In this document: positions 1 through 64,000 of the stretch, in pieces
Layout of the letters: each line of letters begins with the position of its first letter
How positions within the stretch are numbered: position 1 is the first letter of the stretch
Notes under the pieces: generated by a model
The model's database searches: none
Seen by the model: only the letters and a program-made list of their open reading frames with translations
What the model was told of the DNA's origin: nothing
NCBI GenBank assembly: GCA_964016885.1
Contig: OZ024740.1
Coordinates: 6,324,001-6,388,000 of the forward strand
Direction: 5' to 3'
Length of the DNA stretch: 64,000 nucleotides
From: Eledone cirrhosa
Lineage: Eukaryota
Made by a program: the position numbers and the translations under genes

Positions 1-3000
1 GTTATTTCACAAGATATCTTCTATTTTGTCCAGTTATTTCACAAGATATATTCTATTTTGTCCAGTTATTTCACAAGATATATTCTATTTTGTCCAGTTA
101 TTTCACAAGATATCTTCTATTTTGACCAGTTATTTCACAAGATATCTTCTATTTTGACCAGTCATTCCACAAGATATCTTCTACTTTGTCCAGTTATTTC
201 ACAAGATATCTTCTATTTTGACCAGTTATTTCACAAGATATATTCTATTTTGTCCAGTCATTTCACAGGATATATTCTACTTTGTCCAGTTATTTCACAA
301 GATATCTTCTACATTACCCAATCATTTCACAAGATATATTCTACTTTATCCAAACATTTCACTAGATATCTTTTATTTTGTCGAGTTATTTTACAAGATA
401 TCTTCTACTTTGTACAATCATTTCACAAGATATATTCTATATTGTCCAGTTATTTCACAAGATATCTTCTACTTGTCCAGTTATTTCACAAGATATATTC
501 TATTTTGTCCAGTCATTCCACAAGATATCTTCTACTTTGTCCAGTTATTTCACAAGATATCTTCTATTTTCCCAGTTATTTCACAAGATATCTTCTCTTT
601 TGTCCAGTTATTTCACAAGATATCTTCTTTTTTGTCCAATCATTTCACAAGATATATTCTATTTTGTCCAGTTATTTCACAAGATATCTTCTATTTTCCC
701 AGTTATTTCACAAGATATTTTCTACTTTGTCCAGTTATTTCACAAGATATCTTCTATTTTCCCAGTTATTTGACAAGATATCTTCTACTTTATCCAATCA
801 TTTCATTAGATATCTTTTATTTTGTCGAGTTATTTTACAAGATATCTTCTACTTTGTACAATCATTTCACAAGATATATTCTATTTTGTCCAGTTATTTC
901 ACAAAATAACTTCTATTTTGTCCAGTTATTTCACAAGATATATTCTATTTTGTCAGTTATTTCACAACATATATTCTACTTTGTCCAGTTATTTCACAAG
1001 AAATATTCTATGTTGTCCAGTTATTTCACAAGATATATTCTATTTTATCCAGTTATTTCACAACATATATTCTATCTTGTCCAGTTACTTCACAAGATAT
1101 ATTCTAGTTTGTCCAGTTATATCACAAGATATATTCTATTTTGTCCAGTTATTACCCAAGATATGTTCTATTTTGTCCAGTTATTTCACAAGATATATTC
1201 TATTTTGTCCAGTTATTTCACAAGATATATTCTATTTTGTCAGTTATTTCACAACATATATTCTACTTTGTCCAGTTATTTCACAAGATATCCCCTACTT
1301 GTCCAGTTATTTCACAAGATATATTCTATTTTGTCCAGTCATTGCACAAGATATCTTCTAATCTGTCCAGTTATTTCACAAGTTATCTTCTATTTTGACC
1401 AGTTATTTCACAAGATATATTCTATTTTGTGCAGTCATTTCACAGGATATATTCTACTTTGTCCAGTTATTTCACAAGATATCTTCTACATTACCCAATC
1501 ATTTCACAAGATATATTCTACTTTATCCAAACATTTCACTAGATATCTTTTATTTTGTCGAGTTATTTTACAAGATATCTTCTACTTTGTACAATCATTT
1601 CACAAGATTTATTCTATATTGTCCAGTTATTTCACAAGATATCTTCTACTTGTCCAGTTATTTCACAAGATATATTCTATTTTGTCCAGTCATTCCACAA
1701 GATATCTTCTACTTTGTCCAGTTATTTCACAAGATATCTTCTATTTTCCCAGTTATTTCACAAGATATCTTCTCTTTTGTCCAGTTATTTCACAAGATAT
1801 CTTCTTTTTTGTCCAATCATTTCACAAGATATATTCTATTTTGTCCAGTTATTTCACAAGATATCTTCGATATTGTCCAGTCATTTCGCAAGATATCTTC
1901 TACTTTGTCTTGTTATTTCACAAGATGTCTACTACTTTACCCAATCATTTCACTAGATATCTTTCATTTTGTCCAGTTATTTTACAAGATATCTTCTACT
2001 TTGTACAATCATTTCACAACATATATTCTATTTTGTCCAGTTATTTCACATGATATCTTCTACTTTGTCCTGTTATTTCACAAGATATATTCTTTTTTGT
2101 CCAGTTATTTCACAAGATATCACCTACTCGTCCAGTTATTTCACAAGATATATTCTATTTTGTCCAGTCATTCCACAAGATATCTTCTACTCTGTCCAGT
2201 TATTTCACAAGATATCTTCTACTTTGTCCAGTTGTTTCACAAGATATCACATACTCGTCCAGTTATTTCACAAGATATATTCTATTTTATCCAGTCATTT
2301 CACAAGATATATTCTATTTTGTACAGTTATTTCACAACATATATTGTAATTTGTCCAGTTACTTCACAAGATATATTCTATTTTGTCCAGTCATTCCACA
2401 AGATATATTCTTTTTTGTCCAGTTATTTCACAAGATATCACCTACTCGTCCAGTTATTTCACAAGATATATTCTATTTTATCCAGTCATTTCACAAGATA
2501 TATTCTATTTTGTACAGTTATTTCACAACATATATTGTAATTTGTCCAGTTACTTCACAAGATATATTCTATTTCGTCCAGTTATTTCACAAATATATTC
2601 TACTTTGTCCAGTCATTTCACAAGATATATTCTATTTTATACAGTTATTACACAAGATATCTTCTACATTGTCCAGTTTTTTCACAAGATATCTTCTACT
2701 TTGTCCAATCATTTCACAAGATATATTCTATTTTGTTCAGTCATTTCATAAGATATATTCTATTTTATCCAGTTATTTCACAAGATATCTTCTACATTGA
2801 CCAGTTATGTCACAACATATATTCTAATTTGTCTGGTTATTTCACAAGATATATTCTATTTTGTCCAGTTATTTCACAAGATATCTTCTATTTTGTCATG
2901 TTATTTCACAAGATATCTTCTATTTTGTCCAGTTATTTCACAAGATATCTTCTACTTTGTCCAGTTGTTTCACAAGATGTATTCTATTTTATCCAGTCAT

Positions 3001-6000
3001 TTCACAAGATATATTCTATTTTGTACAGTTATTTCACAACATATAATGTAATTTGTCCAGGTACTTCACAAGATATATTCTATTTTGTCCAGTTATTTCA
3101 CAAATATATTCTATTTTGTCCAGTTATTTCACAAGATATATTCTATTTTGTCAGTTATTTCACAACATATATTCTACTTTGTCCAGTTATTTCACAAGAT
3201 ATATTCTAGTTTGTCCAGTTATATCACAAGATATATTCTATTTTGTCCAGTTATTACCCAAGATATGTTCTATTTTGTCCAGTTATTTCACAAGATATAT
3301 TCTATTTTGTCCAGTTATTTCACAAGATATCTTCTATTTTGTCCAGTTATTTCACAAGATATCTTCTATTTTGTCCAGTTATTTCACAAGAAATATTCTA
3401 TTTTGTCAAGTTATTTCACAAGATATCTTCTATTTTGTCCAGTTATTTCACAAGATATATTCTATTTTGTCCAGTTATTTCACAAGATATATTCTATTTT
3501 GTCCAGTTATTTCACAAGATATCTTCTATTTTGACCAGTTATTTCACAAGATATCTTCTATTTTGACCAGTCATTCCACAAGATATCTTCTACTTTGTCC
3601 AGTTATTTCACAAGATATCTTCTATTTTGACCAGTTATTTCACAAGATATATTCTATTTTGTCCAGTCATTTCACAGGATATATTCTACTTTGTCCAGTT
3701 ATTTCACAAGATATCTTCTACATTACCCAATCATTTCACAAGATATATTCTACTTTATCCAAACATTTCACTAGATATCTTTTATTTTGTCGAGTTATTT
3801 TACAAGATATCTTCTACTTTGTACAATCATTTCACAAGATATATTCTATATTGTCCAGTTATTTCACAAGATATCTTCTACTTGTCCAGTTATTTCACAA
3901 GATATATTCTATTTTGTCCAGTCATTCCACAAGATATCTTCTACTTTGTCCAGTTATTTCACAAGATATCTTCTATTTTCCCAGTTATTTCACAAGATAT
4001 CTTCTCTTTTGTCCAGTTATTTCACAAGATATCTTCTTTTTTGTCCAATCATTTCACAAGATATATTCTATTTTGTCCAGTTATTTCACAAGATATCTTC
4101 GATATTGTCCAGTCATTTCGCAAGATATCTTCTACTTTGTCTTGTTATTTCACAAGATGTCTACTACTTTACCCAATCATTTCACTAGATATCTTTCATT
4201 TTGTCCAGTTATTTTACAAGATATCTTCTACTTTGTACAATCATTTCACAACATATATTCTATTTTGTCCAGTTATTTCACATGATATCTTCTACTTTGT
4301 CCTGTTATTTCACAAGATATATTCTTTTTTGTCCAGTTATTTCACAAGATATCACCTACTCGTCCAGTTATTTCACAAGATATATTCTATTTTGTCCAGT
4401 CATTCCACAAGATATCTTCTACTCTGTCCAGTTATTTCACAAGATATCTTCTACTTTGTCCAGTTGTTTCACAAGATATCACCTACTCGTCCAGTTATTT
4501 CACAAGATATATTATATTTTATCCAGTCATTTCACAAGATATATTCTATTTTGTACAGTTATTTCACAACATATATTGTAATTTGTCCAGTTACTTCACA
4601 AGATATATTCTATTTTGTCCAGTCATTCCACAAGATATATTCTTTTTTGTCCAGTTATTTCACAAGATATCACCTACTCGTCCAGTTATTTCACAAGATA
4701 TATTCTATTTTATCCAGTCATTTCACAAGATATATTCTATTTTGTACAGTTATTTCACAACATATATTGTAATTTGTCCAGTTACTTCACAAGATATATT
4801 CTATTTCGTCCAGTTATTTCACAAATATATTCTACTTTGTCCAGTCATTTCACAAGATATATTCTATTTTATACAGTTATTACACAAGATATCTTCTACA
4901 TTGTCCAGTTTTTTCACAAGATATCTTCTACTTTGTCCAATCATTTCACAAGATATATTCTATTTTAGCCAGTTATTTCACAAGATATATTCTATTTTGT
5001 CCAGTCATTCCACAAGATATCTTCTACTTTGTCCAGTTATTTCACAAGATATATTCTATTTTGTCAGTTATTTCACAACATATATTCTACTTTGTCCAGT
5101 TATTTCACAAGATATCCCCTACTTGTCCAGTTATTTCACAAGATATATTCTATTTTGTCCAGTCATTGCACAAGATATATTCTACTTTGTCCAGTTATTT
5201 CACAAGATATCTTCTACTTTACCCAATCATTTCACAAGATATATTCTATTTTGTTCAGTCATTTCATAAGATATATTCTATTTTATCCAGTTATTTCACA
5301 AGATATCTTCTACATTGACCAGTTATGTCACAACATATATTCTAATTTGTCTGGTTATTTCACAAGATATATTCTATTTTGTCCAGTTATTTCACAAGAT
5401 ATCTTCTATTTTGTCATGTTATTTCACAAGATATCTTCTATTTTGTCCAGTTATTTCACAAGATATCTTCTACTTTGTCCAGTTGTTTCACAAGATGTAT
5501 TCTATTTTATCCAGTCATTTCACAAGATATATTCTATTTTGTACAGTTATTTCACAACATATAATGTAATTTGTCCAGGTACTTCACAAGATATATTCTA
5601 TTTTGTCCAGTTATTTCACAAATATATTCTATTTTGTCCAGTTATTTCACAAGATATATTCTATTTTGTCAGTTATTTCACAACATATATTCTACTTTGT
5701 CCAGTTATTTCACAAGATATATTCTAGTTTGTCCAGTTATATCACAAGATATATTCTATTTTGTCCAGTTATTACCCAAGATATGTTCTATTTTGTCCAG
5801 TTATTTCACAAGATATATTCTATTTTGTCCAGTTATTTCACAAGATATCTTCTATTTTGTCCAGTTATTTCACAAGATATCTTCTATTTTGTCCAGTTAT
5901 TTCACAAGAAATATTCTATTTTGTCAAGTTATTTCACAAGATATCTTCTATTTTGTCCAGTTATTTCACAAGATATATTCTATTTTGTCCAGTTATTTCA

Positions 6001-9000
6001 CAAGATATATTCTATTTTGTCCAGTTATTTCACAAGATATCTTCTATTTTGACCAGTTATTTCACAAGATATCTTCTATTTTGACCAGTCATTCCACAAG
6101 ATATCTTCTACTTTGTCCAGTTATTTCACAAGATATCTTCTATTTTCCCAGTTATTTCACAAGATATCTTCTCTTTTGTCCAGTTATTTCACAAGATATC
6201 TTCTTTTTTGTCCAATCATTTCACAAGATATATTCTATTTTGTCCAGTTATTTCACAAGATATCTTCGATATTGTCCAGTCATTTCGCAAGATATCTTCT
6301 ACTTTGTCTTGTTATTTCACAAGATGTCTACTACTTTACCCAATCATTTCACTAGATATCTTTTATTTTGTCCAGTTATTTTACAAGATATCTTCTACTT
6401 TGTACAATCATTTCACAAGATATATTCTATTTTGTCCAGTTATTTCACATGATATCTTCTACTTTGTCCTGTTATTTCACAAGATATATTCTATTTTGTC
6501 CAGTTATTTCACAAGATATCTCCTACTCGTCCAGTTATTTCACAAGATATCTTCTACTTTGTCCAGTTATTTCACAAGATATCTTCTATTTTGTCGAGTT
6601 ATTTCACAAGATATCTTCTATTTTGTCCAGTTATTTCACAAGAAATATTCTATTTTGTCAAGTTATTTCACAAGATATCTTCTATTTTGTCCAGTTATTT
6701 CACAAGATATATTCTATTTTGTCCAGTTATTTCACAAGATATATTCTATTTTGTCCAGTTATTTCACAAGATATCTTCTATTTTGACCAGTTATTTCACA
6801 AGATATCTTCTATTTTGACCAGTCATTCCACAAGATATCTTCTACTTTGTCCAGTTATTTCACAAGATATCTTCTATTTTCCCAGTTATTTCACAAGATA
6901 TCTTCTATTTTGTCCAGTTATTTCACAAAATATGTTCTATTTTGTCCAGTTATTTCACAAGATATCTTCTACTTTGTCCAGTCATTTCACAAGATATATT
7001 CTACTTTGTCCAGTCATTTCACAAGATATATTCTATTTTGTTCAGTTATTTCACAAGATATATTCTACTTTGTCCAGCTACTTCTCAAGATATCTTCGTC
7101 ATTGTCCAGTTATTTCACAAGATATATTCTATTTTGTCCAGTTATTTCACAAGATATCTTCTATTTTGTCCAGTTATTTCACAAGATATATTCTATTTTG
7201 TCCAGTTATTTCACAAGATATCTTCTATTTTGTCCAATCATTTTACAGGATATCTTCTACTTTGTCTTGTTATTTCACAAGATATTTTCTACTTCGTCCA
7301 GTTATTTCACAACATATCTTCTATTTTGTCCAGTCATTTCACAAGATATATTCTATTTTGTCCAGTTATTTCACAAGATATTTTCTACTTTGTCCAGTTA
7401 TTTCACAAGATATCTTCTATTTTCCCAGTTATTTGACAAGATATCTTCTACTTTGTCCAGTCATTTCACAAGATATATTCTATTTTGTCCAGTTATTTCA
7501 CAAATATATTCTACTTTGTCCAGTCATTTCACAAGATATATTCTATTTTATACAGTTATTACACAAGATATCTTCTACATTGTCCAGTTTTTTCACAAGA
7601 TATCTTCTACTTTGTCCAATCATTTCACAAGATATATTCTATTTTAGCCAGTTATTTCACAAGATATCTTCTATTTTGTCCAGTTATTTCACAAGATATA
7701 TTCTATTTTGTCCAGTCATTCCACAAGATATCTTCTAATCTGTCCAGTTATTTCACAAGATATCTTCTATTTTGACCAGTTATTTCACAAGATATATTCT
7801 ATTTTGTCCAGTCATTTCACAAGATATATTCTACTTTGTCCAGTTAATTCACAAGATATCTTCTATTTCGTCCAGTCATTTCACAAGATATCTTCTACTT
7901 TGTCCAGTTATTTCACAAGATATCTTCTATTTTGACCAGTTATTTCACAAGATATCTTCTATTTTGTCCAGTTATTTCACAAGATATCTTCTACATTATC
8001 CAGTTATTTCGCAAGATATATTCTACTTTCTCCAGTTATTTCACAAGATTTCTTCTATTTTGTCCAGTTATTTGACAAGATATCTTCTACTTTGTCCAAT
8101 CATTTCACAAGATATATTCTACTTTGTCTAGTTATTTCACAAGATTTCTTCTATTTTGTCCAGTTATTTCCCAAGATATATTCTACTTTGTCCAGTCATT
8201 TCATAAGATATATTCTATTTTGTCCAATCATTTCACAAGATACCTTCTACATTGTCCAGTTATTCCACAAGATATCTTTTATTTTGTCCAGTTATTTCAC
8301 AAGATATCTTATACTTTGTCCAGTTATTCCACAAGATATCTTCTATTTTGTCCAGTTATTTCACAAGATATCTTCTACTTTGTCCAGTTATTCCACAAGA
8401 TATCTTCTATTTTGTCCAGTTATTTCACAAGATATCTTCTATTTTGTCCAGTTATTTCACAAGATATCTTCTACTTTGTCCAGTTATTCCACAAGATATC
8501 TTCTACTTTGTCCAGTTATTTCACAAGATATCTTCTATTTTGTCCAGTTATTACACACGATATCTTCTATTTTGTCCAGTTATTTCACAAGATATCTTCT
8601 ATTTTGTCCAGTCATTTCACAAGATATCTTCTACTTTGTTCAGTTATTCCACAAGATATCTTCTACTTTGTCCAGTTATTTCACAAGATATCTTCTCTTT
8701 TGACCAGTTATTTCACAAGATATCTTCTATTTTGTCCAGTTATTTCACTAGATATCTTCTACATTGTCCAGTTATTTCACAAGATATATTCTACTTTGTC
8801 CAGTTATTTCACAAGATATATTCTACTTCGTCCAGACATTTCACAAGATATCTTCTACTTTATCCAGTTATTTCACAAGATATCTTCTATTTCGTCCAGT
8901 CATTTCACAAGATATCTTCTACTTTGTCCAGACATTTCACAAGCTATCTTCTATTTTGTCCAGTTATTTCACAAGATAGCTTCTAATTTGTCCAGTTATT

Positions 9001-12000
9001 TCACAAGATATATTCTATTTTGTCCAGTTATTTCACAAGATATATTCTACTTTGTCCAGTTATTTCACAAGATATATTCTACTTTGTCCAGACATTTCAC
9101 AAGATATCTTCTAATTTGTCCAGTTATTTCACAAGATATCTTCTACTTTGTCCAGTTATTTCACAAGATATATTCTATTTTGTCCAGTCATTTCACAAGA
9201 TATATTCTATTTTCTCCAGTTAATTCACAAGATATCTCCTACTTGTCCAGTTATTTCACAAGATATATTCTACTTTGTCCAGTTATTCCACAAGATATCT
9301 TCTATTTCGTCCACTTATTTCACAAGATATCTTCTATTTTGTCCAGTTATTTCACAAGATATCTTCTATTTTGTCCAGTCATTTCACAAGATATCTTCTA
9401 CTTTGTTCAGTTATTCCACAAGATATCTTCTACTTTGTCCAGTTATTTCACAAGATATCTTCTCTTTTGACCAGTTATTTCACAAGATATCTTCTATTTT
9501 TTCCAGTTATTTCACTAGATATCTTCTACATTGTCCAGTTATTTCACAAGATATATTCTACTTTGTCCAGTTATTTCACAAGATATATTCTACTTCGTCC
9601 AGACATTTCACAAGATATCTTCTACTTTATCCAGTTATTTCACAAGATATCTTCTCTTTCGTCCAGTCATTTCACAAGATATCTTCTACTTTGTCCAGAC
9701 ATTTCACAAGCTATCTTCTATTTTGTCCAGTTATTTCACAAGATAGCTTCTAATTTGTCCAGTTATTTCACAAGATATATTCTATTTTGTCCAGTTATTT
9801 CACAAGATATATTCTACTTTGTCCAGTTATTTCACAAGATATATTCTACTTTGCCAGACATTTCACAAGATATCTTCTAATTTGTCCAGTTATTTCACAA
9901 GATATCTTCTACTTTGTCCAGTTATTCCACAAGATATCTTCTATTTTGTCCACTTATTTCACAAGATATCTTCTATTTTGTCCAGTTATTTCACAAGATA
10001 TCTTCTACTTTGTCCAGTTATTCCACAAGATATCTTCTATTTTGTCCAGTTATTTCACAAGATATCTTCTACTTTGTCCAGTTATTCCACAAGATATCTT
10101 CTATTTTGTCCAGTTATTTCACAAGATATCTTCTATTTTGTCCAGTTATTTCACAAGATATCTTCTACTTTGTCCAGTTATTCCACAAGATATCTTCTAT
10201 TTTGTCCAGTTATTTCACAAGATAGCTTCTACTTTGTTCAGACATTTCACAAGATATCTTCTACTTTGTCCAGTTATTTCACAAGATATATTCTACTTCG
10301 TCCAGACATTTCACAAGATATCTTCTATTTTGTCCAGTTATTTCACAAGATATCTTCTATTTCGTCCAGTCATTTCACAAGATATTTTCTACTTTGTCCA
10401 GTTATTTCACAAGATATCTTCTATTTTGACCAGTTATTTCACAAGATATCTTCTATTTTGTCCAGTTATTTCACAAGATATCTTCTACATTGTCCAGTTA
10501 TTTTACAAGATATATTCTACTTTCTCCAGTTATTTCACAAGATTTCTTCTATTTTGTCCAGTTATTTCCCAAGATATATTCTACTTCGTCCAGACATTTC
10601 ACAAGATATCTTCTATTTTGTCCAGTTATTTCACAAGATATCTTCTATTTCGTCCAGTCATTTCACAAGATATTTTCTACTTCGTCCAGTTATTTCACAA
10701 GATATCTTCTATTTTGACCAGTTATTTCACAAGATATCTTCTATTTTGTCCAGTTATTTCACAAGATATCTTCTACTTTGTCCAGTTATTCCACAAGATA
10801 TCTTCTATTTTGTCCAGGTATTTCACAAGATATCTACTACTTTGTCCAGTTATTCCACAAGATATCTTCTATTTTGTCCAGTTATTTCACAAGATATCTT
10901 CTACTTTGTCCAGTTATTCCACAAGATATCTTCTATTTTGTCCAGTTATTTCACAAGATATCTTCTATTTTGTCCAGTTATTTCACAAGATATCTTCTAC
11001 TTTGTCCAGTTATTCCACAAGATATCTTCTATTTTGTCCAGTTATTTCACAAGATATCTTCTACTTTGTCCAGTTATTTCACAAGATATATTCTACTTCG
11101 TCCAGTTATTTCACAAGATTTCTTCTATTTTGTCCAGTTATTTCCCAAGATATATTCTACTTTGTCCAGTCATTTCACAAGATATATTCTATTTTGTCCA
11201 GTTATTTCACAAGATATCTTCTACTTTGTCCAGTTATTCCACAAGATATCTTCTATTTTGTCCAGTTATTTCACAAGATATCTTCTATTTTGTCCATTTA
11301 TTTCACAAGATATCTTCTATTTCGTCCAGTCATTTCACAAGATATCTTCTACTTTGTCCAGTTATTTCACAAGATATCTTCTATTTTGACCAGTTATTTC
11401 ACAAGATATCTTCTATTTTGTCCAGTTATGTGACAAGATATCTTCTACATTATCCAGTTATTTCGCAAGATATATTCTACTTTCTCCAGTTATTTCACAA
11501 GATTTCTTCTATTTTGTCCAGTTATTTGACAAGATATCTTCTACTTTGTCCAATCATTTCACAAGATATATTCTACTTTGTCTAGTTATTTCACAAGATT
11601 TCTTCTATTTTGTCCAGTTATTTCCCAAGATATATTCTACTTTGTCCAGTCATTTCATAAGATATATTCTATTTTGTCCAATCATTTCACAAGATATCTT
11701 CTACATTGTCCAGTTATTCCACAAGATATCTTCTATTTTGTCCAGTTATTTCACAAGATATCTTCTACTTTGTCCAGTTATTCCACAAGATATCTTCTAT
11801 TTTGTCCAGTTATTTCACAAGATATCTTCTACTTTGTCTAGTTATTCCACAAGATATCTTCTATTTTGTCCAGTTATTTCACAAGATATCTTCTATTTTG
11901 TCCAGTCATTTCACAAGATATCTTCTACTTTGTTCAGTTATTCCACAAGATATCTTCTACTTTGTCCAGTTATTTCACAAGATATCTTCTCTTTTGACCA

Positions 12001-15000
12001 GTTATTTCACAAGATATCTTCTATTTTGTCCAGTTATTTCAATAGATATCTTCTACATTGTCCAGTTATTTCACAAGATATATTCTACTTTGTCCAGTTA
12101 TTTCACAAGATATATTCTACTTCGTCCAGACATTTCACAAGATACCTTCTACTTTATCCAGTTATTTCACAAGATATCTTCTATTTCGTCCAGTCATTTC
12201 ACAACATATCTTCTACTTTGTCCAGACATTTCACAAGCTATCTTCTATTTTGTCCAGTTATTTCACAAGATAGCTTCTAATTTGTCCAGTTATTTCACAA
12301 GATATATTCTATTTTGTCCAGTTATTTCACAAGATATATTCTACTTTGTCCAGTTATTTCACAAGATATATTCTACTTTGTCCAGACATTTCACAAGATA
12401 TCTTCTAATTTGTCCAGTTATTTCACAAGATATCTTCTACTTTGTCCAGTTATTTCACAAGATATATTCTATTTTGTCCAGTCATTTTACAAGATATATT
12501 CTATTTTCTCCAGTTAATTCACAAGATATCTCCTACTTGTCCAGTTATTTCACAAGATATATTCTACTTTGTCCAGTTATTCCACAAGATATCTTCTATT
12601 TTGTCCACTTATTTCACAAGATATCTTCTATTTTGTCCAGTTATTTCACAAGATATCTTCTACTTTGTCCAGTTATTCCACAAGATATCTTCTATTTTGT
12701 CCAGTTATTTCACAAGATATCTTCTACTTTGTCCAGTTATTCCACAAGATATCTTCTATTTTGTCCAGTTATTTCACAAGATATCTTCTATTTTGTCCAG
12801 TTATTTCACAAGATATCTTCTATTTTGTCCAGTCATTTCACAAGATATCTTCTACTTTGTTCAGTTATTCCACAAGATATCTTCTACTTTGTCCATATAT
12901 TTCACAAGATATCTTCTCTTTTGACCAGTTATTTCACTAGATATCTTCTACATTGTCCAGTTATTTCACAAGATATATTCTACTTTGTCCAGTTATTTCA
13001 CAAGATATATTCTACTTCGTCCAGACATTTCACAAGATATCTTCTCTTTTGACCAGTTATTTCACTAGATATCTTCTACATTGTCCAGTTATTTCCCAAG
13101 ATATATTCTACTTTGTCCAGTCATTTCATAAGATATATTCAATTTTGTCCAATCATTTCACAAGATATCTTCTACATTGTCCAGTTATTCCACAAGATAT
13201 CTTCTATTTTGTCCAGTTATTTCACAAGATATCTTCTACTTTGTCCAGTTATTCCACAAGATATATTCTACTTTGTCCAGACATTTCACAAGATATCTTC
13301 TAATTTGTCCAGTTATTTCACAAGATATATTCTACTTCGTCCAGGCATTTCACAAGATATCTTCTACTTTATCCAGTTATTTCACAAGATATCTTCTCTT
13401 TCGTCCAGTCATTTCACAAGATATCTTCTACTTTGTCCAGACATTTCACAAGCTATCTTCTATTTTGTCCAGTTATTTCACAAGATAGCTTCTAATTTGT
13501 CCAGTTATTTCACAAGATATATTCTATTTTGTCCAGTTATTTCACAAGATATATTCTACTTTGTCCAGTTATTTCACAAGATATATTCTACTTTGTCCAG
13601 ACATTTCACAAGATATCTTCTAATTTGTCCAGTTATTTCACAAGATATCTTCTACTTTGTCCAGTTATTTCACAAGATATATTCTATTTTGTCCAGTCAT
13701 TTCACAAGATATATTCTATTTTCTCCAGTTAATTCACAAGATATCTCCTACTTGTCCAGTTATTTCACAAGATATATTCTACTTTGTCCAGTTATTCCAC
13801 AAGATATCTTCTATTTTGTCCACTTATTTCACAAGATATCTTCTATTTTGTCCAGTTATTTCACAAGATATCTTCTACTTTGTCCAGTTATTCCACAAGA
13901 TATCTTCTATTTTGTCCAGTTATTTCACAAGATATCTTCTACTTTGTCCAGTTATTCCACAAGATATCTTCTATTTTGTCCAGTTATTTCACAAGATATC
14001 TTCTATTTTGTCCAGTTATTTCACAAGATATCTTCTACTTTGTCCAGTTATTCCACAAGATATCTTCTATTTTGTCCAGTTATTTCACAAGATATCTTCT
14101 ACTTTGTTCAGACATTTCACAAGATATCTTCTACTTTGTCCAGTTATTTCACAAGATATATTCTACTTCGTCCAGACATTTCACAAGATATCTTCTATTT
14201 TGTCCAGTTATTTCACAAGATATCTTCTATTTCGTCCAGTCATTTCACAAGATATTTTCTACTTTGTCCAGTTATTTCACAAGATATCTTCTATTTTGAC
14301 CAGTTATTTCACAAGATATCTTCTATTTTGTCCAGTTATTTTACAAGATATATTCTACTTTCTCCAGTTATTTCACAAGATTTCTTCTATTTTGTCCAGT
14401 TATTTCCCAAGATATATTCTGCTTCGTCCAGACATTTCACAAGATATCTTCTATTTTGTCCAGTTATTTCACAAGATATCTTCTATTTCGTCCAGTCATT
14501 TCACAAGATATTTTCTACTTTGTCCAGTTATTTCACAAGATATCTTCTATTTTGACCAGTTATTTCACAAGATATCTTCTATTTCGTCCAGTCATTTCAC
14601 AAGATATTTTCTACTTTGTCCAGTTATTTCACAAGATATCTTCTATTTTGACCAGTTATTTCACAAGATATCTTCTATTTTGTCCAGTTATTTTACAAGA
14701 TATATTCTACTTTCTCCAGTTATTTCACAAGATTTCTTCTATTTTGTCCAGTTATTTCCCAAGATATATTCTGCTTCGTCCAGACATTTCACAAGATATC
14801 TTCTATTTTGTCCAGTTATTTCACAAGATATCTTCTATTTCGTCCAGTCATTTCACAAGATATTTTCTACTTTGTCCAGTTATTTCACAAGATATCTTCT
14901 ATTTTGACCAGTTATTTCACAAGATATCTTCTATTTTGTCCAGTTATTTCACAAGATATCTTCTACTTTGTCCAATCATTTCACATGATATATTCTACTT

Positions 15001-18000
15001 TGTCCAGTTATTTCACAAGATTTCTTCTATTTTGTCCAGTTATTTCCCAAGATATATTCTACTTTGTCCAGTTATTTCACAAGATATATTCTACTTCGTC
15101 CAGACATTTCACAAGATATCTTCTACTTTATCCAGTTATTTCACAAGATATCTTCTATTTCGTCCAGTCATTTCACAAGATATCTTCTACTTTGTCCAGA
15201 CATTTCACAAGCTATCTTCTATTTTGTCCAGTTATTTCACAAGATAGCTTCTAATTTGTCCAGTTATTTCACAAGATATATTCTATTTTGTCCAGTTATT
15301 TCACAAGATATATTCTACTTTGTCCAGTTATTTCACAAGATATATTCTACTTTGTCCAGACATTTCACAAGATATCTTCTAATTTGTCCAGTTATTTCAC
15401 AAGATATCTTCTACTTTGTCCAGTTATTTCACAAGATATATTCTATTTTGTCCAGTCATTTCACAAGATATATTCTATTTTCTCCAGTTAATTCACAAGA
15501 TATCTCCTACTTGTCCAGTTATTTCACAAGATATATTCTACTTTGTCCAGTTATTCCACAAGATATCTTCTATTTTGTCCACTTATTTCACAAGATATCT
15601 TCTATTTTGTCCAGTTATTTCACAAGATATCTTCTACTTTGTCCAGTTATTCCACAAGATATCTTCTATTTTGTCCAGTTATTTCACAAGATATCTTCTA
15701 CTTTGTCCAGTTATTCCACAAGATATCTTCTATTTTGTCCAGTTATTTCACAAGATATCTTCTATTTTGTCCAGTTATTTCACAAGATATCTTCTACTTT
15801 GTCCAGTTATTCCACAAGATATCTTCTATTTTGTCCAGTTATTTCACAAGATATCTTCTACTTTGTTCAGACATTTCACAAGATATCTTCTACTTTGTCC
15901 AGTTATTTCACAAGATATATTCTACTTCGTCCAGACATTTCACAAGATATCTTCTATTTTGTCCAGTTATTTCACAAGATATCTTCTATTTCGTCCAGTC
16001 ATTTCACAAGATATTTTCTACTTTGTCCAGTTATTTCACAAGATATCTTCTATTTTGACCAGTTATTTCACAAGATATCTTCTATTTTGTCCAGTTATTT
16101 TACAAGATATATTCTACTTTCTCCAGTTATTTCACAAGATTTCTTCTATTTTGTCCAGTTATTTCCCAAGATATATTCTGCTTCGTCCAGACATTTCACA
16201 AGATATCTTCTATTTTGTCCAGTTATTTCACAAGATATCTTCTATTTCGTCCAGTCATTTCACAAGATATTTTCTACTTTGTCCAGTTATTTCACAAGAT
16301 ATCTTCTATTTTGACCAGTTATTTCACAAGATATCTTCTATTTCGTCCAGTCATTTCACAAGATATTTTCTACTTTGTCCAGTTATTTCACAAGATATCT
16401 TCTATTTTGACCAGTTATTTCACAAGATATCTTCTATTTTGTCCAGTTATTTTACAAGATATATTCTACTTTCTCCAGTTATTTCACAAGATTTCTTCTA
16501 TTTTGTCCAGTTATTTCCCAAGATATATTCTGCTTCGTCCAGACATTTCACAAGATATCTTCTATTTTGTCCAGTTATTTCACAAGATATCTTCTATTTC
16601 GTCCAGTCATTTCACAAGATATTTTCTACTTTGTCCAGTTATTTCACAAGATATCTTCTATTTTGACCAGTTATTTCACAAGATATCTTCTATTTTGTCC
16701 AGTTATTTCACAAGATATCTTCTACTTTGTCCAATCATTTCACATGATATATTCTACTTTGTCCAGTTATTTCACAAGATTTCTTCTATTTTGTCCAGTT
16801 ATTTCCCAAGATATATTCTACTTTGTCCAGTTATTTCACAAGATATATTCTACTTCGTCCAGACATTTCACAAGATATCTTCTACTTTATCCAGTTATTT
16901 CACAAGATATCTTCTATTTCGTCCAGTCATTTCACAAGATATCTTCTACTTTGTCCAGACATTTCACAAGCTATCTTCTATTTTGTCCAGTTATTTCACA
17001 AGATAGCTTCTAATTTGTCCAGTTATTTCACAAGATATATTCTATTTTGTCCAGTTATTTCACAAGATATATTCTACTTTGTCCAGTTATTTCACAAGAT
17101 ATATTCTACTTTGTCCAGACATTTCACAAGATATCTTCTAATTTGTCCAGTTATTTCACAAGATATCTTCTACTTTGTCCAGTTATTTCACAAGATATAT
17201 TCTATTTTGTCCAGTCATTTCACAAGATATATTCTATTTTCTCCAGTTAATTCACAAGATATCTCCTACTTGTCCAGTTATTTCACAAGATATATTCTAC
17301 TTTGTCCAGTTATTCCACAAGATATCTTCTATTTCGTCCACTTATTTCACAAGATATCTTCTATTTTGTCCAGTTATTTCACAAGATATCTTCTATTTTG
17401 TCCAGTCATTTCACAAGATATCTTCTACTTTGTTCAGTTATTCCACAAGATATCTTCTACTTTGTCCAGTTATTTCACAAGATATCTTCTCTTTTGACCA
17501 GTTATTTCACAAGATATCTTCTATTTTGTCCAGTTATTTCACTAGATATCTTCTACATTGTCCAGTTATTTCACAAGATATATTCTACTTTGTCCAGTTA
17601 TTTCACAAGATATATTCTACTTCGTCCAGACATTTCACAAGATATCTTCTACTTTATCCAGTTATTTCACAAGATATCTTCTCTTTCGTCCAGTCATTTC
17701 ACAAGATATCTTCTACTTTGTCCAGACATTTCACAAGCTATCTTCTATTTTGTCCAGTTATTTCACAAGATAGCTTCTAATTTGTCCAGTTATTTCACAA
17801 GATATATTCTATTTTGTCCAGTTATTTCACAAGATATATTCTACTTTGTCCAGTTATTTCACAAGATATATTCTACTTTGCCAGACATTTCACAAGATAT
17901 CTTCTAATTTGTCCAGTTATTTCACAAGATATCTTCTACTTTGTCCAGTTATTCCACAAGATATCTTCTATTTTGTCCACTTATTTCACAAGATATCTTC

Positions 18001-21000
18001 TATTTTGTCCAGTTATTTCACAAGATATCTTCTACTTTGTCCAGTTATTCCACAAGATATCTTCTATTTTGTCCAGTTATTTCACAAGATATCTTCTACT
18101 TTGTCCAGTTATTCCACAAGATATCTTCTATTTTGTCCAGTTATTTCACAAGATATCTTCTATTTTGTCCAGTTATTTCACAAGATATCTTCTACTTTGT
18201 CCAGTTATTCCACAAGATATCTTCTATTTTGTCCAGTTATTTCACAAGATATCTTCTACTTTGTTCAGACATTTCACAAGATATCTTCTACTTTGTCCAG
18301 TTATTTCACAAGATATATTCTACTTCGTCCAGACATTTCACAAGATATCTTCTATTTTGTCCAGTTATTTCACAAGATATCTTCTACTTTGTTCAGTTAT
18401 TCCACAAGATATCTTCTACTTTGTCCAGTTATTTCACAAGATATCTTCTCTTTTGACCAGTTATTTCACAAGATATCTTCTATTTTGTCCAGTTATTTCA
18501 CTAGATATCTTCTACATTGTCCAGTTATTTCACAAGATATATTCTACTTTGTCCAGTTATTTCACAAGATATATTCTACTTCGTCCAGACATTTCACAAG
18601 ATATCTTCTACTTTATCCAGTTATTTCACAAGATATCTTCTATTTCGTCCAGTCATTTCACAAGATATCTTCTACTTTGTCCAGACATTTCACAAGCTAT
18701 CTTCTATTTTGTCCAGTTATTTCACAAGATAGCTTCTAATTTGTCCAGTTATTTCACAAGATATATTCTATTTTGTCCAGTTATTTCACAAGATATATTC
18801 TACTTTGTCCAGTTATTTCACAAGATATATTCTACTTTGTCCAGACATTTCACAAGATATCTTCTAATTTGTCCAGTTATTTCACAAGATATCTTCTACT
18901 TTGTCCAGTTATTTCACAAGATATATTCTATTTTGTCCAGTCATTTCACAAGATATATTCTATTTTCTCCAGTTAATTCACAAGATATCTCCTACTTGTC
19001 CAGTCATTTCACAAGATATCTTCTACTTTGTTCAGTTATTCCACAAGATATCTTCTACTTTGTCCAGTTATTTCACAAGATATCTTCTCTTTTGACCAGT
19101 TATTTCACAAGATATCTTCTATTTTGTCCAGTTATTTCACTAGATATCTTCTACATTGTCCAGTTATTTCACAAGATATATTCTACTTTGTCCAGTTATT
19201 TCACAAGATATATTCTACTTCGTCCAGACATTTCACAAGATATCTTCTACTTTATCCAGTTATTTCACAAGATATCTTCTCTTTCGTCCAGTCATTTCAC
19301 AAGATATCTTCTACTTTGTCCAGACATTTCACAAGCTATCTTCTATTTTGTCCAGTTATTTCACAAGATAGCTTCTAATTTGTCCAGTTATTTCACAAGA
19401 TATATTCTAGTTTGTCCAGTTATTTCACAAGATATATTCTACTTTGTCCAGTTATTTCACAAGATATATTCTACTTTGTCCAGACATTTCACAAGATATC
19501 TTCTAATTTGTCCAGTTATTTCACAAGATATCTTCTACTTTGTCCAGTTATTCCACAAGATATCTTCTATTTTGTCCACTTATTTCACAAGATATCTTCT
19601 ATTTTGTCCAGTTATTTCACAAGATATCTTCTACTTTGTCCAGTTATTCCACAAGATATCTTCTATTTTGTCCAGTTATTTCACAAGATATCTTCTACTT
19701 TGTCCAGTTATTCCACAAGATATCTTCTATTTTGTCCAGTTATTTCACAAGATATCTTCTATTTTGTCCAGTTATTTCACAAGATATCTTCTACTTTGTC
19801 CAGTTATTCCACAAGATATCTTCTTATTTGTCCAGTTATTTCACAAGATAGCTTCTACTTTGTTCAGACATTTCACAAGATATCTTCTACTTTGTCCAGT
19901 TATTTCACAAGATATATTCTACTTCGTCCAGACATTTCACAAGATATCTTCTATTTTGTCCAGTTATTTCACAAGATATCTTCTATTTCGTCCAGTCATT
20001 TCACAAGATATTTTCTACTTTGTCCAGTTATTTCACAAGATATCTTCTATTTTGACCAGTTATTTCACAAGATATCTTCTATTTTGTCCAGTTATTTCAC
20101 AAGATATCTTCTACATTGTCCAGTTATTTTACAAGATATATTCTACTTTCTCCAGTTATTTCACAAGATTTCTTCTATTTTGTCCAGTTATTTCCCAAGA
20201 TATATTCTACTTCGTCCAGACATTTCACAAGATATCTTCTATTTTGTCCAGTTATTTCACAAGATATCTTCTATTTCGTCCAGTCATTTCACAAGATATT
20301 TTCTACTTCGTCCAGTTATTTCACAAGATATCTTCTATTTTGACCAGTTATTTCACAAGATATCTTCTATTTTGTCCAGTTATTTCACAAGATATCTTCT
20401 ACTTTGTCCAGTTATTCCACAAGATATCTTCTATTTTGTCCAGTTATTTCACAAGATATCTTCTACTTTGTCCAGTTATTCCACAAGATATCTTCTATTT
20501 TGTCCAGTTATTTCACAAGATATCTTCTACTTTGTCCAGTTATTCCACAAGATATCTTCTATTTTGTCCAGTTATTTCACAAGATATCTTCTATTTTGTC
20601 CAGTTATTTCACAAGATATCTTCTACTTTGTCCAGTTATTCCACAAGATATCTTCTATTTTGTCCAGTTATTTCACAAGATATCTTCTACTTTGTCCAGT
20701 TATTTCACAAGATATATTCTACTTCGTCCAGTTATTTCACAAGATTTCTTCTATTTTGTCCAGTTATTTCCCAAGATATATTCTACTTTGTCCAGTCATT
20801 TCACAAGATATATTCTATTTTGTCCAGTTATTTCACAAGATATCTTCTACTTTGTCCAGTTATTCCACAAGATATCTTCTATTTTGTCCAGTTATTTCAC
20901 AAGATATCTTCTATTTTGTCCATTTATTTCACAAGATATCTTCTATTTCGTCCAGTCATTTCACAAGATATCTTCTACTTTGTCCAGTTATTTCACAAGA

Positions 21001-24000
21001 TATCTTCTATTTTGACCAGTTATTTCACAAGATATCTTCTATTTTGTCCAGTTATGTGACAAGATATCTTCTACATTATCCAGTTATTTCGCAAGATATA
21101 TTCTACTTTCTCCAGTTATTTCACAAGATTTCTTCTATTTTGTCCAGTTATTTGACAAGATATCTTCTACTTTGTCCAATCATTTCACAAGATATATTCT
21201 ACTTTGTCTAGTTATTTCACAAGATTTCTTCTATTTTCTCCAGTTATTTCCCAAGATATATTCTACTTTGTCCAGTCATTTCATAAGATATATTCTATTT
21301 TGTCCAATCATTTCACAAGATATCTTCTACATTGTCCAGTTATTCCACAAGATATCTTCTATTTTGTCCAGTTATTTCACAAGATATCTTCTACTTTGTC
21401 CAGTTATTCCACAAGATATCTTCTATTTTGTCCAGTTATTTCACAAGATATCTTCTACTTTGTCTAGTTATTCCACAAGATATCTTCTATTTTGTCCAGT
21501 TATTTCACAAGATATCTTCTATTTTGTCCAGTCATTTCACAAGATATCTTCTACTTTGTTCAGTTATTCCACAAGATATCTTCTACTTTGTCCAGTTATT
21601 TCACAAGATATCTTCTCTTTTGACCAGTTATTTCACAAGATATCTTCTAATTTGTCCAGTTATTTCACAAGATATATTCTATTTTGTCCAGTTATTTCAC
21701 AAGATATATTCTACTTTGTCCAGTTATTTCACAAGATATATTCTACTTTGTCCAGACATTTCACAAGATATCTTCTAATTTGTCCAGTTATTTCACAAGA
21801 TATCTTCTACTTTGTCCAGTTATTTCACAAGATATATTCTATTTTGTCCAGTCATTTTACAAGATATATTCTATTTTCTCCAGTTAATTCACAAGATATC
21901 TCCTACTTGTCCAGTTATTTCACAAGATATATTCTACTTTGTCCAGTTATTCCACAAGATATCTTCTATTTTGTCCACTTATTTCACAAGATATCTTCTA
22001 TTTTGTCCAGTTATTTCACAAGATATCTTCTACTTTGTCCAGTTATTCCACAAGATATCTTCTATTTTGTCCAGTTATTTCACAAGATATCTTCTACTTT
22101 GTCCAGTTATTCCACAAGATATCTTCTATTTTGTCCAGTTATTTCACAAGATATCTTCTATTTTGTCCAGTTATTTCACAAGATATCTTCTATTTTGTCC
22201 AGTCATTTCACAAGATATCTTCTACTTTGTTCAGTTATTCCACAAGATATCTTCTACTTTGTCCATATATTTCACAAGATATCTTCTCTTTTGACCAGTT
22301 ATTTCACTAGATATCTTCTACATTGTCCAGTTATTTCACAAGATATATTCTACTTTGTCCAGTTATTTCACAAGATATATTCTACTTCGTCCAGACATTT
22401 CACAAGATATCTTCTCTTTTGACCAGTTATTTCACTAGATATCTTCTACATTGTCCAGTTATTTCCCAAGATATATTCTACTTTGTCCAGTCATTTCATA
22501 AGATATATTCTATTTTGTCCAATCATTTCACAAGATATCTTCTACATTGTCCAGTTATTCCACAAGATATCTTCTATTTTGTCCAGTTATTTCACAAGAT
22601 ATCTTCTACTTTGTCCAGTTATTCCACAAGATATATTCTACTTTGTCCAGACATTTCACAAGATATCTTCTAATTTGTCCAGTTATTTCACAAGATATAT
22701 TCTACTTCGTCCAGGCATTTCACAAGATATCTTCTACTTTATCCAGTTATTTCACAAGATATCTTCTCTTTCGTCCAGTCATTTCACAAGATATCTTCTA
22801 CTTTGTCCAGACATTTCACAAGCTATCTTCTATTTTGTCCAGTTATTTCACAAGATAGCTTCTAATTTGTCCAGTTATTTCACAAGATATATTCTATTTT
22901 GTCCAGTTATTTCACAAGATATATTCTACTTTGTCCAGTTATTTCACAAGATATATTCTACTTTGTCCAGACATTTCACAAGATATCTTCTAATTTGTCC
23001 AGTTATTTCACAAGATATCTTCTACTTTGTCCAGTTATTTCACAAGATATATTCTATTTTGTCCAGTCATTTCACAAGATATATTCTATTTTCTCCAGTT
23101 AATTCACAAGATATCTCCTACTTGTCCAGTTATTTCACAAGATATCTTCTACTTTGTTCAGACATTTCACAAGATATCTTCTACTTTGTCCAGTTATTTC
23201 ACAAGATATATTCTACTTCGTCCAGACATTTCACAAGATATCTTCTATTTTGTCCAGTTATTTCACAAGATATCTTCTATTTCGTCCAGTCATTTCACAA
23301 GATATTTTCTACTTTGTCCAGTTATTTCACAAGATATCTTCTATTTTGACCAGTTATTTCACAAGATATCTTCTATTTTGTCCAGTTATTTTACAAGATA
23401 TATTCTACTTTCTCCAGTTATTTCACAAGATTTCTTCTATTTTGTCCAGTTATTTCCCAAGATATATTCTGCTTCGTCCAGACATTTCACAAGATATCTT
23501 CTATTTTGTCCAGTTATTTCACAAGATATCTTCTATTTCGTCCAGTCATTTCACAAGATATTTTCTACTTTGTCCAGTTATTTCACAAGATATCTTCTAT
23601 TTTGACCAGTTATTTCACAAGATATCTTCTATTTTGTCCAGTTATTTCACAAGATATCTTCTACTTTGTCCAATCATTTCACATGATATATTCTACTTTG
23701 TCCAGTTATTTCACAAGATTTCTTCTATTTTGTCCAGTTATTTCCCAAGATATATTCTACTTTGTCCAGTCATTTCACAAGATATATTCTATTTTGTCCA
23801 ATCATTTCACAAGATATCTTCTACATTGTCCAGTTATTCCACAAGATATCTTCTATTTTGTCCAGTTATTTCACAAGATATCTTCTACTTTGTCCAGTTA
23901 TTCCACAAGATATCTTCTATTTTGTCCAGTTATTTCACAAGATATCTTCTACTTTGTCCAGTTATTCCACAAGATATCTTCTATTTTGTCCAGTTATTTC

Positions 24001-27000
24001 ACAAGATATCTTCTACTTTGTCCAGTTATTCCACAAGATATCTTCTATTTTGTCCAGTTATTTCACAAGATATCTTCTATTTTGTCCAGTTATTTCCCAA
24101 GATATCTTCTACTTTGTCCAGTTATTCCACAAGATATCTTCTATTTTGTCCAGTTATTTCACAAGATATCTTCTACTTTGTCCAGTTATTTCACAAGATA
24201 TATTCTACTTCGTCCAGTTATTTCACAAGATTTCTTCTATTTTGTCCAGTTATTTCCCAAGATATATTCTACTTTGTCCAGTCATTTCACAAGATATATT
24301 CTATTTTGTCCAGTTATTTCACAAGATATCTTCTACTTTGTCCAGTTATTCCACAAGATATCTTCTACTTTGTCCAGTTATTTCACAAGATATCTTCTAT
24401 TTTGACCAGTTATTTCACAAGATATCTTCGATATTGTCCAGTCATTTCGCAAGATATCTTCTACTTTGTCTTGTTATTTCACAAGATGTCTACTACTTTA
24501 CCCAATCATTTCACTAGATATCTTCTATTTTGTCCAGTTATTTCACAAGATATCTTATACATTATCCAGTTATTTCGCAAGATATATTCTACTTTCTCCA
24601 GTTATTTCACAAGATTTCTTCTATTTTGTCCAGTTATTTGAGAAGATATCTTCTACTTTGTCCAATCATTTCACAAGATATATTCTACTTTGTCTAGTTA
24701 TTTCACAAGATTTCTTCTATTTTGTCCAGTTATTTCCCAAGATATATTCTACTTTGTCCAGTCATTTCATAAGATATATTCTATTTTGTCCAATCATTTC
24801 ACAAGATATCTTCTACATTGCCCAGTTATTCCACAAGATATCTTCTATTTTGTCCAGTTATTTCACAAGATATCTTCTATTTTGTCCAGTTATTTCACAA
24901 GATATCTTCTACTTTGTCCAGTTATTCCACAAGATATCTTCTACTTTGTCCAGTTATTTCACAAGATATCTTCTATTTTGTCCAGTTATTTCACAAGATA
25001 TCTTCTATTTTGTCCAGTTATTTCACAAGATATCTTCTATTTTGTCCAGTCATTTCACAAGATATCTTCTACTTTGTTCAGTTATTCCACAAGATATCTT
25101 CTACTTTGTCCAGTTATTTCACAAGATATCTTCTCTTTTGACCAGTTATTTCACAAGATATCTTCTATTTTGTCCAGTTATTTCATTAGATATCTTCTAC
25201 ATTGTCCAGTTATTTCAGAAGATATATTCTACTTTGTCCAGTTATTTCACAAGATATATTCTACTTCGTCCAGACATTTCACAAGATATCTTCTACTTTA
25301 TCCAGTTATTTCACAAGATATCTTCTATTTCGTCCAGTCATTTCACAAGATATCTTCTACTTTGTCCAGACATTTCACAAGCTATCTTCTATTTTGTCCA
25401 GTTATTTCACAAGATAGCTTCTAATTTGTCCAGTTATTTCACAAGATATATTCTATTTTGTCCAGTTATTTCACAAGATATATTCTACTTTGTCCAGTTA
25501 TTTCACAAGATATATTCTACTTTGTCCAGACATTTCACAAGATATCTTCTAATTTGTCCAGTTATTTCACAAGATATCTTCTACTTTGTCCAGTTATTTC
25601 ACAAGATATATTCTATTTTGTCCAGTCATTTCACAAGATATATTCTATTTTCTCCAGTTAATTCACAAGATATCTCCTACTTGTCCAGTTATTTCACAAG
25701 ATATATTCTACTTTGTCCAGTTATTCCACAAGATATCTTCTATTTTGTCCACTTATTTCACAAGATATCTTCTATTTTGTCCAGTTATTTCACAAGATAT
25801 CTTCTACTTTGTCCAGTTATTCCACAAGATATCCTCTATTTTGTCCAGTTATTTCACAAGATATCTTCTACTTTGTCCAGTTATTCCACAAGATATCTTC
25901 TATTTTGTCCAGTTATTTCACAAGATATCTTCTATTTTGTCCAGTTATTTCACAAGATATCTTCTATTTTGTCCAGTCATTTCACAAGATATCTTCTACT
26001 TTGTTCAGTTATTCCACAAGATATCTTCTACTTTGTCCAGTTATTTCACAAGATATCTTCTCTTTTGACCAGTTATTTCACAAGATATCTTCTATTTTGT
26101 CCAGTTATTTCACTAGATATCTTCTACATTGTCCAGTTATTTCACAAGATATATTCTACTTTGTCCAGTTATTTCACAAGATATATTCTACTTCGTCCAG
26201 ACATTTCACAAGATATCTTCTACTTTATCCAGTTATTTCACAAGATATCTTCTCTTTCGTCCAGTCATTTCACAAGATATCTTCTACTTTGTCCAGACAT
26301 TTCACAAGCTATCTTCTATTTTGTCCAGTTATTTCACAAGATAGCTTCTAATTTGTCCAGTTATTTCACAAGATATATTCTATTTTGTCCAGTTATTTCA
26401 CAAGATATATTCTACTTTGTCCAGTTATTTCAGAAGATATATTCTACTTTGTCCAGACATTTCACAAGATATCTTCTAATTTGTCCAGTTATTTCACAAG
26501 ATATCTTCTACTTTGTCCAGTTATTTCACAAGATATATTCTATTTTGTCCAGTCATTTCACAAGATATATTCTATTTTCTCCAGTTAATTCACAAGATAT
26601 CTCCTACTTGTCCAGTTATTTCACAAGATATATTCTACTTTGTCCAGTTATTCCACAAGATATCTTCTATTTTGTCCACTTATTTCACAAGATATCTTCT
26701 ATTTTGTCCAGTTATTTCACAAGATATCTTCTACTTTGTCCAGTTATTCCACAAGATATCTTCTATTTTGTCCAGTTATTTCACAAGATATCTTCTACTT
26801 TGTCCAGTTATTCCACAAGATATCTTCTATTTTGTCCAGTTATTTCACAAGATATATTCTACTTCGTCCAGACATTTCACAAGATATCTTCTATTTTGTC
26901 CAGTTATTTCACAAGATATCTTCTATTTCGTCCAGTCATTTCACAAGATATTTTCTACTTTGTCCAGTTATTTCACAAGATATCTTCTATTTTGACCAGT

Positions 27001-28840
27001 TATTTCACAAGATATCTTCTATTTTGTCCAGTTATTTCACAAGATATCTTCTACTTTGTCCAATCATTTCACAAGATATATTCTACTTTGTCCAGTTATT
27101 TCTCAAGATTTCTTCTATTTTGTCCAGTTATTTCCCAAGATATATTCTACTTTGTCCAGTCATTTCACAAGACATATTCTATTTTGTCCAATCATTTCAC
27201 AAGATATCTTCTACATTGTCCAGTTATTTCACAAGATATCTTCTATTTTGTCCAGTTATTTCACAAGATATCTTCTACTTTGTCCAGTTATTCCACAAGA
27301 TATCTTCTATTTTGTCCAGTTATTTCACAAGATATCTTCTACTTTGTCCAGTTATTCCACAAGATATCTTCTATTTTGTCCAGTTATTTCACAAGATATC
27401 TTCTACTTTGTCCAGTTATTCCACAAGATATCTTCTATTTTGTCCAGTTATTTCACAAGATATCTTCTACTTTGTCCAGTTATTCCACAAGATATCTTCT
27501 ATTTTGTCCAGTTATTTCACAAGATATCTTCTACTTTGTCCAGACATTTCACAAGATATCTTCTACTTTGTCCAGTTATTTCACAAGATATATTCTACTT
27601 CGTCCAGACATTTCACAAGATATCTTCTATTTTGTCCAGTTATTTCACAAGATATCTTCTATTTCGTCCAGTCATTTCACAAGATATCTTCTACTTTGTC
27701 CAGTTATTTCACAAGATATCTTCTATTTTGACCAGTTATTTCACAAGATATCTTCTATTTTGTCCAGTTATTTCACAAGATATCTTCTACATTGTCCAGT
27801 TATTTCACAAGATATATTCTACTTTCTCCAGTTATTTCACAAGATTTCTTCTATTTTGTCCAGTTATTTGACAAGATATCTTTTACTTTGTCCAATCATT
27901 TCACAAGATATATTCTACTTTGTCTAGTTATTTCACAAGATTTCTTCTATTTTGTCCAGTTATTTCCCAAGATATATTCTACTTTGTCCAGTCATTTCAC
28001 AAGATATATTCTATTTTGTCCAATCATTTCACAAGATATCTTCTACATTGTCCAGTTATTCCACAAGATATCTTCTATTTTGTCCAGTTATTTCACAAGA
28101 TATCTTCTATTTTGTCCAGTTATTTCACAAGATATCTTCTACTTTGTCCAGTTATTCCACAAGATATCTTCTACTTTGTCCAGTTATTTCACAAGATATC
28201 TTCTATTTTGTCCAGTTATTTCACAAGATATCTTCTATTTTGTCCAGTTATTTCACAAGATATCTTCTATTTTGTCCAGTCATTTCACAAGATATCTTCT
28301 ACTTTGTTCAGTTATTCCACAAGATATCTTCTACTTTGTCCAGTTATTTCACAAGATATCTTCTCTTTTGACCAGTTATTTCACAAGATATCTTCTATTT
28401 TGTCCAGTTATTTCACTAGATATCTTCTACATTGTCCAGTTATTTCACAAGATATATTCTACTTTCCCCAGTTATTTCACAAGATTTCTTCTATTTTGTC
28501 CAGTTATTTCACAAGATATCTTCTACTTTGTCCAGTTGTTTCACAAGATTTCTTCTATTCTGTCCAGTTATTTCACAAGATATCTTCTACTTTGTCCAAT
28601 CATTTCACAAGATATATTCTACCTTGTCCAGTTATTTCACAAGATTTCTTCTATTTTGTCCAGTTATTTCCCAAGATATATTCTACTTTGTCCAGTCATT
28701 ACACAAGATATATTCTATTTTGTCCAGTTATTTCACAAGATATATTCTATTATGTCCAGTAATTTCACAAGATTTATTCTATTTTGTCCAGTTATTTCAC
28801 AAGATTTCTTCTATTTTGTGCAGTAACTTCACAAGATATA
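1..28840. repeat. 32-bp tandem satellite, consensus GTTATTTCACAAGATATCTTCTATTTTGTCCA, ~900 monomers, one orientation, continues past window start
   Basis: Continuous 32-bp periodicity read directly. Recurrent variants include ATATATT/ATATCTT, CTACTTT/CTATTTT, GTCATT, GACATT and TTCCAC. Internal palindrome AAGATATCTT. Array ends at ...ttcacaagatatatataaaa near 28840. Confidence 0.99.
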
Positions 28841-28999
28841 TATAAAAAAATAAGACTTCAGTTGCATTTTCGATTTCATCCCTTTTTCTTTATACTTCCA
28901 CTCGTGTAGGACACCTCGGTTATTTTTCATTTTGTAAAAAAAACCTCACTTTCTAATATATATATATATATATAGATGTGTGTGCGTCTCAGATTTTAG

Positions 29000-29310
29000 A
29001 ATAGGTGCACCATATCTCTACATGCTGGAAGAGGTAACTAAAAGGGTTGACCCCAGGAAGGGTAATACCATAAAATATTGCTTCAAAGCACCCCATCAAA
29101 CCCATATCAGCACGGAAAAGTGGACATAAAAACGATGATGACCATCATCATCGTTTAATGCCCAATTTCCACACTTAGGTTAGGCAGGTTGTCGCATTAA
29201 GAGGCAATTCAGGTTTCGTGACAAGGTCTTGCTTATATAGTTCTGTATTTTGGTTGTTTCTATGGCTGTCTGCTCTTCCTAATACCAACCACATTACAGT
29301 GTGGAAAATG
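29000..29310. mobile_element. Two RTE-type 3'-end fragments arranged tail-to-tail
   Basis: + copy ends ggaaaagtggacataaaacgatgatga (~29140). An inverted copy follows at once: catcatcatcgtttaatgcccaatttcc...tttctatggctgtctgctcttcctaataccaaccacattacag. This resembles the 3' end of the RTE at 38452-38620. Confidence 0.65.
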
Positions 29311-29799
29311 GTGGTATATATGCCAAGTTTCTACAGTTTCTATCTAACAACCCAAGTAGAGACATGGGGAGTAGAATCAGCAGATAATCTTGAATTAATC
29401 ACACCAACTTTATACAACAAAAGAGGCAAGAAAAATGAATTAAAAGAAAGTTGATTGAATTTACACAAATGTTATGCTTGTGCACTTTTATATACATCTC
29501 TAGGACACAATTTCATATAATCGCTAGATTTTCTGCATAACATTAAATTTCTGCAAGAAGCCACAAATATATGGCAATGGCTTTTTTTGTTGTATTTTTT
29601 CGTTTTGTATTTTATTTTCCATCGTTTCTTGTCTCTAAACACTGACTGAAGATATCTGAGAGGAGCTTGGAGAGCCAACAGACCTGGCAGTGTATACTGC
29701 TTTAACTTGTAGACATTTTTCTTTGAAACAGAAGAGAAGCAAATGAAGAGTTTGTTTGCCAATAGATGTCTTCTGAAGCCAAATCACATTATTAAGGGC

Positions 29800-30030
29800 C
29801 CAACACACACATATATACACATACACACAAATATATACACACACATATATACACTCGTGCACACACACACACACTACACACATGTACACACAAATGTATG
29901 CACACACATATACACACTCAAGCACACACACACACATATACACACTCAAGCACACACACACACATATACACGCAAACATGTACACCTCCCCACCACCACA
30001 CACTAACATGTGCACCTCCCCACCACAACA
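29800..30030. repeat. Degenerate (CA)/(TACA) microsatellite
   Basis: Direct reading. Confidence 0.9.
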
Positions 30031-30099
30031 AACAAATAATACTGGTTAATAAAATGGTATCAGGTATATTTCTTTTTAGAAATATTATTTAAATATATT

Positions 30100-30525
30100 G
30101 AGTGAGGTGGTGAGGGTGAGGGTGGGGGTGTGGTGGTAGTGGTGAGGTCATTGTTTGGTGGAGGTGGTGGTGGTGAGGTCATGGCTGGGTGGAGGTGGTG
30201 GTGAGGTCATGGCTGGGTGAAGGTGGTGGTGGTGAGGCCATAGTTGGGTGGAGGTGGTGGTGGTGGAGGTGGTGGAGGTGGAGGTGGTGGTGGTGGAGGT
30301 GAGGTCATGGCTTGGTGGAGGTAGTGGTGGAGGTGGTGGTGGTGGTGGAGGTGGTGGTGGTGGAGGTGAGGTCATGGTTGGATGGTGGTGGTGGAGGTGG
30401 AGGTGGGTGGTGGCTGGGTGGTGGTGGGTGGTGGAGATGGAGGTGAGGTCATGACTGAGTAGTGGTGGAGGTGGTGGTGAGGTCATGGGTGGGTGGTGGT
30501 GGAGGTGGAGGTGGTCATGGTTAGA
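30100..30525. repeat. G-rich (GGT/GGA)n-derived minisatellite with recurring GGTGAGGTCATGG units
   Basis: Direct reading. The poly-G and poly-P ORFs here are by-products of the repeat. Confidence 0.9.
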
Positions 30526-30689
30526 GAGAGAAGGAGAGTAGCTTAAAACTAATTATGGACACTTTTGAAAAAACTTGCATGGCCCTTATTAATTTGCATA
30601 TCACTACATTCGTTAGTGACACATACATACTGATAACTAAAGTACTGAGAAAGTATGTTTAAGTATACAAACACACACAACATAGCAAT

Positions 30690-30807
<118 letters not shown>

Positions 30808-30970
30808 GCACAAACAATCACAGCAACACACACACATATCCAGATACACACACATACACATACAAACAAGCACATCAACACACACACAAAAGCACATTAA
30901 CACATACACAATCAAGCACACACACATATATTTATAAAATGCTTTTTATGATATTTTATTTTACTTTCAG

Positions 30971-31176
30971 ACAAGTATCTTCTGTAAAATCTGTGATGTC
31001 CTGTGTAGTCCATGGTTTACACATCCGTCGAGAGAGTGCTACTTTGGTTCATGAACACTCCAGCCGATCACATTTGATTGTTACTCTGTTAATAACCACT
31101 AAGGACACCGTTACTTCACAGCACACAGACCCTGCTCCAGATACACTGTCTGATTGGTCAACTTCAGCATTCGGCA
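30971..31176 (+). CDS. KIF25: Internal exon of a kinesin motor domain (KIF25-like), switch I region
   Basis: Acceptor ttttactttcag| and donor |gtaagt. Translation QVSSVKSVMSCVVHGLHIRRESATLVHEHSSRSHLIVTLLITT...AFG. It contains the switch I SSRSH in a TLVHxxSSRSHLI context that I recall from KIF25 (H replaces the usual N). 206 nt, phase 2 in, phase 1 out. Confidence 0.88.
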
Positions 31177-31249
31177 GTAAGTACAAATTTATGCCAAGTT
31201 AAAATCAACAGTGACAAATGAGGTCTATCAAGAAAGGATCTGACCTTAA

Positions 31250-31900
31250 GCTAGAGAAAAAAAGAATTACGTACTTGGTGAAGTTCAGTTGCTAATCACT
31301 TTAAAGTAAGATCCTTGTGCCTTCATACACTAATCCCAGAAATCCTTACACTGAAGTATGGCTAGCATGATTCTTCAAGAATGTCTCTCTGCTCAACCTT
31401 TGATGTCTTTTTGGCTCTTAAAGAATGCTTTCAGGGACATCTTCTTTTTGGGGAACAACCAAAAGTTATAATGAGCCATGGAGAGTATGGAGCCAGGCAA
31501 ATGAGAAAATATCTTTCTTTGCCAAGAAATCTTAGAACTGCTGCAATGAACGAGCTGGGGGCCATGATGTAGCTGTCAGTTTTACAGTGACCACAGATCT
31601 GGTCTCTTGCACTGAACTGCAGGATAGTGGGCTTCCTGATGGTTCTGTCATTTGTAACTATTTGTCCTTTACTGTGTATTAATGATGCACTATTCTTTGG
31701 TAGTCCAAGAAAAACATCTTCATTCAACCTGATGGGATGATTCCTCTGCAAGGACTAAGCTATGGTTTCCAGGTCATACCTGCACACCCAAGTCACAACT
31801 CCACATAATCGGCTATTCAGAAACTTAGGATCCTTGTTGGAAGTATTGAGTGCAACGAAAATGTGACAAATAATTAGAACAACATCTTATACACTGACTG
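31250..31900 (-). mobile_element. Decayed mariner transposase fragment
   Basis: Frameshifted minus-strand translation gives DPKFLN..TWVCRYDLET (cf. GDETWxxxYDPET), FFLDYQRIVHH..KGQIVT, APSSFIAAVLRFLGK..LAPYSP (cf. YSPDLAP) and NFWLFPKKKMSLK. Confidence 0.75.
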
Positions 31901-31994
31901 CCTGACTGTGACTAATGCATCCAGTGAGCTTGCCTGAAACTTCATATATGCATGAATGTATGCAGCTCCACTCTGCACTCTTTTTTTCTCCCTG

Positions 31995-32190
31995 CATGGC
32001 TTAGTTTGATTCCCCATGGTGTGTAGTCTTCTTGAGCAAGACACTCTATTTCATGTTGCTTTCAGTTCACTCAGCTGGCAAAAATGAGCTGTACTTTTAA
32101 TAGAAAGAGCTAAACCTTGTTACAGACTATATCACATTGAATCTCCCTGAGAACTACATTAAGGGTACACATGTCTGTGCAATATTCAAC
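31995..32190 (+). mobile_element. SINE fragment, family B
   Basis: catggcttag...cttgagcaagacactctatttcatgttgctttcagttcactcagctg is the reverse-complement match of the copy at 43200-43340. Confidence 0.6.
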
Positions 32191-32317
32191 CACAAGAAAA
32201 GATAAAGTTGCATAATTTATCGACAGACCTGAAAGATTGTTTCCTCCTCCACAGATAATTCACAATAAAAATCGCTTTATTGTCTAATATCATCTTAAAA
32301 ACTGAATATTATTTCAA

Positions 32318-32397
32318 TATATCACACTTGAGTGAGTCCTTATATCACACTTGAGTGAGTCCTTATTTCAACATATCACACTTGAGTGAGTCCTTAT
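32318..32397. repeat. Three tandem copies of TATCACACTTGAGTGAGTCCTTAT
   Basis: Direct reading. Confidence 0.9.
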
Positions 32398-32620
32398 TCA
32401 GGTGGAATACAAATGCAATCAGTTCTACAAGTAAATGTCCTCAATTCTCATTATTTACACAAAATGCGCTACATTGACCTGAACTATTTTTTATAGTAAT
32501 CTTTACTTCCATCATATGTTCTGTGATTAATATAAGAGTAATCTTTCCTTTGGAAATAACAGATTGCTTTGATAACCTTGCTTCTGTCTCTGACTATCAC
32601 TTGTCTTTAGATACACACAC

Positions 32621-34148
32621 ACCTGCTGGGGTCAGACGTGTGTCTTTTTTTCTCTCGACCACACAGTCTTGAACTTAAGTTCTCTCATCGTGTGGTCTTG
32701 GATTTTCTTACCTAAGTTGCTCGCACATTGCTCGGTTTGTTGGGGTTTTTTTTCGCTTTTTTTCGCTGTTTTTTCACTGTTTTCTCTTTTCTTCCCTTTT
32801 GTTTTCCTTCCCTCCTCTTCCGTTTTCCCAATAACTTATCCAGTTATTGACGCTCTGGGCGGTAGATATATTGTCTTTAAAGCGTAGAAATATCTTTAAC
32901 GAGCATAAAAGTTCGTCGATTTTATTTAGTGTTTACGTTATTTGGTCATTAATTTAGGAATAAAGTAATTAAATGAAACATGCTGAAATATCTCACACAA
33001 GTGTCTATAATTGTCTCATCTTTATTGTTATAAGCGTGTGTTACAACTTGGAAATAAGACATACCTTTTTAAATAATATAATATGTATAATTGTTGGCAG
33101 TATCGGTAGAGGGTTGGACGCCATGCTTTCTAGCATAGTTACGTCCCTTTACAGTCTGAGTTCAAATCCCGCCGAGGTTAACTTTGCCTTTCATCCTTAC
33201 GGGGTCGATAAAATAAAGTACCAGTAATGTACTGGGTAATTGCTGGCTTGTGCCTAAAGTAGAAACAATTATTAGTTGTAGAATTGGCGACGAGGTGAGA
33301 GAAAAAGTTAGTCTCCATTTGGTGTTATTGGTTTTCTGTTCCGATGTTGAAGTCGCCTGAGAGAGAGTTGCTCTTAATATGTTCGCTCCATATGGTGTGG
33401 TAAAAATGAAAAGTGGGAGAAGGCAAAATTACATCTTAACTCCTGGACAGCTAGCTTTGTAAGAGAGCAGGTACTTTCAGTTTCTCAATTTATAGTCTCC
33501 ATGTGACGTAAGTTTCCTTAACTCTCCTTCTCGCCCCAAGGGATCACTACATATCCGAGACCCCCGGTAGACAACTGATGAAGAAAACTCCCCCCTGTTC
33601 TTGCTTTCTTCTTATACCCACTCCATTTTAAGTTACCTTAAATAGCAACTACACAGCCATTTCTATTCTCCATATATTTTACCATGTTTTCGCTGTGACC
33701 ATTCTTCTCTCCCTTTCTCCCTCTCACTTTCACTCCCTCGTCTGACCCTCTAGTAGTCCTATTCTCACTTACAACTGCTGGGGTTAGACGTGTGTCTTTT
33801 TCTCTCGACCACACAGTATTGAATTTAAGTTCTATCATCGTATGGTCTTGGATTTTCTTACCTAAGTTGCTCGCACATTGCTCGGTTTGTTGTTTTTTTA
33901 TCGCTTTTTTTCGCTGTTTTTTCAGTTTTCTCTTTTCTTCCCTATCCCCCCCCCCCTCTTCCGTTTTCCCAATAACTTATCCAGTTATTGACGATCTGGG
34001 CGGTAGATATATTGTCTTTAAAGCGTAGAAATATCCGAGACCCCTAATAGTCAACTGATGAGGACCCCCCCCCCGTTCTTGCTTCCTTCTTAATCACACT
34101 CCATTTTAAGCTACTTTAAATACCAACTACACAGCCATTTCTATTCTC
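32621..34148. repeat. Dispersed direct repeats A (32621-32894, 33774-34035) and B (33551-33670, 34031-34148); possible Penelope pseudo-LTR remnants
   Basis: ORF-track translations at 32669 and 33792 are near-identical. The B copies share atatccgagaccc..caactgatga..ccattttaag..caactacacagccatttctattctc. The partial-tandem layout is typical of PLEs, but the family assignment is inference. Confidence 0.6.
33095..33270 (+). mobile_element. tRNA-derived SINE, family A
   Basis: A-box-like tggcagtatcggtag, B-box gagttcaaatccc, then gccgaggttaactttgcctttcatccttacggggtcgataaaataaagtaccag. Further copies at 42020-42175, 42185-42410 and (minus) ~43860-43920. Confidence 0.8.
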
Positions 34149-34153
34149 TCTCC

Positions 34154-34204
<51 letters not shown>

Positions 34205-34384
34205 TATATAGAAAATAATTAGAATTTACCTTTGAGCATAGCTGTATACAGATATGTATTAGAATTTTGTATTTCTAAAGAGATACTGTATGTTAGAAAG
34301 CCGTATCATCATCATCGTCATCATTTAACATGTTTTTCCATACTGCCATCGATATATATTAATATCTCTATCTAGCTCTCTTAA

Positions 34385-34537
<153 letters not shown>

Positions 34538-34676
34538 ATATAGTGGAAATGATAGATTTGAAAAAAAGCACCTAATGTGTTTTATTTTGTATACATATCA
34601 CGTGTATGGTATATATAATGAAAAGAAATTACATTAAAAAATAGTTTTTGCAGTTTTCTGCTTACATACAATAGTG

Positions 34677-34855
34677 GTAAGAAACTGTGAGGAGAGCTGG
34701 ACAGTAGAAGGTCTTGAGATAAGAAACTGTCAGGAGAGCTGGACAATAGAAGGTCTTTAGAGAAGAAACTCCGAGGAGAGCTGGACAGTAGAATGTCTTC
34801 AGAGAAGACACTCTCAAGGGAACTGGACAGTAAAAGGTCTTCAGAGAAGAAACCC
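34677..34855. repeat. 42-bp minisatellite, ~4.3 copies (AGAAGAAACTSYSAGGAGAGCTGGACAGTAGAAGGTCTTCAG-like)
   Basis: 42-bp period read directly; 14-aa periodicity in the ORFs at 34582 and 34662. Confidence 0.9.
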
Positions 34856-35119
34856 CACCCAAGCAAGTGTTTCGTAAACAACGAAAATAATTGTTTTACA
34901 TGAAAAAGAATAGTTTTCTACTTACATGTTATATGAGTAGTAAACAACGTAAAAATATTTTTTTACATCAAAAGGGAAAGTTTTTTCATGCTTAATTTGC
35001 TAATTTTCCATTTATAATGTAATTGTCGCTTATCTTCCTGTTAAAACATGGGATGCAACTGGATATATTTTTGCCCCTTATGTTTAAAAAAAAAAATCTG
35101 GTCCGACTGGACACCACAT

Positions 35120-36385
35120 GTTATGTATGTAAAGTGTTAAATTTTGATCTAATAATTTTGGTCTAATAATATTTTCTATAAAAAAACGTTTCTTTGCCAA
35201 TGTGTTTTTCTTCTGATGTTGACTAGCAAAATTAGTAGAATGAGAAGACATTGAAATTTGGTAAAGTTTTCCCTCCACATTCCCCTATATGAAAGACTAA
35301 GAGGGATCTTTCTCGGGTATGGATATCTGATTTGTTAGGAGTGAATTGTCAATCTTTGTCGGGGTGTAAGTCCTGTTTGGCCAATGTAGCATTCGTGGCA
35401 GCCTTTACATATTATAATATATATTAAATTCTCTGAGTTGTACAAGAAGTCATTTTTAATTTTGAAAATGTGACCTTCTTTGAAGTAATTCGTGGCCTTC
35501 TAATAGGTAGTTGTATATCCCGCAGTTGGGTCAGGTTCTTTAATTTCGGTTTACAGCTTTGCATTTGTTAGAATCTTTTTCAGTGACTTAGGTTGTCATC
35601 TACCTTTTATAATTGGGTATATATGGTGTTTTTTGTCCTTTAGTAAGATAGGTAGGTTTAGTTACATGTGTGTGTAGAATTCTGTGTTTTGGGTTACAAG
35701 TTGAAATGTATGGTATGGTCGTTGTTTTGGTTGTTGTTTCTCGGGGTATTTGGATATTGATTTGCCTTGCCTTTTGAATGCTATTATTAATTAAATTCTG
35801 TAGTGTGTAGTCTCTTGTTGTTAGGTTTAAAACTATTGTCCAGATTCGTTTAGCTAAGTTAAGTGGTATATTGTTACGGATGTGAATGAGAAGATGTAAT
35901 AAAGAGATATTTTCAGGAGTCGGTTGGTTTGAAATATATGTCAGTTTCTAGCTTTATGTTTCCTTATTAGTATGTCTAAGAAGGGAAGGTTTTCGTTGCT
36001 GAAATCCCCAGTGAATTGGATGTTAGGGTTCACTTTATTGATGAGAGTTGCAATTTCTTTAGTCCTCAAGATTTTCCCTCCACAGAATAAAAAAGTCACC
36101 CAGATACCTTTTCCAATTTTCTTTTATATAACAACTTAATTTGTCCCATAAATTTGTGAGGTTTGTTAGTAAACTTGTATACCATGGTATCCCATGACTA
36201 AGTTGGCATTTTTGGTGCAACATTTGTCCCTACGTCTGCTTCTGATTTTTGGCGGTAGGCTTTTTCGTTGAACATGAAGTAGTTGTTATTAAAAGTAAAT
36301 TGAAGACCGTCAATGGTGAAATGTTTGTCAATATATCAAATATTGGCATCAGTTAACGTGTTTTTCCATGCTGCTATGGATATAT
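35120..36385 (-). mobile_element. Decayed Penelope-like retroelement (RT plus GIY-YIG endonuclease)
   Basis: Minus-strand motifs: NNNYFMFNEKAYRQKSEADVGTNVAP..ANLVMGY, WKRYLGDFFILW (YxDD degraded), NPNIQFT..NLPFLDILI, TDIYFKPTDS, NNIPLNLAKRI, SENLIYIIICKGCHECYIGQTG (GIY-YIG) and FIENIIRPKL. Stops and frameshifts are present. Confidence 0.9.
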
Positions 36386-36565
36386 ATGAATATCACTATC
36401 TATATAGCCACCTACCCTCTCTCCTCACACCCTATCTCTCTCTCTCTCACTCTACACACATATATATATATTATACATAGGTAAATTTGTCACGAATATA
36501 CATAACATCTTAAGGAAAAGAAATCGCTGAAAACATCTCATTCAGAGAAGCAAATATATATAGAA

Positions 36566-36913
36566 CATCTTATACAAAATCACTGAAGGGTAGATCCCAG
36601 TAAATTACTCTAAAAAAGAACACGTCACAAGCATCTTCCCCTTGGAATATATTCACAGTCAAGCAACCTAAAAATAGGGAACTTCACTAAAATGAAAAAC
36701 TGTTCTGGTAATAATGGCCATATCAATCTATTGGAATAGTAAGATTTATTCTTCAGTTTTGAAACTGCGATGAAACTGCAATCATAGAATTTTAGTCACG
36801 CTCCCTACTTTTAGGTTGCTTGACTGTGAATATATCCCCAGGGAAAGATGCTTGTAAAGTGTTATTCTTTAAAGTACTTTACTGGGATCTACCCTTCAGT
36901 GATTTGGCATAAG

Positions 36914-36916
<3 letters not shown>
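36566..36916. repeat. Inverted repeat with ~125-bp arms (36566-36692, 36789-36916) and ~95-bp spacer
   Basis: aatcactgaagggtagatcccagtaaa...atatattcacagtcaagcaacctaaaa is mirrored by ttttaggttgcttgactgtgaatatat...tttactgggatctacccttcagtgatt. Confidence 0.9.
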
Positions 36917-36917
<1 letters not shown>

Positions 36918-36970
<53 letters not shown>

Positions 36971-37461
36971 ATAATAATAAATTTGAAGACTAAAATCCAA
37001 AGAGGGCTCGATAAGGATAAATATATATCAAATATATAAGAACCGTAGAGCAAATATTTATTAAAGTTTAAGCAAAGAATCGCTGCTTTCACCCTTAACG
37101 GGATCTTCTGAAACTAACAAAGTCAATCTGTAAACGCAGAAGTGGATATTTCAAAAAACGTTGCAACCGGAGGAAGACAGGAAGACGATACTTTGGTTTG
37201 TGGAAACGTTCGCTGGCAAAGAACCGGAAAAAACGAATATAATACGTCATTATTTGGAGCGGTGAAAAACAATTACACGCAAAGACAAAACCACGTTTAT
37301 GGTATAAAAGAAGTCGTAGACAAATATTCGAAGACAGACGAGCCTGGCACAGACGTCTGACTTCAATCGTCAGAAAAGTTCATTCTAACGATTGTGCCAA
37401 GCTCGTATGACTTCGTGAAACCTTTGGTAAATGAAATAATTATCTTATGTTGTTTATTACA

Positions 37462-37525
<64 letters not shown>

Positions 37526-37744
37526 TTATCATTTATTTTGTTTTGACCTGTTTAGCTTGATTTGGTTTTTGGCTTGGGTGGTTAATGACTTCTTGGCCAC
37601 CTTTTCAGTTTTGTATGGATTTTGTAACACATTGTTTAGCTCTGGTTTGTAACTATTGAGCACTTTGCCAGTATCATTTCTGATTTTTGCGTTTCGCTTC
37701 GCTTTTCCTGCCCGCCGAAATGCGATTCTCGCTGAATCTTTATT

Positions 37745-37825
<81 letters not shown>

Positions 37826-37998
37826 TCATTTCATTTTACGTCCGCTTTTCCCTACTTGCAAGGGAACTGATTCTGGCTTGATTTCTACATCTGGATGCTC
37901 TTCCTAACACCAACCTCATTTACAGTGATTGCTGGGTGTTTTTTTTTGCCGTGGCACCTCCACGACCACTCTACAGCTGAGTAAACTGAAGCAATGTG

Positions 37999-38064
<66 letters not shown>

Positions 38065-38139
38065 TATTTTCCGTTGTGTTGTAATATAAATATTACACGT
38101 GTCAATAAATTCCTTTCAACTAAACTGTATCCATTCAAA

Positions 38140-38189
<50 letters not shown>

Positions 38190-38362
38190 TATATAAGTAT
38201 ATAACAGGTAAAAGGATGATTAACAGGTATAAGCGATATAATAGAGCTTTATTCCAATCATAAACAAATGTTTCATCGCCTAATAAGCAATTAATTATGT
38301 CTTGAAATCGCCACTGATTACTTGTAACCTGAGCGTAGGTAACCTTAACCGATATCTCGTTT

Positions 38363-38451
<89 letters not shown>
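36918..38451. repeat. Cluster of long (TA)n microsatellites (~36918, 37466, 37747, 38001, 38146, 38368)
   Basis: Direct reading. Confidence 0.95.
37823..37950 (-). mobile_element. RTE-type 3'-end fragment
   Basis: catcatttcattttacgtccgcttttccctacttgcaaggg...tttctacatctggatgctcttcctaacaccaacc, homologous to 38452-38620 and 41416-41470. Confidence 0.7.
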
Positions 38452-38454
<3 letters not shown>

Positions 38455-41409
38455 GTCGTCGTCCATCTTCCACGCTAGCATGGGTTAGACGGGAGTTGTC
38501 CCACTTGAGGCAAGGTCGGTCGGGTGACCGTGTCTCGCTCATATAGGACTATCTGGCAGGTTTTCTACGGCTGGATGCCCTTCCTAACACCAACCACATT
38601 TACAGTGTGGACTGGGAGGTTTTTACAGTGTTACCTACACGGCCACATTACAGCGTGGACTGTGTGTTTTTTTGACATGACACCTACACGATCTCGATCT
38701 CATTATCTCGTGGTGTTGGTGGGAGTGGGAGGATAGGGTAGGGGTAGTGGATCGGGGTGTATATTTGGTTAAGAGGCGCCTACTGACTGTAGGTTTCGCT
38801 TTGTACATAGGCAAGGCGGGTCTTCTGTATTACTGCGTAGCGCCAAAAACCTCGGTCCAGTGACATTGTCTTAGAGAGGTGCAAGTGTGTAAGGTCGGAA
38901 TTTATCAGATCGTCCCAGGTTTTTCTGGGTCTACCTACTCTGTAACTACCATCAATTTTGATCACCCTGCACTTTTTTATACAGCTGTCATCTTTCTTGC
39001 ACATCACATGACCATAGCAATGTTGTCTTCTCTCAAGGAAACAGCATCTGATCCCACTTATTCCTCATTTCTCACTTAGTTCATTTATGCTTTGCCGTTC
39101 ACGTATATTACTATTACACATCCAACGGAGCATGCAGGCTTCATTCCTTTCCAGTCTGCGCAGGTCCTCTGCACGTAATGCCCATGTCTCACTGCCATGT
39201 AGCATTGCTGTTCATATACAGGCATCATACAATCTGCCTTTCATTTTTAGAGAGAAACATTTTGTGGCCAACAGCGGTGTAAGCTCTCTGAACTTTTTCC
39301 ATCCCTTTCTGACTCTGGCTACTGTACTTTCAGAACACCCTCTACCACTGCTGATTTCGTCAGCCAGGTAACGGAAAGTGTCTACTATTTCTATAGAACC
39401 ATCTGGGCAATAGAAGGAGCTAGTATCCTGTGGGCACTTGCTACTTATTGCACCTGAGCATTGGCCACATATAAAGTTTACGTTCTTAGATAGTTTACCT
39501 GTGATCCCATTACATCTTTTATGTACCCATACTTTGCATTTGGGACATAAAATGGAATTTCTGCCTACTCCTTTCCTACACACTGAGCATAGCCATTTCC
39601 CTGAGGGTACCTGTGCCCTATTTTCCTTCTACAAACTAGAACTTTAGTCTTATACAAGTTAACCTTAAGGCCTTTTGATTCTAGGCCATGCTTCCATGTT
39701 TCAAATTTCATCTCTAGTTCAGTCATTGATTCAGCTATGAGCGTTACATCATCTGCGTATAGGAGTTCCCATGGGCAGCCGATCTTGAACTCCTCTGTTA
39801 TAGCCTGAAGGGCAATAATAAATAGGAGGGGGCTAAGGACAGAGCCTTGATGAACGCCAACTTTTACACTAAATTCTTCACAATATTCATTGTTAATTCT
39901 AACTTTACTGACTGTTTCATTATACATAGCTTGTGTCGCTCTCAGAAGCCATTCCTCTACACCTAGTTTTCTAAGAGCCCACCAGATAATAGAGCGGGGG
40001 ACTCTGTCAAAGGCTTTCTCCAGGTCTACAAAAGCTAAGTAGAGGGGTTTACTTTTAGCTAGGTACTTCTGTTGTTGTCGTACATGGAAAAGAGCGTCTG
40101 TGGTACTTTTACCTGACACAAACCCAAACTGCATTTCATCTAGATCAATTCGTTCTCTGATTAGTTGCGCTATAACTCTTTCTGTGACCTTCATGATCTG
40201 GTCAACTAACTTAATGCCTCTATAGTTTCCCCTATCTAGAGCATCCCCTTTACCCTTGTAGCAGTTAATGATGATGCTGCTATGCCAGCCTTTCGGTATG
40301 ACCCCATTCTGTATTACTTGGTTAACTATCCGGGTGACCATAGTATGTCCCACCATTCCAGATGCTTTCAACATTTCAGCAACTATCTCCGAAGTCCCAG
40401 CTGCCTTGCCTGTCTTCATATCTTTGATTGCCTTACTTATTATACTACTTTTAACTTGCACTGCTAGTCCTTCTATTGGATCGATTTGGGGCAGACTATC
40501 TTTTTCCCGTTTATTCTCCTCATTTAATAGTCTCTCGTAGTGACACTTCCAGGCTATCTTCTTATTAGTATAAGTGAGGGCAAGTACACCTTTATCATTA
40601 TCGACACACTTCTCCCCGACAATATCACGGTTTTCCTTGAGACATTGTCTAGCAATCCTGAACACCTCATGTTTTTGGTCCTCACGTTGTAGAACATGCT
40701 TGAACTTTCTATCCTCTGCTACCCTTTTTGCATGGTACACTTTCCTCCTAGCTTCTCTCCTGGTCACTTGATAGTGCTCTCTACTTCCCCCATCCTGCCA
40801 TACTTTCTAAGCCTGCTTTTTGGCCTTGATTGTCTCTTCCACCTCACTGTTCCACCACCAAGTTACTCTCCTCCTGCCAATAGGTCTGCTCCAGCCACAG
40901 ATTTTATCCGTTGCTTTCAGCAGGTTCACTTTCAAGGATTGCCACTGTTCCTCTCTATTGCACGTCTCTAATTGCTCTTCCTTATTGTGAAAGGCATCAA
41001 GTAATAAGCTTTTAAATTTGTCACTGGCTATGGGGTCCTTCAACTTCCATATTCTTCTCCTCAAGGTAGGCTCCTCTGTCGTCGAGTACGTCTATTCCTG
41101 ACTATGAGGTCACTAACTGCTAGGCTATGTCGGGAGGTGCATTCTTCACTGAGGAGGGATTTAGTGTTTACAACAGACACTTTTTCCCGTCTTCTAATAA
41201 GGATATAATCTATCTTCTAATAAGGATATAATCCCCTGATCTATAGGTGATCAACTGATTTTCACTTTTTTTGAAGTTTGTGTTATAGATAGTTAGGCTA
41301 TTTGCGTCACAGAATTCCAGGATTCTGAACCCTCCTCATTTCTATTTCCAACCCCATACCCTCCATGGATTCCATCATAGCCATCGCTATGTTGTCCAAC
41401 ATGACCGTT
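38452..41409 (-). mobile_element. 5'-truncated, frameshifted RTE-clade LINE (partial APE endonuclease, RT, Cys/His finger, 3'UTR, short-repeat tail)
   Basis: APE fragment NGHVGQHSDGYDGIHGGYG..RNEEG..ILEFCDANSLTIYNTNFKK (~41270-41409). ORF 39565-40767 has NYRGIKL, QFGF, YLAFVDLEKAFDRVP, GVHQGSVLSPLLF and LLYADD. ORF 39212-39583 has CRKGVGRNSILCPKCKVWVHKRC..CGQC. ORF 38780-39007 has GRPRKTW. The 3'UTR ends in (GAC)n against a (TA)n tract. Confidence 0.95.
39565..40767 (-). pseudogene. Reverse transcriptase segment of the RTE ORF, disrupted at both ends
   Basis: Canonical non-LTR RT motifs including YADD; the flanking coding segments lie in other frames. Confidence 0.9.
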
Positions 41410-41521
41410 TATATATCATTTCATTTCATTTCATTTTACGTCCACTTTTCCCTGCTTGCAAGGGTGGGACTCATATATATATATATAGTATCTTATTAAA
41501 AAAAAAATATATATATATATA

Positions 41522-41622
41522 CAAGGTGTCCCCAAAAATGTATACACACTTCAACAGCATTCTAATAATTATTGCCTGTACAGGTAATCAAAGTGTGTAT
41601 ACATTTTTGGGGTACACAGATG
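41522..41622. mobile_element. ~100-bp Tc1/mariner-type MITE
   Basis: Perfect 22-bp inverted repeat ccccaaaaatgtatacacactt (41530-41551) / aagtgtgtatacatttttgggg (41591-41612), extending imperfectly to CA...TG ends flanked by TA. Confidence 0.8.
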
Positions 41623-41844
41623 TATATATAACAGTAGTGCTAATGCCACAAAAAGCATCAGTCTATCCTGAAAGTGGTACTGTTGGTACCACAACAAAAG
41701 CACCCAGTATACACTGTAAGGTGGTTGGCATTAAGAAATGCATCTAGCAACAACAACAACACTGTTTAGTATTATCTAAAATACTAATCTACATCTCATA
41801 TACCTTTGTAATGATATATTTCATGGTTTTGTTTTAATTTGCAG

Positions 41845-41964
41845 CCAATTCTTCCGTTGGTAAAGAGAAAGGTAGAACAACGCCCCCCAATCTTGCTTCT
41901 CTACACCCCAGTTTTATTAAAACTAAACTACAGCTTGTAGACTTGGCTGGAAGTGAATGTGTTG
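41845..41964 (+). CDS. KIF25: Next internal exon of the KIF25-like kinesin, switch II region
   Basis: Acceptor ttttaatttgcag| and donor |gtaagt. 120 nt, phase 1 in and out, so it joins the previous exon in frame (A|CC = Thr). Translation NSSVGKEKGRTTPPNLASLHPSFIKTKLQLVDLAGSECV contains DLAGSE, with the KIF25-type continuation SECV. Not in the ORF track. Confidence 0.9.
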
Positions 41965-42019
41965 GTAAGTAGAGCAATATATTCTTGAAATTATTCTTGT
42001 TGTTATTGTTATATGTACC

Positions 42020-42410
42020 TTTACGTTCTGATTTCAAATCCGCCAAGTTTAGCTTTGCCTTTCATCCTTGCAGGGTTGATAAAATAATGTACCAGTCACG
42101 AATTGGGGATGAGGTAATCGACTTTCTCCTACCCCCAAAATTTCTGGCCTTATGCCTTGAGTAGAAACAATTATTATTAATCCAAACAGGTCGGTAGATT
42201 GACAATATTGGTAGAGCGTCAGACACATTGCTTTGCAGCATAGAGTTACAGCCTTTTACATTCTGATTTCATATCCCGCTGAGGATAGCTTTTCCTTTCA
42301 TCTTTCTGGAGTCAATAAAATAAAGAATCAGTAATGCACTGCGGCCGATTTAATCGACTTTCCCCTTCTCCCAAATTGTTGACCTGGTGCCTAAATCATA
42401 AACCATTATT
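42020..42410 (+). mobile_element. Two tandem copies of tRNA-derived SINE family A
   Basis: ttcaaatccgccaag..gctttgcctttcatccttgcagggttgataaaataatgtaccag and ttcatatcccgctgag..gcttttcctttcatctttctggagtcaataaaataaag. Confidence 0.8.
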
Positions 42411-42429
42411 ATTAATCTAAATAAAGCTA

Positions 42430-43105
42430 GAAACTCTTGACAAGATACCTGACCTGATTGAATGACAAAACGGTCAGCAGCAGTTTTAATCGAAGATAGA
42501 ACGTGTAGGTGTCCCTCCTGTGGCAGCACAAACCACTTTAAAGCTGTTTTTCCACAACAAAACCCTGCATTGTTATCACCACCACAACTGCAACATCAAT
42601 AAAAACAATCACATTACCAATAGCAACCACAGCAGTACCAACAGCAAAACCAACAAAATCAAACCTAACAACAACAGTAGCAGACACCAACAACAATTCC
42701 ACCTGAATCTCTACCAACACCACACTGTCCACCACAAGCCAATCACATAACTCTCTATTCCTCTGCTCCCTACTCCCAACATGGACTCTCTACTGTGAGA
42801 CAGAGAAGAGGGTGAAGAAGAAAGACCAACACTGAACCTGTTACAAACACCACAAACTCAGCATAGGAGGAAGCAGAACCGTGCCAGCCAGTGGAAATGT
42901 TTGCTGTTGGACCATGGGAAGAAGGAGGACCGTGCCAGCCAGTGGAAAAGTCTGCTGCTGGACCAATAGCTCGGTCAAAGCGCTTGGAGTCTGGTTTGGA
43001 CCAGACCACCAGGTAGACAAGAACTGGGAAGAGGTCACTACAAAGGTAGCCAATCTCCCCCAGAAATGGGCAGAGAGGAAGCTGTCCCTCAAAGGTTATG
43101 TCTGA
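42430..43105 (+). mobile_element. Internally deleted L1/Tx1-like retrotransposon fragment (ORF1 zinc knuckle joined to a post-RT ORF2 piece)
   Basis: DKIPDLIE..AVLIEDRTCRCPSCGSTNHFKAVFP (degenerate CX2CX4HX4C), then a T/N/Q-rich linker, then WTNSSVKALGVWFGPDHQVDKNWEEVTTKVANLPQKWAERKLSLKG, typical of the L1/Tx1 post-RT region. Confidence 0.7.
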
Positions 43106-43199
43106 CAGTTCACACCTATGCAGGTTTAGCTGGTCTCCTCCAAGGTATATCTCGTTGGAGGTGTCTTGGGTGATTTAATGATAGGGACCCCAGTCCTAT

Positions 43200-43340
43200 C
43201 ATCTCATTTCTACAGCTGAGTAAACTGGAGCAATGTGAAATAAAGTGTCTTATTCAAGGAAACATCACATCACCCGGTCCGAGAATTGAACTCACAACCT
43301 TTTGATTGTAAGCCCAATGCTCTAACCACTAAGCCATGCT
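43200..43340 (-). mobile_element. tRNA-derived SINE, family B
   Basis: Reverse complement begins gcatggcttagtggttagagcattgggcttacaatc...gtgagttcaattctcgg (A and B boxes), followed by ccttgaataagacactttatttcacattgctccagtttactcagctg. Confidence 0.8.
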
Positions 43341-43427
43341 TCAAAGGTTGAGCAGAAGTGGCAAATACTTACATTTGGCTGTATACTACTGCCTGTCTGT
43401 CGTATCATACAATTTTAATATCTGTGA

Positions 43428-43680
43428 AGTAACAGAATAATCTGGGGCATTGTGTGGGGTTTCTCCCTAGAATTACCCTAAAGTCCCCACATGAGAACTT
43501 TTCTTAATTGACTATCACAGAGTAATCCAGGGCTTTGTATGGGGTTTCTTCCTGTGATTACTCTAAAGCCCAGTCCCCCTGCTACCCACTATTCACGAAC
43601 TGTCTCTAGTCAACAGTAACAGAATAATCTGGGGTTTTGCGTGGGGTTTCTTCTTGCAATTACCCTAAAGCGTTCCCCCA
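43428..43680. repeat. Three degenerate copies of an 85-100-bp unit (TAATCTGGGG..GTGGGGTTTCT..ATTACCCTAAAG)
   Basis: Core starts at ~43438, 43523 and 43625. Confidence 0.7.
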
Positions 43681-44419
43681 TTATTGGGAACTTGTATTTG
43701 CAAACATTTGTTATTGTTTTCTTTATTGTTCTATTGTTCTATATATTTATTAAACTTTCTATTATTGTTATCCCAACTGTATGTCTCCTTTCTTGAGAGC
43801 CCAAACAAATACTGTAAAGAATCTCATCTGGTACTCTAACAGTTCCACCAATCCACTTCCTTCGACTGGTACTTCATTTAACAACCCTTAAAGGGTGATA
43901 GGCAAAGTTAACCTCAGTGGTCCTCTCAAGACAGCTAGTTCTACTCAAATACTGTTAAATCTAGCAGATTGTTCATGTTTTCTGCAGTAAAATTCCAACA
44001 TCTATTTTGACATATAATTTGTCGATATCTTTACACAAGCAGCATTATATCATTCTGTTTCTAACAATCAAAGAACAAAAGTCAAAGTCATATTTCCTAA
44101 ATGCCACAAAGATTTCAATTCAATGCTTTAGTTAGTGAAATTCTTCACTCTCTTCTTACCTTCTTTCTCAACAACAGCAACATGGCTTTTTCTACCATTA
44201 TTGCTATGGCAATTATAAAGGCATCATTGTGAATTTTTGTCATACAATTCCTTCTAGAAGAATCGAAGATCATGCTGTGTGTTAGGTTTCAATGAGGCAA
44301 GGTTTTTGTCATTTCTATTTCCTAAGAGTACCAATGGAAGTCTAGGACATTATTAACAGATGTCCATCGAAAAGAAGCAGAAACTGGACAGCTAATTATG
44401 TAGTTTTGAGTATTTATAG

Positions 44420-45262
<843 letters not shown>

Positions 45263-45555
45263 AGCTAAAGGAAAACCTGGATATAAGAGGAATTTCATGT
45301 AGTGAGCTAGAGAAGTGACTGCATTGATGTGTGATGTCAGTTGTATAGAGATGTACCGTTTGGAGTGGATGGAATCTATAGGAGACATTGTATAAAGGGT
45401 CACCACATGAAGAAAATGACAAAGGACCGTGACAGGTGATATCAAACCTAACATTTGGTGACATGAGAAGAGGATAGTTATAATGAGGCGGAATGTATCA
45501 TTGGACCTCTTATATTCTTGATAAGTCTCCAACTGTCTTATTTAGACGCCTTAGT

Positions 45556-46350
45556 ATCATCATCATCATCATTACCGTTTAACATCCATTTTTCCATCCT
45601 AGTATGAGTTAGATGAGTTGTCCCATTGTCAGACAAATCATATCATTTGACCTTGTCTTGCTCTTACAAGAACAGTTTCTCACTTGGTTTCTACGACTAG
45701 ATGCTCGTCCTAATGCCAACCAAATTTACAGAGTGGACTGGGTGCTCTTTATCATGGCATCAAAACAAACATTTTACAGTGTGGACTGGGTGCTTTTTAT
45801 TATGACGCCAAAACGACCACTTTACAGTGGGGGCTGGGTGCTTTCCTTGATAAGTCACCAACAGTCCTATTTGCCAGCCTCTCTTATATCCCTCAGTCTC
45901 CCATTCACATTACCCTGTTAACTGTACAATGGAGAATGGTAGTTTATTGTTTGACACCAACATCACATATACCAAATCAACATTAAATCCAGACATCAGA
46001 CACCTGAAGTATTGATGTTATTTAAATGCTGCCAGAACTAATGACATCAGCAAAGTGTCCTCCTCATTGTCATCATCATCATTTTAATGTCTGCTTTCCC
46101 TGCAAGGGTTGGACAGGTCTACATAGATCAATTCAGTACTGAAGTGGAGGCACAGATCTTCTAGACAAGCCAGGGATCTGCATCTCACTTATATATGATC
46201 TCATATTCTACCAAGTACACAGGGACGGTAGTCATGTCTTTGACACAACTAAGGGTCCTCCCAACTCTTTATTTGACAAATTTTCTACAGCTGAATGCCC
46301 TTCCTATCACCAGCCACTTTACAGCATGTACTCGGTGCATTTATCGTGTA
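45556..46350 (-). mobile_element. Two RTE-type 3'-end fragments (45556-45850, 46070-46350) directly upstream of the 58-bp satellite
   Basis: Each starts with a (CAT)n tail plus tttaacatccatttttcc or tttaatgtctgctttccc and contains tttctac..ctRRatgc..tcctaWYRccaRcca..tttacag. Confidence 0.75.
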
Positions 46351-46420
46351 GATCATCAAACACTGTGGGATGAAATTTCTTGATGTGACTGAAGGGTCCT
46401 CCCAGGATTGGGTTGGCAAT

Positions 46421-49400
46421 CTTTATATGGCTGGATACCCTTCCTATTACCAACCACACTACAACATGTACTGGCTGTGTATCCATGGCTAGATACCCTT
46501 CCTATTACCAACCACACTACAACATGTACTGGATGTGTTTCTATGATAATAGGAATGGTATCTAGCAATATAAACATTGCCGGTACATGTTGTAGTGTGG
46601 TTGGTAATAGGAAGGGTATCTAGCCATAGAAACACAACCACTACATGTTGTGGTGTGGTTGGTAATAGGAAGGGTATCTAGCCATAGAAACACAACCACT
46701 ACATGTTGTAGTGTGGTTGGTAATAAGAAGGATATCTAGCCATAGAAACACAGCCACTACATGTTGTAGTGTGGTTGGTAATAGGAAGGGTATCTAGCCA
46801 TAGAAACACAACCACTACATGTTGTAGTGTGGTTGGTAATAAGAAGGGTATCTAGCCATAGAAACACAGCCACTACATGTTGTGGTGTGGTTGGTAATAG
46901 GAAGGGTATCTAGCCATAGAAACACAACCACTACATGTTGTAGTGTGGTTGGTAATAAGAAGGATATCTAGCCATAGAAACACAGCCACTACATGTTGTA
47001 GTGTGGTTGGTAATAGGAAGGGTATCTAGCCATAGAAACACAACCACTACATGTTGTAGTGTGGTTGGTAATAAGAAGGGTATCTAGCCATAGAAACACA
47101 GCCACTACATGTTGTGGTGTGGTTGGTAATAGGAAGGGTATCTAGCCATAGAAACGCAGCCACTACATGTTGTAGTGTGGTTGGTAATAGGAAGGGTATC
47201 TAGCCATTGAAACACAGCCAGTACATGTTGTAGTGTGGTTGGTAATAGGAAGGGTATCTAACCATAGAAACACTGCCAGTAGATGTTGTAGTGTGGTTGG
47301 TAATAGGAAGGGTATCTAGCCATAGAAACACAGCCATTACATGTTGTAGTGTGGTTGGTAATAGGAAGGGTATCTAGCCATAGAAACACAGCCACTACAT
47401 GTTGTATTGTGGTTGGTAATAGGAAGGGTATCTAGCAATAGAAACACAACCTGTAGATATTGTAGTGTTGTTGGTAATAGGAAGGATATTTAGCCATTGA
47501 AACACAGCCAGTACATTACAACATGTACTGGCTGTGTTTCTATGGCTAGACACCCTTCCCATTACCAACCACACTACAACATGTACTGGCTGTGTTTCTA
47601 TGGCTAGATACCCTTCCTATTACCAACCACACTACAACATGTACTCGCAGTGTTTCTATGGCTAGATACCCTTCCTATTACCAACCACACTACAACATGT
47701 ACTGGCTGTGTTTCTATGGCTAGATACCCTTCCTATTACCAACCACACTACAACATGTACTGGCTGTGTTTCTATGGCTAGATAACCTTCCTATTACCAA
47801 CCACACTACAACATGTACTGGATGTATTTCTAATGGCTAGATACCCTTCCTATTACCAACCACACTGGAACATGTACTGGCTGTGTTTCTATGGCTAGAT
47901 ATCCTTCCTATTACCAACCACACTGGAACATGTACTGGCTGTGTTTCAATGGCTACATACCCTTCCTATTACCAACCACACTACAACATGTAGTGGCTGT
48001 GTTTCTATGGCTAGATACCCTTCCTATTATCAACCACACTACAACATGTACTGGCTGTGTTTCTATTGCCAGATACCCTTCATATTACCAACCACACTAC
48101 AACATGTAGTGGCTGTGTTTCTATGGCTAGATACCCTTCCTATTACCAACCACACTACAACATGTACTCGCAGTGTTTCTATGGCTAGATACCCTTCCTA
48201 TTACCAACCACACTGGAACATGTACTGGCTGTGTTTCAATGGCTACATACCCTTCCTATTACCAACCACACTACAACATGTAGTGGCTGTGTTTCTATGG
48301 CTAGATATCCTTCCTATTACCAACCACACAGCAACATGTACTGGCTGTGTTTCTATGGCTAGATACCCTTCCTATTACCAACCACACTACAACATTTACT
48401 GGATGTGTTTCTATGGCTAGATACCCTTCCTATTACCAACCACACTACAACATGTACTGGATGTGTTTCTATGGCTAGATACCCTTCCTATTACCAACCA
48501 CACTACAACATGTACTGGATGTATTTCTAATGGCTAGATACCCTTCCTATTACCAACCACACTGGAACATGTACTGGCTGTGTTTCTATGGCTAGATATC
48601 CTTCCTATTACCAACCACACTGCAACATGTACTGGCTGTGTTTCTATGGCTAGATGCCCTTCCTATTACCAACCACACTACAACATGTACTGGATGTGTT
48701 TCTATGGCTAGATACCCTTCCTATTACCAACCACACTACAACATGTACTGGATGTGTTTCTATGGCTAGATACCCTTCCTGTTACCAACCACACTACAAC
48801 ATGTAGTGGCTGTGTTTCTATGGCTAAATATCCTTCCTATTACCAACCACACTACAACATGTACTGGCTGTGTTTCTATTGTAGATACCCTTCCTATTAC
48901 CAACCACACTACAACATGTACTGGCAAAATTTCTATGGCTGGATACCCTTCCTATTACCAACCACACTACAAAATGTACTGGCAGTGTTTCTATGGCTAG
49001 ATACCCATCCTATTACCAACCACACTACAACATGTACTCGATGTGTTTCTATGGCTAGATACCCTTCCTATTACCAACCACACTACAACATGTACTGGCT
49101 GTGTTTCTATGGCTAGATACCCTTCCTATTACCAACCACACTACAACATGTAGTGGCTGCGTTTCTATGGCTAGATACCCTTCCTATTACCAACAGCACT
49201 ACAACATGTACTGGTTGTGTATCTATAGCTAAATATCCTTCCTATTACCAACCACACTACAACATGTACTGGCTGTGTTTCTATGGCTAGATACCCATCC
49301 TATTACCAACCACACTACACCATGTAGTGGCTGTGTTTCTATGGCAAGATACCCTTCCTATTACCGACCACACTACAACATGTACTGGCTGTGTTTCTAT

Positions 49401-52400
49401 GATAATAGGAATGGTATCTTGCAATAGAAACATTGCCGGTACATGTTGTAGTGTGGTTGGTAATAGGAAAGGTATCTAGCCATAGAAACACAGCCAGTAC
49501 ATGTTGTAGTGTGGTTTGTAATAGGAAGGGTATCTAGCCCTAGAAATACAGCCACTACATGTTGTAGTGTGGTCGGTAATAGGAAGGGTATCTAGCCATA
49601 GAAACACAGCCAGTACATGTTCTAGTGTGGTTGGTATAAGGAAGGGTATCTAGCCATAGAAACACTGCCAGTACATGTTCCAGTGTGGTTGGTAATAGGA
49701 AGGGTATCTAGCCATAGAAACACAGCCAGTACATGTTGTAGTGTGGTTGGTAATAGGAAGGGTATCTAGCAATAGAAACACAACCAGTAGATATTGTAGT
49801 GTTGTTGGTAATAGGAAGGATATTTAGCCATTGAAACACAGCCAGTACACTACAACATGTACTGGCTGTGTTTCTATGGCTAAATACCCTTCCTATTACA
49901 AACCACACTACAACATGTACGGGCTGTGTTTCTATGGCTAGATACCCTTCCTATTACCAACCACACTACAACATGTACTGGCAGTGTTTCTATGGCTAGA
50001 TACCCTTCCTATTACCAACCACCCTACAGCATGTAGTGGCTGTGTTTCTATGGCTAGATACCCTTCCTATTACCAACCACACTACAACATCTACTGGCTT
50101 TTTTTCTATGGCAACATACCCTTCCTATTACCAACAACACTACAACATGTACTGGCTGTGTTTCTATGGCTAGATACCCTTCCTATAACCAACCACACTA
50201 CAATATGTACTGGCTGTGTTTCTATGGCTAGATACCCTTCCTATTACCAACCACACTACACCATGTAGTGGCTGTGTTTCTATGGCATGATACCCTTCCT
50301 ATTACCGACCACACTACAAGATGTACTGGCACTGTTTCTATGGCAACATACCCTTCGTATTACCAACCACACTACAACATGTACTGGCAGTGTTTCCATG
50401 GCTAGATAGCTTTCCTATTACCAACAACACTACACCATGTACCGGCAATGTTTCTATGGCTAGATACCCTTCCTACTACCAACCACACTACAGCATGTAC
50501 TCGCAGTGTTTCAATGGCTAGATACCCTTCCTATTACCAACCACACTACAACATGTAGTGGCTGTGTTTATATGGCTAGATACCCTTCCTATTACCAACA
50601 ACACTACACCATGTACCGGCAATGTTTCTATGGCTAGATACCCTTCCTATTACCAACCACACTACAACATGTACTGGCAGTGTTTCTATGTCTAGATACC
50701 CTTCTTATTACCAAGCACACTACAACATGTACTGGCAGTGTTTCTATGGCTAGATACCCATCCTATTAGCAACTACACTACAACATGTACTGGCAAACTT
50801 TCTATGGCTGGATACCCTTCCTATTACCAACCATACTACAATATGTACTCGCTGTGTTTCTATGGTTAGATACCCTTCCTATTACCAACCACACTACAAC
50901 ATGTAGTGGCTGTGTATCTATGGCTAGATACCCTTCCTATTACCAACCACACTACAACATGTACGGGTTGTGTTTATATGGCTAGATACCCTTCCTATTA
51001 CCAACCACACTACAACATGTACTGGTTGTGTTTCTATGGCCACTACATGTTGTAGTGTGGTTGGTAATAGGAAGGGTATCTAGCCATTGAAACACAGCCA
51101 CTACATGTTGTAGTGTGGTTGGTAATAGGAAGGGTATCTAGCCATTGAAACACAGCCACTACATGTTGTAGTGTGGTTGGTAATTGGAAGCGTATCTAGC
51201 CATTGAAACACAGCCACTATATGTTGTAGTGAGGTTGGTAATAGGAAGGGCATCTAGCCATAGAAACACAGCCACTACCTGTTGTAGTGTGGTTGGTAAT
51301 AGGAAGGGTATCTAGCCATTGAAACACAGCCACTACATGTTGTAGTGTGGTTGGTAATAGGAAGGGTATCTAGCCATTGGAACACAGCCACTACATGTAG
51401 TGTGGTTGGTAATAGGAAGGGTATCTAGCCATAGAAACACAGCCACTACATGTTGTAGTGTGGTTGGTAATAGGAAGGGTATCTAGCCATAGTAATACAG
51501 CCAGTACATGTTGTAGTGTGGTTGGTAATAGGAAGGGTATCTAGCCATAGAAACACAGCCACTACATGTTGTAGTGTGGTTGGTAATAGGAAGGGTATCT
51601 AGCCATAGAAACACAGCCACTACATGTTGTAGTGTGGTTGGTAATAGGAAGTGTATCTAGCCATAGAAGCACAGCCACTACATGTTGTAGTGTGGTTGGT
51701 AATAGGAAGGGTATCTAGCCATAGAAACACAGCCAGTACATGTTGTAATGTGGTTGGTAATAGGAAGGGTATCTAGCCATAGAAACACAGCCACTACATG
51801 TTGTAGTGTGGCTGGTAATAGGAAGGGTATCTAGCCATAGAAACACAGCCACTACATGTTGTAGTGTGGTTGGTAATAGGAAGGGCATCTAGCCATAGAA
51901 ACACAGCCACTACATGTTGTAGTGTGGTTGGTAATAGGAAGGGTATCTAGCCATAGAAAAACAGCCACTACATGTTGTAGTGTCGTTGGTAATAGGAAGG
52001 GTATCTAGCCATAGAAACACAGCCACTACATGTTGTAGTGTGGTTGGTAATAGGAAGGGTATCTAGCCATTGAAACACAGCCATTACATGTTGTAGTGTG
52101 GTTGATAATAGGAAGGGTATCTAGCCATAGAAACACAGCTAGTACATGTTGTAGTGTGGTTGGTAATAGGAAGGGTATCTAGCCATAGAAACACAGCCAC
52201 TACATGTTGTAGTGTGGTTGATAATAGGAAGGGTATCTAGCCATAGTAATACAGCCACTACATGTTGTAGTGTGGTTGGTAATAGGAAAGGTATCTAGCC
52301 ATAGAAACACAGCCACTAAATGTTGTAGTGTGGTTGGTAATAGGAAGGGTATCTAGCCATTGGAACACAGCCACTACATGTAGTGTGGTTGGTAATAGGA

Positions 52401-55400
52401 AGGGTATCTAGCCATAGAAACACAGCCACTACATGTTGTAGTGTGGTTGGTAATAGGAAGGGTATCTAGCCATAGTAATACAGCCAGTACATGTTGTAGT
52501 GTGGTTGGTAATAGGAAGGGTATCTAGCCATTGAAACACAGCCACTACATGTTGTAGTGTGGTTGGTAATTGGAAGCGTATCTAGCCATTGAAACACAGC
52601 CACTACATGTTGTAGTGTGGTTGGTAATAGGAAGTGTATCTAGCCATAGAAGCACAGCCACTACATGTTGTAGTGTGGTTGGTAATAGGAAGGGTATCTA
52701 GCCATAGAAACACAGCCACTACATGTTGTAGTGTGGTTGGTAATAGGAAGGGTATCTAGCCATAGAAACACAGCCACTACATGTTGTAGTGTGGTTGGTA
52801 ATAGGAAGGGTATCTAGCCATAGAAGCACAGCCACTACATGTTGTAGTGTGGCTGGTAATAGAAAGGGTATCTAGCCATAGAAACACAGCCACTACATGT
52901 TGTAGTGTGGCTGGTAATAGGAAGGGTATCTAGCCTTGGAAACACAGCCACTACATGTTGTATTGTTGTTGGTAATAGGAAGGGTATCTAGCCATAGAAA
53001 CACAGCCACTACATGTTGTAGTGTCGTTGGTAAGAGGAAGGGTATCTAGCCATAGAAACACAGCCATTACATGTTGTAGTGTGGTTGGTAATAGGAAGGG
53101 TATCTAGCCATTGAAACACAGCCATTACATGTTGTAGTGTGGTTGATAATAGGAAGGGTATCTAGCCATAGAAACACAGCTAGTACATGTTGTAGTGTGG
53201 TTGGTAATAGGAAGGGTATCTAGCCATAGAAACACAGCCACTACATGTTGTAGTGTGGTTGATAATAGGAAGGGTATCTAGCCATAGTAATACAGCCACT
53301 ACATGTTGTAGTGTGGTTGGTAATAGGAAGGGTATCTAGCCATAGTAATACAGCCACTACATGTTGTAGTGTGGTTGGTAATAGGAAGGGTATCTAGCCA
53401 TAGAAACACAGCCACTACATGTTGTAGTGTGGTTGATAATAGGAAGGGTATCTAGCCATAGTAATACAGCCACTACATGTTGTAGTGTGGTTGGTAATAG
53501 GAAGGGTATCTAGCCATAGAAACACAGCTAGTACATCTTGTAGTGTGGTTGGTAATAGGAAGGGTATCTAGCAATAGAAACACTGCCAGTACATGTTGTA
53601 GTGTGGTTGGTAATAGGAAGGGTAACTAGCAATAGAAACACTGCCGGTACATGTTGTAGTGTGGTTGGTAATAGAAAGGGTATCTAGCCATTGAAACACT
53701 GCCAGTACATGTTGTAGTGTGGTTGGTAATATGAAGGGTATCTAGTCATAGAAACACATCCAGTACATGTTGTAGTGTGGTTGGTAATAGGAAGGGTATC
53801 TAGCCATTGAAACACAGCCACTACCTGTTGTAGTGTGGTTGGTAATAGGAAGGTTATCTATGGCTAGATACCCTTCCTATTACCAACCACACTACAACAT
53901 GTACTGGATGTGTTTCTATGACTAGATACCCTTCCTATTACCAACCGCACAACAACATGTAGTGGCTGTGTTTCTATGGCTAGATACCCTTCCTATTACC
54001 AACAACACTACACTATGTACCGGCAGTGTTTCTATGGCTAGATACCCTTCCTTCTACCAACCACACTACAGCATGTACTGGCAGTGTTTCTATGGCTAGA
54101 TACCCTTCCTATAACCAACCACACTACAACATGTACTGGCTGTGTTTCTATGGCTAGATACCCTTCCTATAACCAACCACACTACAACATGTACTGGCTG
54201 TGTTTCTATGGCTAGATACCCTTCCTATAACCAACCACACTACAACATGTACTGGCTGTGTTTCTATGGCTAGATACCCTTCCTATTACCAACCACACTA
54301 CAATATGTACTGGATGTGTTTCTATGGCTAGATACCCTTCCTATTACCAACCACACTACAACATGTACTGGCAAACTTTCTATGGCTGGATACCCTTCCT
54401 ATTACCAACCACACAACAACATGTACGGGTTGTGTTTCTATGGCTAGATACCCTTCCTATTACCAACTGCACTACAACATGTACTGGCTTTGTTTCTATG
54501 GCAACATACCCTTCGTATTAACAACCACACTTCAACATGTACTGGCAGTGTTTCTATGGCTAGATACCCTTCCTATTACCAACTGCACTACAACATGTAC
54601 TGGCTGTGTTTCTATGGCAACATACCCTTCCTATTACCAACCACACTCCAACATGTACTGGCTGTGTTTCTATGGCAACATACCCTTCGTATTAACAACC
54701 ACACTTCAACATGTACTGGCAGTGTTTCTATGGCTAGATACCCTTCCTATTACCAACTGCACTACAACATGTAGTGGCTGTGTTTCTATGATAATAGGAA
54801 TGGTATCTAGCAATAGAAACATTGCCGGTACATGTTGTAGTGTGGTTGGTAATAGGAAGGGTATCTAGCCTTGGAAACACAGCCACTACATGTTGTATTG
54901 TTGTTGGTAATAGGAAGGGTATCTAGCCTTGGAAACACAGCCACTACATGTTGTATTGTTGTTGGTAATAGGAAGGGTATCTAGCCATAGAAACACAACC
55001 ACTACATGTATTTGTGTGGTTGGTAATAGGAAGGGTATCTAGCCATAGAAACACAGCCACTACATGTTGTAGTGTGGCTGGTAATAGGAAGGGTATCTAG
55101 CCTTGGAAACACAGCCACTACATGTTGTATTGTTGTTGGTAATAGGAAGGTTATCTAGCCATAGAAACACAACCACTACATGTTGTAGTGTGGTTGGTAA
55201 TAGGAAGGGTATCTAGCCATAGAAACACAGCCACTACATGTTGTAGTGTGGTTGATAAAAGGAATGGCATCTAGCGATAGAAACACAGCCACTACATGTT
55301 GTGTGGTTGGTAATAGGAAGGGCATCTAGCCATAGAAACACAGCCACTACATGTTGTAGTGTGGTTGGTAATAGGAAGGGCATCTAGCCATAGAAACACA

Positions 55401-58400
55401 GCCACTACATGTTGTAGTGTGGTTGGTAATAGGAAGGGTATCTAGCCATAGAAACACAGCCACTACATGTTGTAGTGTGGTTGGCAATAGGAAGAGTATC
55501 TAGCCATAGAAACACAGCCACTACATGTTGTAGTGTGGTTGGTAATAGGAAGGGTATCTAGCCATAGAAACACAGCCACTACATGTTGTAGTGTGGTTGG
55601 TAATAGGAAGGGTATCTAGCCATAGAAACACAGCCACTACATGTTGTAGTGTGGCTGGTAATAGGAAGGGTATCTAGCCATTGAAACACAGCCACTACAT
55701 GTTGTAGTGTGGTTGGTAATAGGAAGGATATCTAGCCATAGAAACACAGCCACTACATGTTGTAGTGTGGTTGGTAATAGAAAGGGTATCTAGCCATTGG
55801 AACACAGCCACTACATCTTGTAGTGTGGTTGGTAATAGGAAGGGTATCTAGCTATAGAAACACAGCCACTACATGTTGTAGTGTGGTTGGTAATAGGAAG
55901 GGTATCTAGCCATAGAAACACAGCCACTACATGTTGTAGTGTGGCTGGTAATAGGAAGGGTATCTAACCATAGAAACACAGCCACTACATGTTGTAGTGT
56001 GGTTGGTAATAGGAAGGGTATCTAGCCATAGGAACACAGCCACTACATGTTGTAGTGTGGTTTGTAATAGGAAGGGTATCTAACCATGGTAATACAGCCA
56101 CTACTTGTTGTAGTGTGGTTGGTAATAGGAAGGGTATCTAGCAATAGAAACACTGCCAGTACATGTTGTAGTGTGGTTGGTAATAGGAAGGGTATCTAGC
56201 CATTGGAACACAGCCACTACATGTTGTAGTGTGGTTGGTAATAGGAAGGGTATCTAGCCATAGAAACACAGCCACTACATGTTGTAGTGTGGTTGGTAAT
56301 AGGAAGGGTATCTAGCCATAGTAATACAGCCACTACATGTTGTAGTGTGGTTGGTAATAGGAAGGGTATCTAGCAATAGAAACACTGCCAGTACATGTTG
56401 TAGTGTCGTTGGTAATAGGATGGGTATCTAGCAATAGAAACACTGCCAGTACATGTTGTAGTGTGGTTGGTAATAGGAAGGGTAACTAGCAATAGAAACA
56501 CTGCCAGTACATGTTGTAGTGTGGTTGGTAATAGGAAGGGTATCTAGCAATAGAAACACTGCCAGTACATGTTGTAGTGTGGTTGGTAATAGGAAGGGTA
56601 TCTAGCCATAGAAACACAGCCACTACATGTTGTAGTGTGGTTGGTAATAGGAAGGGTATCTAACCATAGAAACACTGCCAGTACATGTTGTAGTGTGGTT
56701 GGTAATAGGAAGGGTATCTAACCATAGAAACACTGCCAGTACATGTTGTAGTGTGGTTGGTAATAGGAAGGGTATCTAGCCTTGGAAACACAGCCACTAC
56801 ATGTTGTATTGTTGTTGGTAATAGGAAGGGTATCTAGCCATAGAAACACAACCACTACATGTATTAGTGTGGTTGGTAATAGGAAGGGTATCTAGCCATA
56901 GAAACACAGCCACTACATGTTGTAGTGTGGTTGGTAATAGGAAGGGCATCTAGCGATAGAAACACAGCCACTACATGTTGTAGTGTGGTTGGTAATAGGA
57001 AGGGCATCTAGCCATAGAAACACAGCCACTACATGTTGTAGTGTGGGTGGTAATAGGAAGGGTATCTAGCCATTGAAACACAGCCACTACATGTTGTAGT
57101 GTGGCTGGTAATAGGAAGGGTATCTAACCATTGAAACACTGCCAGTAGATGTTGTAGTGTGGTTGGTAATAGGAAGGGTATCTAACCATTGAAACACTGC
57201 CAGTAGATGTTGTAGTGTGGTTGGTAATAGGAAGGGTATCTAGCCATAGAAACACAGCCACTACATGTTGTAGACTGGTTGGTAATAGGAAGGGTATCTA
57301 GCCATAGAAACACAGCCACTACATGTTGTAGTCTGGTTTGTAATAGGAAGGGTATCTAGCCATAGAAACACAGCCACTACATGTTGTAGTGTGGCTGGTA
57401 ATAGGAAGGGTATCTAGCCATAGAAACACAGCCACTACCTGTTGTAGTGTGGTTGGTAATAGGAAGGGTATCTAGCCATAGAAACACAGCCACTACATGT
57501 TGTAGTGTGGTTGGTAATTGTAGGAGTATCTAGCCATTGAAACACAGCCACTACATGTTGTAGTGTGGTTGGTAATAGGAAGGGTATCTAGCCATAGAAA
57601 CACAGCCACTACATGTTGTAGTGTGGTTGGTAATAAGAAGGGTATCTAGCCATTGAAACACAGCCACTACATGTTGTAGTGTGGCTGGTAATAGGAAGGG
57701 TATCTAACCATAGAAACACAGCCACTACATGTTGTATTGTTGTTGGTAATAGGAAGGGTATCTAGCCATAGAAACACAGCCACTACATGTTGTAGTGTGG
57801 CTGGTAATAGGAAGGGTATCTAGCCTTGGAAACACAGCCACTACATGTTGTATTGTTGTTGGTAATAGGAAGGTTATCTAGCCATAGAAACACAACCACT
57901 ACATGTTGTAGTGTGGTTGGTAATAGGAAGGGTATCTAGCCATAGAAACACAGCCACTACATGTTGTAGTGTGGTTGATAAAAGGAATGGCATCTAGCGA
58001 TAGAAACACAGCCACTACATGTTGTGTGGTTGGTAATAGGAAGGGCATCTAGCCATAGAAACACAGCCACTACATGTTGTAGTGTGGTTGGTAATAGGAA
58101 GGGCATCGAGCCATAGAAACACAGCCACTACATGTTGTAGTGTGGTTGGTAATAGGAAGGGTATCTAGCCATAGAAACACAGCCACTACATGTTGTAGTG
58201 CGGTTGGTAATAGGAAGGGTATCTAGCCATTGAAACACAGCCACTACATGTTGTAGTGTGGCTGGTAATAGGAAGGGTATCTAACCATAGAAACACTGCC
58301 AGTAGATGTTGTAGTGTGGTTGGCAATAGGAAGGGTATCTAGCCATAGAAAGACAGCCACTACATGTTGTAGTGTGGTTGGTAATAGGAAGGGTATCTAG

Positions 58401-61400
58401 CCATAGAAACACAGCCACTACATGTTGTAGTGTGGTTGGTAATAGGAAGGGTATCTAGCCATAGAAACACAGCCACTACATGTTGTAGAGTGGCTGGTAA
58501 TAGGAAGGGTATCTAGCCATTGAAACACAGCCACTACATGTTGTAGTGTGGTTGGTAATAGGAAGGATATCTAGCCATAGAAACACAGCCACTACATGTT
58601 GTAGTGTGGTTGGTAATAGGAAGGGTATCTAGCCATTGGAACACAGCCACTACATGTTGTAGTGTGGTTGGTAATAGGAAGGGTATCTAGCCATAGAAAC
58701 ACAGCCACTACATGTTGTAGTGTGGTTGGTAATAGGAAGGGTATCTAGCCATAGAAACACAGCCACTACATGTTGTAGTGTGGCTGGTAATAGGAAGGGT
58801 ATCTAACCATAGAAACACAGCCACTACATGTTGTAGTGTGGTTTGTAATAGGAAGGGTATCTAGCCATTGGAACACAGCCACTACATGTTGTAGTGTGGT
58901 TTGTAATAGGAAGGGTATCTAGCCATAGAAACACAGCCATTACATGTTGTAGTGTGGTTGGTAATATGAAGGTTATCTATGGCTAGATACCCTTCCTATT
59001 ACCAACCACACTACAACATGTAGTGGCTGTGTTTCTTTGGCTAGATACCCTTCCTATTACCAACCACACTACAGCATGTAGTGGCTGTTTATCTATGGCT
59101 AGATACCCTTCCTATTACCAACCACACTACAACATGTACTGGATGTGTTTCTATGGCTAGATACCCTTCCTATTACCAACCACACTACAACATGTACTGG
59201 CAGTGTTTCTATGGCTAGATACCCTTCCTATTACCAACCACACTACAACATGTACTGGCTGTGTTTCTATGGCTAGATACCCTTCCTATTATCAACACAC
59301 TACAACATGTACTGGCTGTGTTTCTATGGCAACATACCCTTTGTATTAACAACCACACTTCAACATGTACTGGCAGTGTTTTTATGGCTAGATACCCTTC
59401 CTATTACCAACCACACTCCAACATGTACTGGCTGTGTTTCTATGATAATAGGAATGGTATCTAGCAATAGAAACATTGCCGGTACATGTTGTAGTGTGGT
59501 TGGTAATAGGAAGGGTATCTAGCCATAGAAACACAGCCACTACATGTTGTAGTGTGGTTGGTAATAGGAAGGGTATCTAGCCTTGGAAACACAGCCACTA
59601 CATGTTGTATTGTTGTTGGTAATAGGAAGGGCATCTAGCGATAGAAACACAACCACTACATGTATTAGTGTGGTTGGTAATAGGAAGGGTATCTAGCCAT
59701 AGAAACACAGCCACTACATGTTGTAGTGTGGTTGGTAATAGGAAGGGTATCTAGCCATAGAAACACAGCCACTACATGTTGTAGTGTGGTTGGTAATAGG
59801 AAGGGTATCTAGCCATAGAAACACAGCCACTACATGTTGTAGTGTGGTTGGTAATAGGAAGGGTATCTAGCCATAGAAACACAGCCACTACATGTTGTAA
59901 TCTGGTTGGTAATAGGAAGGGTATCTAGCCATAGAAACACAGCCACTACATGTTGTAGTGTGGCTGGTAATAGGAAGGGTATCTAGCCATAGAAACACAG
60001 CCACTACCTGATGTAGTGTGGTTGGTAATAGGAAGGGTATCTAGCCATTGAAACACAGCCACTACATGTTGTAGTGTGGTTGGTAATAGGAAGGATATCT
60101 AGCCATAGAAACACAGCCACTACATGTTGTAGTGTGGTTGGTAATAGGAAGGGTATCTAGCCATTGGAACACAGCCACTACATGTTGTAGTGTGGTTGGT
60201 AATAGGAAGGGTATCTAGCCATAGAAACACAGCCACTACATGTTGTAGTGTGGTTGGTAATAGGAAGGGTATCTAGCCATAGAAACACAGCCACTACATG
60301 TTGTAGTGTGGCTGGTAATAGGAAGGGTATCTAACCATAGAAACACAGCCACTACATGTTGTAGTGTGGTTTGTAATAGGAAGGGTATCTAGCCATTGGA
60401 ACACAGCCACTACATGTTGTAGTGTGGTTTGTAATAGGAAGGGTATCTAGCCATAGAAACACAGCCATTACATGTTGTAGTGTGGTTGGTAATATGAAGG
60501 TTATCTATGGCTAGATACCCTTCCTATTACCAACCACACTACAACATGTAGTGGCTGTGTTTCTTTGGCTAGATACCCTTCCTATTACCAACCACACTAC
60601 AGCATGTAGTGGCTGTTTATCTATGGCTAGATACCCTTCCTATTACCAACCACACTACAACATGTACTGGATGTGTTTCTATGGCTAGATACCCTTCCTA
60701 TTACCAACCACACTACAACATGTACTGGCAGTGTTTCTATGGCTAGATACCCTTCCTATTACCAACCACACTACAACATGTACTGGCTGTGTTTCTATGG
60801 CTAGATACCCTTCCTATTATCAACACACTACAACATGTACTGGCTGTGTTTCTATGGCAACATACCCTTTGTATTAACAACCACACTTCAACATGTACTG
60901 GCAGTGTTTTTATGGCTAGATACCCTTCCTATTACCAACCACACTCCAACATGTACTGGCTGTGTTTCTATGATAATAGGAATGGTATCTAGCAATAGAA
61001 ACATTGCCGGTACATGTTGTAGTGTGGTTGGTAATAGGAAGGGTATCTAGCCATAGAAACACAGCCACTACATGTTGTAGTGTGGTTGGTAATAGGAAGG
61101 GTATCTAGCCTTGGAAACACAGCCACTACATGTTGTATTGTTGTTGGTAATAGGAAGGGCATCTAGCGATAGAAACACAACCACTACATGTATTAGTGTG
61201 GTTGGTAATAGGAAGGGTATCTAGCCATAGAAACACAGCCACTACATGTTGTAGTGTGGTTGGTAATAGGAAGGGTATCTAGCCATAGAAACACAGCCAC
61301 TACATGTTGTAGTGTGGTTGGTAATAGGAGGGTATCTAGCCATAGAAACACAGCCACTACATGTTGTAGTGTGGTTGGTAATAGGAAGGGTATCTAGCCA

Positions 61401-63800
61401 TAGAAACACAGCCACTACATGTTGTAATCTGGTTGGTAATAGGAAGGGTATCTAGCCATAGAAACACAGCCACTACATGTTGTAGTGTGGCTGGTAATAG
61501 GAAGGGTATCTAGCCATAGAAACACAGCCACTACCTGATGTAGTGTGGTTGGTAATAGGAAGGGTATCTAGCCATAGAAACACAGCCACTACATGTTGTA
61601 GTGTGGTTGGTAATAGGAAGGATATCTAGCCATAGAAACACAGCCACTACAGTGGCTGTGTTTCTTTGGCTAGATACCCTTCCTATTACCAACCACACTA
61701 CAGCATGTAGTGGCTGTTTATCTATGGCTAGATACCCTTCCTATTACCAACCACATTACAACATGTACTGGATGTGTTTCTATGACTAGATACCCTTCCT
61801 ATTACCAACCACACTACAACATGTACTGGCAGTGTTTCTATGGCTAGATACCCTTCCTATTACCAACCACACTACAACATGTACTGGCTGTGTTTCTATG
61901 GCTAGATACCCTTCCTATTACCAACCACACTACAACATGTACTGGCTGTGTTTCTATGGCTAGATATCCTTCTTATTACCAACCACACTACAACATGTAC
62001 TGGCTGTGTTTCTATGGCTAGATACCCTTCCTATTACCAACCACACTACAACATGTACTGGCTGTGTTTCTATGGCTAGATACCCTTCCTATTACCAACC
62101 ACACTACAACATGTACTGGCTGTGTTTCTATGGCTAGATACCCTTCCTATTACCAACCACACTACAACATCAACTGGCTGTGTTTCTATGGATAGATATC
62201 CTTCTTATTACCAACCACACTACAACATGTACTGGCTGTGTTTCTATGGCTAGATACCCTTCCTATTACCAACCACACTACAACATGTACTGGCTGTGTT
62301 TCTATGGCTAGATACCCTTCCTATTACCAACCACACTACAACATGTACTGGCTTTGTTTCTATGGCTAGATACCCTTCCTATTACCAAGCACACTACAAC
62401 ATGTACTCGCTGTGTTTCTATAGCTAGATACCCTTCCTATTACCAACCACACTACAACATGTACTGGATGTGTTTCTATGGCTAGATACCCTTCCTATTA
62501 CCAACCACACTACAACATGTAGTGGCTGTGTTTCTTTGGCTAGATACCCTTCCTATTACCAACCACACTACAGCATGTAGTGGCTGTTTATCTATGGCTA
62601 GATACCCTTCCTATTACCAACCACACTACAACATGTACTGGCTTTGTTTCTATGGCTAGATACCCTTCCTATTACCAACCACACTACAGCATATAGTGGC
62701 TGTTTATCTATGGCTAGATACCCTTCCTATTACCAACCACACTACAACATGTACTGGATGTGTTTCTATGGCTAGATACCCTTCCTATTACCAACCACAC
62801 TACAACATGTAGTGGCTGTGTTTCTTTGGCTTGATACCCTTCCTATTACCAACCACACTACAGCATGTAGAGGCTGTTTATCTATGGCAAAATACCCTTC
62901 CTATTACCAACCACACTACAACATGTACTGGCTGTGTTTCTATGGCTAGATGCCCTTCCTATTACCAACCACACTACAACATGTACTGGCTGTGTTTCTA
63001 TGGCTAGATACCCTTCCTATTACCAACCACACTACAACATGTACTGGCTTTGTTTCTATGGCTAGATACCCTTCCTATTACCAACCACACTACAACATGT
63101 ACTTGCTGTGTTTCTATAGCTACATACCCTTCCTATTACCAACCACACTACAACATGTATTGGCTGTGTTTCTATGCCGAGATACCCTTCCTATTACCAA
63201 CCACACTACAACATGTAGTGGCTGTGTTTCTATGGCTAGATATCCTTCTTATTACCAACCACAACAACATGTACTGGCTGTGTTTCTATGGCTAGATATC
63301 CTTCTTATTACCAACCACACTACAACATGTAGTGGCTGTGTTTCTATGGCTAGATATCCTTCTTATTACCAACCACACTACAACATGTACTGGCTGTGTT
63401 TCTATGGCTAGATATCCTTCTTATTACCAACCACACTACAACATGTAGTGGCTGTGTTTCTATGGCTAGATATCCTTCTTATTACCAACCACACTACAAC
63501 ATGTAGTGGCTGTGTTTCTATGGCTAGATATTCTTCCTATTACCAACCACACTACAACATGTAGTGGCTGTGTTTCTATGGCTAGATATCCTTCTTATTA
63601 CCAACCACACTACAACATGTACTGGCTGTGTTTCTATGGCTAGATATCCTTCCTATTACCAACCACACTACAACATGTAGTGGCTGTGTTTCTATGGCTA
63701 GATACCCTTCCTATTACCAACCACACTACAACATGTACTGGCAGTGTTTCTATGGCTAGATACCCTTCCTATTACCAACCACTCTACAACATGTACTCGC
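46421..63800. repeat. 58-bp tandem satellite (TTTCTATGGCTAGATACCCTTCCTATTACCAACCACACTACAACATGTA(CT/GT)GGCTGTG), ~300 monomers in 13 alternating-orientation blocks
   Basis: 58-bp period read directly. Strand switches at ~46545, 47515, 49401, 49849, 51040, 53859, 54790, 58979, 59444, 60507, 60972 and 61649. Confidence 0.99.
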
Positions 63801-64000
63801 TCTGTTTCCTTTGTAGATCTCCAACATATACATATTTGTTGTTACTGAAATGCTCATTAAATTCAATTAGTGTCTCTGACTCCTTAACATCAACACGTGA
63901 TCCAGATAAACTATTAGGGACTAATATGCCCCTAAATTATATTCTCTATCTTGTTTTCTCCCAGGCATCTGAACGAGGAGGACAGTTTTATCTCTGCGAA

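Follow-up and report, generated by a model that had tools for sequence, protein, structure and literature searches.

A single-locus 32-nt minisatellite with a 3′ splice-site-like unit in a giant KIF25 intron of Eledone cirrhosa

The window, a 64,000-nt stretch of the Eledone cirrhosa genome, covers the 3′ part of a giant intron of the kinesin gene KIF25 and the exons that follow it (Table 1). All KIF25 exons found are intact and match octopus KIF25 at 69–98%, and the gene is 1.06 Mb long here. Four unrelated tandem arrays with units of 28, 15, 77, and 32 nt account for 398,208 nt (87%) of the giant intron; the 28-, 15-, and 77-nt arrays span 46, 120, and 153 kb, respectively, and the 32-nt array is only the last 17%. 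Neighboring KIF25 introns hold further arrays, including one with a 58-nt unit.

Table 1. Positions of the array, the surrounding KIF25 features and the predicted cryptic exon. Coordinates are window positions unless prefixed G000:C1; a slash marks the splice junction.
Feature	Position	Strand	Basis or remark
KIF25 phase-2 intron, 456,741 nt	G000:C1:5898230-6354970; 3′ part at 1..30970	+	donor CAG/GTTAGT
Whole 32-nt array, 78,951 nt	-50112..28839 (G000:C1:6273889-6352839)	+	
Right-hand 28.8 kb of the array	1..28839	+	repeat calls, monomer phasing
Candidate cryptic (poison) exon, 210 nt, in frame, stop 7 codons in; predicted	28824..29033	+	last monomer acceptor (7.4 bits, AG ends 28823) and donor 29034
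Donor-like site GAG/GTAACTA, 5.4 bits, 58th percentile of real donors	29031..29040	+	only good donor within reach of array acceptors
True acceptor of the intron, ends TTTCAG, 4.7 bits	30941..30970	+	2,131 nt past array end
KIF25 coding exon, motor-domain HEHSSRSH motif	30971..31176	+	donor GTAAGT at 31177
Next KIF25 exon, LQLVDLAGSEC motif	41845..41964	+	acceptor call with low margin

The repeat call within the window is a tandem array of period 32 nt with 902.5 copies. Its left end lies 50,112 nt outside the window, and the full array holds ~2,475 copies, ~2,060 of which end in YAG; the figure of ~900 potential acceptors given in the initial annotation was therefore too low. The array occupies the sense strand of KIF25, the strand of the kinesin exons as had been stated, and it sits in an intron, inside the transcription unit. 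Non-array, microsatellite-rich DNA separates its 3′ end from the exon. Three runs from a single sample that match window positions 30932–32300 consist of contigs over intronic repeats, contain no exon joint, and are uninformative about splicing. Copies of the unit match at 87–88%, with 307 distinct full-length variants. In the 3.0-Gb genome, all 679 exact matches of the unit and all 2,164 near matches with up to three mismatches fall inside the array; the 32-nt satellite family is a single locus.

The description of each monomer as a 3′ splice-site-like module was borne out. The unit contains a tract with 13 of 15 pyrimidines, a TTCAC with its A at -25, an internal AG at -22/-21, and a terminal CAG followed by T; CAG ends 809 of the 902 phased window monomers, and YAG ends 816. 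The spacing is canonical as claimed, with human branch points reported to peak at -24 and AGs less than 12–15 nt from the branch point described as open to bypass (PMC2991248). The unit is also free of stop codons in all frames, which was set aside as a signal; 8.7% of shuffles are stop-free as well.

To score the monomer, an acceptor matrix was trained on 72 homology-called junctions from seven genes of the E. cirrhosa genome, with enhancers and silencers ignored. The 72 were what remained of 111 junction calls at a margin of at least 8 and a score of at least 60, after three more, conflicting or exonic, had been dropped by hand. Across five model settings the monomer scored at the 43rd–68th percentile of real acceptors, and it stood out from shuffled units (P 0.013–0.032) and from random intronic 32-mers made tandem (P 0.004–0.014). 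Of the outcomes that the initial annotation had named as refuting, neither scores equal to those of shuffles nor a position outside the transcription unit was seen. Acceptor likeness is modestly beyond chance for one unit. It is not beyond chance once the many arrays of the genome are taken into account: per unit and strand, an equal score arises by chance at a rate of 0.4–1.4% and the lower quartile of real acceptors is reached at ~3.5%, the same on both strands. Within the array, 989 AGs score at least as high as the true acceptor of the intron, and sites at the lower quartile occur at 22.7/kb compared with 1.3/kb in ordinary introns (~18-fold); these acceptor-like sites number 1,789 on the sense strand and 0 on the antisense strand. 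Some details of the unit are uncommon among real acceptors, because the T after the AG is the rarest base at that position (7 of 72) and only 5 of 72 have a second AG within 20 nt upstream. The proposed branch point stood only in part. TTCAC does fit a loose yUnAy at -25, with no purine before the A, but this match says little because 46% of random intron windows also match, as do 47 of the 72 real acceptors at -40 to -15, and TTCAC itself is found in that interval in 0 of the 72.

No acceptor likeness was detected on either strand of the 28-, 15-, and 77-nt arrays. Further arrays were compared in a panel of 39 records from 60 sampled stretches, with low-complexity units dropped; some arrays were sampled twice, so the 78 strand tests of the panel are not all independent. 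A 75-nt array in another place scores higher as an acceptor than the 32-nt unit (7.7 bits), and no exon-like continuation was found at its 3′ edge. Four other KIF25 arrays (69-, 117-, 310-, and 466-nt units) reach the lower quartile in the sense direction and none clearly does so on the antisense strand, where one 33-nt array is partly acceptor-like; this bias is not significant, and three of the four have long units.

The monomer has no usable donor. Of its two GTs, one scores -10.5 bits and the other -2.9 bits, compared with a lower quartile of 2.15 bits and a median of 4.8 bits for real donors, and only 6 of the 4,372 GTs in the array reach that quartile and none the median. The monomer therefore contains no AG/GT ratchet point. 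Its junction consensus is CAG/TT, and just 15 of ~2,474 monomers read YAG/GT; the donors regenerated by these 15 variants reach at most 2.3 bits, none has GTRAG, and 11 have acceptor scores of 7.2–9.5. Conservation within the array was compared across 2,225 full-length monomers. G(-1) is identical in 88.9%, and the median position in 95.9%; ranked from the bottom of the 32 positions, G(-1) is 4th, the branch A 11th, and A(-2) 20th. Within this set, neither the AG nor the branch A was better conserved than other positions, and there is no sign of selection for the acceptor signal.

We consider it probable that the array is a single-locus minisatellite that grew locally in the giant KIF25 intron, that its acceptor look is due to chance, and that the spliceosome passes over it for want of a donor. 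A short intronic sequence would have been tandemly amplified in place by unequal exchange or slippage, an origin suggested by long duplications within the array (e.g., of 120, 69, and 40 units), and the resemblance of the unit to a 3′ splice site most likely arose by chance. Exon definition across a 457-kb intron would call for a short exon with an acceptor on one side and a donor on the other; the true exon would provide both, with its own acceptor followed by GTAAGT 206 nt later, and the monomers inside the array would not. Because no donor follows them, the monomer acceptors are likely ignored, and from the sequence we infer that they are skipped. A function of the acceptor signal is not supported, and the array as a whole probably has no selected function. 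Unused pseudo splice sites are reported to exceed real ones by an order of magnitude in human HPRT (PMC3640928), and the amphioxus (lancelet) repeats known as mirages, which carry splice sites, reportedly leave splicing undisturbed (PMC3087553; PMC3902484). Several observations sit less comfortably with a chance resemblance. The unit is a good acceptor: the many array AGs counted above equal or exceed the score of the true acceptor, and sites at the lower quartile are far denser than in ordinary introns; the other acceptor-like KIF25 arrays lean to the sense strand, although not significantly; and AG-ending monomers are more frequent in the array's 3′ third (about 93%, up from about 81%). In three of the four scoring schemes used, the unit is also nearer to the next junction of its own gene than to the other 71, and 195 nt beyond the array there is a good donor.

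The nearness to the next junction bears on the suggestion in the initial annotation that the satellite arose by amplification of an intron 3′ end, an origin that the sequence weakly suggests. The unit would then be a mirage or exon stutter of old date that has since diverged, a ~31-nt copy across the KIF25 acceptor and exon start (30970/30971), which is compatible with no function; we regard this as unlikely, if the most credible of the alternatives. The source would later have come to lie 2.1 kb away through microsatellite-rich DNA, with the original AG lost and the present CAG new, which we likewise hold to be rather unlikely. A local alignment across the junction gives 20 matches in 24 columns with three gaps, and three scoring schemes place this junction first of 72, whereas the remaining one places it third. 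An equal score is found in 0.3–2.2% of 18,438 background tiles and 1.7–9.4% of shuffled units (P 0.003–0.09), and the z of 3.0 of this match is reached by 66 of 3,888 array-strand × junction pairs (1.7%). The likeness is faint, however, and was spotted by eye following a lead. The best junction alignment leaves the real AG without a counterpart in the monomer, and a BLASTn screen for exon copies was negative, with a best score in the array of 21 bits among the matches listed versus 29 bits in shuffled intron. Published mirage units are described as 81–100% alike and as covering the junction (PMC3087553), and the present array stops 2,131 nt from the exon. Unrelated places match the unit better than the junction does (scores of 37 and 35 versus 23), among them a 42-nt repeat family whose copy at positions 34679–34853 ties at 23. 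A search of 64,480 tiles covering both strands of ~1.6 Mb of non-array DNA, where those scores of 37 and 35 were the best, gave no convincing dispersed source of the unit.

Functional roles for the acceptor-like sites appear improbable. The transcribed array might, as an acceptor-side counterpart of chicken LL2R, load U2AF/SF1 and pyrimidine-tract proteins at ~2,000 sites per transcript and so slow or tune KIF25 splicing as a local sink or as the seed of a condensate. The ~18-fold, sense-only excess of sites is in keeping with such a role, as is the report that snRNPs are recruited by LL2R transcripts, which have predicted donors in excess, and not by repeats without splice sites (10.64898/2026.03.19.712899). 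We give this little credence: the AG and branch A are no better conserved than other positions, the family is a single locus with larger, signal-free arrays beside it, LL2R acts via donors in its own transcription unit, and binding by itself would not prove function. More doubtful still is a cassette exon with a stop codon, bounded by the last monomers and the donor at 29034, that would send part of the KIF25 mRNA to nonsense-mediated decay. Besides the predicted exon in Table 1, a start at 28792 would give 242 nt with a 5.9-bit acceptor, and both readings are predicted to hit a stop. So strong a pairing of acceptor and donor occurs just once in 114 kb of ordinary intron, and a donor as good in 13 of 423 ordinary 250-nt intron windows. 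The find is post hoc, however, the donor has no G at +5, and a non-array acceptor (4.7 bits, 28909) pairs with the same donor, so the array would not be needed. A composite scheme, in which ~2,000 acceptor-only U2AF/SF1 sites serve as a sink or condensate, the donor at 29034 completes a poison exon, and array length tunes KIF25 output, seems to us about as improbable as the sink by itself. The stepwise splicing raised in the initial annotation is not supported. The great length of the 457-kb intron would suit recursive removal with the array as a series of ratchet points, and the 15 YAG/GT monomers with their 11 high acceptor scores could be candidates, but real ratchet points are described as a juxtaposed acceptor and donor with an AG/GT core and as needing a downstream cryptic-exon donor (PMC8605326). 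The AG/TT consensus, the weak donors of the 15 variants, the lack of GTRAG, and the confinement of the array to the end of the intron make this extremely improbable.

On comparison with known systems, the array is best read as likely a locally expanded intronic minisatellite like the "sequence stuttering" (intron stuttering) described by Hron et al. in chicken dot-chromosome genes (PMC12954441). As in chicken, the KIF25 intron holds imperfect tandem units of tens of bases that are private to one intron, with several unrelated clusters per intron and intact exons in a repeat-rich part of the karyotype (PMC12954441); the arrays are strictly local and cross no exon. Unlike chicken stuttering, the KIF25 arrays span 46–153 kb with thousands of copies at a cephalopod macrochromosome end, compared with reported chicken exon-stutter spans of up to 23.6 kb and 1–44 copies (PMC12954441). 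Amphioxus mirage minisatellites and chicken exon stuttering share with the array intronic sense-strand repeats that carry splice-site-like signals upstream of an intact exon (PMC3087553; PMC3902484; PMC12954441), but mirages are recognizable copies of the adjacent junction, whereas the 32-nt unit is faintly alike, BLASTn-negative, and 2.1 kb from the exon. The chicken LL2R lumpy loops resemble it as a transcribed tandem array in which predicted splice sites are in one-sided excess (10.64898/2026.03.19.712899). In LL2R, as described, the excess is of donors, the transcription unit is its own, and factor recruitment has been shown, whereas the KIF25 array has acceptors only and lies in the intron of a coding gene. 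Intron satellites of the Drosophila Y loops are simple satellites. The Y-loop genes kl-3 and kl-5 likewise exceed 1 Mb through introns that are mostly tandem repeat (PMC6508621; PMC11207136), but they are on the Y chromosome and belong to a demonstrated testis program (PMC11207136). Recursive-splicing ratchet points are likewise acceptor-like and lie far inside very long introns (PMC8605326), and the KIF25 array differs in having no juxtaposed donor, no added conservation of the signal within the array, and no downstream cryptic-exon donor inside the array. No report of satellite- or minisatellite-filled long introns was found among the octopus and cephalopod papers listed, judged by titles and abstract starts.

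A 1.06-Mb KIF25 in which private minisatellites make up 87% of a 457-kb intron presents a pattern that had been described as bird-specific stuttering. The locus also offers a natural test, with ~1,000 donorless sites at least as strong as the true acceptor placed upstream of it and three signal-free control arrays in the same transcript; RNA data could show whether exon definition alone silences the array acceptors. As it stands, the 32-nt array is an ordinary product of a region in which private tandem arrays fill introns. Wholly tandem-repeat 10-kb stretches made up 16 of 40 sampled overall, with 11 of 20 in the first 16 Mb of C1 compared with 0 of 10 in chromosome interiors, which indicates that private tandem arrays are the local norm at the C1 end.

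The 32-nt tandem array lies inside a single large intron of the kinesin gene KIF25, on its coding strand, as the initial annotation had proposed. Eleven KIF25 exons could be aligned with octopus KIF25, and at least one exon was not found in the homology alignment across the gene. The exon after the array shares 84% identity with octopus KIF25 in the portion that matched, and its acceptor (window position 30970) is 2,131 nt from the array end. For the part of the array in the window, Tandem Repeats Finder gave a period of 32, 902.5 copies and 88% matches; 809 of the 902 phased monomers there end in CAG and 816 in YAG, and the layout first described for the unit was recovered: a run of pyrimidines, a TTCAC whose branch-like A stands at −25 when the final G is −1, and an AG inside the unit. 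Neighbouring stretches bring the whole array to ~2,475 copies in one orientation and without N, with YAG ends in 2,060 of 2,474 monomers, so the suggestion of ~900 tandem acceptor-like units stands for the sense strand and the intron but not for the count.

Locations of the array, its host gene and other features discussed (C1, contig OZ024740.1; window, C1:6,324,001-6,388,000; C2 and C27, further contigs; L-numbers, separately examined stretches)
Feature	Location	Strand or orientation	Length	Remark
KIF25 exons	C1:5,383,747-6,445,196	+	>1.06 Mb	
Intron hosting the 32-nt array	C1:5,898,230-6,354,970		456,741 nt	
32-nt array	window 1-28839; left end 50,112 nt left of window	sense	78,951 nt	
KIF25 exon after the array	window 30971-31176	+		
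28-nt array			46 kb	same intron as 32-nt array
15-nt array			120 kb	same intron as 32-nt array
77-nt array			153 kb	same intron as 32-nt array
58-nt array	window 46427-63808	blocks in alternating orientation		
69-nt array	window coordinates 74852-75441 (L022)	sense	590 nt	later KIF25 intron
42-nt unit	window 34679-34853			four copies
42-nt family	C1:16.0 Mb (L168), C2:3.0 Mb (L179)			fills whole 10-kb samples
75-nt array	C1:~1,487,400-1,520,800 (L189, L151, L191, L192)	minus	33 kb	single-locus
LINE reverse-transcriptase fragment	L006:8800-9885	minus		frameshifted; adjoins left edge of 32-nt array
Putative old LINE/DNA-transposon coding remnants	window 35350-36300, 37070-37430, 39100-41100			by eye; intron after the exon
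Muscle myosin heavy-chain gene	C27:17,955,001-18,065,000			

The array is single-locus: all 679 exact monomer matches in the 3.0-Gb genome fall inside it, as do all 2,164 matches with three mismatches or fewer. Blocks recur within it at distances of 120, 69, 40 and other numbers of units, and the AG-ending share rises from ~81% to ~93% in the 3′ third, which is more homogeneous. The four arrays of the 457-kb intron (units of 28, 15, 77 and 32 nt) together make up 87% of it. The following KIF25 introns hold arrays of 58, 47, 69, 68, 21/42 and 23 nt, and upstream 3 of 20 sampled intron stretches are entirely tandem array and many others in part. The 58-nt unit is similar to a dispersed repeat present elsewhere in the window. 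All three sense frames of the consensus 32-nt unit are free of stop codons, as is also the case for 8.7% of shuffles, and open stretches reach 1,423 codons in the window part of the array and beyond; AATAAA is absent from its sense strand and occurs 65 times on the antisense strand.

The acceptor-like array is a real feature. An acceptor matrix spanning −30 to +2 was trained on junctions in the clathrin heavy chain, myosin and KIF25 genes of the same genome, called through homology to proteins (72 kept of 111), with real-acceptor percentiles obtained by leave-one-out. The monomer scored 6.2 bits, higher than 68% of real acceptors, and only 19 of 4,667 ordinary intronic AGs were not outscored by it; the true acceptor of the intron scored 4.7 bits, a value equalled or exceeded by 989 array AGs (503 within the window). 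Across five model settings the monomer stood at the 43rd–68th percentile of real acceptors, with 1.3–3.2% of shuffled units scoring as high or higher, bearing out the acceptor-like reading with which we began; the corresponding share for random intronic 32-mers made tandem was 0.5–1.4%, and 0.4% in a separate calculation. The branch site contributes little, because yUnAy at −40 to −15 occurs in 46% of random windows (47/72 real acceptors) and TTCAC at that distance in none of the 72. A T at +1, as after the monomer AG, is found in 7/72 real acceptors, and 5/72 have another AG no more than 20 nt away; AGs so near a branch point are described as open to bypass (PMC2991248).

The array lacks donors. 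The two GTs of the monomer scored −10.5 and −2.9 bits, and six of 4,372 array GTs reached the lower quartile of real donors, none the median. Ratchet points are described as juxtaposed acceptor and donor with an AG/GT core (PMC8605326); the monomer junction is AG/TT, and YAG/GT occurs in only 15 variants with donor scores ≤2.3 bits. Stepwise splicing at the monomers, as had been suggested, is therefore not supported. There is also no sign of selective upkeep of the acceptor signal, since G(−1), the branch A and A(−2) rank 4th, 11th and 20th from the bottom in conservation among the 32 positions. Judged by sequence, a monomer can be paired with a donor only at the 3′ edge, where the last two good acceptors stand 210 and 242 nt before a 5.4-bit candidate at window position 29034; both predicted exons ending there meet a stop, and 13 of 423 ordinary 250-nt windows hold a donor as good. 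The chicken LL2R repeat, described as recruiting factors (10.64898/2026.03.19.712899), is a precedent for an array with splice sites of one kind. We regard it as highly improbable that the KIF25 array serves as a splicing-factor sink or carries a poison exon at its edge.

Two of 16 arrays in and after KIF25 were acceptor-dense on one strand, the 32-nt array and the 69-nt array (27 sense-strand acceptor-like sites per kb at the lower quartile). A second set of 39 array records reached the lower quartile in 6 of 78 strand tests, and a 75-nt unit in this set, at 7.7 bits, exceeded the 32-nt monomer. Tandem repeats occupied the whole of 16/40 sampled 10-kb stretches outside KIF25, a sample weighted towards chromosome ends (11/20 in the first 16 Mb of C1 versus 0/10 in chromosome interiors). 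Some acceptor-like arrays are thus expected by chance in this genome, because arrays are so common and each unit has a ~1% rate on either strand. Counting against pure chance, four other KIF25 arrays at the lower quartile are all on the sense strand (4 to 0, non-significant), and ordinary introns have no strand bias (144 versus 136 acceptor-like sites). The 75-nt unit comprises an ACTAAC branch site, a pyrimidine tract, CAG/G, 33 nt without a stop and CAG/GTAAAG, with 276 exact matches on one strand only; it reads as a tandem 33-nt ‘exon’ and 42-nt ‘intron’ carrying both splice signals, and its array is the better splice-signal array of the two.

An origin from an intron 3′ end, also proposed initially, is no more than weakly suggested. 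The unit could be a diverged mirage, that is, a tandem copy of KIF25's own next intron-exon junction. This junction aligns to the unit with 20 of 24 columns matching and the real AG in a gap, and three of four scoring schemes place it first among the 72 (tile P 0.003–0.022, shuffle P 0.017–0.094, pair P 0.017). However, in a BLASTn exon-copy screen modelled on PMC12954441 the array reached at best 21 bits among the matches listed, below shuffled controls; array and exon are not adjacent; and unrelated sequences, the 42-nt repeat in the next intron among them, match the unit as well or better. We consider such a copy unlikely. Like amphioxus mirages as described (PMC3087553, PMC3902484), the array would offer splice signals without use, but its unit is at most a candidate junction copy. 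The 42-nt unit is similar to the 32-nt monomer in inverse orientation.

Most likely, a short intron stretch was amplified in place and then enlarged by block duplications, and comparable amplification would have arisen independently many times within KIF25; the unit would by chance have been pyrimidine-rich with a CAG end on the sense strand. Across such long introns, splice sites are expected to pair across exons, so the splicing machinery would skip monomer acceptors that have no donor downstream and would splice the upstream donor to the true exon. We infer both this in-place origin and the splicing silence of the array. Pseudo splice sites are reported to far outnumber real ones (PMC3640928). 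The array resembles intron stuttering as described in chicken (PMC12954441) in the three features tested (imperfect units, strict locality, and unrelated clusters with intact exons), and Drosophila giant-intron genes, as described, are a precedent for the build of KIF25 (PMC6508621, PMC11207136).

At a separate locus, the muscle myosin heavy-chain gene, several exons are duplicated (two, three and two copies) and are probably mutually exclusive.

Follow-up and report, generated by a model that had tools for sequence, protein, structure and literature searches.

The twelve changes of orientation within a 58-bp minisatellite array of Eledone cirrhosa are best read as, for the most part, direct copies of two or three old junctions or derivatives of these by deletion, the old junctions themselves having likely arisen by template switching during replication; we give this reading a probability of roughly 0.62. 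The array lies in a 64,000-nt window, the whole stretch of DNA analysed (GCA_964016885.1, OZ024740.1, positions 6,324,001-6,388,000 of the forward strand), and all coordinates are those of the window. It comprises 288 full monomers, 172 in orientation F and 116 in orientation R, the latter being that of the host element. A k-mer orientation map divided the array into 13 segments separated by 12 switches, the inner segments measuring 0.45–4.2 kb and alternating in orientation within the one array. This agrees with a preliminary description, which had reported 12 switches of five types at positions all within 2 bases of ours; the end proposed there (61655) proved too early, as the array runs on to ~63815. 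The junctions comprise type A (five copies), B (two), C (one), D (three) and E (one), and all five types consist of monomer sequence only, with no foreign DNA (Table 1).

Table 1. Features of the 58-bp array and its flanks (window coordinates; junction positions are in register)
Feature	Coordinates	Strand	Remarks
3' tail of dispersed non-LTR retroelement (left flank)	46075..46426	-	start approximate; alignment with 11 copies
58-bp minisatellite array	46427..63815	.	both ends in host element's orientation (R)
Junction A1 (R to F) at 46545	46533..46590	+	diverged A monomer
Junction B1 (F to R) at 47515	47475..47564	+	loop 8 nt
Left-edge monomer copy	48900..48957	+	element upstream letters and ancestral 17C
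Junction A2 at 49401	49389..49446	+	
Junction B2 at 49849	49809..49898	+	3-bp microhomology ACA
Left-edge monomer, further copies	50769-50826; 54347-54404	+	same left-edge letters
Junction C (R to F) at 51040	51001..51064	+	single copy; 12-nt loop
Junction D1 (F to R) at 53860	53727..53940	+	at the monomer's own TCTA/TAGA hairpin
Junction A3 at 54790	54778..54835	+	
Two direct 1528-bp unit copies	58440..61495	+	D2 (58979) and A4 (59444); D3 (60507) and A5 (60972)
Junction E at 61651	61611..61688	+	1-bp microhomology; 2-4-nt loop
Right edge	63775..63835	-	last monomer element-like; host element resumes (~15 bases)

Tandem arrays can grow from fragments of transposable elements, and the Eledone monomer is likewise a piece of a dispersed element, with the array embedded in it. 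The element tail on the left flank has a short (CAT)n end and contains an internal ~138-bp unit, present once before the array. Genome-wide, a first look gave 5796 candidates for this tail, 39 of which were scored at 77–85% identity, and the C-terminus of an RT adjoins 4 of 13 element copies on the minus strand. Two subfamilies of the element differ at 15 positions. Compared with 22 element copies, the monomer carries 7 substitutions across 53 comparable positions, and alignment identifies it as a 58-bp piece of the internal unit with imperfect direct repeats at its bounds. The edges, judged by their sequence, place the array in a single copy of the retroelement tail, inside which it grew, and the letters shared with the element place its start in orientation R; copies of the left-edge monomer are found in three R blocks. 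The ORF lists, from which two ORFs were scanned, show RT fragments and simple repeats but no recognisable host gene. A candidate 43-nt exon is predicted at 63965, 150 bases downstream of the array.

Orientation F is derived from R, because 37G is present in 21 of 22 element copies, because 31T, 32T and 36G are common to the A monomer and the R monomers, and because F monomers adjacent to junctions retain 37G (10 of 24 beside junctions vs 25 of 155 elsewhere; Fisher p = 0.01, a value that overstates independence since the monomers are kin by descent). Variants sort by orientation. The 37G variant is carried by 88 of 116 R monomers vs 33 of 172 F monomers, and just one of 29 multi-copy haplotypes was found in both orientations, where 5000 shuffles gave a mean of 16.6 and a minimum of 8, figures inflated by the same kinship. 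Blocks of the same orientation share many variant pairs across the block that intervenes (27 for R4-R6, 23 for F1-F3 and 25 for F7-F9); blocks of opposite orientation have 0–5 in common. Exact matches of at least 150 bp within the array number 21 in direct and none in inverted orientation, the longest inverted exact match being 108 bp. At this locus, then, direct monomers exchange far more often than inverted ones do, even across a few hundred bases.

The junction copies themselves follow the same pattern. The preliminary description had proposed a few primary events followed by tandem amplification of higher-order units, and this is upheld by the shared private variants, by the long matches, all direct, and by the absence of any flipped junction copy: polarity is the same within each type (5/5 A, 2/2 B and 3/3 D), and same-type copies share flanking variants as far as 100 bases away while also carrying separate later substitutions. 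The cores of the five A copies, in which the diverged A monomer reads 10T 21A 31T 32T 36G 37G and is preceded by 58A, differ at 0–2 of 52 positions. The tandem 1528-bp duplication containing D and A is real and direct (1307 bp exact; 4 substitutions in 1361 bp and one 1-bp indel; 99.7% identity); next to it lies a third copy that has lost part of its length. An origin of each switch separately, at hot spots fixed by the monomer's hairpins, is largely refuted by this long-range sharing and retains very little probability. The positions of D and E do coincide with the monomer's two hairpins, the 7-bp member of which is as long as any perfect stem in the arrays used for comparison, but three sister arrays (L028, L041 and L042) have 6-bp hairpins and no switch.

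Deletion accounts for part of the variety among junctions. E, previously listed as a separate type and a fold-back, is a deletion product of D: it corresponds to the third unit copy minus 426 bp (equivalent to 60124-60549, D included), and its right arm is the right flank of D2/D3, not the mirror of its own left arm. The arms of C belong to two different monomer lineages, and this junction is probably a deletion product of A.

Palindromic structure had been ascribed to three of the types and taken as evidence for fold-back. Each of the five types folds into an interrupted palindrome, with unpaired loops of 4 nt for E and D, 8 nt for B, 12 nt for C and 17 nt for A (centroid; 21 nt by register). 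With a 58-bp monomer, every switch makes a palindrome whose loop cannot exceed 29 nt, as found for all 3364 possible switches per polarity, so short loops say little alone; the chance of at least three of five loops at ≤8 nt is P = 0.15, the loop sizes are indistinguishable from chance, and palindromic shape fails as evidence for fold-back. Substitutions that perfect hairpins, assessed against 22 copies of the host subfamily, gave a mixed result (P ~0.01 for stem length and P = 0.45 for folding energy) and were not counted in favour of fold-back.

What supports a fold-back origin is the mirror relics, of one monomer each, at B and D. At B2, 16T occupies mirrored positions of both arms, and at D1 the combination 20T 33T 37G recurs at 53727 and 53883, offset by one monomer, with the pair 20T 33T among the top of 73 cross-orientation pairs; hairpin gene conversion could also have produced such one-monomer relics. 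Against fold-back, whole-arm mirror symmetry is absent at all 12 junctions (arm mismatch 6.8–10.5%; 0–2 shared variants of 11–91 per junction), the loops are uninformative and E arose by deletion. Junction A has a microhomology of 2 bp only and no mirror relic beside it. D falls on a 4-bp and B on a 3-bp inverted repeat of the monomer, which suits a template switch, but repeats as short as those at D (4 bp), B (3 bp) and A (2 bp) are frequent by chance, and end-joining fits the 1–4-bp microhomologies equally well. A plain inversion would need one primary event and no fold-back: two breaks healed by end-joining would have turned the first block of monomers round, the same amplification would have followed, and D would descend from B by deletion. 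It is favoured by these short microhomologies, by arms that are not mirrors overall, by the chance-compatible loops and by E, which proves that deletions yield new short-loop junctions. We consider it unlikely, as the relics at D1 and B2 are expected from copying and not from cut-and-flip.

Breakage-fusion-bridge cycles near a chromosome end might be invoked for fold-back-like junctions at a locus that lies only 6.4 Mb from where its 443-Mb contig begins, but are scarcely credible as the builders of this array. Both flanks are intact and co-linear in one element copy, with no distal loss at the right edge, and both polarities alternate and repeat directly; the switch count is even and the host element has the same orientation on both sides.

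The switches could also be artefacts of sequencing or assembly, namely fold-back chimeric reads, amplification chimeras or mis-joins. We compared the locus with public data, comprising contigs from three runs (one sample, possibly the assembly's source) and three RAD runs. No contig spans A (X1 and X2) or E (X1-X3), although coverage holes in contigs prove nothing, and no contig over A carries its 36G letter; the reduced-representation RAD runs gave no reads on the locus. One 50-base contig, which matches the A monomer with three differences, fits ordinary 21A 32T 37G monomers and was therefore not counted as junction support. Besides these gaps, the near-identity of the 1528-bp copies and the single-copy status of C and E are what an artefact might leave. 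Chimeras, however, predict identical mirror arms, and the non-mirror arms together with the orientation-sorted variants argue against them, as do the point changes that distinguish junction copies. Depth per monomer copy was 6.5–8.3 vs 8.3–10 at the single-copy right edge in the three runs, so the assembled array size is about right. We judge an artefact to be improbable.

The rate of switching is unusual within the Eledone cirrhosa genome. At least 21 other arrays, with units of 55–61 bp, have sprung from the same motif, and the 21 sister arrays compared (~99.5 kb; 39 of 608 candidates scored) are all single-orientation, with no switches; the 32-bp array likewise shows none over at least 58.8 kb. 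The preliminary description likewise took single-orientation arrays, such as the 32-bp one, to be the usual case. A 59-bp array in L036 that looked unrelated was left out of the control count, and a switch flagged at L040 lies outside that locus's array, which runs in one direction. The junction A motif has five genome matches, all in the 58-bp array and none elsewhere; a monomer 38-mer has 101, of which the 100 listed are all in the array.

Taken together, we propose that an R-oriented array first grew from the 58-bp piece of the element's internal unit, as its edges indicate. A template switch out and back would then have copied a few R monomers in inverted orientation, creating junctions A and B. 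The pattern of sharing shows that the unit [junction-F block-junction-R block] was subsequently amplified sixfold, with blocks stretched or shrunk and the F blocks homogenised apart from the R blocks, probably through slippage or unequal exchange between same-orientation monomers. D may stem from a later fold-back at the TCTA/TAGA hairpin; such a fold-back would have rejoined an existing F block by homology, so that no partner junction is needed. Finally, deletions across a junction formed new types, demonstrably for E, whose tiny loop fits polymerase slippage past an out-of-register hairpin, and presumably for C.

The alternating-block structure is most likely neutral. Selection could instead keep it as a structural element, whether a chromatin cruciform or loop or a source of dsRNA in a host intron, comparable to the Tribolium macro-dyads; conservation of the A monomer in five copies, the predicted stable folding of all junctions and the candidate exon downstream would suit this. 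We hold it very unlikely, as the structure occurs at one 17-kb locus only, its junctions are undergoing deletion and replacement (C and E), descent accounts for the conserved A monomer and the ORF lists contain no recognisable gene. A broader proposal, possible but doubtful on present evidence, is that one seeding inversion turns an array into a self-renewing junction factory: fold-backs and hairpin-bypass deletions would mint partnerless types, direct exchange would multiply them, and the two orientations would evolve as separate lineages. Macro-dyads and conserved sites of inversion, like those of beetle centromeres, would then arise without selection, and the Eledone locus would show this in readable miniature. 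If this is true and the array lies in a transcribed intron, the pre-mRNA would fold into kilobases of dsRNA beside a small exon.

The closest parallels are the inversion segments of TfSat01 in Tribolium freemani (PMC12581902) and the INV_1a, INV_1b and INV_2 'macro-dyad symmetries' of T. madens (PMC13081366). As those reports describe them, they resemble the Eledone array in having kilobase subarrays in opposite orientation and few conserved junction types, reused many times, with truncated monomers and no foreign sequence. Loops are given there as 9–27 bp, against 2–21 here, and the degenerate yet conserved monomer at the Tribolium inversion site has its counterpart in the A monomer. The Tribolium arrays are presented as multi-megabase, putatively (peri)centromeric and present on many chromosomes at thousands of sites, and their reused junctions are interpreted as a possible sign of function. 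The Eledone array, in contrast, is one 17-kb retroelement-tail locus whose genealogy shows junctions reused through descent and replaced through deletion. Small inverted triplications (PMC13334657) and ODIRA (PMC10766183) are likewise described with paired junctions of opposite polarity and unchanged flanks; their junctions lie at short interrupted inverted repeats (2–14 bp in yeast), and secondary arm deletions, with loss by slippage over a hairpin, are common to them and to our model. There, the inverted copy mirrors unique DNA, whereas in Eledone the mirror would have been nearly erased by monomer turnover and the unit was amplified after inversion. Human HSat3B5 and beta-satellite, with more than 200 inversion breakpoints reported (bioRxiv 10.1101/2021.07.12.452052), also concentrate many breakpoints within one satellite family; those arrays are megabase-sized and pericentromeric, and the breakpoints are not classed into inherited types in the available part of that source. 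In the literature searched we found no switching array of this kind in a minisatellite derived from a retroelement tail, though genealogies of junctions may be present in the Tribolium supplements.

The Eledone array indicates no new gene, element or function. It presents, on a small and fully readable scale, a pattern that beetle and human satellites have already shown, with a history that can be followed monomer by monomer and in which descent and deletion explain the reused junctions. As such it provides a neutral null model for larger arrays, together with three cheap tests to apply to them: the polarity of junction copies, the sorting of variants by orientation and the presence of mirror relics.

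In the window (C1:6324001-6388000 of a 3.0-Gb genome that looks octopus-type in its repeats), Tandem Repeats Finder reported a repeat of 58-bp period that starts at 46427 and ends near 63810, and a k-mer orientation map divided the array into 13 segments (numbered 0–12) with 12 orientation changes. We use F for the monomer strand starting TAATAGG and R for its complement (the 'forward' of the preliminary description is our R), and name variants by F position and letter, with the commonest monomer as reference. All twelve strand switches previously described, of five types (A–E), were recovered in their places by the map, and the 1528-bp tandem duplication was borne out by sequence comparison. 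Of the array's 288 full monomers, 172 are F and 116 are R. The junction A motif has five matches genome-wide, all in the array and on the same strand, and a 38-base monomer motif has 101, with 100 of 100 among the matches listed lying inside the array.

Coordinates of the features discussed (C, contig; L, genomic stretch outside the window)
Feature	Location	Strand or polarity	Remarks
58-bp array	window 46427-63815		
Junctions A1–A5	46545, 49401, 54790, 59444, 60972	R to F	
Junctions B1, B2	47515, 49849	F to R	
Junction C	51040	R to F	
Junctions D1–D3	53860, 58979, 60507	F to R	
Junction E	61651	F to R	
Reverse-transcriptase ORF fragment, non-LTR element	window 39565-40806	-	RVT_1
Reverse-transcriptase ORF fragment, non-LTR element, downstream of array	L001:2466-3908	-	RVT_1 + PHD-finger match
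48-49-bp short tandem repeats	window 45725-45844, 38594-38690		by eye, resemble another part of a similar element tail
Possible small exon	window 63925-64000 + L001:1-13		pyrimidine tract + AG at 63963-63964, then 43 bases, GT
32-bp array	window 1-28839 + L043-L045	single orientation	reaches at least 30 kb upstream of window
Retroelement-tail arrays	C9:10784348-10826930, C19 from 25936001, C5, C8, C12, C28, others (L015-L042)		at least 21, of 55-61 bp, seeded by one motif; longest 42.6 kb
L041, L042	C5:9.74 Mb, C5:1.30 Mb		same 61-bp consensus, near-identical offsets
L028	C5:10.16 Mb	opposite to L041/L042	array similar to L041/L042

The left flank of the array belongs to a dispersed family, whose aligned copies define an element with a (CAT)n end and an internal unit of ~138 bp present twice. 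The left end of the array falls within the second of these copies, and beyond the array's right end the element continues for ~15 bases. The downstream reverse-transcriptase ORF matches minus-strand sequence adjoining 4 of 13 family copies, which identifies the host as a non-LTR retroelement's 3' tail, probably RTE-like. Against 22 element copies, the monomer shows 7 differences over 53 comparable positions, and it is bounded by imperfect direct repeats 58 bp apart, as read from the sequence. Because the array begins and ends in R, that orientation is ancestral and the number of switches is even. The candidate 43-base exon lies 150 bases beyond the array and is open in at least two frames.

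Three junction types had been set apart from the other two as fold-back palindromes, a contrast that is weak evidence, as any switch within a periodic array gives an interrupted palindrome. Across all 3364 possible switches per polarity the loop is at most 29 nt, and 8 nt or less in 32%; three or more of five types with loops of ≤8 nt have P=0.15, and junctions C and A also fold as hairpins. The arms themselves are not mirror copies, with 6.8–10.5% mismatch at all 12 junctions and only 0–2 of 11–91 variants per junction common to both. Among exact matches of 150 bp or longer, 21 are direct and 0 inverted. Variants are sorted by orientation: 88 of 116 R monomers carry 37G, compared with 33 of 172 in F, and of 29 multi-copy haplotypes 1 is common to both orientations, against a mean of 16.6 in shuffles. 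These statistics overstate independence; the same sorting appears in the segment matrix (variant pairs in common: R4–R6, 27; F1–F3, 23; opposite blocks, 0–5). The 37C variant, dominant in F blocks, completes a 7-bp monomer hairpin, while the ancestral 37G dominates R blocks; 27T extends the other hairpin (9 R, 0 F). A test for fixed monomer changes perfecting these hairpins gave mixed results.

Orientation-sorted variants and non-mirror arms are impossible for a single-molecule fold-back chimera. The read data comprise three runs from one sample, possibly those from which the assembly was built, and contain 65–71% of the flank's words. Depth was 6.5–8.3 per monomer copy vs 8.3–10 at the single-copy right edge, which supports the array's size. 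Among the contigs listed, none bridges A or E, and A's 36G is on none of those placed (22–31 per run; contigs can drop rare paths). Two runs drop to a contig depth of 0 just beyond E, and one does so over the A monomer, with 42 and 62 pieces outside those listed. Three RAD runs placed no reads on the locus. The junctions are thus unconfirmed at the read level, and an artefact is kept as an unlikely reading.

The array can be parsed into six direct units: A1-F-B1-R, A2-F-B2-R, C-F-D1-R, A3-F-D2-R, A4-F-D3-R and A5-F-E-R. The constant polarity reported earlier holds, with no flipped copy of A, B or D in the array (1 in 128 under random polarity). F1 and F3 both carry the A monomer at one end and, at B, the same two private monomers. 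A monomer with upstream letters of the element and the ancestral 17C is present again in R2, R4 and R6, lying 8, 4 and 7 monomers ahead of A2, C and A3. It is a fossil of the array's left edge, and its recurrence fits junction C as a deletion across an A. The left flank of E aligns with the 1528-bp unit to 60123 and the right flank from 60550, with D's private variants on the right arm; on this alignment, E marks the loss of 426 bp spanning D from a third copy of the unit.

F monomers adjacent to junctions look like R in their variants, with 37G in 10 of 24 vs 25 of 155 elsewhere, and the A monomer has 31T, 32T and 36G in common with R4 monomers. D is placed at the monomer's 4-bp TCTA/TAGA repeat, flanked on each side by a 20T 33T 37G monomer offset by one register, and B at a 3-bp repeat, with 16T in mirror position at B2. 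These mirror relics, one monomer each, favour template-switch copying over cut-and-flip. Once an F block was present, a new fold-back could end in it by homology. Inverted junctions described in yeast have 2–14-bp repeats and secondary deletions (PMC10766183), and one account of small inverted triplications gives a median spacer of 30 bp, a 6-bp junction, and loss through slippage over the hairpin (PMC13334657).

Related arrays were found at many loci by searching the genome with the array, and 39 of 608 candidates were scored. Orientation maps showed no internal switch in 21 sister arrays of 55–61 bp grown from the same tail motif (about 99.5 kb in total; only 8 exceed 3 kb, two have a common consensus, three continue beyond the sequence retrieved, and an unrelated array was excluded), nor across at least 58.8 kb of the 32-bp array nearby. 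The one flagged sister-array switch lay outside that array. Counted by primary events, about 1 array in 22 is affected. The longer sister arrays are mostly 92–97% homogeneous internally and roughly 70–85% similar to the 58-bp array; those at L041, L042 and L028 are likely segmental duplicates. One motif seeding so many arrays makes this retroelement tail a recurrent satellite nursery.

The array's architecture works like that described for Tribolium, human and Cuscuta arrays. T. freemani arrays are reported with six conserved inversion types and 9–27-bp loops without foreign sequence (PMC12581902), and T. madens with conserved inversion sites in thousands and a degenerate subunit, its authors stating that macro-dyads are documented in Tribolium only (PMC13081366). 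Over 200 inversion breakpoints are given for human HSat3 and beta satellite (bioRxiv 10.1101/2021.07.12.452052), and inversions are described in Cuscuta arrays (PMC8091179). Unlike the centromeric satellite class, our array lacks the corresponding abundance and genomic spread, and so falls outside it. The switch pattern is real, probably neutral, and of a known kind. Being small, the array is valuable for tracing directly how junctions were reused by descent and replaced, and how each orientation was homogenised separately.

Follow-up and report, generated by a model that had tools for sequence, protein, structure and literature searches.

Drosophila hairpin-RNA loci such as hp-CG4068, hp-CG18854 and Nmy/Tmy produce dedicated transcripts that are diced by Dcr-2, loaded into AGO2 and have well-paired targets, and Alu-like inverted pairs serve as intronic ADAR substrates. 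At the DNA level, the macro-dyad satellites TmSat1 and TmSat2 of Tribolium madens (PMC13081366) are built of opposite kilobase subarrays with few conserved types of inversion site. They are multi-megabase, putatively (peri)centromeric and found on all chromosomes, mostly with two subarrays per array; that paper treats DNA hairpins, and its main text contains no word built on 'transcri'. The SINE-derived squamate satellites (sSat) are tandem arrays of part of a retroposon that grew in place, in a report whose main text uses neither 'inverted' nor 'orientation' (PMC10702118).

We describe here an array in the octopod Eledone cirrhosa that shares traits with each of these systems, within a window of 64,000 nucleotides (the whole stretch analysed; contig OZ024740.1, positions 6,324,001 to 6,388,000, forward strand). 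Like the Tribolium macro-dyads, it has kilobase opposite subarrays, a few well-conserved inversion types and one diverged unit at the turn. In contrast to them, it is confined to one 17-kb locus in an intron, comprises 13 blocks and has a unit of retrotransposon origin, and we saw no genome-wide (peri)centromeric spread: all 115 exact genomic matches to a 34-mer of the unit fall within the array, making it locus-specific. With squamate sSat (PMC10702118) it has in common a longer terminal unit leading into the parent, and many independent origins, whereas its unit stems from a LINE-type 3' UTR module. As in the intronic ADAR substrates covered in PMC9989829, nearby inverted repeats in pre-mRNA are predicted to pair; here, however, the units are tandem and spacerless with many alternative registers, and editing is only expected. 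Drosophila hairpin-RNA loci are likewise long imperfect hairpins built of repeats, whereas the present array is intronic, Dcr-2 and siAGO were not found in its host, and target pairing is poor. A literature search covering few subscription papers returned no report of this locus, nor any of RTE-derived cephalopod satellites with inversions.

The array has a period of 58 bp over about 17 kb, and 268 of 279 anchor-to-anchor units are exactly this length. Its orientation flips 12 times, giving blocks of 126–4,139 bp that total 7,245 bp on the + strand and 9,954 bp on the − strand, which confirms the kilobase-scale inverted blocks of one 58-mer claimed in the original prediction:

46421–63801, no single strand: whole array of the 58-bp satellite; 13 alternating blocks with about 300 units
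46421–46546, +: block 1; in the host transcript, + orientation reads as antisense to RTE mRNA
46547–47516, −: block 2; junction type A at start, 2-nt microhomology, diverged first unit
47513–49402, +: block 3; junction type B at start, 3-nt microhomology
49403–49849, −: block 4; junction A, copy 2
49847–51040, +: block 5; junction B, copy 2
51039–53853, −: block 6; junction type D, single copy, 2-nt microhomology
53854–54791, +: block 7; junction type C, 4-nt microhomology
54792–58972, −: block 8, the longest; junction A, copy 3
58973–59445, +: block 9; junction C, copy 2
59446–60500, −: block 10; junction A, copy 4
60501–60973, +: block 11; junction C, copy 3
60974–61651, −: block 12; junction A, copy 5
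61651–63801, +: block 13; junction type E, single copy, blunt fold-back
58481–61334, +: higher-order duplication carrying junctions C and A; 58481–59806 recurs at 60009–61334, offset 1,528 bp, 99.55% identical

The two orientations are separated by a diagnostic column, with C in 80/108 + units and G in 128/160 − units, and 160 units lie in the RTE-sense orientation. No Rfam family reached its gathering score within the array.

At 44 of 58 letters the commonest unit agrees with the 3' UTR of a young RTE-like LINE, with a mismatch spectrum far above that of a reversed control. The parents are single-ORF APE-RT elements, young and abundant, that carry a short tandem 3' tail. A first look gave 120,043 candidates of this family, many with frames >1,000 aa; among 20 fetched copies, 18 have frames of 1,056–1,190 aa running to the usual C-terminus, and one parent copy shows the Pfam domains APE, RT and PHD. 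The two others (L059 and L060), whose longest frame falls short of the normal end, were left out of the target-match tests below. A single ORF with APE and RT and a short tandem 3' tail define the RTE clade, and we take the parent to be RTE on these general traits and the label used in the original prediction.

On its RTE-sense 3' side the array passes directly into sequence with another module copy and a (TGA)n-type tail:

46070–46420, −: decayed RTE-type 3' end, continuous with the array; second module copy at 46281–46324, at 89% to a young element across 45 bp; (TGA)n-type tail

The unit itself has neither the terminal part of the RTE UTR nor the (TGA)n tail, and the array's other side holds no recognisable parent remnant. 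The original prediction took the array to be made of the segment shared by RTE LINEs and their 3'-end derivatives; 3'-UTR ancestry stands, but the unit is a decayed relative rather than the segment itself. Related arrays of 55–61 bp from the same module occur at 14 other fetched loci, each with its own unit, and seeding of arrays from the RTE module is thus routine in this genome. No dispersed or retro-copied unit was found in the genome. A decayed fragment of an RTE 3' end was likely the seed from which the array expanded in situ.

The 12 switches reduce to five junction types (A five times, B twice, C three times, D and E once each), all spacerless with 0–4 nt of microhomology. The five copies of junction A are 97–100% alike over 60 nt and share one unit that differs from the commonest unit at 6/58 letters. 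This diverged unit accounts for the 36–37-bp junction A 'spacer', which we had considered as foreign DNA and rejected. Nor is there support for the idea that the unit is unusually prone to form hairpins and so caused the inversions: its longest internal exact dyad is 6 nt, no stronger than in eight sister units. No orientation switch was seen inside the arrays at the 14 sister loci or in six neighbouring satellites; the flip-flop layout is locally unusual. We propose that the five junctions likely arose by rare template switches and were then multiplied by ordinary unequal exchange into 12 reversals. Selection for the duplex could, alternatively, underlie the repeated amplification of junction-bearing units.

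We considered whether the reversals are wholly or partly artefacts of assembly or reads, through fold-back reads or false duplication. Contigs from three whole-genome short-read runs of one sample (X1–X3, which behave as whole-genome DNA with flat depth through exon and intron) are deep over the monomers, and all three drop to zero depth at 46552–46578, where the sequence is private to the first junction; the junction was not seen in these contigs, although a gap of this kind is no proof in itself. The 99.55% duplication, for its part, could reflect a haplotype joined in error. Snap-back depletes palindrome centres in short-read libraries and would leave an equal hole; the RAD-seq runs X4 and X5 leave the unique parts of the array uncovered. 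Against an artefact, the + and − units are distinct at the diagnostic column, the junction A copies carry private and copy-specific changes, and no junction contains foreign sequence. The fold-back explanation in particular is mostly rejected because the junction arms are not mirror images, with best identities of 0.86–0.94 at 10 of 12 junctions and 0.58 at two. Taken as a whole, an artefactual origin of the reversals is quite improbable.

The array is within an intron of a KIF25-like (kinesin) gene, as judged from homology and splice signals:

30972–31178, +: KIF25-like exon; its aligned part shares 83% identity with Octopus KIF25
38460–41411, −: RTE-like LINE within the preceding intron, decayed and 5'-truncated, with 84% identity to a young copy
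41846–41964, +: KIF25-like exon upstream of the array, ending in LQLVDLAGSECV-G, with a GT donor at 41965

The intron spans 56,603 bp (GT..AG, phase 1) between the exon ending at 41964 and one starting at the window-equivalent position 98568, beyond the window, which bears out the predicted intronic position of the array on homology grounds. An AG at 63965 was rejected as the start of the next KIF25 exon, because phase 1 would hit a stop and the true exon is located 35 kb farther downstream. Outside the array, the same intron contains 33 inverted pairs over 11,313 of 39,221 bp, one of them 3,388 bp long at 94.6% identity.

Since direction reverses 12 times within an intron, unspliced RNA across the array, if transcribed as the gene model implies, would fold into long imperfect duplexes. 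In folding predictions, all seven 800-nt windows centred on junctions gave −555 to −700 kcal/mol with 3–8 helices of ≥21 bp; no such helix appeared in five within-block or three flank windows. The hairpin-forming RNA that had been proposed is thus borne out as a prediction, in seven of seven junction windows against none of eight controls. The duplex would be imperfect: mean identity between + and − monomers is 92%, and none of 6,440 116-mers has an exact inverted partner, whereas 4,473 of 7,105 21-mers from + blocks do. In a metazoan survey that includes Octopus bimaculoides (PMC9989829), an average of 83% of A-to-I sites fall in repeats, and by analogy with published editomes passive ADAR editing is a reasonable expectation. 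The array is probably a passive ADAR substrate, its duplexes likely edited and thrown out with the intron. Fossil RNA editing in the units was tried and rejected, as distinct variants on the transcript strand showed no A>G excess (A>G versus T>C, 7 v 6 in + and 7 v 6 in − blocks).

The original prediction went further and saw a small-RNA source directed at RTE. In its siRNA form, the hairpin is diced into 21–22-nt endo-siRNAs that silence RTE. The predicted long duplex, with its many exactly paired 21-mers, and the young, abundant target family would suit such a role, and a full seed match to the young RTE UTR is found in 4/58 guide registers, three of which lie in the conserved core and combine the seed with good 3' pairing. 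The overall match to the young family, however, is poor. First, the longest exact word common to the array unit and young elements is 13 nt in 18/18 elements. Second, no register of the two commonest units (0/58) pairs at positions 2–12. Third, no array 21-mer among the 1,786 of 4,072 distinct ones tested (87% of positions) lies within one mismatch of two young elements, and 1.4% lie at two. The best guides mismatch at positions 10–12, and a double mismatch at t10–t11 abolished AGO2 cleavage (PMC10338343). Lastly, exact sites outside the array number 25 for the best array 21-mer, while the RTE version is present in 43,146 copies; the genome offers tens of thousands of much better sources of RTE dsRNA.

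The host machinery also speaks against dicing into siRNAs. An exon-wise search, whose counts are lower bounds and whose classes rest on similarity without a tree, recovered at least one Dicer locus, which resembles Dicer-1 (fly Dcr-1, 124.5 bits; fly Dcr-2, 57.6 bits), at least two AGO loci of miRNA type, closest to human AGO2, and at least two PIWI loci, and found no siRNA Dicer (DICER2) or siAGO. The host thus appears to lack the siRNA Dicer/AGO pair, in line with two surveys, one covering O. bimaculoides, in which molluscs are without an endo-siRNA pathway. We regard the siRNA form as barely credible.

A piRNA form requires no dicing: the intron would serve as a single-stranded precursor, its + blocks yielding antisense piRNAs with weak slicing activity on RTE 3' UTRs, and the inversions would place both strands in each transcript. 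Besides the PIWI loci, it has in its favour abundant somatic and gonadal piRNAs in molluscs in a survey, PIWI cleavage that stays detectable, ~60-fold slower, with t10 and t11 both unpaired (PMC10338343), and a high guide dose that ~300 units could mean. The same study found that PIWI slicing required ≥15 contiguous pairs, against a longest match here of 13 nt, occurring 12 times in the array; array 30-mers have ≥4 mismatches to young elements. The duplex would be expected to conceal a single-stranded precursor, and the 43,146 exact RTE core copies lie on both strands genome-wide. This form is highly unlikely, and scarcely less so is the broader proposal that junction units were retained and multiplied as a source of both-strand UTR-core dsRNA or piRNA, whose 300-fold dose would damp the most active LINE in a mollusc that has lost the canonical siRNA pathway. 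A source directed at RTE is consequently not supported: pairing with the young family is too poor for AGO slicing and shorter than the run reported for PIWI, the host seems to lack the siRNA pair, and far better sources abound.

The duplex might instead act in cis on KIF25 splicing, elongation or nuclear retention, or serve as a sink for ADAR or dsRNA-binding proteins or as a decoy for RTE protein. Up to 7.2 kb could pair without a spacer, folding locally at each switch, and the 160 RTE-sense units also speak for such roles. The genome, at 3 Gb, nevertheless abounds in inverted repeats and the array is just one locus; we consider these roles unlikely. The decoy, which had also been suggested, fares poorly in that the unit is missing the last UTR part and tail, and no dispersed or retro-copied units of the kind that productive RTE binding might leave were found.

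Taking these points jointly, we think it probable that the locus is a locus-specific, RTE-derived intronic satellite with amplified inversion junctions, whose duplexes are ADAR-edited and discarded and have no anti-RTE role. Because suitable targets are lacking, the array is likely neutral, with no dedicated role against RTE and with the duplex a by-product rather than a defence. Should small RNAs from the array act on RTE after all, they would reveal an unrecognised route from dsRNA to silencing in molluscs, which is unlikely on the sequence evidence. The array offers a clean example of a retroelement-derived satellite gaining and multiplying inversions. With unique k-mers on both strands of one intron, it is also a convenient locus-specific reporter of how a cephalopod handles kilobases of endogenous dsRNA without an siRNA pathway.

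The 58-bp satellite array at 46421-63801 falls into 13 blocks whose orientation alternates (7,245 bp plus, 9,954 bp minus), bearing out the kilobase-scale inverted blocks of the original prediction. Unit identity is 91.9% within plus blocks, 93.7% within minus blocks and 92.0% between plus and minus, and a single column distinguishes the two (C in 80/108 plus units, G in 128/160 minus units). The 12 switches mapped represent five spacerless junction types, A (five copies), B (two), C (three), D and E (one each), with 2, 3, 4, 2 and 0 nt of microhomology, respectively, as read from alignments. Over 60 nt, identity among the five junction A copies is 97-100%, and their first unit is a shared variant with 6 of 58 letters changed relative to the common one. 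Given five types, copies so alike and a 1,326-bp stretch with C and A junctions that recurs 1,528 bp downstream at 99.55% identity, we infer about five original switch events, afterwards copied along with their neighbours. That the reversals are assembly or read artefacts is highly doubtful: fold-back reads are argued against because the junction arms are not mirror images, their identity being 0.86-0.94 at 10 of 12 junctions and 0.58 at two. One point tempers full confidence: although whole-genome contigs (three runs, one sample) cover the units deeply, their depth is zero over the stretch private to junction A (46552-46578); such a hole, however, proves nothing.

To place the host gene, Octopus KIF25 was used as tblastn query over 263 kb around the window. 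It is 83% identical, over the aligned part, to the kinesin-motor portion from the two window exons, which makes an octopod host probable.

KIF25-like exons placed by tblastn (positions beyond 64000 are window-equivalent, extending the numbering past the window end)
30972-31178, exon in the window
41846-41964, exon in the window
98568-98725, exon outside the window
120993-121196, exon outside the window

Intron 41965-98567 is bounded by GT and AG, and its removal would join a Gly codon in phase 1. From the exon positions and this join, the array would lie inside a 56.6-kb KIF25-like intron on the plus strand, and its predicted intronic position is upheld by homology. Other long satellites (32-, 77-, 48-, 47-, 42- and 23-mers) abound in the region, and none of six neighbouring satellites switches orientation. 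A one-way 32-bp satellite of ~79 kb (window 1-28839 and upstream; G000:C1, the window's contig, about 6273900-6352800) follows a 77-bp satellite that runs for at least 43 kb; no earlier KIF25 exons were found within 100 kb upstream, so the intron holding both is longer than 130 kb, with satellite making up most of it. A 48-bp satellite downstream of KIF25 (20.7 kb; fetched pieces L008:7749-L010:8469, G000:C1 about 6454750-6475470) looks like the short units repeated in tandem in the RTE-type 3' UTR, and two 47-bp arrays in KIF25 introns (L002:6986-8336 and L006:5053-5753) resemble, by eye, a piece of LINE coding region. The window also carries decayed RT and GIY-YIG-like fragments on the minus strand (35240-36380; Penelope-like by eye), beside them a twice-repeated element of ~450 bp with CTGATGA motifs (32610-34110) in which no hammerhead reached the Rfam gathering score, and a very high-copy tRNA-related SINE-like element of highest read depth (43177-43338; weak tRNA match at 43279-43336).

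Searching with the RT region of the decayed LINE (38460-41411) turned up 120,043 candidates, 148 of them scored, and many frames above 1,000 aa. In 18 of 20 copies fetched, a frame of 1,056-1,190 aa extends to the usual C-terminus, the 3' UTR hardly varies and a (TGA)n tail follows; the one copy scanned has APE, RT and PHD domains, and we take the family to be RTE from such traits. The commonest 58-bp unit matches the mid-UTR module of a young copy at 44/58 letters, and the array's RTE-sense 3' side continues into a second decayed module and tail. The proposed RTE-shared segment therefore holds as ancestry, but its match to young RTE is poor; all 115 exact occurrences of a unit 34-mer in the 3.0-Gb genome are inside the array. 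Related arrays of 55-61-bp units occur at 14 other fetched loci (up to 42 kb, several with remnant tails), with no orientation switch inside an array at any of the 14 (one viewed for 10 kb only); at one locus, two distinct arrays 2.5 kb from each other face opposite ways. The module commonly seeds satellites; what sets this locus apart is its reversals. The longest one-way sister array noted, with a 60-bp unit, spans 42.6 kb (L065:4348-L069:6930; G000:C9, another contig, 10784348-10826930). In one LINE subfamily a 112-bp 3'-UTR segment including the module is tandemly duplicated in up to 6.6 copies, so tandem growth is a tendency of the UTR itself.

Fetched pieces with the 112-bp 3'-UTR tandem duplication
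L056
L062
L064:7676-7904
L079:1-742

All seven junction-centred 800-nt windows have predicted folds of -555 to -700 kcal/mol in which 86-94% of bases pair, and each contains 3-8 helices of at least 21 bp (longest 40-89 bp), against -152 to -275 kcal/mol and no helix above 12 bp in controls (five within-block, three flank). Exact inverted partners exist for 4,473/7,105 21-mers, 1,053/6,853 57-mers and 0/6,440 116-mers of plus blocks. If transcribed, array RNA is thus predicted to form long, regularly interrupted duplexes, which retains the hairpins of the original prediction in interrupted form. Outside the array, 33 inverted pairs cover 11,313 of 39,221 bp of the intron, the largest being 3,388 bp at 94.6%. 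This 3.4-kb pair (window-equivalent 78384-81758 and 92825-96149; L003-L005), from another APE-bearing LINE family, is a better conventional dsRNA candidate. In a survey of 22 species, an octopus among them, repeats carry a mean of 83% of A-to-I sites (PMC9989829), so the array duplex would likely be edited if transcribed; array units retain no surplus of A>G on the transcript strand. As one locus among very many, the array would be an ADAR substrate and not the suggested sink. Use as a decoy by RTE protein is argued against because the unit lacks the terminal UTR part and tail and no dispersed copy was found in the genome; a cis, sink or decoy role is altogether improbable.

Exon-wise Pfam searches matched Piwi at at least four loci and RNase III at at least two. 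Classified on one exon per locus, two Piwi loci are closest to human AGO2 and two to PIWI, and the one RNase III locus classified, a Dicer, scores 124.5 bits to fly Dcr-1 vs 57.6 to Dcr-2. PMC11114477 reports siAGO and DICER2 as not found in Mollusca, and PMC12479628 describes molluscs including O. bimaculoides as without a dedicated siRNA pathway, rare settings allowed, with abundant piRNAs. No exact word longer than 13 nt is shared with young elements, a maximum reached in 18/18 (the 13-nt word occurs 12 times in the array). Among 21-mers that occur two or more times in the array (1,786 of 4,072 distinct, 87% of positions), none matches two young elements with one mismatch or fewer; 1.4% do with two and 8.1% with three, and 30-mers show four or more. 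For the two commonest units, the full seed is matched in 4/58 antisense registers, and none of the 58 pairs through guide positions 2-12 even with G-U allowed, the best guides being mismatched at positions 10-12. According to PMC10338343, PIWI slicing requires at least 15 contiguous pairs, and a t10-t11 double mismatch abolishes AGO2 cleavage and slows PIWI ~60-fold; since PIWI is slowed, not stopped, a weak PIWI route is conceivable. An anti-RTE siRNA source is accordingly extremely improbable, and a piRNA source very unlikely. Exact genomic sites number 191 for the best array 21-mer (166 of them in the array) and 43,146 for the core in its RTE version (strands 20,277 and 22,869); a degenerate 24-mer that resembles the unit more closely has 2,282 sites, counting this and the sister arrays. 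Judged on the young elements tested, the array would be poorly aimed at RTE.

Of the tested features of hairpin-RNA loci, such as those of Drosophila, the array fails two, machinery and target pairing. The macro-dyad satellites of Tribolium madens share with the array a small number of conserved inversion sites, with a diverged unit where the orientation turns (PMC13081366), though the array is single-locus and intronic; its origin works as in squamate SINE-derived satellites (PMC10702118). Literature searches found no cephalopod array of this kind. The proposed small-RNA source against RTE is unlikely, and the array is probably a by-product; it is unnecessary to explain RTE-related dsRNA, for which ordinary inverted copies are the better source.
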